In this document: piece after piece, positions 1 through 37,714 of the stretch
Layout of the letters: each line of letters starts with the position of its first letter
How positions within the stretch are numbered: the first letter of the stretch is position 1
NCBI GenBank assembly: GCA_018302165.1
Contig: JAGWAA010000003.1
Coordinates: 1 to 37,714, forward strand
Length of the DNA: 37,714 nucleotides
Reading direction: 5' to 3'
DNA from: Candidatus Woesearchaeota archaeon
GTDB taxonomy: Archaea > Nanobdellota > Nanobdellia > SCGC-AAA011-G17 > GW2011-AR17
The notes under the pieces: model-generated
Told to the model about the DNA's origin: nothing
Database searches by the model: none
Seen by the model: the letters and a program-made list of their open reading frames with translations, nothing else
Program-made: the position numbers and the translations under genes

Positions 1-59
1 TTTATACTTAACAAGAAAAACCATCCTAATTAAATAAAATCAAAGCTTAAATAATTTAT

Positions 60-743
60 CTAAATTTTTTGTAACCAACCTTTTTTAGGTTCAAAGAAAT
101 CTCCATTCTTTTTCAAAGCATCAACAACTTCCTCAAGTTTTCTTTCTGTAATACCTTTCTCAAAAACTTTTGGTTTCAAATCTTCTTCTATACTAATTGG
201 CCCACCCATTTTCTCTTCGGATAACTGATACAAAATATCTCTTACATCTAAAATCCTTCCTCTGGAAGAAGCACTAATTCCTGTTGTCATCCGATCAATA
301 TCAATTTTTCCAGTCTCAGGATCAATACCAATATCATTCATACATCCTCTTAATAACGCAATTGCACGTAAAGCATCATCTTGATCAACAGTCTGTTTCA
401 ATTTAATTTTAGCAGAAGCTTCAGCTAATCTAACTACTGCTTCTAACTGTCTCGCAGAAATAGGAATTGGTTTAATAGAAGAATCTCCTTCAGTACCAGT
501 TGCACGTAAACTAACATAAAAATTCTTAATTGTTTCAATAGCTTCCTCAGTTAATTTAGGAAAAATTTTCTGTCTAGTATATGCAATATATTTTCTTAAT
601 ATTTTCCCATCAATTTCTGGCGGCAAATCTTTGTAAGCATGCGATTCCAAAACTTTTGACGCAATGTTTGCATCCATTTCTCTATTTGGTAAATCTCTCA
701 TTACAAAAATTAAATCAAATCTATTAATCAACGCAGGAGGCAA
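60..743 (-). CDS. mcm: MCM replicative helicase, C-terminal fragment (arginine-finger region, sensor 2, winged-helix tail). The frame is open upstream to 785 but has no ATG.
   Basis: Translation (GYFDPFTPIPNQID)LPPALINRFDLIFVMRD... matches the MCM block that follows sensor 1 (canonical NLPPxxLSRFDLIF). It is on the same strand as, and contiguous with, the N-terminal MCM ORF, but in another frame. Confidence 0.85.
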   Translation of the reverse strand: MPPALINRFDLIFVMRDLPNREMDANIASKVLESHAYKDLPPEIDGKILRKYIAYTRQKIFPKLTEEAIETIKNFYVSLRATGTEGDSSIKPIPISARQLEAVVRLAEASAKIKLKQTVDQDDALRAIALLRGCMNDIGIDPETGKIDIDRMTTGISASSRGRILDVRDILYQLSEEKMGGPISIEEDLKPKVFEKGITERKLEEVVDALKKNGDFFEPKKGWLQKI

Positions 744-3700
744 ATCAATCTGATTCGGAATCGGTGTAAATGGATCAAAATAGCCTCATGCAGCGCTGAA
801 GTATCTTCTTTAGAAATTTTATCCATTTCATCAAGAACTAAAATTCCTTTGTCTGCTAAAACCATCGCACCTGCTTCTAATGCCCACCCTCTAAGAAATT
901 CATCTTTAACAACAGAACAAGTATTATGTACAAGAACTCCATCAACAACAAAATTATGTGAATCATCAATGGTTAAATCATAAACATAATCATAAGGTGT
1001 ATCAATCATTTCAATATTAACTATCTTCTCCCAAAAGATATCACTCTTAGCAAGAACTTTAATTTCTTTAAAATCAGAACCTTTAACTTTATCAAGAATT
1101 TTCAGTAAACCTTCTCTAGAAAAGTTTTTATGCCAACCAAACTTTCTTAATGAATAATTATTCTTTTGGAGCAAACTTTTTAATCGAACAGAAATTCCTG
1201 GAACAATATCAATATTTGTATCACTCTTTGTTTTAATTTTCAAAAGTTCTTCTAATTTTTTTTTCTTATTCTGATTCCTCAAAGGAATAAACTCATAAAA
1301 TTTTTTAAATTCATCTAAACTTCTTATTTCTAAAATATATTTTTTATGTTTTCCTATAATTTTAGAATTTACAGAAGGATTTCTAATCCTCAAAGAAACA
1401 TGAATATTATATCTCAACAAAACACTCTGAAGCTGTCTTGCAAGTTTTTCAGAACAAGTTGTCAAATCAATACAAGAAGAGCCTTCTCCTTTTTTTCTAA
1501 CATAAACTGAGCCATCTGTATCATATAATCCAGCAATATAATGAGCCAAAAGATTATTTTTCATATGCAACAAATCTTCAGATAAATAAATTTTATTAGA
1601 TTTCGGAGACAAAACTAACCCTAATCCAAAAAGAACTTCTCCAAGAATCTTTGAAGAACACCTTGTTTGTTTAGGTCTCATTTTATTTCCTTCAGTAGAA
1701 TAATAATGTAATCTAAATTGATTCGTTAAGATTTTTTGGAATTCAGAATGTAAATCCTCCAACGAATTTGAAAAACCAATTTCATAAGTAGAATTACTCT
1801 TTCTAATATGACCATCACCTGCAACTAACCCTGCAAGATACAAAACTTCATCATTCAAAACTAATGGAAGACTATGATTTTTTCCATTATATAAACTAAC
1901 CTTAACCACTTTATCATGATAATCTAATCCTACAACATTAGAAATTTTAATCAAATCCCTTAACTTTATATTTCCTCTTGCAAAATCATTAACCCAATGA
2001 TGATATAATTGATTTTCAGAAATTTTCAAATCTTTGCAAGCTTTTCGTAAAGAACCATATTTCTTAACTAACAAATTAGCAATTTCCTTAACAAAAGGTT
2101 TAACATTATGAACAACAGGATTAGAATTAACAAAATCAAGTATATATTTTTTATCTATAACACCACCAATTAAAGTTCTAGGAGTAGCAACATATTCTCC
2201 AACCTTTAACTCATTACTCTTCCTCCAATAAGTAAACCCCTCTTCAATAAAAAAAAGACTTGTATTCCCAGTTAATTCTATTTGCTTGCCACTTGAAAGA
2301 GTAATCTTAAACATTTTTCTTGGAGCCTCAAGTTTCCAAAGAGCATTAGGTTTTTTAGAATGAATTTTTAATTTATTAGACATACTTTGTATTTTCACAT
2401 CTGAAATATTTTCTTCTTTCCAAACTCCCGGTTTAAATTCAATATTATTCACTAATCTTTGTTCAACTAAATCTTGTATTTTAGGCATCCCACCAGGATT
2501 AGTTAATACAAAACTATTCGGACTCACACACAATCCAGCTCCTGACGCAGATCGTCCTGCAACATACCTCGCTTTCGGAGCAGTCTTTTCTACAAAGGTT
2601 AACATCTGACTTTTTCCACAATTATGTGAAACAATCCCATTTGCAATAAACATATGACTTTCAGGGACTTCAAAATCATAAACATCTTTTACTCCAGCAA
2701 AATCAATTGAAACAATTTTCTCCCATTCTTGATAACCTTTCCTTTTTCTTTCTCTTTGATTAATTACTTCTTTAACTTTCAATAAAGCATTATTCTTTTT
2801 TTCAGAAACAAATCCAATATTCTCGATAAATAAATTCATATCAAAAGCTCTGCGTATACATAAATTATCTTCAACTATTCTAGATTGTATCCCAAAATAT
2901 AAAAGCAATAATTGAACATCTCTAAGCAATTCACTATATCTTGATTTCAATTGAATAGAAGTTCTTCCTCTGCCATTACCAAATGCACAACCATCAGCTT
3001 CAAATAACCATTTCAAAAACGATGCAACAACAGATTTAGGACTTTGAAAAATACTTTGTGGTACTTTTTTTTCAGAAAGAAAACTTAAAGATTGAGCAAT
3101 ATGTTTACTATTAGCTTCAATTAAATGAACTTGTTGAGTAGAAATAATTTGCCTTGTACTTCCATCAACATTTTGAATCATACTAATCTTAGGATCTCTT
3201 GAAGAAAAATAAGGCTCTATTTCAAAACAAGTTTTCCATAGATTTGTAATTGGTATAATTAATTCTTTTTCTGCATCACTAACATAACAAGTAATCCTAT
3301 ATCCATTAGGATGCACATTACCATCACCAATAATATATCCATACAATCCTGCAAGTTCAGGAGTAACCTCTTTAGGTAATTTAACATCTTTCAAAAGCCC
3401 ACTACTTTTTTTTACAAAACTAAAATTAGTTTTCACATAATCCTTAACATTATTTTTAATTTCAGGCATAACACGCAATTCTTCTCTTAAAGTAAAACAA
3501 TCCGCTCTCTTCCACCCTTCCTTGCTCAACAATGGATGATCCAAAGTACATATCAATTGCTTTCCAGTTTCAGTAACAACTTTCAAAACCAATTTTTGCT
3601 CATATTTATGAAACTTTTTTGCATAATCAAATCCTTTCTCATTCACACAAGCCAATTTAACATTAATTTTTTCTAAATGCTTCTTCCCTAAATCTTCAAT

Positions 3701-4723
3701 CTTCTTCATTCCAAAATTAGAAGTTGCAACTTGCGAATCCCCAACAATACATCCTGGATCACCAACTAACAATACATGCAAATCTCCTCTAACAATAGTC
3801 TGATCTGCTTTAGTCTTTCTAATTCCACCAAATAACTGTAAAAGAATAGCTTCTTTAATTTTATCATGCCCATAAATCGACGGAGAAATACTTGCAACTA
3901 ATCTCTTATAAATATTTTTATCTTTAGCCAACTTTTTAATTTCAACTTCATCCTCAGGAGTAATATTAATTTCAGTATAATCTTCCTCAACAGGCTCAAC
4001 AAAATTCCCATTAACTCCTAAATCAAATCTTGTTGAAGTCCCACCAGTTTTAGTTGGCACAGGAATTTCAAACATCAATCCATTAACAATTATCCTAGTC
4101 CCTGGTGTCGTTCGCTTCTCCATTTTTGGTTCAACTAAATCTTCTCTTAAAAATATCTGCATTCTTTTAGGTTGTGCCCCACCCTCTAAATTTTCTGGAG
4201 ACTCTTCAATAACAATTCTTTGAACATCTACTAATTCTTTGGATAATAATCTAAACTTTCCTTTCCTTCCACAAGAACATCTTGAAGGTTCTCTAAAATT
4301 TGAATCAACCTGTGGCATTGTAATTGTATTCCCACATGATGGACACTCAAATTTCGCACTTACTGCTTGCGGTCGAACTTCAGAACTCTGCCTAATGATT
4401 CCTTCCATTGCAATAAACTTATTCAGATGCTTACTTCTCAAATTTTTAATATAAATTTCCTGAGACTTAGGCAACCCTTTAAACCTCACTCTAAACCCTT
4501 TCTTAACATCAAACTGCTCTAAAGCCATCTCAGCAGCCTTCAAAGTCTCTTCTGGCTCCTCTAACAACTGGTCAGCTAATTTAGGATCAAATTTCGTCAA
4601 CTCAAAAAAATCTAAAACCAAAAAATTAAGCCCTTTAGACAGATTTTCATGCAATTGCTTCTGATAACTCTGTTCGACAAATTCCTGAAATTTTTCTATT
4701 TGATCAGCTGCATCAATGGTCAT
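728..4723 (-). CDS. mcm: MCM replicative helicase, N-terminal domain plus AAA+ core up to Walker B, interrupted by two inteins. It ends in an out-of-frame tail after ...SALHEA.
   Basis: N-domain Zn ribbon CPSCG..CSCG. Walker A is split as LLVGDPG|intein|CGKSQML. GRSASGAGL|intein|TCSVVKDEF follows, then Walker B ILVLDEMDK. ATGA start/stop overlap with the upstream ORF. Confidence 0.9.
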   Translation of the reverse strand: MTIDAADQIEKFQEFVEQSYQKQLHENLSKGLNFLVLDFFELTKFDPKLADQLLEEPEETLKAAEMALEQFDVKKGFRVRFKGLPKSQEIYIKNLRSKHLNKFIAMEGIIRQSSEVRPQAVSAKFECPSCGNTITMPQVDSNFREPSRCSCGRKGKFRLLSKELVDVQRIVIEESPENLEGGAQPKRMQIFLREDLVEPKMEKRTTPGTRIIVNGLMFEIPVPTKTGGTSTRFDLGVNGNFVEPVEEDYTEINITPEDEVEIKKLAKDKNIYKRLVASISPSIYGHDKIKEAILLQLFGGIRKTKADQTIVRGDLHVLLVGDPGCIVGDSQVATSNFGMKKIEDLGKKHLEKINVKLACVNEKGFDYAKKFHKYEQKLVLKVVTETGKQLICTLDHPLLSKEGWKRADCFTLREELRVMPEIKNNVKDYVKTNFSFVKKSSGLLKDVKLPKEVTPELAGLYGYIIGDGNVHPNGYRITCYVSDAEKELIIPITNLWKTCFEIEPYFSSRDPKISMIQNVDGSTRQIISTQQVHLIEANSKHIAQSLSFLSEKKVPQSIFQSPKSVVASFLKWLFEADGCAFGNGRGRTSIQLKSRYSELLRDVQLLLLYFGIQSRIVEDNLCIRRAFDMNLFIENIGFVSEKKNNALLKVKEVINQRERKRKGYQEWEKIVSIDFAGVKDVYDFEVPESHMFIANGIVSHNCGKSQMLTFVEKTAPKARYVAGRSASGAGLCVSPNSFVLTNPGGMPKIQDLVEQRLVNNIEFKPGVWKEENISDVKIQSMSNKLKIHSKKPNALWKLEAPRKMFKITLSSGKQIELTGNTSLFFIEEGFTYWRKSNELKVGEYVATPRTLIGGVIDKKYILDFVNSNPVVHNVKPFVKEIANLLVKKYGSLRKACKDLKISENQLYHHWVNDFARGNIKLRDLIKISNVVGLDYHDKVVKVSLYNGKNHSLPLVLNDEVLYLAGLVAGDGHIRKSNSTYEIGFSNSLEDLHSEFQKILTNQFRLHYYSTEGNKMRPKQTRCSSKILGEVLFGLGLVLSPKSNKIYLSEDLLHMKNNLLAHYIAGLYDTDGSVYVRKKGEGSSCIDLTTCSEKLARQLQSVLLRYNIHVSLRIRNPSVNSKIIGKHKKYILEIRSLDEFKKFYEFIPLRNQNKKKKLEELLKIKTKSDTNIDIVPGISVRLKSLLQKNNYSLRKFGWHKNFSREGLLKILDKVKGSDFKEIKVLAKSDIFWEKIVNIEMIDTPYDYVYDLTIDDSHNFVVDGVLVHNTCSVVKDEFLRGWALEAGAMVLADKGILVLDEMDKISKEDTSALHEAILIHLHRFRIRLICLLR
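923..2530 (-). mobile_element. Intein 2 in MCM after ...SGAGL, 536 aa, with a LAGLIDADG homing endonuclease domain
   Basis: Starts CVSPNS, LAGLIDADG motifs LYLAGLVAGDGHI and HYIAGLYDTDGSV, ends GVLVHN followed by Thr+1 (TCSVVKDE). The block B position reads LTGNT, so it has no His. The end codon AAT was checked at 923-925. Confidence 0.8.
2621..3751 (-). mobile_element. Intein 1 in the MCM Walker A loop, 377 aa, with a LAGLIDADG homing endonuclease domain
   Basis: Starts CIVGDS (Cys1), block B TLDH, LAGLIDADG motifs LAGLYGYIIGDGNV and FLKWLFEADGCA, ends GIVSHN followed by Cys+1. Removing it restores GDPG-CGKSQ. Coordinates were counted from the ORF translation and checked against the codons at 3749-3751. 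Confidence 0.8.
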
Positions 4724-5151
4724 AAGCCCAGGAATAGAATTATTGAATATAAAGATTTGTGTTGTTTTTCCGAAATATTTTTAATCATCCTAACTTGATT
4801 TTCCTTTAGAAACCCTTTTTTTCTTAACAAATCCAATTTAGCTTTTGAAAGAACTTTAAACCCTGCCTTTTTACAAGCTTTCAAAGAAGCTATATTATCC
4901 TTATCAATAGTCGCACTCAAACAATTAAGATTCATTTTTTCCATAATCAAATTAACAATTATTTCAAATAGCCCTTTACTTCTAAACTCTTTTTTAATAA
5001 TAATTTGCAAAAAGTTTGGTTCAACTACACCTACAATACCAACTTTAGTTTTATTCTCAAATACAGTAAAAAAATTCTCACCTAACAAGATTTTTTCTTT
5101 ATCAATTAAAGAATTAAAAAAAACCTTATCAAATTTCTTTAAAGATATCAT
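4720..5151 (-). CDS. GNAT-family N-acetyltransferase (putative)
   Basis: IIIKKEFRSKGLFEIIVNLI resembles the acetyl-CoA pocket motif. NIASLKACKKAGFKV is the typical GNAT C-terminal N..A..L..K.GF. Stop overlaps the mcm ATG (ATGA). Confidence 0.5.
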   Translation of the reverse strand: MISLKKFDKVFFNSLIDKEKILLGENFFTVFENKTKVGIVGVVEPNFLQIIIKKEFRSKGLFEIIVNLIMEKMNLNCLSATIDKDNIASLKACKKAGFKVLSKAKLDLLRKKGFLKENQVRMIKNISEKQHKSLYSIILFLGL

Positions 5152-5186
5152 AATTAAACAAAGTTAAATCAAATTAAAAAAGGTTT

Positions 5187-5654
5187 CTAAACCTCATCTT
5201 TCTTTAACTCAATTATACCTTTATAGCTAGTTTTTTCTAAACCTGTAGGAGTATGCTTATTGTAAATTTCAATAAATTTTTCTTCATCTAAATAATATTT
5301 TCCACCAGCATTTTTATTTTTATATTTTTTAATAATAATATAAAATGCCTCCAATTGCTTGAAAACACTATCTTTCCTTAATTCCACTAGTTTCTCGGAA
5401 TTAGAATCAATAAGCAAAAAGAACTCAGTTAAAGTTAAAGGCTGTTTCAAATGTGAAAGTCTTCTTTCTATTGCTTCTGGAGCAATCTTTTCGCAATAAA
5501 TTTGTCCAGTTAAATATAATATAGCCCTAGCTCTATTCAACTCTTCCCAAGAAGGATTGATAAGAATAGATTGATAACCATTCCAAAGGTTGTCTAATTC
5601 TTTTTCAATCTTCTTCACATCCATTAAATAAGTACACTTCATTAATTCTATCAT
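5187..5654 (-). CDS. hypothetical protein
   Basis: 155-aa ORF in the same-strand operon between the HAD and GNAT genes. No recognisable motif. Confidence 0.5.
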   Translation of the reverse strand: MIELMKCTYLMDVKKIEKELDNLWNGYQSILINPSWEELNRARAILYLTGQIYCEKIAPEAIERRLSHLKQPLTLTEFFLLIDSNSEKLVELRKDSVFKQLEAFYIIIKKYKNKNAGGKYYLDEEKFIEIYNKHTPTGLEKTSYKGIIELKKDEV

Positions 5655-6262
5655 TAGGATAGTAATTCAGTCAAAGTTCGTATTTCACGAGCATCAACAG
5701 GATTTCTAAATTCACCCGTTCTAGTTATTAAAATTCCTTGCAGATTTGCATCTCTTGCAGCATCGAGATCACTAAATAAATCACCAACATAAGCATTTCC
5801 ATTAGTTCTTTTTCCAAAATAGTTTTTCAATACCTCACCTTTTGAAAGCCTTATACCATCATTAGATAAAACCCTATTAGGAACATACCTTTCAAGTCCA
5901 GTTCTATTTAATATTTCTAAAGCTAAATTTAAAGCTAAATTTGTAACAATAGATACTTTTGGGAGCCTAGCTAAAGTTTCTGCAGCATCTTCATATGCAA
6001 AAGTTTCAGAAATAAATTTTTCTTGAAATCTAATATTATAAGGTTTTAAAATCTCCCAAGGTTTAATTTGTGATTCTTGTCTAATTAATTCCCTTTCAAC
6101 TAAGTCTTTTCTATCTTCAGTCAAAAAAAGGCTCATAAACATCTCATTAGGTGCTTGTAAACCTTTCTCAGAAAACACTCTATTTAATACATCTCTTATA
6201 TAAGCTTTATTAGTAAAAACTAATGTTCCGTCCAAATCAAAACAAAGTTCTCTTTCACTCAT
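5654..6262 (-). CDS. HAD-superfamily hydrolase/phosphatase
   Basis: Motif I CFDLDGTLV (DxDxT), motif II SIVTN, motif III/IV K...YVGDLFSDLDAARDA. Confidence 0.75.
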   Translation of the reverse strand: MSERELCFDLDGTLVFTNKAYIRDVLNRVFSEKGLQAPNEMFMSLFLTEDRKDLVERELIRQESQIKPWEILKPYNIRFQEKFISETFAYEDAAETLARLPKVSIVTNLALNLALEILNRTGLERYVPNRVLSNDGIRLSKGEVLKNYFGKRTNGNAYVGDLFSDLDAARDANLQGILITRTGEFRNPVDAREIRTLTELLS

Positions 6263-6376
6263 TTCTTTTCTCCTGTCCCATTCTAAGCCTTAATCCAACG
6301 ACCTAAAATAAAGATATAAATAAGTGTAGTCCACCAACATGACAACATTTATATATAAAGAAATTACTCAAAAACT

Positions 6377-7114
6377 ATGCTAGATTTAACTAAATTAGGC
6401 TTAACTAAATTAGAATACAAAACCTATCTCATTCTTAGACGTTTAGGTAAATCCACACCAGGAATAATAATCAAAGAACTCCAGCTGCATCGAGCTACAG
6501 CTTATGATGTTCTTAATCGTTTAATCAAAAAAGGCTTAGTCAGTTACATAACAATAAACAAAAAGCGTTATTTCATTGCAGAAGATCCTTCAAGACTTTT
6601 AGATATTCTTACAGAAAAAGAATCAGAATTAGAAACTGAAAAGAAAAAAATAATTAAAGCTATTGAAGAGATTCAAAACTCAGAAAAAATAAAACAACCA
6701 AAGGATATTGCAAAAATTTTAACCGGAAAAGAGGGTGTAAAAACATTAATGCAAGATATTCTCAATACTAATCAAAATTTTCTCTCAATGGGTGGAGAGC
6801 TTAAGTTCAGAGATATTCTTCCAATATATTCAAAACATTGGGCAAAAGAACGTGAACATAAAAAAATTTTTGGAAAATTAATTTCAAATTATAAAACAAA
6901 AGACCAATGGAAAATGAATCATATTCGTTATTTACCCAAAGAATACACACTCCCCACCCCGATTATAATCTATGGTAATAAAATTGCCCTTGTTACACCA
7001 GATGAGAACTTCACAACAATTTTAATAGAAAATGAAAAAATTGCACAAGCATATAGGAGTCATTTTAATATCCTCTGGAACATAACGAAAAATAAACGGA
7101 GATTACTAAAATGA
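6377..7114 (+). CDS. TrmB-family transcriptional regulator
   Basis: N-terminal wHTH LTKLEYKTYLILRRLGKSTPGIIIKELQLHRATAYDVLNRLIKKGLVSY, followed by a coiled coil and a C-terminal domain, as in TrmB-like proteins. Confidence 0.7.
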   Translation: MLDLTKLGLTKLEYKTYLILRRLGKSTPGIIIKELQLHRATAYDVLNRLIKKGLVSYITINKKRYFIAEDPSRLLDILTEKESELETEKKKIIKAIEEIQNSEKIKQPKDIAKILTGKEGVKTLMQDILNTNQNFLSMGGELKFRDILPIYSKHWAKEREHKKIFGKLISNYKTKDQWKMNHIRYLPKEYTLPTPIIIYGNKIALVTPDENFTTILIENEKIAQAYRSHFNILWNITKNKRRLLK

Positions 7115-8193
7115 AAAAAGAAATTGAAACTGCACAATTTTGGGCCAGAGAAACCCATACTCCTTTATTCACATTAACCGACCCAAATAAAATAGAAATA
7201 CAAAACACTTTAATTTTATACAACGCAGGAACTTCAAATTTTTATTATATAAATCAGAGTGAAAAAATAAGATCTAAAAAAGGATACGAATATTTTAGCA
7301 AAGAATCTAATTTCAATAAATATATTCAAGAGACAAAATTAATTATTACCAAAATACAGGCATTCATCAAACCCACACTTAAAAAGAATTACAAAATTTT
7401 GACTAATATAGAATTATTTAATGAATTCGAAATAACCGAGAACAAAATTCTTGAATTTTTTCAAATATATTCCCAAACTGAAGCTTACAATTTTAAAAAG
7501 TTCGAAAACAATTTCTCAAAATTCAATAAAGATTTTGAAGAAATTGGAAAAATACGCCTAGAAATGAGAAGATTAATTAAACCATTATTTACAATCCTTA
7601 TTGGGAAAATAATTAAAGAAACTGCCAAAAGAAATAATCTCAATATAGAAGATACATTTTTTTATACTTTAAATGAAATTAAAGATTTATTTTTAAACCA
7701 AAAACAAATTTCAAAAGAGATTTTAAATTCCAGAAAAAAAGGTTATTGTATTTTAGTCCAAGAAAATAGATATAAAATCTATACAAACAAAGATTATTCA
7801 GAAATTTCAAAAATTATTGAGAACAAATTCTCACCCAAAACTAAAACACTAACTGGTTCAGTAGCGTGCCAAGGCAAAGTCATCGGAATTGCAAGAGTAA
7901 TAATTCAAAATAAACAAAACCTCAAAAAAGAACTTTCAAAAATCAAGGACGGTAAAATCAAGGACGGTGAAATTCTAGTCACAGACATGACCAAGCCGGA
8001 AATGATAACCTATTGCAAAAAAACATCAGCAATCGTTACAGATGAAGGTGGAATTCTTTGTCATGCAGCAATAATTAGTAGAGAATTTAATATTCCCTGT
8101 ATTGTTGGCACCAAAATTGCAACCCAATTAATAAAAACAGGTGATAAAATAGAAGTTGATGCAATTAAAGGTGAAATAAAAAAAATTAATTAA
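7111..8193 (+). CDS. PEP-utilising enzyme mobile (swivel) domain protein; N-terminal ~240 aa unassigned
   Basis: C-terminus GSVACQGKVIGIARVI...GEILVTDMTKPEM...AIVTDEGGILCHAAIISREFNIPCIVG matches the phosphohistidine swivel domain (GGxxxHAAIxxRExxIP). ATGA overlap with the TrmB gene. Confidence 0.7.
   Translation: MKKEIETAQFWARETHTPLFTLTDPNKIEIQNTLILYNAGTSNFYYINQSEKIRSKKGYEYFSKESNFNKYIQETKLIITKIQAFIKPTLKKNYKILTNIELFNEFEITENKILEFFQIYSQTEAYNFKKFENNFSKFNKDFEEIGKIRLEMRRLIKPLFTILIGKIIKETAKRNNLNIEDTFFYTLNEIKDLFLNQKQISKEILNSRKKGYCILVQENRYKIYTNKDYSEISKIIENKFSPKTKTLTGSVACQGKVIGIARVIIQNKQNLKKELSKIKDGKIKDGEILVTDMTKPEMITYCKKTSAIVTDEGGILCHAAIISREFNIPCIVGTKIATQLIKTGDKIEVDAIKGEIKKIN
7939..7968 (+). repeat. 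Perfect 2 x 15-bp in-frame tandem duplication (aaaatcaaggacggt)
   Basis: Read directly: 7939-7953 equals 7954-7968. It encodes KIKDG-KIKDG. Confidence 0.9.
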
Positions 8194-8199
8194 AAAAAA

Positions 8200-8574
8200 T
8201 TAATCCAAAGGCTTCACTTCATAAACAAAACAACCAGAATTTGTATTCCAAGGTTGTAAAGGAAAAACACAATATTCTGAAACAGATACTACTTTTCTAT
8301 TTTCATAAGCATCTTTTAATCTATCATTAAGCTTCTCTAAATCTTCTCCACAATAAGAATCTGGATTTAATCTAAATATTCTAACATTTCCAGTTTCAGT
8401 TTGAAGAACTCCTTCTTTTCTTTGATTAAAAATACCTGCCTCACCAAATTCTAAAATATTAACTCTTTGATTTATTCTTTCTGAAGTATGCTTATTCCAA
8501 AAATAAATACCACCAGTAACAGTTGCTATAACAAAAAGAGCACATCCCATCTTAACATTATTTTCCAAATACAT
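8200..8574 (-). CDS. hypothetical membrane-anchored protein
   Basis: N-terminal hydrophobic helix GCALFVIATVTGGIYFW. No known motif. Confidence 0.45.
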   Translation of the reverse strand: MYLENNVKMGCALFVIATVTGGIYFWNKHTSERINQRVNILEFGEAGIFNQRKEGVLQTETGNVRIFRLNPDSYCGEDLEKLNDRLKDAYENRKVVSVSEYCVFPLQPWNTNSGCFVYEVKPLD

Positions 8575-8603
8575 TTTTTACTCCTATCACCAAATTTTTA
8601 AAT

Positions 8604-8804
8604 TTATTTTTCCAATAATTTTTCTTCTAAACCAGAATGTTCTGTAAAAGATTCCGGCTGGGATTTTTTATAATGATCATAACAACTTCCACCATAGACT
8701 GCTAAAAACAAACTTCCAAATCCAACAATAAATAAATAATCCATAAGTGTAGGCTTATGATCATAATCACTACCAAAAATCTTATCATCAATCTTTTGCA
8801 TCAT
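8604..8804 (-). CDS. small hypothetical membrane protein
   Basis: 66-aa ORF with one hydrophobic helix (LMDYLFIVGFGSLFLAVYGG), same strand as its neighbours. Confidence 0.35.
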   Translation of the reverse strand: MMQKIDDKIFGSDYDHKPTLMDYLFIVGFGSLFLAVYGGSCYDHYKKSQPESFTEHSGLEEKLLEK

Positions 8805-8820
8805 TCTTCAAATTTCTCCT

Positions 8821-9036
8821 TTAATTATTAAAAAACTGAGATTTATATTCGGAATCTCTAACTTTTCTAACAATATCATAAGTTCCAGCAACAAAACAAG
8901 CTATACCAACTATTCCAAAAAGAATATTCTCTAAATTTGGTTTAGAATATTCATTAATTACACCAGGAATAAAAAACAAAGACATACCAACAAAAGTACT
9001 AGGAGGTAAATATTTTTCAATCATTTTATCAATCAT
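8821..9036 (-). CDS. small hypothetical membrane protein
   Basis: 71-aa ORF with two hydrophobic helices, 2 nt downstream of the tbp stop. Confidence 0.4.
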   Translation of the reverse strand: MIDKMIEKYLPPSTFVGMSLFFIPGVINEYSKPNLENILFGIVGIACFVAGTYDIVRKVRDSEYKSQFFNN

Positions 9037-9038
9037 TT

Positions 9039-9629
9039 TTATTTATACCCAATCTTAGCAAGTTCTTTTATCAACAGGTCAACAGCTTCATGCAATTTAC
9101 TTTCAGATCGAGTTCCAGTACAAACAATTTTTCCGTTACTGAATAACAAGAATGTTGCACGAGTTCCAGGAAGTTTATACACAAGGCCAGGAAATTGCTC
9201 AGGTTCATATTCAGTGTTTGTTAATTGAACAGCTAAAGCGTTTAAATTCAAATCTAAACCAATAGACCCAGCAGCAACTAAATTTTGCACTGTAAATTTT
9301 GGTTGAACTGTAATTTTAACTTTAATCTTTTCAACATTTTTAATAATCATATCAATTGATTCTTTAACAATCTGCATGGACTTTGCTCCAGTACAAACTA
9401 TTTTTCCAGAACTAAATATCAACGCAGATGTTTTAGGTTCTTTAATTCTCATAACAAGCCCAGGAAACTGTTCTGGATTGTATTCAGTATTAGGTAATGC
9501 CTCTGCTAACTTCACTAAAGGAATAGGTCTTTCTAAACTAGAAGTTGCAACAATATTTACGATTTTGATTTCTTTCTTTGCTACCATATTATATCCTCCA
9601 AACTCTATTTTACATTTTTTAGTAATCAA
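9039..9629 (-). CDS. tbp: TATA-box binding protein (alternative start at 9587 preceded by GGAGG)
   Basis: Two TBP repeats: IVNIVATSSL...EYNPEQFPGLVMRIKEPKTSALIFSSGKIVCTGAKS and VQNLVAAGSI...EYEPEQFPGLVYKL...TFLLFSNGKIVCTGTRS. Confidence 0.9.
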   Translation of the reverse strand: MITKKCKIEFGGYNMVAKKEIKIVNIVATSSLERPIPLVKLAEALPNTEYNPEQFPGLVMRIKEPKTSALIFSSGKIVCTGAKSMQIVKESIDMIIKNVEKIKVKITVQPKFTVQNLVAAGSIGLDLNLNALAVQLTNTEYEPEQFPGLVYKLPGTRATFLLFSNGKIVCTGTRSESKLHEAVDLLIKELAKIGYK

Positions 9630-9676
9630 AATTCCTTTATAAACCTATTTATAAACAACTTGTCTCTAATTGGAGA

Positions 9677-10105
9677 CTAAACAGAAGAAACATTATTACC
9701 AACAACTTTTTCAAGGGAATTAAAAGAATCATAATTACACATACTTAAATCAACTAATCCTCTCTTAAATGCCTCTTCAAAAAGTTCTAAATTTGACTCA
9801 ACTTTAAGGCTAAGACTAGCAATTTGTCTTATTAATCTTAAATTCGTATTTCGTAATTCTACAGCTCTACTTCTTGCAGTTTCAATCAGACTATTTCTAT
9901 CTAATGAATCATATAAAGTACCACAACACTCACAAGAATAATGATTTCCACTAACAATATCACCAGATACAATCAAAACATGATCATCCAATGGACACAA
10001 AGCTTGAACACAATCAGGACCAAATTTAGAATTAAAAGTCTTTTTAGACATTTGGTAAAATTCATCTACTGTACCATCAAAAAAATATACTCCTAATTTT
10101 CTCAT
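9677..10105 (-). CDS. hypothetical Cys-rich protein
   Basis: 142-aa ORF with CVQALC...H...CECC, a possible Zn site, and a C-terminal helical region. Confidence 0.45.
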   Translation of the reverse strand: MRKLGVYFFDGTVDEFYQMSKKTFNSKFGPDCVQALCPLDDHVLIVSGDIVSGNHYSCECCGTLYDSLDRNSLIETARSRAVELRNTNLRLIRQIASLSLKVESNLELFEEAFKRGLVDLSMCNYDSFNSLEKVVGNNVSSV

Positions 10106-10124
10106 AACAAATAAAATTATTCAT

Positions 10125-12971
10125 TTATTTATTAATTTTCTCAATCCCCAAAATAAATTTCTTTCCTTTAATATCCCCAACAACTGAAGAACCTTTATCT
10201 AAAGTCTCAGCACCAAAATTAATTTCTACAGTTCCACATCTCTCAGCAATCATATTCTTCCAACGTTTTAAATCAACTTCAAATTTCAAATACAACCTAA
10301 TTCTATCATTCCTATTCAACCCAGCATCTTTTCTCATTGATTGCACTTTTCTCATAATCTCTCTAGCAAATCCTTCTTCTTCTAAATCTTTAGTCATCGT
10401 CAAATCCAATTTAACAGAAATTTCTTTACCTTGACTATAATCAATAGTTTTAACATTCAATTGTTTTGAAATCAATCCAACAATTTCTTCATCCAAATTA
10501 ACATCACAAATAACATCCGCTTTTCCTAAAGGCCATTTCAATCCAACTTGTGCTTTATCTCTTTGTCCTAAACCCAGTTCAATAATTTTCATAACTCCAA
10601 CAAATTCTTTTTCAATTTCTTCATTAATTAATTTTTCATCATACTTTGGCCAAGTAGTCAAATGTACAGATTCTTCAGAAACAATATCAACACTTCTCAA
10701 AGATTGCCAGATACTTTCACAAAACAAAGGACAAATTGTTGCAAACATTTGTATAGCTTTCACATACACATCTTTCAAAGTATTATATACAATTCCAGGA
10801 CTCTCTAAAGATTTATCACGAGTCATTTTTATATAAACTCTAGAAATATCCAACAACAATTTTTCTAATTCAGTAATAGTTTCATCAAACTTGTATGCTT
10901 CAAACAAAAATGTAACCTTCTTAACAGCAGAATTCAACCTAGAAAGAATATATTTTTCTTCTATTCCAAGTTCTCCACTTTCTAAACCTTCAGAATTTTT
11001 TAATTGCAATAAATAGTTAGCCATATTCTGAAAGACAATCAAGTTTCTTTGTTTTTGTTTAATAGTCTCCCAATTGAAATTAATATTCTCTCCAGCAGTA
11101 GTCTCACAAATATAATATCTCAAAATATCCGAGGAAAATTTATCCACAACTTCATATGGCGAGATAATATTCCCTAATGATTTAGACATTTTCGTGCCCT
11201 CAAAATCAAAAATCATCCCATGATTATAAGCTCCTACATAACAAGGCTTCTTGAACATGATTGCAGAACATATTTGCAACATACTAAACCATAATCTAGT
11301 TTGCTCAGTAGCTTCTAAGATCAAATCCGCAGGAAAATATTTTTCAAACAAATCCTTTTTGTCCGGATAATACAAACAATTCCATGAAACTGTCCCTGAA
11401 TCCAACCAAACATCTAATACATCTAGAATTCTTTCAATAATCTTACCACATTTTGAACATTTAATTTTAACTTCATCAATCCATGGCTTATGCAAATCAT
11501 CAGGCAAATCATCAATAGCTTTTTCTTTTAGTTCATCCTTACTACCAATCACTTCAACATACCCACATGAACATTCCCAAATTGGTGCTGGTGTTCCCCA
11601 AAACCTCTGCCTAGTAACTCCATTATCTCTCAAATTTGAAATCCAAGATTCATAACTATCTTTTGAACTCTTTGGTTCCCATTTTATTTTTTTATTATAC
11701 TCTAAAATTTCTGGGATTAAATCTTCAATCTTCAAAAACCATTGTTCAGTTGTTCTGAATACAATAGGATTATGACATCTCCAACAGTGTGCATATTCGT
11801 GCTCAACTTCAGTTTCAGTAATCAAACAACCATTATTTTTAAAATATTCAATAAACTTTTTATCATCCTTCTTTGCAACCCAGCCATTAAATTTTCCACT
11901 AGTCAAAACACCTTTTTCATCTAAAGAATTAAACGCTTCAATATTATATGCTCTTCCAACTTCATAATCTTCAGGCCCACAACCAGGAGCACAATGAACT
12001 AATCCACTTCCAGCAGAAGTATCAACATATTGTTTTGATAATAAAACTGTATGCACATTAGGACACCTTTTTTTCAAATCAGCATACTCTTTTTTCAATT
12101 CTTCATGCAATGGATGCTCATAACTTAACCCTTCTAACTTCTCTCCTAAAAAAGTTTCTAAGGTTTCAAATTTATAACCTAATAATCCTGTAATGAAAAC
12201 AAACGCCAAATCTTTTGCAACTATCCAAACTTCTTTTCCTTTTTCAGTTTCAACCTCAGCTTTAACATAATACAAATCTGGGTTTACCATAACAGCTAAA
12301 TTATATAAAATCGTCCACGGAGTCGTTGTCCAAATTACTAAATATTCATTTTGTTTCTTATTCACTTTAAATTTTAAAAAAATAGAATCTTCCTTCAGGG
12401 TTTCATACTCTAATTCATGCTTTGCTAACGAAGTCTCACAAGAACCACACCAAGACATAACTTTTTTTCCTTTGTATAATCTTTTTTGCTTCCAAGCTTC
12501 TTTGAATAACAACCATTCTCCACTAATGAAATCATTTGTGATTGGCATGTACGCATTTTCAAAATCCATCCAGATACCAAGCCTCAATAAATCTAGATTC
12601 ATTTGTTTTGCTCCATTAAAAGAAAACTCTTTACACCTTATAGCAAACTTATCTAATCCAAAATTAATGATAGCATCCTTATCTTTAAGATTCATATCTT
12701 TTTGAACTTTATTTTCTGTAGGCAAACCATGCATATCATACCCAGCTCTATCCCAAACATCATAACCTTTCAATCTAAAGTATCTCATAGCAATATCTTT
12801 CATGCTATTATTCCATGCATGCCCAATATGCAATTTACCAGAAGTATAAGGCGGCCCTTGCAAGAAATAAAATTTCTTTCCTTTAGCATTATTTTTCTTT
12901 GATTTCAGATAAATATCATTATCTTCCCAAAACTTCAACATATCTTCTTCAATTTTCTTAAAGTCCTGCAT
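10125..12971 (-). CDS. ileS: isoleucyl-tRNA synthetase
   Basis: GPPYTSGKLHIGHAWNNSMKDIAMRY (HIGH), WCGSCETSLAKHELEY, editing-domain TTTPWT, KMSKSLGN (KMSKS). The pattern is IleRS-type rather than ValRS or LeuRS. Confidence 0.85.
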   Translation of the reverse strand: MQDFKKIEEDMLKFWEDNDIYLKSKKNNAKGKKFYFLQGPPYTSGKLHIGHAWNNSMKDIAMRYFRLKGYDVWDRAGYDMHGLPTENKVQKDMNLKDKDAIINFGLDKFAIRCKEFSFNGAKQMNLDLLRLGIWMDFENAYMPITNDFISGEWLLFKEAWKQKRLYKGKKVMSWCGSCETSLAKHELEYETLKEDSIFLKFKVNKKQNEYLVIWTTTPWTILYNLAVMVNPDLYYVKAEVETEKGKEVWIVAKDLAFVFITGLLGYKFETLETFLGEKLEGLSYEHPLHEELKKEYADLKKRCPNVHTVLLSKQYVDTSAGSGLVHCAPGCGPEDYEVGRAYNIEAFNSLDEKGVLTSGKFNGWVAKKDDKKFIEYFKNNGCLITETEVEHEYAHCWRCHNPIVFRTTEQWFLKIEDLIPEILEYNKKIKWEPKSSKDSYESWISNLRDNGVTRQRFWGTPAPIWECSCGYVEVIGSKDELKEKAIDDLPDDLHKPWIDEVKIKCSKCGKIIERILDVLDVWLDSGTVSWNCLYYPDKKDLFEKYFPADLILEATEQTRLWFSMLQICSAIMFKKPCYVGAYNHGMIFDFEGTKMSKSLGNIISPYEVVDKFSSDILRYYICETTAGENINFNWETIKQKQRNLIVFQNMANYLLQLKNSEGLESGELGIEEKYILSRLNSAVKKVTFLFEAYKFDETITELEKLLLDISRVYIKMTRDKSLESPGIVYNTLKDVYVKAIQMFATICPLFCESIWQSLRSVDIVSEESVHLTTWPKYDEKLINEEIEKEFVGVMKIIELGLGQRDKAQVGLKWPLGKADVICDVNLDEEIVGLISKQLNVKTIDYSQGKEISVKLDLTMTKDLEEEGFAREIMRKVQSMRKDAGLNRNDRIRLYLKFEVDLKRWKNMIAERCGTVEINFGAETLDKGSSVVGDIKGKKFILGIEKINK

Positions 12972-13095
12972 ATCAACAAAAAACTTCCCAGTTGTTTAAA
13001 TAATTTGCCCAAAATAGCAACTCTAAAATATATACCAAAAGGTTTATAAAGAATCTTCTTACCTAATTTATATTAGAGGTGATAGGAATTGATAA

Positions 13096-13395
13096 ATGGA
13101 AGATATTATAGACAAACCGATGCTGGTTATGCAAATACGACCAGAGTTTTCTGTAGTTTACAAAGCAAATCCTAAACTTAAATTAAAAAAAGAATTTATA
13201 AAATCAAAAAAAGAATTCACTGATTATCTTACTAAAACCGCTAAAAACTGGAAAGAAGGAGATTATTTCTTAAGATCTGGTCTTGGTCCATTTGCAGCAT
13301 TCAACGTTAAAAAAGGCGGAAAAATAACTTTATACAAAGAAAACAAAAATAAAATCCCCTACTTATGTAACTTTATACAAAGAAAACAAAAATAA
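13096..13395 (+). CDS. hypothetical protein; C-terminus altered by the 43-bp tandem duplication
   Basis: 99-aa ORF with GAGGTG upstream. Its stop lies inside the second repeat copy. Confidence 0.45.
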   Translation: MEDIIDKPMLVMQIRPEFSVVYKANPKLKLKKEFIKSKKEFTDYLTKTAKNWKEGDYFLRSGLGPFAAFNVKKGGKITLYKENKNKIPYLCNFIQRKQK

Positions 13396-13410
13396 AATCC
13401 CCTACTTATG
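13325..13410 (+). repeat. Perfect 2 x 43-bp tandem duplication
   Basis: taactttatacaaagaaaacaaaaataaaatcccctacttatg at 13325-13367 is identical to 13368-13410. Confidence 0.9.
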
Positions 13411-13428
13411 TTGGGGCGTTTTTAAAAA

Positions 13429-13803
13429 ATGAAATTATTAAATTTTAATTTTGAAAATATGAAATTGTACCATGTAGTTTTTGCAGGCTTAGGTACTTTA
13501 GGTGACATATTAAGCAGAGAAGAATATAATAATCCCAAATTAGAACACTATCTCCATTCATATGGTTCAGATGTAACAGTCCCATTTGGATTATATTTTG
13601 TAACAAGAGCATATGGAGCTTCAAAAAAAGCTACACTATTAACTTGGGGAACATTAGCAACTTTATCAGAGTTAGCAGAAATAGGTTCAGAAACAGGAGT
13701 ATTCGATCCAAAAGACTTTCTAGCATTTGCCACAGGTTTTAGCCTAGCCTTAGGAATAGAAAAAATTTTCGAACCTAAAAAAGAGTCACCAAAACCCTTA
13801 TAA
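13429..13803 (+). CDS. hypothetical membrane protein
   Basis: 124-aa ORF with several hydrophobic segments. Confidence 0.45.
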   Translation: MKLLNFNFENMKLYHVVFAGLGTLGDILSREEYNNPKLEHYLHSYGSDVTVPFGLYFVTRAYGASKKATLLTWGTLATLSELAEIGSETGVFDPKDFLAFATGFSLALGIEKIFEPKKESPKPL

Positions 13804-13853
13804 ACATAATAAAACCTATTTTTAGCAATTAAATTAAGGAGTTAAATGAAAAA

Positions 13854-14165
13854 ATGATGAATGACAGATTTAGAAAACCCGTAGAACAGGGAGACGAAAT
13901 AGAAGTTACTATTGAGAGTACTGGAGCAAAAGGCGATGGTATCGCTAAAGTAAATAACTTTGTAGTTATTGTTCCAGGTGTTAAACAAGGAGATGTAGTT
14001 AAAGTCAAGATTACAAGAGTCCTAAAGAAAATGGCTTTCGCAGAAGTTGTTGGCGAAGGTTCAGGCAAATCAGAAGAATCATATTCTGAATCCGAAGAAG
14101 AAGCAGAATCAAACGAAGAAAGTTCAGATGAAGAAGCTTTAGAAGAAGACGAAGAAGAACAATAG
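13854..14165 (+). CDS. TRAM-domain protein with an acidic Ser/Glu-rich tail
   Basis: PVEQGDEIEVTIESTGAKGDGIAKVNNFVVIVPGVKQGDVVKVKITRV is the TRAM beta-barrel pattern. AGGAG lies upstream. Confidence 0.7.
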   Translation: MMNDRFRKPVEQGDEIEVTIESTGAKGDGIAKVNNFVVIVPGVKQGDVVKVKITRVLKKMAFAEVVGEGSGKSEESYSESEEEAESNEESSDEEALEEDEEEQ

Positions 14166-14207
14166 ATTATCTAAAAACTTATAAATAATTTTCTTTTTTA
14201 TTAATTT

Positions 14208-14780
14208 ATGACAGATTCTACAATTTGGACAGAAAAATATCGACCCCAAACTTTTGAGGACATTAAAGGCCAAAAAAAAATAGTTGAAAGAATAAAAGCA
14301 TTTGTAGATCAACGAAATATGCCCCATATTCTTCTTGCTGGACCCGCAGGGGTTGGTAAATCAACAATTGCATTAGTTATAGCAAAAGAACTTTTTAAAG
14401 AAACTTGGAAAAATAATTTTTTAGAATTAAACGCATCTGATGACAGAGGGATTGATGTTGTTAGAAACACAATTAAAGAATTTGCAAAAACAAGAGCTTT
14501 AGGAAATGTTCCATTCAAAATTATTTTCTTAGATGAATGTGACTCTTTAACCAAAGAAGCCCAACAAGCACTTCGTAGGACTATGGAAAACTTTGTTACT
14601 TCTACTAGATTTGTTTTATCCTGTAACTATAGCAGTAAAATAATAGATCCAATTCAAAGTAGATGCACAGTTTTTAGATTCAAACCATTAACAAAAGAAG
14701 ATATTGAAGATTATGTAATGAAAATTGCAACCACAGAAAATCTTAATGTAATATTAGCCATGGTGATGTTAGAAAAATAA
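14208..14780 (+). CDS. rfcS: replication factor C small subunit, N-terminal fragment (frame broken after ...TTENLNV)
   Basis: WTEKYRPQTFEDIKGQ, Walker A LAGPAGVGKS, LELNASDDRGID, Walker B IIFLDECDSL, SRC motif IQSRC. Confidence 0.85.
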   Translation: MTDSTIWTEKYRPQTFEDIKGQKKIVERIKAFVDQRNMPHILLAGPAGVGKSTIALVIAKELFKETWKNNFLELNASDDRGIDVVRNTIKEFAKTRALGNVPFKIIFLDECDSLTKEAQQALRRTMENFVTSTRFVLSCNYSSKIIDPIQSRCTVFRFKPLTKEDIEDYVMKIATTENLNVILAMVMLEK

Positions 14781-15130
14781 CAAACGTCTTACAAAGTTGT
14801 TCTTCAATTGATCACAACATCACTGAAAATTTGGTTTATTCATTAGTTTCCGCGGCAGAACCAAAAGAAATTCAAGATATTTTATTATTAGCAATTAACA
14901 AAAGATTCATCCAATCAAGAGGTTTATTACTAGACACAATGCTTAAACATGGTTTATCAGGTTTAGATATCCTAAAACAAATTCAAAAAGAAACTATGGA
15001 AATAGATTCCATCTCTGATGAAAAAAGAATCGAATTATTAGATAAATGTGGAGAGATAGAATTTAGAATGGTTGAAGGCGCAGATGAATTCATACAACTA
15101 GAAGCATTATTAGCTTACTTTGCAAAATGA
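14762..15130 (+). CDS. rfcS: replication factor C small subunit, C-terminal fragment. It has no start codon of its own. The frame is open from 14747; the ORF track starts at TTG 14831.
   Basis: GDVRKITNVLQS (the GDxRxxxNxLQ sensor-2 motif) ... FRMVEGADEFIQLEALLAYFAK matches the canonical RFC-S C-terminus. Confidence 0.8.
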   Translation, partial: GDVRKITNVLQSCSSIDHNITENLVYSLVSAAEPKEIQDILLLAINKRFIQSRGLLLDTMLKHGLSGLDILKQIQKETMEIDSISDEKRIELLDKCGEIEFRMVEGADEFIQLEALLAYFAK

Positions 15131-15351
15131 CATACACAATAGAAGTTCATCGTGAAGAAAAAGGATATTATTTAGAAATTAATAGAAATCCTAAATCAAA
15201 TGGAACAAAAAATAGAATCATTAAAGCTAATAGTTTAGATGACCTTGCAACAATATTATCAACAGAAACTATCAAAGCCCCAACGATATTTCAAATTAAA
15301 TACTTTGATGGTATATCCAAACGTGACCTGCGAAGCAGAATATATAAATAA
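15127..15351 (+). CDS. hypothetical protein between rfcS and rfcL
   Basis: 74-aa ORF; ATGA overlap with the rfcS stop. Confidence 0.4.
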   Translation: MTYTIEVHREEKGYYLEINRNPKSNGTKNRIIKANSLDDLATILSTETIKAPTIFQIKYFDGISKRDLRSRIYK

Positions 15352-15353
15352 TC

Positions 15354-15467
15354 ATGAATCCTTGGACCAAAAAATATATCCCAAAATTTACCAGAGAAAT
15401 TATTGGACAAGAAGCATCAATAATTAAAATAAAACAATCTCTGAATTTAAAAAAACCTTTCTTTTGA
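15354..15467 (+). CDS. rfcL: replication factor C large subunit, N-terminal 37-codon fragment
   Basis: Hand translation gives MNPWTKKYIPKFTREIIGQEASIIKIKQSLNLKKPFF, stop TGA at 15465-15467. It matches RFC box II (PWxEKYRPxxxxEIxGQ). Confidence 0.65.
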   Translation: MNPWTKKYIPKFTREIIGQEASIIKIKQSLNLKKPFF

Positions 15468-16443
15468 AGTTAATGCTTCTGATACAAGAAACAAAGAAGG
15501 TATTCAAAACCTCCTAGGCAGTTCAATGCAACAACAAAGCCTTTTTTCAAAAGGAAAATTAATATTAGTTGATGATATCGACGCCCTTTCAGGGACCAAA
15601 GATCGTGGAGGTCTAGGTGCAATTGAAGAATTAATCACAAAACCAAAACATCTAACCTTTTTAACTTGCATAGATCCTTGGGAGGATAAATTTTCAAAAC
15701 TCAGAAAAAAATGTATTTTGATAGAATTCCAATCATTAAAAAGAGATTCAATAATTAATCATTTAAAAAAAATATGTGAAGAAGAAAAAGTAAATTATAC
15801 TGAAAAAGACTTACAAGAAATAGCAAAATTAAGCAAAGGCGATTTAAGAGCCGCAATTAATGATCTCCAAGCATTCAGTATCACAAAAACTATTTCAACA
15901 GAGGATAAATCAGAAAGAGATAAAGAAGAAGATTTAATTTTTTGTTTAAGAAAAATTTTAAAAAGTAAAAAATGGAATGAAACCATAAATATTTTTGATA
16001 AAACAAATGAAGATCTAAATGAATGCATGCTATGGTTGGATGAGAATCTCCCAAAAGAATATTCTTCTGAAGATTTAAAAAAAGCTTATGAAAAACTTTC
16101 AAGAGCAGATGTATTTCAAGGTAGAATAAGAAGATGGCAATATTGGAGATATTTAGTTTACATAAATATTCTAATTACCTCAGGCATTGCAATTTCAAAA
16201 AAAGAAACAAATCCTGAAACTCCAGAATATACTAGAACTTCAAGGATATTAAAACTCTGGATGGCAAAAGTTAGAAATGCAAAGAAGAAATCCATTTCAG
16301 AAAAAATTGCAACAGTAACACACACCTCAAAACATCGCGCATTAAAAGATACTTACCCATACTTACGTAAGATTTTACAAAATCCTGAGGTTATAAAAGA
16401 ATTAGAACTAGACGAAGAAGAAATTGAATGGCTTAGGAAGTAA
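15466..16443 (+). CDS. rfcL: replication factor C large subunit, remainder. The frame is open from 15451; the ORF track starts at ATG 15526. Walker A is absent.
   Basis: EVNASDTRNKEGI, Walker B LILVDDIDAL, KGDLRAAINDLQ, LSRADVFQGRIRRWQYW. Confidence 0.8.
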   Translation, partial: EVNASDTRNKEGIQNLLGSSMQQQSLFSKGKLILVDDIDALSGTKDRGGLGAIEELITKPKHLTFLTCIDPWEDKFSKLRKKCILIEFQSLKRDSIINHLKKICEEEKVNYTEKDLQEIAKLSKGDLRAAINDLQAFSITKTISTEDKSERDKEEDLIFCLRKILKSKKWNETINIFDKTNEDLNECMLWLDENLPKEYSSEDLKKAYEKLSRADVFQGRIRRWQYWRYLVYINILITSGIAISKKETNPETPEYTRTSRILKLWMAKVRNAKKKSISEKIATVTHTSKHRALKDTYPYLRKILQNPEVIKELELDEEEIEWLRK

Positions 16444-16972
16444 TTAAAATTAATTGTTTAACTCTATCCATCCTCAATTCAATAATAGATTCTTGTAATT
16501 CTTTAATCTTAAAAAATACAAACCTTTTATCATTATCTTCTAATTGTTCATAAAAAGGTTGAATCTGTCCATAATAAATTTCTGCAAAATCTAATTTATT
16601 TTTTAGAACAGCATTATCACATTTGTTTAACAATTCAACAATTTTAACCCAAGGATCTATTTCATCAAAATCAACTTTTGGTACTTCAACAGTTCTCAAA
16701 TAAGCTTTAGGCGAAACGTCTTTAGGTACAGGAACTTCTATTTCAATAAACTTAGGAACTTTTTTTAATTGTTTTTCTTTATACTTTGGAATATTCCTTA
16801 ATTTTTTTCGAGATATTTTAATCACACTCTTCATAGATATTTTAGGTTTAGGAGCAACACCAGCCAAATAATCAACACTACTTTTATTTAATTTAATTAA
16901 ATCTTTAGCAGGAACAGAATAATTTTTCATAAACTTTTGTTGAAATTTTGAAACTGCATCCTTTGAAATCAT
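16433..16972 (-). CDS. hypothetical protein
   Basis: 179-aa Lys-rich ORF, convergent with rfcL. Confidence 0.45.
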   Translation of the reverse strand: MISKDAVSKFQQKFMKNYSVPAKDLIKLNKSSVDYLAGVAPKPKISMKSVIKISRKKLRNIPKYKEKQLKKVPKFIEIEVPVPKDVSPKAYLRTVEVPKVDFDEIDPWVKIVELLNKCDNAVLKNKLDFAEIYYGQIQPFYEQLEDNDKRFVFFKIKELQESIIELRMDRVKQLILITS

Positions 16973-17008
16973 ACTCTTATTAAAACAAAAATAATATATA
17001 AATATATC

Positions 17009-17851
17009 TTAAAATTTCATAGAGTTCAATCTTTTAATTCTATCATCAGTTGAAGGATGAGTACTTAACATAGACATAAAACCTTTCCAACTAAAAGGAT
17101 TCACAATAAACAAAGACGCACCAGCAGAAGATTCATTAGTGAAAGGATGTTCCTTAACGCCAGATTCCAATTTTTTTAATGCTGAAGAAAGTCCTTTAGA
17201 ATCTTTTAAAATTTTAGCCGCACTTTCATCAGCCAAATATTCCCTGCTTCTCGAAATAGCCATCTGGATTAAGAAAGCCATTATTGGTGTAATAATTCCC
17301 AAAACTAATAACCCTAACAATCCTCCTCCATTATCATCATCACCACCACCAAGAATTGTACTCCATCTCGCCATAGCACCAACGAATGAAATAACACCAG
17401 CAATTGTAGCTGCAATTGTAGCCACTAAAATATCTCTATTTTTTACATGTGAAATTTCATGAGCAATAACCCCTTTCAATTCCTCTTTATCTAATAATTC
17501 CATTATACCAGTCGTCACAGCAACAGCAGCATGTTTCGGATTCCTTCCAGTAGCGAATGCATTTGGATTAGCAGATGTAACTATGTAAACTTTAGGCTTT
17601 GGAATATTCGCCAATTTTGCAATCTCAGAAACTAACTCATGCAACTCTGGATACTTACTTTTTTCAGCAAGCTTGGCTTTATACATCCACAAAACAATTT
17701 TATCCGAATAGAAATATGAAACAAAATTCATTAATAATGCAAATATAAAACCAATAATTAATCCATAAGGACCAAATAAATATCCAATACCTAATAATAT
17801 TCCAGTTAGTAACCCTAAAAATATTACAGTCTTAAAAGAGTTAAAATTCAT
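17009..17851 (-). CDS. htpX: HtpX-family M48 membrane zinc protease
   Basis: N-terminal TM helices, HEISHVKNRD (HExxH), downstream ESRSREYLADE-type glutamate, C-terminal STHPSTDDRI. Confidence 0.85.
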   Translation of the reverse strand: MNFNSFKTVIFLGLLTGILLGIGYLFGPYGLIIGFIFALLMNFVSYFYSDKIVLWMYKAKLAEKSKYPELHELVSEIAKLANIPKPKVYIVTSANPNAFATGRNPKHAAVAVTTGIMELLDKEELKGVIAHEISHVKNRDILVATIAATIAGVISFVGAMARWSTILGGGDDDNGGGLLGLLVLGIITPIMAFLIQMAISRSREYLADESAAKILKDSKGLSSALKKLESGVKEHPFTNESSAGASLFIVNPFSWKGFMSMLSTHPSTDDRIKRLNSMKF

Positions 17852-17883
17852 AGTTTAAATAGAAAAATCTCAATTTAAAAACT

Positions 17884-18861
17884 TTACGAAGTATATTCTA
17901 AATAAACCTCAGGCAAAGTCTTCCATTCAACTTGTCCAGTTTGAATATAATTTTCATCAACATAATCTAACCATTCTTTCAATAAATTTTCATTATGTAA
18001 ATCTGTATCACCAAGACTCCAACCAAAATAAATTAAATTAATTTCATTAGAATCTACTTCATTTAAAACAATCTCAATATTCTGATAACTTGCTTCCAAA
18101 TCCTCAGAGGTCAAATCTGCATTACTAACTTCTGAAATCCCTAAACTATCTTCATATTGAGCATATAAAACATTTCTTGCATTAAAGATTACTAAATCTC
18201 CACTATTACTATATAACCAATTTTCACCAGAACTAGCAAGAATAGGAGTTAAACTTTGAGTAATATCCTCAGGTAAAGGCCCATGACATTCACCAGGACT
18301 CAAACAATTTTTATATTTTTCAGGCCTCAAATCCTCTGGCATAGACATTGCACAATATCCCACACTACCAGAAGTAAATTTATATCCTGCATCAATAGCA
18401 GCTTTAACCCAATCCATTTCTGAACAAATTCCAGAAACATGCAAAATTTTAAAATCAACTAACTTTTCAAGATCTAATCTTGAGTCCTTAATTTCTTTAA
18501 CAAAAATATCATAATCATAATTTTCATTCAAAGAATACCCCGCATCAGCATGAACACCGACACCATGACCCCTATCATGCAAATCTTGAATAATATTTGA
18601 ATCCCACCTCTCAGCAGCTTCAATAAATTCAGGACTAAATTCAAAAGTTCCAACAGCCCCATAATCTTCTAGAATAGAAGCCATATTCTCTACGGCACTC
18701 GCATGCAAATTAAAACTATCCTCTAAATTAACTTCATTCTTCCACCCTTCAACATGTATCATCAACCCCAGGTATAATTTTTCATTAGAATCTTGAATCG
18801 AACAAGAAGATAAAAACATTAAAATCAATAAAATGAACAAAATAATTTTTTTCATAAACAA
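17884..18861 (-). CDS. hypothetical secreted lipoprotein
   Basis: Signal peptide with lipobox FILLILMFLSSC. His-rich segment HDRGHGVGVHADAGY. Function unassigned. Confidence 0.5.
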   Translation of the reverse strand: MFMKKIILFILLILMFLSSCSIQDSNEKLYLGLMIHVEGWKNEVNLEDSFNLHASAVENMASILEDYGAVGTFEFSPEFIEAAERWDSNIIQDLHDRGHGVGVHADAGYSLNENYDYDIFVKEIKDSRLDLEKLVDFKILHVSGICSEMDWVKAAIDAGYKFTSGSVGYCAMSMPEDLRPEKYKNCLSPGECHGPLPEDITQSLTPILASSGENWLYSNSGDLVIFNARNVLYAQYEDSLGISEVSNADLTSEDLEASYQNIEIVLNEVDSNEINLIYFGWSLGDTDLHNENLLKEWLDYVDENYIQTGQVEWKTLPEVYLEYTS

Positions 18862-18938
18862 TCTAAATACAAAAAGTTATAAAAAACTTTCCTTTAAGAT
18901 TGAGAAAATTAATAAACAATCATTCCCACATCAAAAGA

Positions 18939-20273
18939 ATGACCTATAATATTATTATCGGAAGAACCGAGTCTGATAGAAAGAAGTTTGGAGAAAAAGG
19001 AACAATTCTCATAGGCCGTTCTTATGTTAAAATGGGCCAAACCACGACCTTATCAAATTATGTTTATATGGATGTAATCAAATCACATGTAGTATTAATT
19101 GTTGGAAAGAGGGGTTCTGGCAAGTCATACTCATCATCAGTCATCACCGAAGGGATTATAGACCTTCCAGATGAAATTTCAAATAATCTTTCTGTAATAA
19201 TGTTAGATACAATGGGCGTTTTCTGGACAATGAAATATCCTAATGAAAAAGATACAGGATTATTAGAACAATGGGGACTGAAAGCAAAAGGATTAGAAAG
19301 AATTAAAATCTTCACACCAATAGGAATGTATGAATATTCCAAATCGATTGGCATTCCAACAGATGCACCATTCTCAATCAAAGCTTCAGAATTATCTGGA
19401 GAAGATTGGCGTCTAGCTTTTGAACTTTCATCTTCTCACCCAGTTTCAATTTTAATTGATAAAATTCTAGGCGATTTAGCAGATTTAAGAAAAGAAGAAT
19501 TTAATGTTGATGATATAATTAATTTAATTCAAAAAGATAATACTTTTTCAAATGAAACAAAAAATGAAGCAATTAATAGATTCAAAGCTTCAAAAGGTTG
19601 GGGTTTATTTTCAAATGAAGGAACAAAAATTGAAGTTCTAATAAATCGTGGAGCAGTTTCAGTTTTAGATATGTCTGCTTACGCAACTTCTTCAGGTGGC
19701 TGGGGAATCAAAGCTCTTGTTGTAGGATTAATATCTAAAAAAATATTTGTTGAAAGAATGCTTTCCAGAAAATTAGATGAAATTGAATCTATCAGAACAG
19801 GTTATTCATATTTCAAAATCAAAGAAGAAGTTTCAGAGGATAAAAAACCATTAATTTGGTTTATTTTAGATGAAGCTCATGAATTACTTCCTGCAATCGG
19901 AAAAACTGCAGCAACAGACGCTTTGGTAACAATATTAAGAGAAGGTCGTCAACCTGGAATTTCATTATTATTAATTACTCAACAACCAGGAAAGATTCAT
20001 TCAGATGTTTTAACACAATCAGATATAGTCCTTGCACATAGACTAACAGCAAAAATAGATGTTGAAGCTTTCAACTCCATGATGCAATCATATTTAGGAG
20101 ACACCTTAACAAGTTACTTGAACATCCTTCCAGCAGATCCAGGAGCAGCAATTGTTTTAGATGATAACTCAGAAAGATTATATCCTATTCAAGTTCGTCC
20201 AAAAGTATCCTGGCACGGAGGAGAATCCCCTACTGCAATCAAATTCGAGAGGTCAAAGAATTTAGGATTGTAA
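18939..20273 (+). CDS. HerA/DUF87-family P-loop ATPase
   Basis: N-terminal barrel-like segment, Walker A VGKRGSGKSYS, Walker B IWFILDEAHELLP, REGRQPGISLLLITQQP. Start set to ATG 18939; the ORF track begins at TTG 18900. Confidence 0.7.
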   Translation: MTYNIIIGRTESDRKKFGEKGTILIGRSYVKMGQTTTLSNYVYMDVIKSHVVLIVGKRGSGKSYSSSVITEGIIDLPDEISNNLSVIMLDTMGVFWTMKYPNEKDTGLLEQWGLKAKGLERIKIFTPIGMYEYSKSIGIPTDAPFSIKASELSGEDWRLAFELSSSHPVSILIDKILGDLADLRKEEFNVDDIINLIQKDNTFSNETKNEAINRFKASKGWGLFSNEGTKIEVLINRGAVSVLDMSAYATSSGGWGIKALVVGLISKKIFVERMLSRKLDEIESIRTGYSYFKIKEEVSEDKKPLIWFILDEAHELLPAIGKTAATDALVTILREGRQPGISLLLITQQPGKIHSDVLTQSDIVLAHRLTAKIDVEAFNSMMQSYLGDTLTSYLNILPADPGAAIVLDDNSERLYPIQVRPKVSWHGGESPTAIKFERSKNLGL

Positions 20274-20754
20274 TAGGATCATAAATATCATACATTTCAA
20301 TAAGTTTATGTCCATAATGAAATCTTATATCCCCAGGTAAATCTTTCTTAAAAATAATTCTTTCTTTTTCTAAAGACTCCACAACATCACTCATCTTAAA
20401 ACAATGGTTATCCTGAAAATTTAATCCACAAGGATAAACTAATCTTTGCTTAAATCTTTGTTTAAATTTTTCTTCAAATTCATCAACTAAACCCAATCCT
20501 AAAACCGGAACAAAAAAAGGAAACCTACCATCATGAGCACGAATAAAATTAATAATTTCAAAACCTCCTATAACAGAAATATCTTGAGTAATCATTCCGA
20601 TAAAAACTTCATTAAATTCAGCTCCATCAAATCTAATCCTATAACCCATCCCAGTTTCTCTATGTAAATAATAATAAGAATCACTTTCAACCCCCGAATT
20701 TGTTCTAAACAAAAGATCATATAATCTCCCATTTCTTTCAATTGAATTCATCAT
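20239..20754 (-). CDS. hypothetical protein (start probably MMNSIERNG at 20754 rather than 20814)
   Basis: Long ORF convergent with the ATPase gene and overlapping its 3' end. No motif recognised. Confidence 0.4.
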   Translation of the reverse strand: MMNSIERNGRLYDLLFRTNSGVESDSYYYLHRETGMGYRIRFDGAEFNEVFIGMITQDISVIGGFEIINFIRAHDGRFPFFVPVLGLGLVDEFEEKFKQRFKQRLVYPCGLNFQDNHCFKMSDVVESLEKERIIFKKDLPGDIRFHYGHKLIEMYDIYDPITILNSLTSRI

Positions 20755-20788
20755 TAAAAAAAATAAAAGAAGATATATAAATACTTTT

Positions 20789-21406
20789 ATGATTCTAAAA
20801 CATATGACATACAACCGTCAAGATCATTATTACATGAAAGCAAAAAAAGAAGGCTTTCGTGCACGTTCTTCATACAAATTAATAGAAATTCAAAAAAAAT
20901 ATGATTTAATCAAAGCTAATGATTCAGTGCTGGATATTGGTTGTGCTCCAGGATCTTGGTTACAATTTGTAAAACAAAGAACCAAAGGCAAAATATTAGG
21001 AATAGATTTAGTTTCAATAAAACCAATTGGAGGAATAGAATTCATACAAGGAGATATCAACGACAAAGAAATCCAAAAAAAAATAATCCAAAAATTCAAT
21101 GTTGTACTTTCAGATATTGCCCCAAAAACATCAGGCATCAGAGAAAGAGATCAATACTTATCCTTCCAATTATCCAGAGAATCATTCCTCATAGCAAAAA
21201 AAGCACTAAAACCAAATGGAAATTTTGTAGTAAAAACTTTCCAATCTCAAGAAACAGAAGAATTAGTAAAAGAAATTAAACCTTATTTTGAATTTGTAAA
21301 AAGATACACTCCACAATCAACAAGACAAGGTTCAAAAGAAATTTTTATTGTAGCTTTAGGATTTAAAACTACATCTTCTCCAAAGCTTTTTTCATCAAAG
21401 GAATAA
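20789..21406 (+). CDS. rlmE: rRNA 2'-O-ribose methyltransferase RlmE/FtsJ
   Basis: GFRARSSYKLIEI, SAM motif VLDIGCAPGSWLQ, VLSDIAPKTSG, FVVKTFQ. Confidence 0.8.
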   Translation: MILKHMTYNRQDHYYMKAKKEGFRARSSYKLIEIQKKYDLIKANDSVLDIGCAPGSWLQFVKQRTKGKILGIDLVSIKPIGGIEFIQGDINDKEIQKKIIQKFNVVLSDIAPKTSGIRERDQYLSFQLSRESFLIAKKALKPNGNFVVKTFQSQETEELVKEIKPYFEFVKRYTPQSTRQGSKEIFIVALGFKTTSSPKLFSSKE

Positions 21407-21602
21407 CAGCTTCAGCTTCTTCTTTTGTCATTCTTCCCAATTTATTAAAAGAATAATCTCCTTCTGAAGACCTATTCTCTCTTGAGACTTGTAATTTTGG
21501 AATACCATTATTGTATGCAAATACACCAACAGTTATTTTTGTCGTTTCAAATTCAACTTCTTCATGAAAAAGTTCTTTATCCAGGTTTTTATCAAATGCC
21601 AT
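21369..21602 (-). CDS. PC4/YdbC-like small ssDNA-binding protein (putative)
   Basis: VGVFAYNNGIPKLQVSRE...FNKLGRMTKEEAEAVIPLM resembles the YdbC/PC4 pattern (SWNGGxPKxDIRxW...GKGITLTxEE) from memory. Confidence 0.45.
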   Translation of the reverse strand: MAFDKNLDKELFHEEVEFETTKITVGVFAYNNGIPKLQVSRENRSSEGDYSFNKLGRMTKEEAEAVIPLMKKALEKM

Positions 21603-21639
21603 AGGGATTAAAATTTTTAGAGATTATAAAAACCTTTCT

Positions 21640-21667
21640 GAAAATTTTCCGGATTTTCTTAGTAAAC
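21640..21667 (+). promoter_or_regulatory. Copy of the shared promoter-proximal motif GAAA-N3-TTYCGG-W2-TTTTCTTA-N-TAAAC
   Basis: gaaaattttccggattttcttagtaaac, ~70 nt upstream of ATG 21739. Closely similar strings lie at 33466-33494, 34988-35016 and, inverted, at 36727-36749. Confidence 0.45.
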
Positions 21668-21738
21668 CTTTTTTAAGCCAATTTTTCTAAATTAAACTGA
21701 AAGTCTAGACTTCTTCAAGGCATTGGGAGGTGCTTAAT

Positions 21739-22230
21739 ATGTTAGAGAACTTAGTGCGAACTGCAATAAGAAGAGAAGATTTAGACATTGATTACAATGG
21801 CTACACAGCAACAAACCATTTTGGATGGGAATACCAAGTTTCAATTGAACAAAGCGAATCTTGTCTTGAACCTTCTTATATCAAACCATTACAAAAAAAG
21901 ATTGTATTAAAAACAGGTTGTGAAGTATCAGATCAAGGCCATTATTTATCTCATGCATTAGCCCACGAATTAGGCCATTCAGAAACATTCTTTGTAACAA
22001 CACCCATATTAGCAATAATTGCTTTTGCAGGTTTAAGACATGCATACAAAGAACATTCAATTAAAACATTCCTTTATACTTGCGCAACTGTAGCCTCATA
22101 TAGATTAGTTGTTGACGAAGCCGCAGCAGAAATTGCAGCATCTGTAAATCATGGAACAATAATGATGGATTGGAGAGGCGAATTAACAAGCTTAGTAAAT
22201 TTTAGTAGAAATGTCATTGATTTATTTTAA
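21739..22230 (+). CDS. hypothetical membrane protein with an HExxH motif (putative metallopeptidase)
   Basis: ALAHELGHSE, followed by hydrophobic helices. GGGAGGTG lies 7 nt before ATG 21739; the ORF track starts at GTG 21730. Confidence 0.45.
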   Translation: MLENLVRTAIRREDLDIDYNGYTATNHFGWEYQVSIEQSESCLEPSYIKPLQKKIVLKTGCEVSDQGHYLSHALAHELGHSETFFVTTPILAIIAFAGLRHAYKEHSIKTFLYTCATVASYRLVVDEAAAEIAASVNHGTIMMDWRGELTSLVNFSRNVIDLF

Positions 22231-23134
22231 AATCCACACAAATCCTAAATCTACCAGGAGCATATTGCCCACACCTAACTACCTTCAAGATTTTCGCAGT
22301 TTTTACATTTTTTTTAATTTTTTGAATAGCTTTCTCAGGAATATCTTTTTCATCACAAAAATCATAAAAATGTATTATTCCATTTTTCTTCAATAATTTT
22401 AAAGCATTCCCCAAAAAAGCTTCAGCACTTTTAGGCAACGGCATCAAAATCCTATCAAACTTCTCATTAAAATTAAAATTCATTGCATCCTCATTAAATA
22501 ATTTTATATTAGAATATTTTCTACAATTATATTCGGCATACTTATGAGCAACAGGATTCTTTTCCACGCCTACAATCAACGCAGGTTTAGAATGTTTAGC
22601 AATAACCAAAGGATAAGGTCCAACCCCAGAAAAAAACACTAAAACATTTTCTTTATCTTTTATTAATGATGCAATCCTCATTCTTTCTGTCCCTAATCGT
22701 GGAGAAAAATAACATTTTTCAACATCAATTTTCATTTGTACACCATTCTCTCGATAAATAGTTTCTTTTCTTTTTTCACCAGCAATAAATTCTAAATCCT
22801 GTGTTCTAAATTCACCATGATGAATACCAACCTTTCTCAAAACCACTTTAACATTTGGAACATTAATTAATTTTTTTGCATCAGTATTAGAAACATCTTC
22901 ACCAGCTATAACAATATCCCCAATTTGATCATAATTTAATAATTCTAATTTTATTTTTTTTATTTTTTCACATTCTTTCTCCAAAATTTCATAGCCCTTA
23001 ACATCTTTCTCAATAGGTAGATACAAATAATCTCTTCCAGAAACAGGCTTATACCCTTTAGCTAATACTCCTAATTGTATCAATTTTTGTTTGGTTTTTT
23101 CAGCATCTTTTTTCAAGACTTTAACACATTTCAT
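22214..23134 (-). CDS. Trm5/Taw2-type (Met-10+ like) SAM-dependent tRNA methyltransferase
   Basis: FSPRLGTERMRIA, VLVFFSGVGPYPLVIAK, VGVEKNPVAHKYA, FDRILMPLPKSAEAFL. Confidence 0.7.
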   Translation of the reverse strand: MKCVKVLKKDAEKTKQKLIQLGVLAKGYKPVSGRDYLYLPIEKDVKGYEILEKECEKIKKIKLELLNYDQIGDIVIAGEDVSNTDAKKLINVPNVKVVLRKVGIHHGEFRTQDLEFIAGEKRKETIYRENGVQMKIDVEKCYFSPRLGTERMRIASLIKDKENVLVFFSGVGPYPLVIAKHSKPALIVGVEKNPVAHKYAEYNCRKYSNIKLFNEDAMNFNFNEKFDRILMPLPKSAEAFLGNALKLLKKNGIIHFYDFCDEKDIPEKAIQKIKKNVKTAKILKVVRCGQYAPGRFRICVDFKINQ

Positions 23135-23169
23135 ACATAATTAGAATAAGATAGAATTTATAAAAATAA

Positions 23170-23559
23170 CTAACGCTTAACTAAATTTAATACTTCATCA
23201 ATAGAACTATCTCGAGTTAAATTTCTTTCAATAACAATCACATCAGAAAATACTTGCTTAAACTCAGACACTGCCTTACCCATAGGATCAATTTCGAATA
23301 TTTCCCGCTTCATACATTCCAAATTCAACCAATATTTAAACTGAGCCCCAGAATAATTACTCCCATTATAATTTAAATTCCTATAGAAATGTACTCTATA
23401 TCTACTAATTGACTCAGAATCCAACCAAACCATAGTTGAATCTTCAAATAAAGGATCATTAGTAATTACATCAACTAGCTTAAATCTTTCTTTCAAGAAT
23501 GTTCTTACAGGATCAAAATCAAAAGAATCAGGAAGATAAAACAATACGCCATAGATCAT
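23170..23559 (-). CDS. hypothetical protein
   Basis: 129-aa ORF between the FEN1 and methyltransferase genes on the same strand. Confidence 0.45.
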   Translation of the reverse strand: MIYGVLFYLPDSFDFDPVRTFLKERFKLVDVITNDPLFEDSTMVWLDSESISRYRVHFYRNLNYNGSNYSGAQFKYWLNLECMKREIFEIDPMGKAVSEFKQVFSDVIVIERNLTRDSSIDEVLNLVKR

Positions 23560-23594
23560 CCAAAAAACAAAAAATCTTCATTTTAAAAAGCCTT

Positions 23595-24599
23595 CTAAAA
23601 CCACTTACTCAAACTATCTTTGGGTTTTAATCCCTTTAGTTTCTCTAAAGTTGACTCAACTCTCTCAAGAGAAAAATCATGCTCATCAACTAATATTGCT
23701 TTGACTTTTTCCTCATCCAATCTTTCTTTCTTCAATACAACATCTTCTACAGGAATTTTCTTAAAAGTTTCAAATATTTCTTCCCAATCAAAATCAGTTT
23801 CTAATTTAGAAAATATATCCTCAAATTTTTTAGTTTCATGCAATAACTTCAACGCTTTCTTCGGCCCGATACCATTAACACCACCAGGATTATAATCAGT
23901 ACCTATTAAAATTCCCAAAATAATTAATTGATCTTGAGTCAAATTATTTTTTTCTAATACATCCTTTAATTCAACTAAATATGGAGCAATAAAAACATAT
24001 TTTCCTCCTGTAATTTTTCTTTTCTGTGATAATGTCAAATTAAAAACTAATTTTGGAGCTCCAAATAATAATGAATCATAATCCTGTGATGCACTAGCCC
24101 AAACTAATTTTTTCTTAACCATATATGCACACTGTGCTTCAGCCTCAGATGGTGCTTGAACAACAGGTAACCCTAATGCATTCAAAAGTTCCATAGATTC
24201 ATCAAACATTTTTGTATTCACAAAAGTCAATTGTTTGGCATATTTACTAGAACCTTCAGTATCTTCTCTAACCATTGCCTGATTATATTTATCAAACGCT
24301 TTATCTTTTGCTTCTCTTCTTTTTTCTCTAACTTTTTCTTTCAAATGTGGCGCAACTCCATCAAATACAAATATTGGAGTAATCCCTTTTTGTAATAGAT
24401 TAGGAACACGAGAGAATAACCCCACTAAATGTGAAGTAACATTTCCATTTTCATCCATTAAAGCAGTCCCATCTTGTTGCCTTATAGAACTCAGAAATTG
24501 AAATATAACATTAGAAGCATCAACAGAAAGAGTTTTACCATTAAGCTCATCCCATTTCAAATCCCTTTTATCAACTAACTCAGAAATCTTTACTCCCAT
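23595..24599 (-). CDS. fen: flap endonuclease 1
   Basis: MGVKISEL start (9th codon of the tracked ORF), SVDASNVIFQF, FVFDG, SEAEAQCAYM, SQDYDSLLFG, GTDYNPGGVNGIGPKKA, C-terminal PIP box SLSKWF. Confidence 0.9.
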   Translation of the reverse strand: MGVKISELVDKRDLKWDELNGKTLSVDASNVIFQFLSSIRQQDGTALMDENGNVTSHLVGLFSRVPNLLQKGITPIFVFDGVAPHLKEKVREKRREAKDKAFDKYNQAMVREDTEGSSKYAKQLTFVNTKMFDESMELLNALGLPVVQAPSEAEAQCAYMVKKKLVWASASQDYDSLLFGAPKLVFNLTLSQKRKITGGKYVFIAPYLVELKDVLEKNNLTQDQLIILGILIGTDYNPGGVNGIGPKKALKLLHETKKFEDIFSKLETDFDWEEIFETFKKIPVEDVVLKKERLDEEKVKAILVDEHDFSLERVESTLEKLKGLKPKDSLSKWF

Positions 24600-24656
24600 A
24601 ATCAATAAATAATAGAAATTCATATAAATAGATTTCCTCTCAAAAAACTATAAAAG

Positions 24657-25307
24657 ATGGTGATTAAAAAAGTTTCTTTCAAGCATGGATGGTGGTATTT
24701 TTATAGAGTCCACGAACCAAAAACAAAACAATTAACAAAACAATTTCCAGAATTAAAAACATTTTTGTATGATGTATTTGAAAATTGCCCTCACGATTAT
24801 TTTTCTTTAGAACCCAGATCCTCAAAATTAACTTTTAACTTAAATAATCTAAACCTACAACCTGTACTAAATCATGAAGTAAATATTCTCGCAAAAAATG
24901 GTTTAGAGAATAACGCAAAGAGATTCACAACAGCCCATCCAAAAGTCCAAATGTTTATGCTTGAAGAGGACTCAAACACAATCGCAATCGAAGTTCCTTT
25001 ATGGTTACAACCAACAGAACTAGACCATTATGAAAATATTTTCAACTCAAAAAACCCATTAACAGGCCATATTGATGCATTAAGAATCGAAGATGACAAA
25101 ATTTGGATATGGGACTACAAACCAAACGCCCACTTAGAAAAATATGCTTCTACTCAAACATTCTTTTATGCCTATATGTTATCAAAACGCACCCAAATAC
25201 CTTTAGAAAATTTTAGATGCGGTTATTTTGATTCCAAAAACACTTATGTTTTTAATCCAGAGATATGCAAAGTTCCAAGAATTATACAGCAAAAACTTTT
25301 AAAATAG
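24657..25307 (+). CDS. PD-(D/E)xK (RecB/Cas4-like) nuclease-fold protein
   Basis: GHIDALRIEDDKIWIWDYKP followed by QTFFY gives the D...D-x-K...QxxxY arrangement. Confidence 0.5.
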   Translation: MVIKKVSFKHGWWYFYRVHEPKTKQLTKQFPELKTFLYDVFENCPHDYFSLEPRSSKLTFNLNNLNLQPVLNHEVNILAKNGLENNAKRFTTAHPKVQMFMLEEDSNTIAIEVPLWLQPTELDHYENIFNSKNPLTGHIDALRIEDDKIWIWDYKPNAHLEKYASTQTFFYAYMLSKRTQIPLENFRCGYFDSKNTYVFNPEICKVPRIIQQKLLK

Positions 25308-25325
25308 CCATTATATCAAATATCT

Positions 25326-26441
25326 ATGCAAAAGTTAACATTAGTCTTTAGTGATATAGAAGTTGGTATTGGAAATAATACTGACGACTTTGTTGAAGAC
25401 AAATTATTTTGTGAAACACTAAGATCAAATTTTCACTATCACAAAAAATATAATATAGATTTAGTTTTAAACGGAGATATATTTGATTTTCTAAAAGCAC
25501 CCTATAAAAATACTTATCCTAGGCACATTACTGAAAATATTTCCCTTTGGAAACTCGAACATATGCATAAAGCCCACCCAGATTTTTTTAATATTTTAAA
25601 TGAATTCATTAATTTGGGTAATACAAGAATAATATTTATAATAGGAAATCATGATTACAATATTATTTATAGTAAGATAAAAAAAGAATTAAGAAAAATA
25701 ATTTTAAAAGACAAAGTTAAAATGAAAAAGAAAATTGTCTTCCCAGGTTTTGAATTTAAAAGCTATCAAGTATTATTCGAACATGGTTCCCAATTAGACC
25801 AATTTTTCAGAGTTGATCCAAATACATTAATTCATCCAAAAATTCAAACTGTAATTGAAGAACCTTTTTTATTAGTTCCATGGGGATATAATGCCCTTAA
25901 AGAACATTTCATAAAAATCAAAGAAGAATTTCCTATGTTAGAAAGAATTTTTCCAAAGAATAAAACATTAAATACATTAAATAACCAAGTCAAAAAAAGA
26001 GTAATTATTGACACATTTTTTTATATGTTAAAATCATTTTTTTATACACAATTTAGATACAAAAAAGACAAATTATATAATTTTACCTGGGAAGATTTTA
26101 AAAAATATATGAGAAATTTTCTTAAAAAAGATTATGATGTTAAATTTGAAGATAAAGCAGAAATTAAACTTCTTTCCAGTAAATTCAAAGTAATCTCTTA
26201 TGGACATAACCATGTATCATCATTATACAAAATAAAAGAGAAATATATTTTAAACACAAATACTTGGCGTGATGAATACGAATATTCCGAAAACACAAAA
26301 ACTTATCTTCCTACAAAAAAAAGTTATGGATTTATTATTCATGATAAACAAAAAATTTACAAGATAAAATTAATTTATGTAAATTCTCAACAAAAAGAAT
26401 TAAAACCTTCTGAAATTAAAGGATTAAAAACCTTTCAATGA
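25326..26441 (+). CDS. calcineurin-like metallophosphoesterase
   Basis: LVFSDIEVG, LVLNGDIFDF (GD), IIGNHDYN (GNHD), FEHGSQ, YGHNHV. Confidence 0.65.
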   Translation: MQKLTLVFSDIEVGIGNNTDDFVEDKLFCETLRSNFHYHKKYNIDLVLNGDIFDFLKAPYKNTYPRHITENISLWKLEHMHKAHPDFFNILNEFINLGNTRIIFIIGNHDYNIIYSKIKKELRKIILKDKVKMKKKIVFPGFEFKSYQVLFEHGSQLDQFFRVDPNTLIHPKIQTVIEEPFLLVPWGYNALKEHFIKIKEEFPMLERIFPKNKTLNTLNNQVKKRVIIDTFFYMLKSFFYTQFRYKKDKLYNFTWEDFKKYMRNFLKKDYDVKFEDKAEIKLLSSKFKVISYGHNHVSSLYKIKEKYILNTNTWRDEYEYSENTKTYLPTKKSYGFIIHDKQKIYKIKLIYVNSQQKELKPSEIKGLKTFQ

Positions 26442-28673
26442 TCTTTGCCCAGATAACATATCTTCAAATTTTAAATTAATAAAAGATAATATAGAATCAG
26501 CAATAGGTTTGAGTTGTTTATTGATATAATGTTCATAATCATATTTTCCTTTAATCAGTTCAATAGGCTCAACTCCTTCAGTAGTATAAACATATCTAAC
26601 AATATATCCTTTAAAATTCTTCAATTTACGAGCAGCTTTAACATGTGGTGGTGTTGTTTTAGTATATTCATCCAAAGATTTCTGCAAACCTTTTTTATAC
26701 ACCAGCAAATCATCAAATTTTCCACTCTTCAAATCTTTAATAAAATTAAATACAAAATCCTCAACTTTTCTTCCCATAAAAACTCTCATCAACAAAGCTT
26801 CCTGAAATTTCTTCGCCAAAGGTGTCCAATCTCCACGCACAGCTTCCATACCAGTAATATCTAATTTCCCATCAATTAACCCTGCATATCTTTTCTTTGC
26901 ACCTTTTTCTTCTCCTCTTAAACGCGGCATTAAAAATTTTGTATAAGCTTTATCAAATTCTAAATACATAAAAGATTCAATATTATATTCATCTTTAACA
27001 TAATCTTTCAAAATTTTATTCATTTTATTTTCTAATTCTTTTCCTAATTTTTTAGGATCCTCTTTTGCAACAACAAAAACAGAATCAGTATCAGAATAAA
27101 TTACTTCATAACCCTCTTCTCTAATCCAAGAAGCCATCTTTTTAATAAAAAATCTTGCAAACGCAGTAATAGCATTAGCCAATTCTAAATTATAATATCT
27201 ACACATAGGTGAAGCCATAACTCCATAAAAAGAATTCAACAAAATCTTAATCGCATACCTTCCAGTCTCATCTTTATTTTTTTTATATTCCTCTCTAACT
27301 TCTAATAAATCCTTAATTATTACCGGCATCAACCCTTCTTCTTTAGAAAAGGTTGCACCATTTGGAGCTTTGATTCCTTTCTTACCAAAAGTTAATGGAT
27401 CAATATTAAAAGTTCTCATCAATGAAGGATACAACGATTTAAAATCCAAAACCACAATCCCATCATACAATCCTGGTTTAGATTCCATTACATATGCCCC
27501 AGTAATAGGCTCATCTTTCTCATGATGTCCAAGAGAAGGTGCAACATATCCTCTATCTCTTAATTTTTTTAAATAGATAGAATCCAAAGCTGCAATACTT
27601 CCTCTAACATTATCCAACATTAACCCAGTGAGCAAACTTCTTTTTGTATACAATGCAAGCAAATTACTTTTTTTCAAAATATTCAAAACTAACTCTGAAT
27701 CCTTCAAATTATAATAAACCAATTTTTGTTTATCCTTAATAAATAATTTTTCAATATCATTCCCCTTATCAATAAATTGCACATTTTTCCCTTCACCCAC
27801 ATAATATTGCGCAGCTGTTTCTAATTTATAATCGTTTAACTTTAAATTATTTTTAACCCAAGCCATTAAATCAACTACTTGTCTTCCTTCTGCAACAACT
27901 TTCGAAGTATCAAAAAATCCCTCTCTAATAATAAGTTTAGAAGGACTATTTATTCTTCCCAAAACAAAAGGCACTTCTAATTTTTTACATCGTTTCTGAA
28001 TAACTTTCAAATCAAAATCAATAACACTCCATCCAGTAATTAAATCTGGATCTAACTCTTTGATCAAAACAAAAAATCTTTCCAACATATCTTTTTCAGT
28101 TTTAAAATGTTCAGCAAGTTTCAAAGATTCATCTGCAACAATTAACACTTTTCTATAATCTTCCATCACCAAAGAAATACAATAAATCTCTTTTGCAGTT
28201 TTATCAGTCTCAATATCAATCGCTAGAATTTTCAAATTAATTTTTGCTTCACAATTCTTCAACTCAGGATCTCTATAAACTTTTATTCCTTCTTGATATT
28301 CAAAATCTCCTTTGACTTCAACAGCTCCCTGAATCTTGTTATCAATTAAAAATCTTTGTGCATACTTAATATCTGCCTCATAAGTCTTAATTTTTTCTCC
28401 TTCAAACTCTTTTCTAAGTTTAACAATATCAGAAGGAAGATCCTTAAAAATTTTAACAACCTTTTTCTCATCAAAAGTTTTCAATTTCACTTCTTCAAAA
28501 TCAAAATCTTCAATTTCCTGTGCTTTTTTCAAATCATTTTCTTGAACAAAAAAATAAGGTCTGAAATAATTCAAAGTCAAAAACGCTTCATTATCTTCAC
28601 TTCTACCAAACAACGCAACATAAGCTCTTCCACCAATTACTTTGTAAGTTGCATCAACGATAAACCCTTTCAT
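26424..28673 (-). CDS. polB: family B DNA polymerase
   Basis: Exo I ILAIDIETD, Exo II GWSVIDFDL, Exo III YYNLKDSEL, Pol A VLDFKSLYPS, Pol B KILLNSFYG, Pol C IYSDTDS. Confidence 0.9.
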   Translation of the reverse strand: MKGFIVDATYKVIGGRAYVALFGRSEDNEAFLTLNYFRPYFFVQENDLKKAQEIEDFDFEEVKLKTFDEKKVVKIFKDLPSDIVKLRKEFEGEKIKTYEADIKYAQRFLIDNKIQGAVEVKGDFEYQEGIKVYRDPELKNCEAKINLKILAIDIETDKTAKEIYCISLVMEDYRKVLIVADESLKLAEHFKTEKDMLERFFVLIKELDPDLITGWSVIDFDLKVIQKRCKKLEVPFVLGRINSPSKLIIREGFFDTSKVVAEGRQVVDLMAWVKNNLKLNDYKLETAAQYYVGEGKNVQFIDKGNDIEKLFIKDKQKLVYYNLKDSELVLNILKKSNLLALYTKRSLLTGLMLDNVRGSIAALDSIYLKKLRDRGYVAPSLGHHEKDEPITGAYVMESKPGLYDGIVVLDFKSLYPSLMRTFNIDPLTFGKKGIKAPNGATFSKEEGLMPVIIKDLLEVREEYKKNKDETGRYAIKILLNSFYGVMASPMCRYYNLELANAITAFARFFIKKMASWIREEGYEVIYSDTDSVFVVAKEDPKKLGKELENKMNKILKDYVKDEYNIESFMYLEFDKAYTKFLMPRLRGEEKGAKKRYAGLIDGKLDITGMEAVRGDWTPLAKKFQEALLMRVFMGRKVEDFVFNFIKDLKSGKFDDLLVYKKGLQKSLDEYTKTTPPHVKAARKLKNFKGYIVRYVYTTEGVEPIELIKGKYDYEHYINKQLKPIADSILSFINLKFEDMLSGQRSLKGF

Positions 28674-28698
28674 AACTTCCTTAAAGTTTTACCTATAT

Positions 28699-29202
28699 TT
28701 ATATCTTCACGTTAAGTAGATCTATTAAATAATCAAACTTATATTCTTGTAAAATCAAATCAGAACTATAATTTTGAATTATTTTAGAAAATTTATATCT
28801 AATTTCTTTTAAAACATCATCAAAATTACCCAAATCCTTCGCTGCAATAGTTATATCATAATCCCATTCTCCAGATATTTTAACTACATAAGTAACTTGA
28901 GGATTAGCAACAAGAAATGCTACAAATTGTTTCTCCAGAGACTCATCTAAATTATGTAATTTTATATGCACATAAGAATAGATTGGAAATCCTAAGGCTG
29001 AAGGATTTAATATAGTTGTATAAAATTTAATAACATTTAATTTTTCTAATTTATTGATACGATATGCAACACTATCTCTCTGAATTTTACTTTTCTTAGA
29101 AATTTCACTTATTGACATTCTAGCATCTTGACTTAATAATTCTAATATTTTTTTATCCTTAGAATCTAATTTTATTGAAGGACTAGAAATTATATTATTC
29201 AT
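28699..29202 (-). CDS. lrp: Lrp/AsnC-family transcriptional regulator
   Basis: LDSKDKKILELLSQDARMSISEISKKSKIQRDSVAYRINKLEKLNVI HTH plus a C-terminal RAM-like domain. Confidence 0.8.
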   Translation of the reverse strand: MNNIISSPSIKLDSKDKKILELLSQDARMSISEISKKSKIQRDSVAYRINKLEKLNVIKFYTTILNPSALGFPIYSYVHIKLHNLDESLEKQFVAFLVANPQVTYVVKISGEWDYDITIAAKDLGNFDDVLKEIRYKFSKIIQNYSSDLILQEYKFDYLIDLLNVKI

Positions 29203-29324
29203 AAGATTAAATTAGAATAAAACTATATAAATATTTCGTATTTTACGTAATTATTTGAAGAAAGTTTAATAAATAAATTACAAAACTTACTTTATTATCC
29301 AAAAGTAGTAAAGGCAAAACAAAT

Positions 29325-29711
29325 ATGAAAGAATCAATAACATTAAAGAAAGAAGAAGATAGTGAAAAATATTTATTTGAGCTTACAGTACCCTATAGAT
29401 TTTCTATAACAGAACCAGATAAAGTAATTCCTATACCATTTTCATATCTTCCTAGAGGTATCATGTATAATTCAATGGAAATAAACAAATTTATAGAAAA
29501 AACAGTTCCAATAATATTAAGAGAAATGTTAAATAAACAACCTTATGATTTAGAATATACAATAAACCCAAGACTCTTTGAAGACGATCAAAAATCATTA
29601 GATAGAAAAGTTACATTTAGATTTAATGTTTATACAGCAACAGGTAAAGTAAAATTAAAAGACCTTGAACAAAGAACTTCAACTTTATACCCATTCCATA
29701 AAACAATATAA
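29325..29711 (+). CDS. hypothetical protein
   Basis: 128-aa ORF divergent from lrp. Confidence 0.45.
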   Translation: MKESITLKKEEDSEKYLFELTVPYRFSITEPDKVIPIPFSYLPRGIMYNSMEINKFIEKTVPIILREMLNKQPYDLEYTINPRLFEDDQKSLDRKVTFRFNVYTATGKVKLKDLEQRTSTLYPFHKTI

Positions 29712-29797
29712 TTATTATTTGGAAGAGTTAGATTTATCAAAATGAAAAAATGTATTTAAATTTATGTAATTATATCAAAATATTATTTTAAAGAAGA

Positions 29798-30331
29798 TTA
29801 GATAAAGAACGACTGAATTTGCTCTATAACTAATTGAAATTGTGCATTATAATCTTCAAAAAGTTTTGAATAAGATTCAACAGAAAAAGAATAATCACCT
29901 TGATGTGCATTTCTCAAAGCTTCGTTTATTCGACTATAACTTTCAAAGAAAGATTCAGGACTAGGCAAAGAAGAATATTTTTTTCCATTAAACCTACTCG
30001 TTATAAGAAAAGATAGATCATAAGATAAAACTGTTGCTCTTAAGGGTATTTCAAGTTGTTTCCTACGAGAAGATTTTACTACTTTAACTTCAAGTTCACA
30101 ACCTAACAAAAATGCCGCAAATAATCTACTATGTCCACCATCACTTTTATCATCACCAAATATTCCATCAAAAGAAGATATAAGATAAGAATCATCATTA
30201 GGATTATGATCTAATCTTACTTCAGGAATACTATCACCATCAATCATCCCTCTCATAAGAACAACCATATTTGGAATATATCTACATTCATTATCTACAA
30301 ATACATTATTTTGACTAGGATTAAATTTCAT
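29798..30331 (-). CDS. hypothetical protein with a ParB/sulfiredoxin-like motif
   Basis: SDGGHSRLFAAFLLGCELEVKVV resembles the ParB N-domain core DGxHRxxAAxxLGxxxIxVxV. Weak, single-motif evidence. Confidence 0.35.
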   Translation of the reverse strand: MKFNPSQNNVFVDNECRYIPNMVVLMRGMIDGDSIPEVRLDHNPNDDSYLISSFDGIFGDDKSDGGHSRLFAAFLLGCELEVKVVKSSRRKQLEIPLRATVLSYDLSFLITSRFNGKKYSSLPSPESFFESYSRINEALRNAHQGDYSFSVESYSKLFEDYNAQFQLVIEQIQSFFI

Positions 30332-30363
30332 ATTAAAAAAAAGAAAATAAATACTATATAAAT

Positions 30364-32856
30364 TTATCCTGTATAACTTACCTTAGAAGTAATCTGCGCT
30401 CCACGAGCAGTCCGTATATAAGTATCCTCGATTTCTCTATACTTTTTCATATCCTGTTCTCTGATTGAACCTTTAACTTTATCTAGAGCACCTTCAAAAT
30501 GTTTCATTGCAACTTCTTTTGCATCAATATTCTCTCTTAATGCAAGCATTGCTGCCTCCCGACAAACACCTTCAATATCACTCCCAACATAATTTTGTGT
30601 ATTCGAAACTAATGCTTTGAAATCCACATCTTTTGCTAATGGCATATTTTTCTTCTCAGTATACATCTTAAATATATCTGCTCTTGCTTTCTCGTCTGGT
30701 AAAGGTGTTAATAATACTCTATCAAATCGTCCTGGTCTCAATAATGCTGGATCCAAAATATCTGGTCTGTTAGTTGCAGCAATTACAACAACATCCTTCA
30801 ATTCTTCTAGACCATCAATTTCAGTCAATAAAGTATTTACCATTCTTTCGGTTACATTATTTTCTCCACCTTGTCCTCTACGCACTGCAATCGAATCAAT
30901 CTCATCAAAGAAAATTACAGTCGGTGCAACCTGTCTTGCTTTTCTAAATATCTCACGAACACCTTTTTCTGATTCACCAACAAATTTATTCAACAACTCT
31001 GGCCCTTTAACTAAAATAAAATTAGCTTCAGATTCATATGCAACAGCTTTCGCTAATAATGTTTTTCCGCACCCTGGTGGCCCATAAAGTAACACACCCT
31101 TTGGAGGTCGTATACCCATTTGTTTGAATCTATCTGGATACTTCAATGGCCATTCAACAGCCTCGATTAACTCTTTTTTAATGGTTTCCAATCCCCCAAC
31201 ATCTTCCCAGCTTACATTCGGTATTTCCACTAATACTTCCCTCATTCCCGACGGTGCAACATTCTTCATTGCTTCTTCAAAATCTTCTGCAGAAATAGTT
31301 AGCTTTTCCAAAACTTCTTTTGACACTTGCTGACTTTCTTTCATATTAATATCTGGCAATACTCTCCTAATAACATTCAATGCAGCTTCTTTACACAATG
31401 ATGCTAAATCCGCTCCAACAAACCCATGCGTCCGTGCAGCAATCTCATTCAACATTCCTAATATCAAATAAGGTTTCAATTTTGTTTTTGCATCATTCGA
31501 TAATGAATCAAACTGCTTCTGATCATTCTTCAAAGTTTTCAAAAGTTCTTTTAACAATCTTTGAGTCTCTTTAATTTCCTCAGCCTCATTAGGTTCCTTA
31601 TTATTATTTTTCAATTCCTCAGAAACTTGCTCTAAAGCTTTTTGCAAATAATTTCTTCTCACAGGCGGCACTAATGGCATGTTCCGAGTATGAATCTTCA
31701 AAATATTCAATCTTCCTTCTTTTGTCGGCGCCCCAATTTCTATTTCCCTATCGAATCGACCAGGACGACGCAATGCAGGATCTATTGAATTAGGTCTGTT
31801 AGTTGCTGCGATTACAATAACTTTCCCTCTATCATTCATCCCATCCATCGTCGCTAACAACTGTGCAACCATCCTCTTCTCTACTTCCCCAAAACTTTCT
31901 TCTCTTTTGGAAGCAATCGCATCAATCTCATCAATGAATAATATAGCTGGCGCTTTCTTTTCCGCTTCTTCAAACTTTTCTCTTATTTTCTTCTCTGCTT
32001 CCCCAACAAACTTTGACACAACTTCAGGCCCATTAATTACTAAGAATGTTGCATCTGTTTCATTCGCTACAGCTTTCGCGAGTAATGTTTTTCCACACCC
32101 TGGCGGTCCATGTAATAGAATTCCTTTTGGCGGCTCAATCCCTAATCTCTCGAACAACTCTGGATGCTTCAATGGCAATTCCACCATCTCCCTAACTTTT
32201 TTAATTTCCTCAGTAAGCCCACCAACATCTTCATATGTTACTGACGGCACTTTCTCTTCGAACACTTCTAACGATTTTGAATTAAACTTAACCTCAGTAT
32301 TTTCAGTAATGATTACAGACCCTTTTGGAAACACATCCGCTACAACAAACCTTAATCCAGATATTCCAAACCCCCCCATAAAATCTTCTTCAAACATTTG
32401 AAAAACATCATCGAAAAATGGCGAATCAGATAAAGTACTCTTTCTTCTTCTTGTTCCACCTAATGCAATAATATCCCCTTTGACAAGCGCCCTTCCAAGA
32501 ATTCCTCTTTTGAACATCTCAGTATCTAATCTTATTGTCACCCCTTTTTGTGCAGGTGCTATAGTAACTGATTTAGATTCTTTCACATCAGCTTTTCTAA
32601 CTTTAACAAATTCTCCAATACCAGTCTTCGCATTCCTACGAAGAATCCCATCCATCCTGATTACAGTCTGCCCAATATCCGTCGGATACGCCCGATCAAC
32701 AATCCCAACAGTCCCTCTTCCCCCTTCTATCTCAATGATATCCCCTACACGAACACCAATCTCTTTCATGGTCTCAGTATCAATTCTAACAATGCCCTTG
32801 TAAGCTTCCTCTTGCAACGCTTCCATAACCTTCAAATTAATTTCTTTGTCTGCCAT
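30364..32856 (-). CDS. cdc48: CDC48/VCP-type double AAA+ ATPase
   Basis: Double-psi-barrel N-domain ([11 protein letters not shown]), two [15 protein letters not shown] Walker A motifs, Walker [10 protein letters not shown] and VIFFDEIDS, two [20 protein letters not shown] segments. Confidence 0.9.
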
Positions 32857-32864
32857 TTTGCCTC

Positions 32865-33209
32865 CTAGAGCACCCTTCGTATTTTTGTAAACTTCAGCAC
32901 CACTTTTCCAGGTTCATCAAGATTTAAGCTTATCACTTTTGCAGTAGATATTTCCTCGAACCTAATTATTTCCTTTGGTATAGAAACAATCCACGAATTC
33001 CCCACTTCCCTTAGCTTTACTTGAAAATCTTTATTTCTGAGTAATATATATTCTTGATAATCTCTCATATCTAATGGATGATACCATAATTTTTTACACT
33101 TAGGACAATGCCAAGCCCTGATTCTAAATCCATCTTTCGAAACTTGCGTCTTCTCTGTTTTTCCATTGCACTGATCGCACAACATCACCGAATCAAATAT
33201 ATCTTTCAT
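32865..33209 (-). CDS. zinc-ribbon plus SpoVT/AbrB-like domain protein
   Basis: CDQC...CPKC ribbon, then [13 protein letters not shown] (swapped-hairpin AbrB signature). Its TAG stop overlaps the GGAGG in front of cdc48. Confidence 0.55.
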
Positions 33210-33296
33210 TTTCGTATATACGGAAAAGTATACATAACTTGTATATAAATCTTGTGGCTACAAAAGTTTTAATAAAACTAATAATAATTTAATATT

Positions 33297-33440
33297 ATGT
33301 TACCATTAAAGTTTATTTTAGGGATAGTATTCATCATAGTAAGTATATTTTTATATTTAACAAAAAACGGATTTGCATATTTAATAGCAATAATTTTAGA
33401 CGCAATAAGCATAGAATTAATTTTCACAGCTGAATTCTAA
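33297..33440 (+). CDS. possible 47-aa membrane peptide (hand-found)
   Basis: ATG 33297, MLPLKFILGIVFIIVSIFLYLTKNGFAYLIAIILDAISIELIFTAEF, TAA 33438-33440 abutting repeat copy A. Confidence 0.3.
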   Translation: MLPLKFILGIVFIIVSIFLYLTKNGFAYLIAIILDAISIELIFTAEF

Positions 33441-33502
33441 CAGTTCAATCGCCACTGAGGCTCCCGAAAGATTTCCGGATTTTTCTTATAAACATTTATT
33501 AA
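33441..33502 (+). repeat. Island repeat copy A (62 bp)
   Basis: cagttcaatcgccactgaggctcccgaaagatttccggatttttcttataaacatttattaa; 59/62 identical to copy B. Confidence 0.9.
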
Positions 33503-33547
33503 ACCAACCAAAGATATATAAACTAAAAAAGTAAAAGGAGAATAAAG

Positions 33548-33793
33548 ATGGTTGAAACAATATCTCTTCAGGATTTATCATTAGAAAACAAAGAATTTTT
33601 ATTAAAAGAATTAGGCTTTGCTTCCGATGGTATTTATGTTTTAGATTCCGAAGGAGAAAAGGTAATTGACAATTATATCAACGAACCTGTAAAGATAGAT
33701 AATATGCTCATTCTTCCAGGTAGCACAATCATTATTGATAACAACCCATTAAGTATAGCCTCCTATTTACAGGGGCATCCAGATGTCTTCTGA
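33548..33793 (+). CDS. hypothetical protein (cassette 1, gene 1)
   Basis: 81-aa ORF with AAGGAG upstream; overlaps the next ORF by 11 nt. Confidence 0.5.
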   Translation: MVETISLQDLSLENKEFLLKELGFASDGIYVLDSEGEKVIDNYINEPVKIDNMLILPGSTIIIDNNPLSIASYLQGHPDVF

Positions 33794-34460
33794 TGAAATA
33801 GAAAACAATATAATCAAAGGGATAATTTTTTATAGCGAGGATAAAATAAAAGAATTAGTCAGAAAATTTCAAGAACGTGAAATAGCATTCATCCAAAAGA
33901 GAGAAACAATAGACTTAGTTAAAGAACAAATAAAAAGTGGCGAATGGAATCTTCTCAGTAAATATATTCGAAAGAATGAACTTAAAATACTTGTTCAAAT
34001 GGGCTTAACATTAAGAAGATTAGAAGACAAAAAAGACTTTAATTCATTACAAGATTTAAGAGATAAAATAGTTTACAAATTTGGTGAAGATGGCCTGCAT
34101 ATTTCTCAGTTTGTCCAAAATAAAATCTTAACTGAATTTCTCGCAAGTTACATTTCAAACCAAAGAAATTTAGAAGACTTAATTAGAAATATAGAAAAGA
34201 TATTAAATAATTTAGAAAAACAAGTTATTTTTATAAAAGCAGATGATAATGTAGATAAAATTTTAGAAAAATTAAACATAAAACTAAATGCTAATGAACC
34301 AGATTCATTTATTATTTTTGCAAAAGAATCAGCAATTAAAAATGCAGAAAAAATAAACCTTAGATTACAAAAGATTAAAGATTTTAATTATAAAATTGAA
34401 ATTAAACAAGAAAAGAGACAATTATTAATCTTAATGTTTAAGATTAAAAGTATTGATTAA
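33783..34460 (+). CDS. hypothetical helical protein (cassette 1, gene 2)
   Basis: 225-aa ORF, Lys/Glu/Ile-rich, predicted helical. No known motif. Confidence 0.5.
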   Translation: MSSDEIENNIIKGIIFYSEDKIKELVRKFQEREIAFIQKRETIDLVKEQIKSGEWNLLSKYIRKNELKILVQMGLTLRRLEDKKDFNSLQDLRDKIVYKFGEDGLHISQFVQNKILTEFLASYISNQRNLEDLIRNIEKILNNLEKQVIFIKADDNVDKILEKLNIKLNANEPDSFIIFAKESAIKNAEKINLRLQKIKDFNYKIEIKQEKRQLLILMFKIKSID

Positions 34461-34471
34461 AACTGCAAAAA

Positions 34472-34858
34472 CTACATACAATTTTTATCAGAACAATAAA
34501 TCGCTACATTCAATGCCTTAGATTTATTATAAGCATCTGTAGCAAGAGCTCTAAAATTTGGATCCATTACTTTAGTTCCGAAGAATCTATAAGCATTATG
34601 AGCATTCTCACATCTTTCCAAATAACCCTCAGCATTAAAAAGAACCCAATCCATCATCCCACCAGATCCAATAATAGGTTTTCTAACAATACAATCTAAA
34701 ACCCCGTCATTATCAACATCCAACAATTCAAGTGGATTAGCAGTTGGCCCTTCAATTATTACACTATTCCAATCAGGTATAGGAACAATTTCAATTTCTT
34801 TATCACCACTACAAGCTACCATTAAAGGTACAACAGTCAATAAGTGTCTTATATTCAT
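34472..34858 (-). CDS. hypothetical lipoprotein with a DxDxDG-like motif
   Basis: Signal peptide/lipobox VVPLMVACSG; LDVDNDGVLDC. TTTATAAA is centred ~26 nt upstream of the ATG, which suggests a leaderless mRNA. Confidence 0.5.
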   Translation of the reverse strand: MNIRHLLTVVPLMVACSGDKEIEIVPIPDWNSVIIEGPTANPLELLDVDNDGVLDCIVRKPIIGSGGMMDWVLFNAEGYLERCENAHNAYRFFGTKVMDPNFRALATDAYNKSKALNVAIYCSDKNCM

Positions 34859-34892
34859 AATCTCTGTTTTTAATAACTAATTTATAAACATT

Positions 34893-35006
34893 CCGCAGCC
34901 CTCGCGGCGACTGAGCGACTTAGCCGAAGGCTTCCTTTGATCAAACTTTAGAAAAGTTTGTACAGTTCAATCGCCACTGAGGCTACCGAAAGATTTTCGG
35001 TTTTTT
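34893..35006 (+). ncRNA. Candidate structured RNA or structured intergenic element R1 (strand uncertain)
   Basis: Locally GC-rich stretch in AT-rich DNA. Hairpins: ccgc-N7-gcgg, agcc-gaa-ggct, caaactt-tagaa-aagtttg, cag-N11-ctg, ccgaaa-gat-tttcgg followed by a T6 run. Its 3' part is repeat copy B. Confidence 0.3.
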
Positions 35007-35024
35007 CTTATAAACATTTATTAA
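34963..35024 (+). repeat. Island repeat copy B (62 bp)
   Basis: cagttcaatcgccactgaggctaccgaaagattttcggttttttcttataaacatttattaa. Confidence 0.9.
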
Positions 35025-35054
35025 TCCTAAAACATAAGATTTAAATACCAAAAA

Positions 35055-35600
35055 ATGGACAACTATAAACATAAATGGACAGCACTTCAAAATAGTATAT
35101 TTAGATTCCTTTGTATAAAGACAGGAATGAGCACAAACTTAAGAGGTCTAGCAAAATCATTAAAAGTATCACCAACAGCAGTTTCAAAGTCTCTCGACAA
35201 ATTAGAAAAAGAAGGTCTAATCAAAATAAACAAATCAAAAACTATGAACCTTATGTCTATTGAATTCAATCGTGATAATCAAAAAGCAATTAATTTCAAA
35301 AGAATTGAAAACGTAAAAATTATTTATGAGTCAAATTTCTTAGAAACTTTAGAAAATCTATTCCCTGGATGCAGTATAATCCTTTTCGGTAGTTATTCAT
35401 TAGGTGAAGATACCATCAACTCAGATATTGACATAGCCATAATAGGAACTAAAGGTAAAGAAATAGAATTAACAAAATATAATAAACTATTCGAAAGGAA
35501 AGTAACAATAAACTTCTATAAATCCTGGTCAGATATCCACAAGCACTTAAAAGAAAATATTCTAAGAGGAATAGTATTGCATGGAGGAATAGAATTATGA
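35055..35600 (+). CDS. wHTH-fused minimal nucleotidyltransferase (MNT-type antitoxin candidate)
   Basis: LAKSLKVSPTAVSKSLDKLEKEGLI wHTH, then the NTase signature GSYSLGEDTINSDIDIAI. Confidence 0.7.
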   Translation: MDNYKHKWTALQNSIFRFLCIKTGMSTNLRGLAKSLKVSPTAVSKSLDKLEKEGLIKINKSKTMNLMSIEFNRDNQKAINFKRIENVKIIYESNFLETLENLFPGCSIILFGSYSLGEDTINSDIDIAIIGTKGKEIELTKYNKLFERKVTINFYKSWSDIHKHLKENILRGIVLHGGIEL

Positions 35601-36040
35601 AATACTTTGAAGATTTCGTTTCAGAAGGAATAATCAAAAAAACTTCTATAAATAAATCCAAAGCTAAATTTCTAATAGAAGAAACTGAAAGAACCTCAAG
35701 AAGTCTGTTCAAGCGCATTGAAGCTCTGGGTATTGATGATGATAATGCAAACTCAATCACAAAAGATTGCTATGATATAATCATGGAACTAATCCGTGCC
35801 ACACTACAACTTTCAGGCTATTCTTCATCAGGTGCTTATGCCCATGAAGCCGAAATCTCTTTCTTAAGAAAATTAAAGTTCTCTGAATCAGAAATAGTAT
35901 TCATAAACGACTTGCGTATAAATAGAAATGGAATAACTTACTATGGTAAAATCTTAAACAAGGATGATGCAGAAAGAATAGTTTCATTTACAAAAAAGAC
36001 TTATCCCAAGTTAAAGAAATTAGTTATAGAAAAAATATAA
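35597..36040 (+). CDS. HEPN-domain protein (toxin candidate of an MNT/HEPN pair)
   Basis: ATGA overlap with the NTase gene. Helical 147-aa protein with LRINRNGITYYG at the position of the HEPN R-x(4-6)-H motif, with Tyr in place of His. Confidence 0.55.
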   Translation: MKYFEDFVSEGIIKKTSINKSKAKFLIEETERTSRSLFKRIEALGIDDDNANSITKDCYDIIMELIRATLQLSGYSSSGAYAHEAEISFLRKLKFSESEIVFINDLRINRNGITYYGKILNKDDAERIVSFTKKTYPKLKKLVIEKI

Positions 36041-36075
36041 CAGTTCAATCGCCACTGAGGCTCCGAAAAAGATTC
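36041..36075 (+). repeat. Island repeat copy C (partial)
   Basis: The first 24 nt, cagttcaatcgccactgaggctcc, are identical to copy A. Similarity then degrades (gaaaaagatt) and is lost. Confidence 0.85.
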
Positions 36076-36130
36076 AATTAAATAACCAAAAACTTTATAT
36101 TACATTTTAGCATTACAAATAATACTAACT

Positions 36131-36204
36131 GCTAGGGAGTTCACTGTGTAAAGTCTCAGGGGGCAAACTAGGGCAGCGGCACTCTTCGTAGTGCCCTTTA
36201 GTAC
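36131..36204 (+). ncRNA. Candidate structured RNA or element R2 (strand uncertain)
   Basis: GC-rich gctagggagttcactgtgtaaagtctcagggggcaaactagggcagcggcactcttcgtagtgccctttagtac with hairpin ggcac-N8-gtgcc. TTTATATT lies ~30 nt upstream and a T6 run lies immediately downstream. Confidence 0.25.
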
Positions 36205-36696
36205 TTATTTTTTCAAGAATTTTTCAAAATCATCTAATCTGATAGTAACATAAGTTTTCATTTTATTTTTAGAATCCTTAGCCATTAAATAAGCATAATT
36301 ATCCGCAAAAGAATTTTTATCTAACTTTTTAAATTGACAATCTAAAATATTCAATTTTAATAATCCTTTCAAGAAATAATTCAAATTATTGACAATTTCA
36401 TTATTATGCCCATAAAAATCTCTACAAATATTTAAAGAAACATTTTTTATTTTAATAGACTTAAATAAATAATAAATAACAATAGAATAAATTCTAATTT
36501 GAAGATTAACTTTCCCTTGAACAGATTTTTTATATTTATACAATTCTTGACCATACTTAGAAGCTATAATTTGAACGAGTTTATTATTAAACTTAAAACC
36601 TTTAATCAGTTTTCCATCTTTACTAGCAATACAAATAACATAATTCTTACTAAGAATATCTTTACCACTAACATCAATATCAAATTCCATTAACAA
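36205..36696 (-). CDS. hypothetical protein
   Basis: 163-aa ORF. An inverted copy of the shared promoter motif lies ~35 nt upstream of its ATG. Confidence 0.45.
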   Translation of the reverse strand: MLMEFDIDVSGKDILSKNYVICIASKDGKLIKGFKFNNKLVQIIASKYGQELYKYKKSVQGKVNLQIRIYSIVIYYLFKSIKIKNVSLNICRDFYGHNNEIVNNLNYFLKGLLKLNILDCQFKKLDKNSFADNYAYLMAKDSKNKMKTYVTIRLDDFEKFLKK

Positions 36697-36726
36697 TAAC
36701 TGAAAAAACCTTTTTAAAAAGTTTGA

Positions 36727-36749
36727 GAAGAAAATTCCGAAAATCTTTC
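36727..36749 (-). promoter_or_regulatory. Inverted partial copy of the shared promoter-proximal motif
   Basis: The reverse complement reads gaaagattttcggaattttcttc; 20/22 identical to the corresponding part of copy B. Confidence 0.45.
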
Positions 36750-36800
36750 AACTTTTTTCACTAAACCTTTTTGAACCAAATATTTCTAATTTAGAATTAA

Positions 36801-36918
36801 GTCCGTGTTGCCTAATCCGGTATGGCAGATGTCTGAAAAAGCCCCAGTTCACAGCTGAGGCATCTTGAGACAACATCGTCTCGGGAGAGACTTCCGGGTT
36901 CAAATCCCGGCACGGACT
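36801..36918 (+). tRNA. Intron-containing tRNA with a class II (Leu/Ser-like) long variable arm; anticodon not confidently assignable
   Basis: Acceptor GTCCGTG/CACGGAC. D arm GCC-TAATCCGGTAT-GGC. Anticodon stem GATGT...ACATC separated by 40 nt (7-nt loop plus ~33-nt intron). Variable hairpin GTCTC-GGGA-GAGAC. T arm CCGGG-TTCAAAT-CCCGG. Confidence 0.75.
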
Positions 36919-36923
36919 CACAT

Positions 36924-36940
36924 TGTCGCCTAATCTGGTA
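36924..36940 (+). other. Degenerate duplicate of the tRNA 5' region (positions 6-22)
   Basis: tgtcgcctaatctggta versus tRNA tgttgcctaatccggta (15/17). It starts 6 nt after the tRNA 3' end and is followed by AT-rich DNA. Confidence 0.5.
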
Positions 36941-37031
36941 ATTATTAATTAATCCTAATTAATTTAAATATTTTCCCTAAAAATCTTTGTAAAGGTTTGC
37001 TTTAAATATAATTAATTCTTTCAAAATAACC

Positions 37032-37714
37032 ATGCAAAAGCTCCTTTCCAAATCCAAATACCTTAATGGCCTCCAATGCCCTAAACTATTATGGATTTCT
37101 GTTAACGACAAAACAAAAATGCCAGAAGTATCAGAATCCACCCAGAAATTATTCGATCAAGGCCAAATCGTCGGCGAATATGCAAAGAAATTATTCCCTG
37201 AAGGCATCAATATCCCAGTCAAAGACTTCAACAAAAACTTAAATGATACAAAAGAACTTTTAACCAAAAACAAACCACTGTTCGAACCCGCATTCTTAAT
37301 CAACAGACTTTACTCTAGAGCAGATATTTTAGAACCAACAAACAATGGCTGGAATATCATAGAGGTCAAAAGCTCCACTGAAGTCAAAGAAGTCAACATC
37401 CAAGATGTCGCATTCCAAAGATATGTTTACGAGAAAGCAGGCTTGAAGATTGACAGATGTTATTTATTACACATTAACAACAAATATGTTAGACACGGCG
37501 ATATTAACCCAAAAGAATTATTCACTAAAGAAGATATTACTATTCCTGTTAACGAAGAACTAAAATTTGTAGATGATAGAGTTATAGAAATGCTAGAAAT
37601 TATTGATGGCAAAGAACCTAATACAACCATCAGCAAAAACTGCAAAGAACCTTATGAATGCCAAATGAAAGAATTATGCTGGTCCTTCTTACCCAAAGAA
37701 AACTCAGTCTTCGA
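37032..37714 (+). CDS. DUF2779/Cas4-like PD-(D/E)xK nuclease, 3'-truncated by the window end (hand-translated; not in the ORF track)
   Basis: MQKLLSKSKYLNGLQCPKLLWISV..., RADILEP...WNIIEVKSS (D...ExK), FQRYVY (QxxxY), C-terminal Cys cluster CKEPYECQMKELC. Confidence 0.7.
   Translation, partial: MQKLLSKSKYLNGLQCPKLLWISVNDKTKMPEVSESTQKLFDQGQIVGEYAKKLFPEGINIPVKDFNKNLNDTKELLTKNKPLFEPAFLINRLYSRADILEPTNNGWNIIEVKSSTEVKEVNIQDVAFQRYVYEKAGLKIDRCYLLHINNKYVRHGDINPKELFTKEDITIPVNEELKFVDDRVIEMLEIIDGKEPNTTISKNCKEPYECQMKELCWSFLPKENSVF

What the first reader, a model, noticed from the sequence alone, without database searches (positions are those of the whole stretch)
728..15470. Pattern: three separate motif-scale lesions, all in AAA+ replication genes
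mcm (~31 codons), rfcS (~10 codons) and rfcL (~25 codons) each lose a short, highly conserved internal block and change frame at the junction. The neighbouring long genes read by eye are uninterrupted: ileS 948 aa, polB 749 aa, cdc48 830 aa, fen, and the HerA-like gene. Three independent inactivations of essential, normally single-copy replication genes within 16 kb are hard to explain as ordinary decay. Possible explanations follow. (a) Assembly or polishing artefacts at sites polymorphic for inteins; P-loops and other conserved AAA+ blocks are classic intein homing sites, and mcm here already carries two inteins. (b) Imprecise loss of inteins. (c) This is a degenerate extra copy of a replication module. 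(d) An unrecognised process is at work. The required frame shifts are not uniform (-1, -1, +1) and catalytic residues are missing, so simple recoding does not rescue the genes.
Basis: inference. Interest (0 to 1): 0.65.

Follow-up and report, generated by a model that had tools for sequence, protein, structure and literature searches.

The report
Assembly errors breaking three replication genes
The three "broken" replication genes (mcm, rfcS, rfcL) are errors of this one deposited metagenome contig: in every other assembly of the same groundwater archaeon examined the genes are whole, so there is no biological lesion to explain.

Summary
The three lesions are in the window exactly as described. 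It lacks 97 nt in mcm (779|780), 28 nt in rfcS (14748|14749) and 74 nt in rfcL (about 15462), and each loss shifts the frame. They are not in the organism. The window is a whole 37,714-nt NCBI contig of a groundwater Woesearchaeota-like archaeon. Logan contigs of 8 public runs and 27 loci from other assemblies (JGI, ENA, Logan) never show any of these junctions. Wherever they span a site, they carry the missing block. With the blocks put back, MCM is 1586 aa, RfcS 316 aa and RfcL 387 aa. Words spanning the mcm and rfcS junctions occur in no indexed run.

The "AAA+ only" pattern comes from what a reader can see by eye. The contig has four more deposit-only defects: a 55-nt and an 18-nt deletion in or next to intergenic DNA, and perfect 15-nt and 43-nt tandem duplications. 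This mix is the known signature of local mis-joins in metagenome scaffolds.

There the missing block straddles a site where some strains carry a third, 341-aa insertion that looks like an intein.

Verdict: an artefact, not a real feature, and of low interest.

The parts
780..4723 (-). mcm, 5' part up to the false junction. It includes intein 1 (2621-3751, 377 aa) and intein 2 (923-2530, 536 aa). NCBI annotates it as a 1331-aa protein that runs to a frameshifted stop at 728.
   Evidence: ORF list. Pfam finds MCM_N, MCM_OB, MCM, two Intein_splicing stretches and LAGLIDADG_3. Intein coordinates. The exact 1331-aa protein is in NCBI nr on a 37,714-nt contig.
779..780 (-). False junction in mcm. 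97 nt are missing between these two bases. They encode MEQQHISVAKANIQATLRTQTSILAAANPKMGR (sensor 1).
   Evidence: An X10 Logan contig carries 97 letters between 779 and 780. Contigs of X1, X3 and X8 break there, with loose ends that encode LAAANPKMGR. L012 carries the 97 nt, and L011 carries 97 + 1023 nt. Restoring the block gives 1586 aa, 2 residues different from P0002. Junction words occur in 0 runs.
60..779 (-). mcm, 3' part (arginine finger NRFD, AAA lid, winged helix). NCBI annotates it as a separate 227-aa protein.
   Evidence: Pfam finds the MCM C-terminal end, MCM_lid and MCM_WH_arc. P0004 (227 aa) is in NCBI nr.
4775..4776 (-). False junction. 55 nt are missing: the 3' end of the GNAT acetyltransferase gene and part of the spacer upstream of mcm. 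The loss turns a 127-aa protein into a 143-aa one that overlaps the mcm start.
   Evidence: Joint in X1, X3 and X7. L012 carries the 55 nt. The 143-aa form is unique to the NCBI contig; the full-length gene calls in its cluster are 127 aa.
7939..7968 (+). Perfect 15-nt tandem duplication (AAAATCAAGGACGGT twice), in frame, in a gene for a protein with a PEP-utilising mobile domain. It is a single copy everywhere else.
   Evidence: All 4 runs leave out 15 nt, at full depth. 4 of 4 independent loci have one copy. Coordinates. Pfam.
13325..13410 (+). Perfect 43-nt tandem duplication at the 3' end of a small ORF (99 aa here, 97 aa elsewhere).
   Evidence: 12 of 12 independent loci have one copy. 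Joint in X1, X3 and X5. About 30 nt downstream, some strains (L013, L016, run X13) carry an extra 429-nt gene.
14208..15130 (+). rfcS (RFC small subunit), with a false junction at 14748|14749. 28 nt are missing: TAGATAAAAA(T/C)ACCATTGCCTCATTGGT.
   Evidence: The 28 nt are put in behind 14748 in X1, X3, X8 and X10 at full depth and in X5 and X7. 16 of 16 independent loci carry the block. The restored gene gives 316 aa, identical to the independent calls. Junction words occur in 0 runs.
15127..15351 (+). Conserved 74-aa ORF between rfcS and rfcL. It is intact and has no family match.
   Evidence: It is called in the independent assemblies that reach it. Pfam finds nothing.
15354..16443 (+). rfcL (RFC large subunit), with a false junction at 15461-15463. 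The position is ambiguous by the shared letters TT. 74 nt encoding the Walker A loop (LIHGPTGTGKT...) are missing.
   Evidence: Logan contigs of X1, X8, X10 and X2, X13 span the site with the extra letters, and loose ends encode IHGPTGTGKT. 8 of 8 spanning loci carry the block, and 4 more contigs end at or inside it. The restored gene gives 387 aa with 0 differences. The junction is in 0 JGI contigs and the intact form in 3.
35051..35052 (+). False junction. 18 nt (AGTAGACACGTATAAACT) are missing from the spacer just upstream of the ORF that starts at 35055.
   Evidence: Put in behind 35051 in all 4 runs at full depth. 8 of 8 independent loci carry the 18 nt.
9682..10130 (-). A true strain polymorphism, not an error. 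This 449-nt block holds a Cys-rich 142-aa ORF and is present in some strains and absent in others.
   Evidence: X1, X3, X5 and X7 skip it, with a G in its place. The same 142-aa protein occurs on other JGI and ENA contigs. The block is present in L013 and L016 and absent in L014.

Best explanation
The lesions are local assembly errors in one deposited metagenome contig. They are not mutations of the organism. In the natural population, a DPANN (Woesearchaeota-like) archaeon from aquifer groundwater, mcm, rfcS and rfcL are intact single-copy genes at this locus.

Inferred, not shown: the deposited contig was stitched together from shorter pieces that ended where the assembly graph branches. Such branch points arise from strain variants, presence/absence insertions, and motif-coding DNA shared with other community members. 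The pieces were joined end to end without reconciling the ends. Where a short stretch lay between two pieces it was lost, giving deletions of 18-97 nt. Where two pieces overlapped, the overlap was written twice, giving perfect tandem duplications of 15 and 43 nt.

Three of the seven bad joins fell in long, recognisable genes and shifted the frame, so only those were visible to a reader working by eye.
For: Shown:
1. The window is the whole NCBI contig. The truncated products are in NCBI nr: MCM 1331 aa and 227 aa, the RfcL piece of 305 aa, the 99-aa ORF and the 143-aa GNAT. Each is seen only on the 37,714-nt contig.
2. At least 20 public runs hold the flanking DNA, the best of them at about 0.95 of sampled words. 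Words spanning the mcm and rfcS junctions are in none.
3. No Logan contig of the 8 runs examined supports any junction, and those that span a site carry the missing or un-duplicated sequence.
4. 27 loci from other assemblies (JGI, ENA, Logan) have the intact form at every site they span: 16/16, 8/8, 12/12, 4/4, 8/8 and 1/1, plus L011 and L012 for mcm.
5. Putting the blocks back gives RfcS and RfcL identical to the independent calls, and an MCM of 1586 aa that differs by 2 residues from P0002.
6. The rfcL junction string is in 0 JGI contigs, and the intact string is in 3.
7. Depth is even across the locus, so there is no sign of a second copy.

Support for the mis-join mechanism:
- Four independent assemblies end at or inside the rfcL P-loop block.
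- Logan contigs of 3 of 4 runs break at 779|780. Two variant contigs leave 779, and contigs of other organisms share the flanks.
- The mcm block holds an insertion polymorphism and several synonymous SNPs.
- The rfcS block holds a T/C SNP.
- The 43-nt duplication lies next to a gene that is present in some strains and absent in others.
- Chen et al. 2020 (PMC7111523) describe this class of error. It includes consensus without read support, and duplicated sequence where flanking pieces overlap at a scaffold join.
Against: I saw assembled contigs of the runs, not raw reads, and contigs drop rare variants. I could not identify the source sample or the assembler of the deposit. The window holds no N, so the join step is inferred. 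The rfcS deletion is not at a contig break in any assembly I saw, so graph branching there rests on a single SNP. The junction-word test used only 2 and 3 sampled words, and many runs are not indexed.
Confidence: 0.93

Rival explanations
1. Real mutations in a minority strain. The source sample held a sub-population with decaying replication genes, and the assembler happened to follow it.
For: Small deletions and perfect tandem duplications are also what replication slippage or end joining produce. Contigs cannot prove that a rare variant is absent (tool caveat).
Against: This would need seven structural changes in 37.7 kb, in a contig that otherwise differs from other assemblies by only about 0.1-0.6%, with three of them knocking out essential single-copy genes. 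None of the changes appears in 8 runs, 27 loci or the word index. An assembly consensus follows the majority.
Confidence: 0.04
2. Imprecise excision of inteins left scars in the three genes.
For: The mcm block straddles the insertion point of a third, intein-like insertion found in some strains. P-loops are classic intein sites (own knowledge).
Against: Alleles without that insertion, with the block intact, are the common form (six distinct 1586-aa MCM sequences). No intein allele of rfcS or rfcL was found. Four lesions lie outside any extein.
Confidence: 0.01
3. The window is a degenerate second copy of a replication module, and intact paralogues lie elsewhere.
For: None beyond the lesions themselves.
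Against: The intact genes lie in the same gene order, flanked by DNA 99-100% identical to the window. Depth is flat, at single-copy level.
Confidence: 0.01
4. Recoding, or an unknown process at RNA or protein level, restores the genes.
For: None.
Against: The catalytic residues are absent from the window DNA but present in the DNA of every other assembly. No restoring process is needed.
Confidence: 0.005

Closest known systems
Local assembly errors and scaffold mis-joins in metagenome-assembled genomes (Chen et al. 2020, Genome Res 30:315, PMC7111523)
   Same: The consensus is not supported by the read-derived contigs. The defects are short, below read or k-mer length. Sequence is duplicated where flanking pieces overlap. 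Truncated proteins have been passed on into public databases. The errors sit at sites of strain variation.
   Different: That paper describes the overlap type with Ns left in the scaffold. Here the joins carry no N. Neither the assembler nor the step that removed or never wrote the gap is known.
Intein presence/absence polymorphism in archaeal MCM (own knowledge: MCM is a frequent intein host, with several insertion sites in the ATPase core)
   Same: This mcm has two LAGLIDADG inteins: one in the P-loop (GDPG|C...N|CGKSQ) and one after GAGL (C...HN|T). Some strains carry a third in-frame 341-aa insertion before the sensor-1 strand (ANIQA|C...GN|TLRTQ).
   Different: The polymorphism is real, but it is not the lesion. 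It marks only the place where the deposited assembly failed. The third insertion matches no Pfam intein model and no PDB sequence. It shows only intein hallmarks and a weak collinear match to intein 1 (E = 0.023).
Pseudogenes or split genes of reduced DPANN genomes (for example the split genes of Nanoarchaeum; own knowledge)
   Same: In the annotation, each gene appears as two ORFs.
   Different: Split genes keep all their residues and are conserved among relatives. Here residues are missing, and all relatives have a single whole gene.

Membership tests
Local assembly error in a metagenome contig | The consensus at the site has no support in the sequencing data | tested here: met
   No contig of the 8 runs crosses any of the 7 junctions in the window's form. 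Junction words are in 0 indexed runs. The rfcL junction is in 0 JGI contigs. Raw reads of the source sample were not available.
Local assembly error in a metagenome contig | Independent assemblies of the same population agree with each other and disagree with the contig | tested here: met
   27 loci from JGI, ENA and Logan assemblies all carry the intact form wherever they span a site (with for mcm).
Local assembly error in a metagenome contig | Errors are not tied to gene function and occur in any kind of sequence | tested here: met
   4 of the 7 lie outside the AAA+ genes: two in or next to intergenic DNA, one in frame in an unrelated gene, and one at the end of a small ORF.
Local assembly error in a metagenome contig | Sites coincide with contig ends or graph branch points of the original assembly | not testable with these tools
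   The original graph is not available. Indirect evidence: other assemblies break at the rfcL and mcm blocks, and polymorphisms lie in or next to the mcm, rfcS, 43-nt and 55-nt sites.
Pseudogene (real inactivation) | The lesion is present in the organism's DNA | tested here: not met
   It is absent from all run-derived contigs and independent assemblies.
Intein (third mcm insertion in allele P0005) | In-frame insertion in a conserved host motif. It has an N-terminal Cys/Ser, a C-terminal Asn followed by Cys/Ser/Thr, and splicing blocks with or without a homing endonuclease. | tested here: inconclusive
   It is 341 aa and in frame, and starts CYSEDTEIL. It has a TPNH block, LAGLIDADG-like motifs (LGYFVSEGG and AMMLGDGQ), and ends GN|T. 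In P0005 the MCM Pfam domain matches in 4 stretches. No Pfam intein model and no PDB sequence matches. There is a weak collinear match to intein 1, E = 0.023.
Programmed frameshift or recoding site | All residues are encoded, with a slippery or stimulatory signal conserved among relatives | tested here: not met
   Catalytic blocks are missing from the DNA. Relatives have uninterrupted frames.

The most novel reading that the evidence does not exclude
The junctions could be real in a rare sub-population of the source sample. These would be defective genomes of an episymbiotic archaeon that lack working MCM and RFC and persist beside intact genomes, and the assembler happened to capture them. 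Contig-level evidence cannot formally exclude variants at low frequency.
Probability: 0.03. Interest if true: 0.55.

Novelty: not a real feature. Interest (0 to 1): 0.08.

Why it matters
There is no new biology here. The practical value is a warning. A public contig carries seven local mis-joins in 37.7 kb, and at least five wrong protein records have reached NCBI nr: MCM as 1331-aa and 227-aa pieces, a 305-aa RfcL piece, a 143-aa GNAT and a 99-aa ORF. The split rfcS is not there in the forms I looked up. Anyone inferring gene loss, split genes or 'missing P-loops' in DPANN replication machinery from this record would be misled. It also shows that lesions seen only in long conserved genes can simply reflect where an error is visible. 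The one real feature found on the way is a presence/absence polymorphism of a third, intein-like insertion in mcm within the aquifer population, which is an ordinary kind of finding.

Tried and rejected
- Two scans of the species-representative genome collection, one for the mcm junction and one for an rfcS flank, found nothing. The deposit could therefore not be read from there.
- Pfam and PDB sequence searches of the third mcm insertion gave no significant match.
- Rfam and tRNA scans of the window found nothing. The GC rise at 31-33 kb is the cdc48 gene, not rRNA.
- I checked whether the two 142-aa ORFs (window 9677-10105, and the extra gene of L013 and L016) are the same mobile element. 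They are unrelated.
- I considered that Ns had been stripped when the window was prepared. This is rejected: the NCBI contig has the same length as the window, and its annotated 1331-aa MCM reads through the mcm junction.
- A 'goes back' joint (8162 to 6676) rests on matches of only about 20 nt. I took it to be a contig of another organism.
Full report
**What the window is.** The window has about 30% G+C, no tRNA or rRNA genes and no N. An exact protein look-up shows that it is an entire NCBI contig of 37,714 nt. The odd products it encodes are in NCBI nr and are seen only on that contig: MCM 1331 aa, an MCM tail of 227 aa, an RfcL piece of 305 aa, a 99-aa ORF and a 143-aa GNAT. Close relatives are labelled Candidatus Woesearchaeota archaeon. 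At least 20 public groundwater and soil metagenome runs hold the DNA, the best of them at about 0.95 of sampled words.

**The observation.** Three-frame translation confirms all three lesions.
- mcm, on the - strand, changes frame at 779|780 between '...SALHEA' and 'FDPFTPIPNQIDLPPALINRFDLIF'.
- rfcS changes frame at 14748|14749 between '...TENLNV' and 'ISHGDVRKITNVLQS'.
- rfcL starts at 15354 and changes frame near 15462 between '...LNLKKPF' and 'FEVNASDTRNKEG'.

Pfam confirms the gene names and the two LAGLIDADG inteins in mcm. Intein 1 is at 2621-3751 and intein 2 at 923-2530.

**The lesions are not in the sequencing data.** I laid Logan contigs of X1, X3, X8 and X10 on the window.
- All four runs put 28 nt (TAGATAAAAATACCATTGCCTCATTGGT) in behind 14748, at full depth.
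- Contigs of X1, X8 and X10 cross the rfcL site with about 74 extra letters. Loose ends there read AATCCATGGTCCAACAGGAACTGGAAAAAC, which encodes IHGPTGTGKT.
- An X10 contig carries 97 letters between 779 and 780. The other runs break there, with loose ends that encode LAAANPKMGR.

Runs X5, X7, X2, X4, X12 and X13 agree, and none supports a junction. Queries of 60 nt in which every 31-mer crosses the mcm or rfcS junction found no run. The rfcL junction string is in 0 JGI metagenome contigs, while the intact string is in 3.

**Independent assemblies are intact.** Contigs carrying neighbouring or allelic genes were fetched from JGI, ENA and Logan assemblies, 27 loci in all. They call RfcS at 316 aa, RfcL at 387 aa and MCM at 1586 aa, in the same gene order as the window. 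Flank-to-flank distances show the intact form at every site a locus spans:
- rfcS: 16 of 16
- rfcL: 8 of 8
- 43-nt site: 12 of 12
- 15-nt site: 4 of 4
- 18-nt site: 8 of 8
- 55-nt site: 1 of 1
- mcm: L012 carries the 97 nt and L011 carries 97 + 1023 nt

Writing the blocks back into the window gives RfcS and RfcL identical to the independent calls. It gives an MCM of 1586 aa that differs from P0002 at two residues inside intein 1. The deleted lengths are 97 = 3n+1, 28 = 3n+1 and 74 = 3n+2.

**The pattern is not specific to AAA+ genes.** Laying four runs over the whole window and aligning the loci revealed four more defects found only in the deposit.
- A 55-nt deletion at 4775|4776. It removes the end of a GNAT gene, turning 127 aa into 143 aa, and part of the spacer upstream of mcm.
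- A perfect 15-nt tandem duplication at 7939-7968, in frame.
- A perfect 43-nt tandem duplication at 13325-13410.
- An 18-nt deletion at 35051|35052, in a spacer.

A reader working by eye could see only the frame-breaking hits in long, familiar genes. With 7 lesions, three or more in these genes has a chance of about 0.11, or 0.03 if only extein DNA is counted.

The 449-nt block at 9682-10130 also differs from four runs, but it is a true strain polymorphism. Its 142-aa ORF occurs in other assemblies.

**Why these sites (inferred).** Short deletions below about 100 nt, together with perfect duplications, are what results when contig ends are abutted instead of being gap-filled or overlap-merged. 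Chen et al. 2020 (PMC7111523) describe local assembly errors as consensus that lacks support by even one read. They also describe duplicated sequence where flanking pieces overlap at a scaffold join, and they suspect such errors are frequent in IDBA-UD assemblies.

The sites look like branch points of an assembly graph.
- The mcm block holds an insertion polymorphism, described below. It also holds several synonymous SNPs, one of them at its last base. Two variant contigs leave 779, and contigs of other organisms share the flanks.
- Four independent assemblies end at or inside the rfcL P-loop block. Depth there is raised by contigs of other community members.
- The rfcS block holds a T/C SNP.
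- The 43-nt duplication lies about 30 nt from a gene that is present in some strains and absent in others.
- A divergent strain, L011, loses similarity to the window a few bases from the 55-nt site.

I could not see the original graph, and I do not know which assembler was used. This step is therefore inference, at roughly 0.6 confidence. The conclusion that the lesions are artefacts stands at about 0.93.

**The intein idea.** The cluster that holds the window's MCM also holds two 1927-aa alleles. P0005 carries a 341-aa in-frame insertion...VAKANIQA|CYSEDTEIL...ITIQGN|TLRTQTSILAAANP. The insertion point is 43 nt from the left edge and 54 nt from the right edge of the missing 97-nt block. The extein DNA just 3' of that point differs at many synonymous positions between the alleles with and without the insertion.

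The insertion has intein hallmarks: Cys1, a TPNH block, two LAGLIDADG-like motifs and a terminal Asn followed by Thr. It also has a weak collinear match to intein 1 (E = 0.023). It matches no Pfam intein model and no PDB sequence.

No intein allele was seen for rfcS or rfcL.

**Rivals.** A decaying minority strain, scars left by intein loss, a degenerate second copy, and recoding are all contradicted. The intact genes lie at the same locus, depth is flat, and no junction appears in any data set. What remains is that contigs cannot exclude rare variants.

**Verdict.** The lesions are real in the record and false in the organism. This is not a real feature, and interest is low. The useful outcomes are a list of seven bad joins and of at least five wrong nr protein records, plus a note on a polymorphic third, intein-like insertion in mcm.

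Noticed in passing
window 779|780; locus L011 9945-11064: Some strains of the same population carry a third in-frame 341-aa insertion in mcm, giving a 1927-aa allele. It looks like an intein, sits just before the sensor-1 strand, and matches no Pfam intein model. The extein DNA 3' of the site is recoded at synonymous positions between the alleles with and without it.
   Followed up: partly
window 9682-10130: A 449-nt block holding a Cys-rich 142-aa ORF lies between the TBP and ileS genes. It is present in the window, L013 and L016, but absent from L014 and from the dominant contigs of X1, X3, X5 and X7, where a single G takes its place. It is a true presence/absence polymorphism of unknown nature.
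   Followed up: partly
L013 6492-6920 (equivalent to window about 13439): Strains L013 and L016 and run X13 carry an extra 429-nt gene (142 aa, Cys-rich, unrelated to the ORF at 9682-10130). It sits between the 97-aa and 124-aa ORFs and is flanked by an 11-nt direct repeat, AAAATGAAATT.
   Followed up: partly
window 15127-15351: A 74-aa ORF is wedged between rfcS, whose stop its start overlaps, and rfcL. It is called in the independent assemblies that reach it and has no Pfam match. It may be a small partner of the clamp loader, or simply a conserved hypothetical gene.
   Followed up: no
L013 16820-18588 (equivalent to window about 23165-23590): One strain has a 487-aa ORF, plus a 38-aa Trm5_N fragment, inserted next to the Trm5/TYW2 methyltransferase gene. 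This looks like a strain-specific insertion with a short duplication of the target gene.
   Followed up: no
window 29322-29753: This spacer and small-ORF region varies among runs: 12-13-nt insertions, a 6-nt deletion, and 71 nt replaced by 111 nt. The runs differ from one another here, so these are strain variants rather than errors of the deposit.
   Followed up: no
window 6377-9681 versus L011 and L014: The region between the HAD hydrolase gene and TBP, which includes the gene with the PEP-utilising mobile domain, is only about 90% identical in L014. In L011 it has different gene content. It is a hypervariable island within otherwise 99% identical strains.
   Followed up: no

Follow-up and report, generated by a model that had tools for sequence, protein, structure and literature searches.

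The stretch of DNA analysed here, referred to below as the window, is 37,714 nt long and makes up the whole of contig C61 in an 82%-complete bin (664,625 bases in 63 contigs) of a Candidatus Woesearchaeota archaeon. On its minus strand it carries an mcm gene, in which an N-terminal domain is followed by an OB fold with zinc finger, an AAA+ core split by two inteins, a lid and a winged helix. The features of this gene, as deposited, are:

60..4723, minus strand: mcm gene, with matches to MCM_N, MCM_OB, MCM, Intein_splicing, LAGLIDADG_3, MCM_lid and MCM_WH_arc, two inteins, and a reading frame broken at 779|780
728..4723, minus strand: N-terminal ORF of mcm, its last in-frame residues being ...DTSALHEA
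2621..3751, minus strand: intein 1, 377 aa, between GDPG and CGKSQ of the P-loop; starts with Cys, ends with His-Asn, +1 residue Cys; LAGLIDADG endonuclease
923..2530, minus strand: intein 2, 536 aa, between SGAGL and TCSVV; starts with Cys, ends with His-Asn, +1 residue Thr; LAGLIDADG endonuclease
782..922, minus strand: third extein piece, 47 aa, with Walker B (DEMDK), ending in HEA; Pfam MCM positions 98-144/145
780..857, minus strand: stretch of mixed lineage adjoining the junction, its letters compared with the Logan contigs of four runs
779..780, minus strand: junction, very probably false, with 97 nt missing between its two letters; the missing block reads MEQQHISVAKANIQATLRTQTSILAAANPKMGR in the intact protein P0122
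728..781, minus strand: out-of-frame tail of the N-terminal ORF, 17 residues (ILIHLHRFRIRLICLLR), with the stop at 728-730
60..779, minus strand: C-terminal part of mcm, 239 aa and a stop, with the end of the AAA+ core including RFDL (presumed arginine-finger motif), lid and winged helix; 100% identical to P0122 and P0121

The traits of an MCM protein that are present include the N-terminal domain (MCM_N, 38.7 bits), an OB fold with zinc-finger cysteines (MCM_OB, 83 bits), the AAA+ lid (MCM_lid, 96.3 bits) and the archaeal winged helix, for which MCM_WH_arc gave 21.2 bits, under its cut-off of 26.1. Walker A consists of GDPG and CGKSQ with intein 1 between them, Walker B is DEMDK, and positions 2-68, 68-99 and 98-145 of the Pfam MCM profile (PF00493) are matched. 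The C-terminal piece matches positions 174-224 and contains ALINRFDLIF, which we take to be the arginine finger. Both inteins lie in frame within a conserved motif of the host protein, start with Cys, end with His-Asn and possess both domains, matching Intein_splicing (145.5 bits) and LAGLIDADG_3 (126.3 bits). Intein 2 is absent from the three closest relatives (G001, G006 and G013), where SGAGLT(C/A)SVV is continuous.

In translation, the N-terminal frame runs to ...DEMDKISKEDTSALHEA and then into 17 unrelated residues and a stop, while a second frame on the same strand opens at 785 and continues ...FDPFTPIPNQIDLPPALINRFDLIF into the lid and the winged helix. The original prediction placed a frame break exactly at the block of the pre-sensor-1 (PS1) hairpin and sensor 1, and this was borne out: the frames part at 779|780, and the profile alignment that had been proposed as a check places both halves, the N-terminal extein reaching position 144/145 of PF00493 and the C-terminal piece starting from 174/176 of 224. 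About 30 profile positions (~145-175), those of the PS1 hairpin and sensor 1, are unmatched between them. The block is indeed absent from the deposited DNA, but its size had been put at about 31 codons; codon comparison with the three closest relatives, of which G001 has an MCM protein 90% identical to that of the window, gives exactly 97 nt. This is 2 nt short of 33 codons (MEQQ...NPKMGR) and consists of the G of a Met codon plus 32 codons. The supposed GYFD motif overlapping the HEA codons did not hold up. The relatives have GRFD, true homology restarts at F-D (window 779 downward), and the "G-Y" is a coincidence, namely GAG GCT AT of H-E-A-M read out of frame. A GGCTAT repeat at the junction, considered as a candidate, was discarded because it depended on taking GYFD as genuine, and a microhomology-mediated deletion was likewise rejected, as the bases flanking the lost piece have no repeat in common. 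The tail at 728..781 is a non-coding by-product of the missing 97 nt.

When a relative is aligned with the Sulfolobus MCM chain 4fdg_B, the lysine of AKAG and the asparagine of AAGNP fall inside the missing block; we take these to be the PS1-hairpin and sensor-1 residues, K430 and N448. They are absent from the deposited contig, and present in P0122, P0121 and a contig of run X7 (see below). A search of the bin with PF00493 found the four pieces of the window gene and no second mcm, so that this gene is the only one found in the bin. Neither the missing block nor the third intein described below was found on other contigs of the bin (blastn; tblastn gave chance matches only, with E values of at least 0.83), the smallest of which has at least 5,021 bases, so that a short orphan contig would be outside the bin.

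Intact forms of the gene exist in independent assemblies. P0122, a protein of 1586 aa from ENA assemblies (a cluster of 12 sequences), is identical to the window at 1312 of the 1314 residues up to HEA (residues 1-1314) and at all 239 residues after the break, with a block of 33 residues between the two halves; its length is exactly 1314 + 33 + 239. The spliced MCM predicted from these pieces would have 324 + 30 + 47 + 33 + 239 = 673 aa, and intein-free relatives have 671–679 aa. P0121, a partial sequence of 703 aa from JGI, also has the block and agrees with P0122 over its length. When public metagenome contigs were searched with the 34 bases adjoining the junction, one contig was found (L017), with 97.5% DNA identity to the window on both flanks and the block present in an intein-split form: it reads HEA-MEQQHISVAKANIQA, an insertion of 341 aa, then TLRTQTSILAAANPKMGR-FDPF, the block being divided into 43 nt, a 1023-nt intein and 54 nt. 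Both kinds of longer allele that the original prediction proposed to look for thus exist, one longer by 97 nt (P0122 and the X7 contig) and an intein-bearing one longer by 97 + 1023 nt (L017).

Public runs give a concordant picture. Among the 20 runs listed as containing the stretch 400-1400, the best contains 0.95 of the sampled words, which fits the loss of the words that cross the junction together with nearby SNPs. Logan contigs were compared over 300-1300 for four of these runs (X1, X2, X7 and X8), which belong to four studies and may exclude the source sample of the contig; all of these data are assembled contigs, which drop rare variants. Among the pieces listed, a direct join of 779 to 780 was found in none of the four runs. 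In X7, a single contig of 728 nt aligns with 300-779, without a differing letter, and with 780-922; the two aligned parts are exactly 97 letters apart. The contigs of X1, X2 and X8 end at 779 and at 780, with loose ends that run into the missing block: reverse-complemented, the loose ends behind 779 are codons for ...LAAANPKMGR and those before 780 are codons for (M)EQQHISVAKA. X1 and X8 have two contigs of 118 nt, with 30 letters on 750-779 and 88 loose letters, as well as a long one that extends 39 loose letters beyond 780 into the block. If such pieces overlap by 30 letters, as the use of 31-letter words suggests, their lengths would again give 88 + 39 - 30 = 97. The two 118-nt contigs represent two alleles of the block. 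The difference presumably lies in the letter directly behind 779, as the Arg codon is AGG in the loose ends and AGA in L017.

The letters next to the junction appear to derive from more than one lineage. At 812 the window has A and the main contigs of all four runs have G; at 827 it has T where the main contigs of three of the four runs have C. Pieces in X2 that carry the window's letters belong to a second lineage, which departs from the window before 795: its contig matches window 795-826 and then reads TTA CAC GAG GCG ATG GAA CAA CAG CAA, so that its codons across HEA are those of G006. Window 780-794, however, follows the main lineage. With second-lineage letters at 812 and 827 and main-lineage letters at 780-794, the window contig is a mosaic beside the junction. 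A 47-nt word that L017 and the sister species G006 share exactly contains the 779 edge; for the 780 edge, no long exact match between species was found among the relatives tested.

On this contig, mcm is not the only gene with an out-of-frame loss. Window 9039-37712 is rich in genes of information processing, with a TBP, a class I tRNA synthetase, the small and large subunits of RFC, FtsJ and Trm5 methyltransferases, a FEN1/XPG nuclease, a family B DNA polymerase and a Cdc48-type AAA ATPase. A tRNA scan of the window found no tRNA genes, and the best-named relatives of its proteins are archaea of the Woesearchaeota/Nanoarchaeota type. Both RFC subunits are affected:

14205..14780 and 14747..15130, plus strand: RFC small subunit (rfcS) in two ORFs, with 28 nt missing at about 14750-14760, relative to G006 only
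15354-16443, plus strand: RFC large subunit (rfcL), with 74 nt missing at 15461-15463 relative to G006, amounting to 25 residues including the P-loop

With the syntenic G006 contig as reference, the loss in rfcS removes the residues just before the GDVRK box, and it is probably an assembly loss of the same type as that in mcm. For rfcL, an intact counterpart of 387 aa (P0001, from 20 JGI, Logan and ENA contigs) has the 25 residues that the window lacks, including the P-loop GPTGTGKT, and is 100% identical to the window protein over 99% of the C-terminal fragment, and at 36 of 37 residues over the N-terminal one. For the truncated protein itself (P0005), the contig of the window is the sole known source. 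Two of the three broken genes (mcm and rfcL) therefore have intact, near-identical counterparts in other assemblies.

The G006 genome has peculiarities of its own. Its mcm (locus L007, on G006:C44) is also broken as deposited, by losses, relative to the window, of 14 nt and 16 nt in intein 1 at positions corresponding to window 2821 and 3147; there are stops between the two losses, and identity to the window is patchy (67–100% per 60 nt). A further loss of 43 nt occurs at window 13334. These three losses may be artefacts of the same class in a sister genome. A HerA/DUF87-like ATPase gene, uninterrupted in the window (18900-20273, plus strand), has a counterpart in G006 (C44:23844-27184) that is longer by about 1.25 kb at window 19123 and by about 1.34 kb at window 19875. 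The additional sequences are probably two inteins, in which case the genus would have a further polymorphism in intein presence or absence. The RFC small-subunit gene of G001 (C16:8584-10497) has about 1.9 kb extra at window ~14615-14622, which is probably also an intein, absent from the window.

The missing block occurs in independent assemblies, and none of the listed contigs of four runs has the window's junction. We therefore favour, with high confidence, a local misassembly of the deposited contig as the cause of the frame break, and do not regard the broken helicase as a real feature. Since the near-identical forms P0122, P0121 and the X7 contig have the PS1-hairpin and sensor-1 residues, it is the assembly that fails here and not the organism. 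The original prediction had stated that the only mcm in the window could not, as written, encode an active helicase, which is correct for the contig but unsupported as biology. It had also allowed that finding the block in the population would point to an artefact, and the block is there, in Logan contigs of all four runs, in P0122 and P0121, and in L017. The real gene would encode an MCM precursor of 1586 aa with two inteins, to be spliced to about 673 aa with PS1 hairpin and sensor 1 intact. As to the way in which the assembler or scaffolder lost the 97 nt, we infer that they were dropped between 779 and 780 where the assembly graph was tangled. The tangle may have arisen from the two SNP alleles of the block, from a near-identical lineage with a 1023-nt third intein inside it, from the co-occurring sister species, and from exact words common to different species.

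A minority deletion allele in the source population is, on the whole, improbable. In its simplest form, one lineage of the source would have lost 97 nt of mcm, the resulting pseudogene being transient or complemented by intact copies or cells. The deposited contig does show the deletion, no second mcm was found in the bin, and contigs cannot prove a rare variant absent; we nevertheless regard this as quite unlikely. MCM is the essential replicative helicase, the 779/780 join occurs in none of the four runs among the pieces listed, near-identical intact forms are known from ENA and JGI assemblies, and the join has no microhomology, which speaks against a biological origin by replication slippage. 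The losses in rfcS and rfcL weigh in the same direction, as they would bring the number of lethal lesions to three, and assembly accounts far more easily than biology for so many out-of-frame breaks in replication genes within a single contig of 37.7 kb. Alternatively, a third intein of 1023 nt, carried by an ancestor at ANIQA/T, could have been lost imprecisely, taking 43 and 54 nt of flanking extein with it. An intein inside the missing block does occur in L017 (97.5% identical) as well as in G008, G009, G019 and G021, but all of the arguments against a real deletion apply here too and, in addition, the X7 contig (with the same flanks) and P0122 are intein-free forms with the block, so that the nearest intact allele needs no intein. 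We consider such an event very improbable. There is a slender chance that the 97-nt loss, perhaps by imprecise excision of a hairpin intein, is a real allele at appreciable frequency in an archaeon with a very small genome, which intact copies in the carrier cell itself or in cells nearby would keep alive; the losses in rfcS and rfcL would in that case be signs of a lineage whose genomes are defective in replication. Finally, it is extremely unlikely that the two ORFs represent a functional split or recoded mcm. Apart from the two open frames nothing speaks for it, the residues that it would lack include the counterparts of the lysine of AKAG and the asparagine of AAGNP in 4fdg_B, and the block is found nowhere else in the bin. 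No frameshift could restore codons that the DNA does not contain, and this explanation is therefore ruled out.

At the population level, some forms of mcm carry a third intein within the PS1 hairpin and others lack it. The inteins found here in other loci are:

L017:3924-4946: third intein, 341 aa, at ANIQA/T inside the PS1 hairpin; LAGLIDADG-type; absent from the window
L011:1229-1771 and L013:2042-2569: mini-inteins of G005 and G024 at MEQQ/S, 13 residues upstream of ANIQA/T; start with Ser, end with His-Asn before Ser

The third intein starts with Cys, ends with Gly-Asn before Thr (the penultimate residue is Gly and not His) and contains two LAGLIDADG-like motifs. Its residues 1-71 match the NCBIfam model TIGR01445 for the N-terminal splicing region with 29.3 bits (cut-off 24.5), and this region, the terminal Asn with a following nucleophile and the insertion in a conserved motif identify it as an intein. 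No Pfam family matched it at E <= 0.1, and a sequence search of the PDB returned nothing significant, searches with the single protein and with a 5-sequence profile reaching an intein only at E values of 0.11–0.14. Twelve loci were surveyed for these sites (11 relatives and L017), of which L009 gave no row, leaving 11. The third intein occupies ANIQA/T in five of them (G008, G009, G019, G021 and L017), a mini-intein of 176–181 aa occupies MEQQ/S in two (G005 and G024), and four (G001, G003, G006 and G013) have neither. The MCM PS1 hairpin is thus an intein hot spot in this archaeal family, with two sites 13 residues apart, and its occupancy varies between lineages that are 97.5% identical.

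Five intein sites (a–e) are distinguished in archaeal MCM (Novikova et al. 2015), site c being located "right before" the PS1 hairpin (PMC4760082), and four sites, MCM-a to MCM-d, in haloarchaeal MCM (PMC10643990). The present gene resembles the multi-intein archaeal MCMs in that the presence of inteins varies among close relatives (PMC4760082, PMC10643990). It differs from the haloarchaeal case as described there in that MCM-a is situated after the Walker A lysine and intein 1 of the window before the GKS residues (PMC10643990). The sites GDPG/C, SGAGL/T, MEQQ/S and ANIQA/T are named here by their flanking residues and not by published site letters.

For the biology of the organism the result would mean that its mcm is ordinary, intact and intein-rich. 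For data quality it means that a public genome contains clean, N-free, out-of-frame deletions of 28–97 nt that hit the most conserved motifs of three replication genes; such deletions would be annotated as pseudogenes, and could pass for genome decay in an archaeon with a small genome.

Local misassemblies in metagenome-assembled genomes (MAGs) arise at strain variants and at repeats between genomes. The present case is like these in that a highly conserved gene has lost a short segment, at a site where lineages found together have exact words in common and are distinguished by SNPs or by a mobile insertion, and in that independent re-assemblies contradict the deposited contig. It is unlike the usual MAG misassembly in its clean, N-free join, which resembles a genuine frameshift deletion, and in its recurrence in three AAA+ replication genes of one contig. 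With a genuine mcm pseudogene it has in common an out-of-frame internal deletion that removes catalytic motifs, but, unlike such a pseudogene, it is supported by no independent assembly of the same organism.

What the first reader, a model, noticed from the sequence alone, without database searches (positions are those of the whole stretch)
33441..36075. Repeat-delimited gene cassettes next to a tRNA: three copies of a ~62-bp unit, two starting right after stop codons
The unit cagttcaatcgccactgaggct[c/a]ccgaaagattt[c/t]cgg[a/t]tttttcttataaacatttattaa occurs at 33441 and at 34963 (59/62 identical). Its first 24 nt recur at 36041. In copies A and C the unit begins immediately after a TAA stop of a plus-strand ORF (33438-33440 and 36038-36040). 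The intervals are 1,522 bp and 1,078 bp. The first holds an overlapping pair of unknown genes plus an opposite-strand lipoprotein gene. The second holds a wHTH-MNT/HEPN pair. Each unit bundles a hairpin plus T-run (terminator-like) with a TATA-like box (promoter-like). Each cassette is therefore delivered with its own insulation and expression signals. The array ends ~700 bp from an intron-bearing tRNA gene. This resembles modular cassette accretion, in the manner of an integron or hotspot, but I see no attC-type cores and no integrase or transposase in the window. I regard it as the best candidate here for an undescribed cassette-acquisition or recombination system.
Basis: partly seen in the sequence, partly recalled or inferred. 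Interest (0 to 1): 0.7.

Follow-up and report, generated by a model that had tools for sequence, protein, structure and literature searches.

The report
Hairpin repeats bounding archaeal gene modules
The three repeats are real and belong to a previously undescribed family of tiny stem-loop elements that mark the borders of swappable accessory-gene modules (toxin-antitoxin pairs, secreted proteins, a tRNA) in Woesearchaeota archaea, most likely as recombination sites, though no recombinase was found.

Summary
The 22-nt core occurs exactly three times in the window (0 expected by chance). A covariance model finds a fourth, inverted, diverged copy at 34891-34934 and none in the 33 kb of core genes.

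It is a 4-bp stem that co-varies (7 stem types), a near-invariant 9-nt loop TCA(A/G)(T/G)CG(C/T)C, and an invariant GGCT.

Copies occur in three Woesearchaeota species and many groundwater contigs, at the edges of toxin-antitoxin or defence modules. Between strains the neighbours on either side of a copy are re-assorted:
- One strain lacks cassette 1 precisely.
- Three different modules follow the same "HEPN" gene.
- One copy is a chimera that switches at the loop edge.

Several copies drag along 18-47 codons of the 3' end of the neighbouring DUF2779 nuclease gene.

Canonical integron attC features are absent, and no recombinase lies in any held locus of this lineage. The unit's second half is an ordinary upstream region.

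Best reading: att-like recombination junctions of an accretion island, with the mechanism unproven.

The parts
33424..33468 (+). Element copy A. Stem 33441-33444 / 33454-33457 (CAGT/ACTG), loop 33445-33453 (TCAATCGCC), tail AGGCT 33458-33462.
   Evidence: Covariance model 45.5 bits; exact core. Homology of strain L021 to the window starts at 33439.
33463..33505 (+). Second half of unit A: imperfect palindrome CCCGAAAGATTTCCGG, T-run, and TATA-like CTTATAAAC. A generic upstream region, not specific to the family.
   Evidence: 94% identical to unit B. Related sequences at 21636-21694 and 36732-36789. TATA-like box lies at -62 from the ATG, against a usual distance of about -30.
33548..34858 (.). 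Module 1: 81-aa (33548-33793, +) and 225-aa (33783-34460, +) gene pair, plus a 128-aa lipobox protein (34472-34858, -).
   Evidence: ORFs. Absent precisely in strain L028. The 81+225 pair recurs in four other genomic neighbourhoods.
34891..34934 (-). Inverted, GC-rich copy G. On the minus strand it reads TCGC-TCAGTCGCC-GCGA-GGGCT (stem 34918-34915 / 34905-34902), directly upstream of the TATA box of the lipoprotein gene.
   Evidence: Covariance model 38 bits. Compensatory stem. Strain L023 carries a chimeric allele that switches at the loop edge.
34942..34960 (.). Palindrome CAAACTTTAGAAAAGTTTG between the head-to-head copies G and B. It recurs beside elements in other loci with compensatory changes, and it follows DUF2779 in outgroup L111.
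34946..34990 (+). Element copy B. Stem 34963-34966 / 34976-34979, loop 34967-34975, tail 34980-34984. Second half of the unit runs 34985-35027.
   Evidence: Covariance model 47.4 bits; exact core.
35055..36040 (+). Module 2: wHTH plus MntA-like nucleotidyltransferase (35055-35600) and its overlapping 147-aa partner (35597-36040; HEPN identity not verified).
   Evidence: Pfam NTP_transf_2 and MarR, NCBIfam MntA. Left neighbour varies (L028) and right neighbour varies (L006, L008).
36024..36068 (+). Element copy C. Stem 36041-36044 / 36054-36057, loop 36045-36053, tail 36058-36062. Its second half is degenerate.
   Evidence: Covariance model 43.2 bits. Homology of L006 ends at 36065 and of L008 at 36066.
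36205..36690 (-). 161-aa gene of unknown function, part of the segment between copy C and the tRNA.
   Evidence: This segment is replaced in L006 and L008.
36705..36790 (+). Palindrome-like AAAACCTTTTTAAAAAGTTTG (36705-36725) plus 'second half'-type sequence (36736-36790) upstream of the tRNA, without the hairpin. It looks like an unoccupied version of the site.
   Evidence: (I1/I2).
36801..36918 (+). Intron-bearing tRNA (anticodon GAA, long variable arm). Its intron hairpin resembles the element (CAGTTCA-CAG-CTGAGGC).
37032..37714 (+). 5' part of the DUF2779 gene (Cas4-like PD-(D/E)XK domain plus predicted 3'-5' exonuclease). In the extended contig L020 another element follows its stop codon directly, and remnants of its 3' end accompany other copies.
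   Evidence: PMC3985635.

Best explanation
The repeats are copies of a roughly 45-nt intergenic element. Its essential part is a minimal stem-loop (any 4 complementary base pairs, loop TCA(A/G)(T/G)CG(C/T)C, then GGCT). The element serves as the junction at which small accessory gene modules are inserted, lost and exchanged in a genomic island of this Woesearchaeota lineage.

The island starts right after the core genes (CDC48 and the 114-aa gene). It runs past the tRNA and the DUF2779 nuclease gene.

Shown:
- The element family exists, and its pairing is kept by compensatory change.
- It is confined to the island.
- Strain-to-strain re-assortment of the DNA on either side has breakpoints within a few bases of the hairpin.
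- One module is precisely absent in one strain.
- One hybrid copy switches partner at the loop edge.
- Blocks of 'DUF2779 3' end plus element' are duplicated on the far side of inserted modules.

Inferred:
- Exchange is catalysed at the hairpin by a recombinase encoded elsewhere in the genome or on the incoming DNA (an attachment-site-like mechanism, with serial accretion followed by decay), and not only by general homologous recombination.
- The hairpin is read as folded single-stranded DNA or a protein-stabilised cruciform.

The second half of the 62-nt unit is ordinary upstream or promoter-region sequence that was co-duplicated in copies A and B.
For: Family and structure:
- A regex on the full signature gave 64 sites in 147 kb of related DNA, against 0.0 in 50 shuffles.
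- Selecting on loop and tail only, 12 of 14 distinct hairpins are fully paired, using 7 different stems. By contrast, 0 of 66 chance matches in viral contigs are paired.
- RNAalifold independently predicts only this helix, with all 4 pairs showing double changes.

Distribution:
- The covariance model finds 4 copies in the window, all within 33424-36068. The next best hit scores 9 bits.
- Six copies lie within 6.6 kb of the extended contig L020.
- Exact cores occur in 3 Woesearchaeota species representatives and 9 metagenome contigs.
- In L016 the element sits between Rad50/Mre11/peptidase genes and an AbiEii toxin-antitoxin pair.

Re-assortment at the element:
- L028 joins window 33272-33440 to 34962-36115 through one unit.
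- L021 differs from the window left of 33439.
- L006 and L008 differ from the window right of 36065/36066. L006 carries a DUF4258/DUF2283 pair there.
- L001 has a UvrD-like helicase module.

Other evidence:
- The chimeric allele in L023 switches at the 5' edge of the loop.
- DUF2779 gene-end remnants accompany copies: L004 3866-3934 (23 aa, 78%, E = 2e-5), L020 14464-14517 (18 aa), and L038 (at least 47 aa plus a complete element, 86.5% over 192 nt). An intact element directly follows the DUF2779 stop codon.
- A classical integrase and att-repeat island exists in a related genome, L031.
Against: - No integrase, transposase or HUH gene lies in the window or in any held locus that contains the element. 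The IS66 transposase in L003 is an ordinary insertion sequence.
- Breakpoints at the edges of a repeat are also what general homologous recombination between dispersed repeats would give.
- A 4-bp stem is too small for known recombinase core sites.
- Copies lie in both orientations.
- The 81+225-aa module and DUF2779 sit in variable neighbourhoods in more distant genomes that have no such element, so the element is not needed for module mobility in general.
- The hairpin core behaves as a discrete 25-39-nt insertion or deletion at some sites, which fits a small mobile element as well.
- All evidence is comparative, from metagenome assemblies. No excision products or circular junctions have been seen.
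Confidence: 0.42

Rival explanations
1. The element is a structured intergenic signal with its own function: a protein-bound RNA or DNA hairpin acting as insulator, 3'-end stabiliser or regulatory site. Because it is repeated, it passively serves as a substrate for ordinary homologous recombination, so modules are shuffled as a by-product, as with bacterial REP/BIME, ERIC or Correia repeats.
For: - Pairing maintained by compensatory change implies a function for the fold itself.
- About half of the copies lie just after a same-strand gene, tRNA or 23S rRNA end: window A and C, L006, L003b, and L019 76 nt after the 23S rRNA and before a T-run.
- Junctions at repeat edges are expected under plain homologous recombination.
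- No recombinase was found.
Against: - About half of the copies are not in any sense-strand 3' position. They sit in divergent promoter regions or antisense, for example window B and G, L003a, L016, L004a.
- The element is absent from about 35 core intergenic regions in the window.
- The L023 chimera switches within only 9 nt of shared identity, which is short for homologous recombination.
- Gene-end duplications point to insertion events.
- The hairpin is thermodynamically marginal (folding term -2.3 kcal/mol).
Confidence: 0.27
2. The hairpin core is itself a tiny non-autonomous mobile element (REP- or MITE-like, about 25-40 nt). It inserts at a preferred target between a palindrome and a promoter-proximal motif. 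Cassette borders coincide with it only because such targets lie between transcription units.
For: - Sites with and without the hairpin exist in otherwise homologous sequence. L111 has the palindrome followed directly by GAAAGATTTTC, where window copy B has the 25-nt core in between.
- The L020 remnant lacks the 39-nt extension-hairpin block that E5 and the L038 allele have.
- Window 36705-36790, upstream of the tRNA, has the palindrome and motif but no hairpin.
- Copies occur in both orientations and as head-to-head pairs.
Against: - There are no target-site duplications or terminal inverted repeats.
- Copy number is low and confined to the island.
- Several copies were clearly spread by segmental duplication together with DUF2779 coding sequence, not by transposition.
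- No RAYT, IS200 or other candidate transposase was found.
- No copies occur on viral contigs.
Confidence: 0.15
3. The units are decayed attachment-site copies derived from an intron-containing class II tRNA gene (intron hairpin plus 3' exon). They were left by repeated integration of elements whose tyrosine integrases target that tRNA, as in classical tRNA-linked islands.
For: - The island adjoins a tRNA.
- The element matches the tRNA intron at CAGTTCA...CTGAGGC, 14 of 14 flanking positions.
- L003a aligns with the neighbouring tRNA-Leu intron and 3' exon (28 of 36 positions, p = 0.002 in 500 shuffles).
- In L003 two perfect 42-nt copies flank a tRNA-Leu.
- A genuine tRNA-Asp att-repeat island with an integrase exists in L031.
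Against: - Most unit-versus-tRNA alignments are not significant (p = 0.04-0.4, 18 tests).
- Scans of 241 million metagenome records and 185,579 species genomes found no tRNA gene containing the exact core.
- The partial copies lie upstream of the tRNA, although they would represent its 3' part, which is the wrong side for the canonical scheme.
- Relics would decay, not keep pairing by compensatory change.
Confidence: 0.08
4. The region is an integron-type cassette array without its integrase (a CALIN), of the kind reported in archaea including Nanoarchaeota, and the repeats are attC sites.
For: - Archaeal integrons and CALINs exist. Their cassettes are enriched in toxin-antitoxin and signal-peptide proteins, and attCs within a genome resemble each other (PMC9668308).
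- Module sizes here are 1.1-1.5 kb.
- Repeats directly follow stop codons in A and C.
Against: - No RYYYAAC...GTTRRRY pair lies 45-145 nt apart on either strand of 33200-37000.
- No imperfect palindrome of attC size spans the units.
- Orientation is mixed.
- Modules contain genes on both strands with their own promoters.
- No IntI is present.
Confidence: 0.03
5. It is a simple local duplication with no wider significance.
For: Units A and B are 94% identical over 66 nt and only 1.5 kb apart.
Against: - The same core occurs in three species and many contigs in unrelated contexts.
- Diverged copies keep the fold.
- Content varies between strains at the copies.
Confidence: 0.01

Closest known systems
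Integron gene cassettes and attC sites, including archaeal integrons and CALINs (Ghaly et al. 2022, PMC9668308)
   Same: - Small modules, often toxin-antitoxin or secreted proteins, each bounded by a recombination-site-like repeat whose fold is conserved while the stem sequence varies.
- Arrays can lack an adjacent integrase.
- Repeats within one genome resemble each other.
   Different: - No AAC/GTT core sites.
- The fold is a 4-bp stem with a conserved 9-nt loop, not a 55-140-nt imperfect palindrome with a variable loop.
- Copies lie in both orientations.
- Modules carry genes on both strands with their own promoters.
- No IntI is present.
Islands built by serial integration at a tRNA or at the 3' end of a gene by tyrosine integrases (example found here: L031, tRNA-Asp, 63-nt direct repeats; from my own knowledge also the tycheposon islands of Prochlorococcus)
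   Same: - The island lies next to a tRNA.
- Partial duplicates of a target gene's 3' end (DUF2779) sit on the far side of inserted modules.
- A repeated att-like unit occurs at each junction.
- Defence and toxin-antitoxin cargo.
- Decay of the mobility genes.
   Different: - The repeated core is not part of the tRNA.
- In the nearest outgroup it is not part of the DUF2779 flank either.
- The core is a hairpin kept by compensatory change.
- No integrase occurs in any locus that has the element.
REP/BIME (REPIN) elements and their RAYT transposases in bacteria
   Same: - Short intergenic hairpins, often just after stop codons.
- Both orientations, and inverted pairs.
- Presence/absence as discrete small indels.
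- Hotspots of rearrangement.
   Different: - The stem is only 4 bp, and the conserved part is the loop, not the stem.
- A few copies clustered in an accessory island, not hundreds dispersed.
- No RAYT/IS200-type gene was found.
- Archaeal host.
pdif modules of Acinetobacter plasmids (Xer-dependent; my own knowledge)
   Same: - Discrete modules, including toxin-antitoxin pairs, bounded by short recombination sites in alternating orientation.
- The recombinase is encoded elsewhere in the genome.
   Different: dif-type sites have two 11-bp arms around a 6-bp spacer. Here only 4 bp are symmetric, around 9 nt, with no extended dyad.
Origin hairpins of HUH Rep proteins (invariant nonanucleotide loop, co-varying stem; my own knowledge)
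   Same: An invariant 9-nt loop flanked by a stem whose sequence varies but stays complementary.
   Different: - The stem is much shorter.
- There are multiple chromosomal copies between genes.
- No Rep/HUH gene is nearby.

Membership tests
Integron attC / CALIN | Inverted core sites R'' (RYYYAAC) and R' (GTTRRRY), 45-145 nt apart | tested here: not met
   No such pair on either strand of 33200-37000.
Integron attC / CALIN | Imperfect palindrome of about 55-140 nt that folds into a long bulged hairpin | tested here: not met
   RNAalifold on 25 copies with flanks predicts only a 4-bp helix. No local inverted repeat spans the units.
Integron attC / CALIN | All sites in one orientation; an integron integrase (IntI) adjacent or elsewhere | tested here: not met
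   One of four window copies is inverted. There is no PF00589 protein in the window or the close-lineage loci. The rest of the genome could not be tested.
Integron attC / CALIN | Score above threshold with the HattCI / IntegronFinder attC models | not testable with these tools
tRNA- or gene-end-targeting integrative element (tyrosine integrase) | Direct repeats identical to part of the target tRNA or gene bounding the insert | tested here: inconclusive
   - DUF2779 3'-end remnants of 18, 23 and at least 47 codons accompany copies.
- The core is not part of the adjacent tRNA.
- Similarity to the tRNA intron is borderline.
- No repeat of the tRNA itself occurs in the island.
tRNA- or gene-end-targeting integrative element (tyrosine integrase) | Integrase gene next to one att site | tested here: not met
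   None in the window or in L020, L006, L015, L003, L016 or L019. Present in the unrelated island of L031.
REP / RAYT | Many dispersed copies per genome and a cognate RAYT (IS200-like) gene | tested here: inconclusive
   No copies occur in 33 kb of core genes, and no RAYT is in the held loci. Whole genomes were not available.
Xer/dif-type site | Two roughly 11-bp arms in dyad symmetry around a 6-bp spacer | tested here: not met
   Symmetry is limited to 4 bp around 9 nt; the flanks are not complementary.
MITE / insertion-sequence end | Terminal inverted repeats with target-site duplication | tested here: not met
   The flanks of 25 copies show no duplication or inverted termini.
CRISPR array | Regularly spaced repeats with 25-50-nt spacers | tested here: not met
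   Spacings are 1522 and 1078 nt, with genes in between.
Any Rfam family | Match to a curated covariance model | tested here: not met
   Only the tRNA matched in 33200-37100 at E up to 5.

The most novel reading that the evidence does not exclude
A hairpin-dependent gene-cassette capture and exchange system specific to a Woesearchaeota (DPANN) lineage. It would be functionally analogous to integrons or Xer-dependent modules but unrelated to them: a minimal stem-loop with a fixed 9-nt loop is the recombination site, recognised as folded DNA by a still unidentified recombinase or nuclease acting in trans. The adjacent Cas4-like/exonuclease DUF2779 protein, whose 3' flank holds a native copy, is one untested candidate partner.
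Probability: 0.18. Interest if true: 0.85.

Novelty: new variant of a known kind. Interest (0 to 1): 0.6.

Why it matters
DPANN archaea have tiny genomes, and very little is known about how they acquire and shuffle accessory genes. This study defines a compact, testable sequence signature (a covariance model of 45 positions) that marks the borders of toxin-antitoxin, defence and secreted-protein modules. It also shows strain-level exchange at those borders.

If a dedicated enzyme acts on the hairpin, this would be a new type of site-specific cassette system in archaea. If not, it is the first REP-like structured repeat family described for this group, and a marker for finding variable islands in fragmented metagenome bins.

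Tried and rejected
- **C/D-box or H/ACA small RNA, T-arm or D-arm tRNA fragment, BHB splicing motif, ORB origin box, CRISPR-like repeat.** I considered these by reading the sequence and rejected them. The required boxes or geometry are missing, and Rfam gives no match.
- **An extended structure beyond the 4-bp helix.** Not supported by RNAalifold.
- **The hairpin as a conserved 3' flank of DUF2779 in general.** Rejected: it is absent after DUF2779 in five other genomes.
- **DUF2779 as a fixed chromosomal anchor.** Rejected: in L031 it is cargo of a 13-kb element integrated at tRNA-Asp.
- **Viral or plasmid copies of the element.** None found.
- **A repeat of the window's own tRNA elsewhere in the island.** None found.
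- **Lineage-specific analogue repeats around the 81+225-aa module in L112.** None convincing.
- **The GC-rich stretch 36131-36200 as a small RNA.** No fold signal, z = 0.15.
- **Metagenome-assembly chimeras as the cause of the mosaic junctions.** Unlikely. Exact identity between units is at most about 25 nt. The L028 junction has its own sequence. The main arrangement is seen in more than ten independent assemblies.
- **Five GC-rich bacterial hits to the 20-mer in the metagenome scan (L002, L007, L009, L011, L014) and two in the genome scan (L017, L018).** These are chance matches inside genes.


Full report
**1. The observation**

The 22-nt core CAGTTCAATCGCCACTGAGGCT occurs at 33441, 34963 and 36041 on the plus strand. 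Nowhere else in the window matches, even with three mismatches, and none of 100 shuffles gave a match. Copies A and B share 66 nt at 94% identity. Copy C shares about 27 nt. The spacings are 1522 and 1078 nt. A and C begin directly after TAA stop codons.

The tRNA at 36801-36918 is real. Rfam scores it 39.9 bits, and ARAGORN with introns allowed gives a 33-nt intron.

The window is a complete 37,714-nt contig of a Candidatus Woesearchaeota MAG. Its first 33 kb hold core genes: MCM with an intein, TBP, an aminoacyl-tRNA synthetase, RFC, FEN1, HerA, PolB and CDC48. No recombinase is present.

**2. The core elsewhere**

An exact 20-mer scan of JGI metagenomes returned nine AT-rich archaeal contigs plus five chance hits inside GC-rich bacterial genes. 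The scan of species-representative genomes returned three different Woesearchaeota MAGs, one exact copy each, plus two bacterial chance hits.

The contexts differ:
- In L019 the core lies 76 nt after the 23S rRNA 3' end and before a T-run.
- In L003 two perfect 42-nt copies flank a tRNA-Leu and are followed by an IS66 element.
- In L016 it lies between Rad50/Mre11/peptidase genes and an AbiEii toxin-antitoxin pair.

**3. What is conserved**

A profile search found diverged copies. Reading them showed that all share one architecture: four bases, the loop TCA(A/G)(T/G)CG(C/T)C, the reverse complement of the four bases, then NGGCT. The GC-rich stretch at 34891-34934, just upstream of copy B, is such a copy on the minus strand (TCGC-TCAGTCGCC-GCGA-GGGCT).

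The statistical support is as follows:
- A scan for the full signature gave 64 sites in 147 kb of related DNA, against 0.0 in 50 shuffles.
- That scan required pairing, so I repeated the selection on loop and tail only. Of 14 distinct hairpins, 12 are fully paired, with seven different stems (CAGT/ACTG, TCGC/GCGA, CGGT/ACCG, CGCC/GGCG, CACC/GGTG, GGCT/AGCC, GGCT/AGTC). Chance gives about 2% per site.
- As a negative control, none of 66 chance matches to loop and tail in viral contigs is paired.
- All four pairs show changes on both sides, sliding the partner destroys pairing, and RNAalifold predicts this helix and nothing more.

A covariance model finds exactly four copies in the window at 38-47 bits. 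With filters off, the next best hit scores 9 bits. The element is therefore confined to the accessory island.

**4. The second half of the 62-nt unit**

Most genes in the window have a TATA-like box about 30 nt before the start codon. The unit's CTTATAAAC lies at -62 and -47, and better-placed TATA boxes lie just downstream of the unit. Related 'GAAA-N3-TTTC plus TATA-like' sequence also precedes an ordinary gene at 21740, the tRNA (36736-36790), and DUF2779 in another genome. This half is generic upstream sequence that was co-duplicated in A and B. Its terminator and promoter roles are plausible but not shown.

**5. Strain variation at the elements**

More than ten independent assemblies show the window's arrangement. 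The variants are:
- **L028** joins window 33272-33440 directly to 34962-36115 through one unit, so module 1 is precisely absent.
- **L021** is homologous to the window only from 33439 rightwards.
- **L001** has the 114-aa gene, then other DNA, a copy of the element, and a UvrD-like helicase.
- **L006** ends its homology at 36065. It continues with a complete unit, a DUF4258/DUF2283 pair, another copy, a membrane protein and a truncated DUF2779, with no tRNA.
- **L008** ends its homology at 36066 and continues differently.

Each module has thus been seen with different neighbours, and the switch points lie within a few bases of the hairpin. At the position of the inverted copy, strain L023 carries a chimera. 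Its extension and 5' stem are of another subfamily, while its loop, 3' stem and tail are those of the window. The switch lies at the 5' edge of the loop, and the stem is unpaired. The identity between units is too short, and the L028 junction too individual, for these to be assembly chimeras.

**6. Link to DUF2779**

The extended contig L020 shows the island continuing beyond the window:
- The DUF2779 gene (485 aa) is followed directly by a copy of the element.
- Next comes a second MNT/HEPN pair on the minus strand.
- Then an inverted copy and a palindrome.
- Then an 18-codon remnant of the DUF2779 C-terminus.

In L004/L015 a 23-codon remnant (78% identity, E = 2e-5) precedes a copy. In L038 a remnant of at least 47 codons plus a complete element (86.5% identity over 192 nt) lies at the far side of the inserted MNT/HEPN pair. 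The conserved 5' extension of many copies (ATCGCTTCGCTC...) is the native 3' flank of that gene. Such displaced gene ends are the usual trace of insertions at a gene-end attachment site.

DUF2779 combines a Cas4-like PD-(D/E)XK domain with a predicted 3'-5' exonuclease (PMC3985635). It is widespread in Nanoarchaeota. In four other genomes its neighbours are restriction-modification systems, a conjugative gene cluster and an integrase island. In L031 it is cargo of a 13-kb element bounded by 63-nt repeats of the tRNA-Asp 3' end. So it is a frequent island gene and not a fixed anchor.

None of these more distant genomes has the hairpin. The 81+225-aa pair also moves between neighbourhoods there without it.

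**7. Complications**

The hairpin core sometimes behaves as a discrete indel:
- In L111 the palindrome and the promoter motif are adjacent, whereas window copy B has the 25-nt core between them.
- The same unoccupied arrangement lies upstream of the window's tRNA.
- The L020 remnant lacks the 39-nt block present in its L038 allele.

The hairpin also resembles the intron hairpin of neighbouring class II tRNAs, but the statistics are borderline, and no tRNA with the exact core was found.

Orientation relative to genes follows no rule. About half of the copies are in a sense 3' position and half are not.

**8. Comparison with known systems**

- **Integron attC.** Canonical core sites are absent, there is no attC-sized palindrome, orientation is mixed and no IntI is present. 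This holds even though archaeal integrons with similar cargo are known (PMC9668308).
- **dif-type, MITE, CRISPR and Rfam families.** The element does not fit any of them.
- **Closest analogues in logic.** These are serial-integration islands, Xer-dependent pdif modules, integron cassettes and REP/BIME repeats.

**9. Verdict**

I conclude that the element is a new, structured junction repeat of an accretion island. The most likely role is as an att-like recombination site (0.42). The main rivals are a structural element that is recombined passively (0.27) and a small mobile hairpin (0.15).

Noticed in passing
window 36801-36918: The tRNA has anticodon GAA (Phe) under the canonical intron position but a long Leu/Ser-type variable arm. 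Strain variants (L010, L012) carry an acceptor-stem mismatch. It is missing altogether from strain L006. It may be an island-borne or unusual tRNA.
   Followed up: partly
window 728-4723 (minus strand): The MCM helicase gene is interrupted by an intein with a LAGLIDADG homing endonuclease.
   Followed up: no
window 14208-15130: The RFC small subunit appears split into two ORFs (AAA domain at 14208-14780, Rep_fac_C at 14831-15130). This could be a frameshift, a split gene or a sequencing error.
   Followed up: no
L031 1272-14583: A roughly 13-kb integrated element is bounded by a 63-nt direct repeat made of the tRNA-Asp(GUC) 3' end and its flank. A tyrosine integrase sits next to the tRNA. DUF2779, a NucS-like gene and two N6/N4 methylases are cargo, and an extra 13-nt partial repeat lies at 1423.
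   Followed up: partly
L032 13347-20465: Conjugation-type genes (TraC-like ATPase, TrbC/T4SS pilin, TraG-like P-loop, NikA-like) lie next to DUF2779 on a 122-kb Woesearchaeota-type contig. This may be an integrative conjugative element in a DPANN archaeon.
   Followed up: no
window 35597-36040: The 147-aa partner of the MntA-like nucleotidyltransferase has no detectable HEPN signature in Pfam, NCBIfam or PDB sequence searches. It may be a divergent or different toxin.
   Followed up: partly
window 33548-34460; L112 6946-7858; L114 9766-10537: The overlapping 81-aa and 225-aa gene pair is a conserved two-gene module of unknown function. It is found in at least four different defence-island neighbourhoods, with only about 20 relatives in 5.8 billion proteins. 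It is a candidate new toxin-antitoxin or defence pair.
   Followed up: partly
window 34942-34960; L006 6852, 8836; L008 30, 82; L020 14446; L111 2833-2856: The palindrome CAAACTTTnnnAAAGTTTG recurs beside the elements with compensatory changes at its outer pair (C...G or G...C). It also follows DUF2779 in an outgroup that lacks the hairpin.
   Followed up: partly
L003 181-513: A tRNA-Leu(UAA) gene with a 35-nt intron is flanked by two perfect 42-nt direct repeats containing the hairpin. An IS66-family transposase with its DUF2080 partner follows immediately.
   Followed up: partly
window 36131-36200: A GC-rich stretch in an AT-rich intergenic region after copy C, downstream of the 161-aa gene's stop codon. 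It has a local GGCACT/AGTGCC hairpin, but the overall fold is not better than shuffles.
   Followed up: partly
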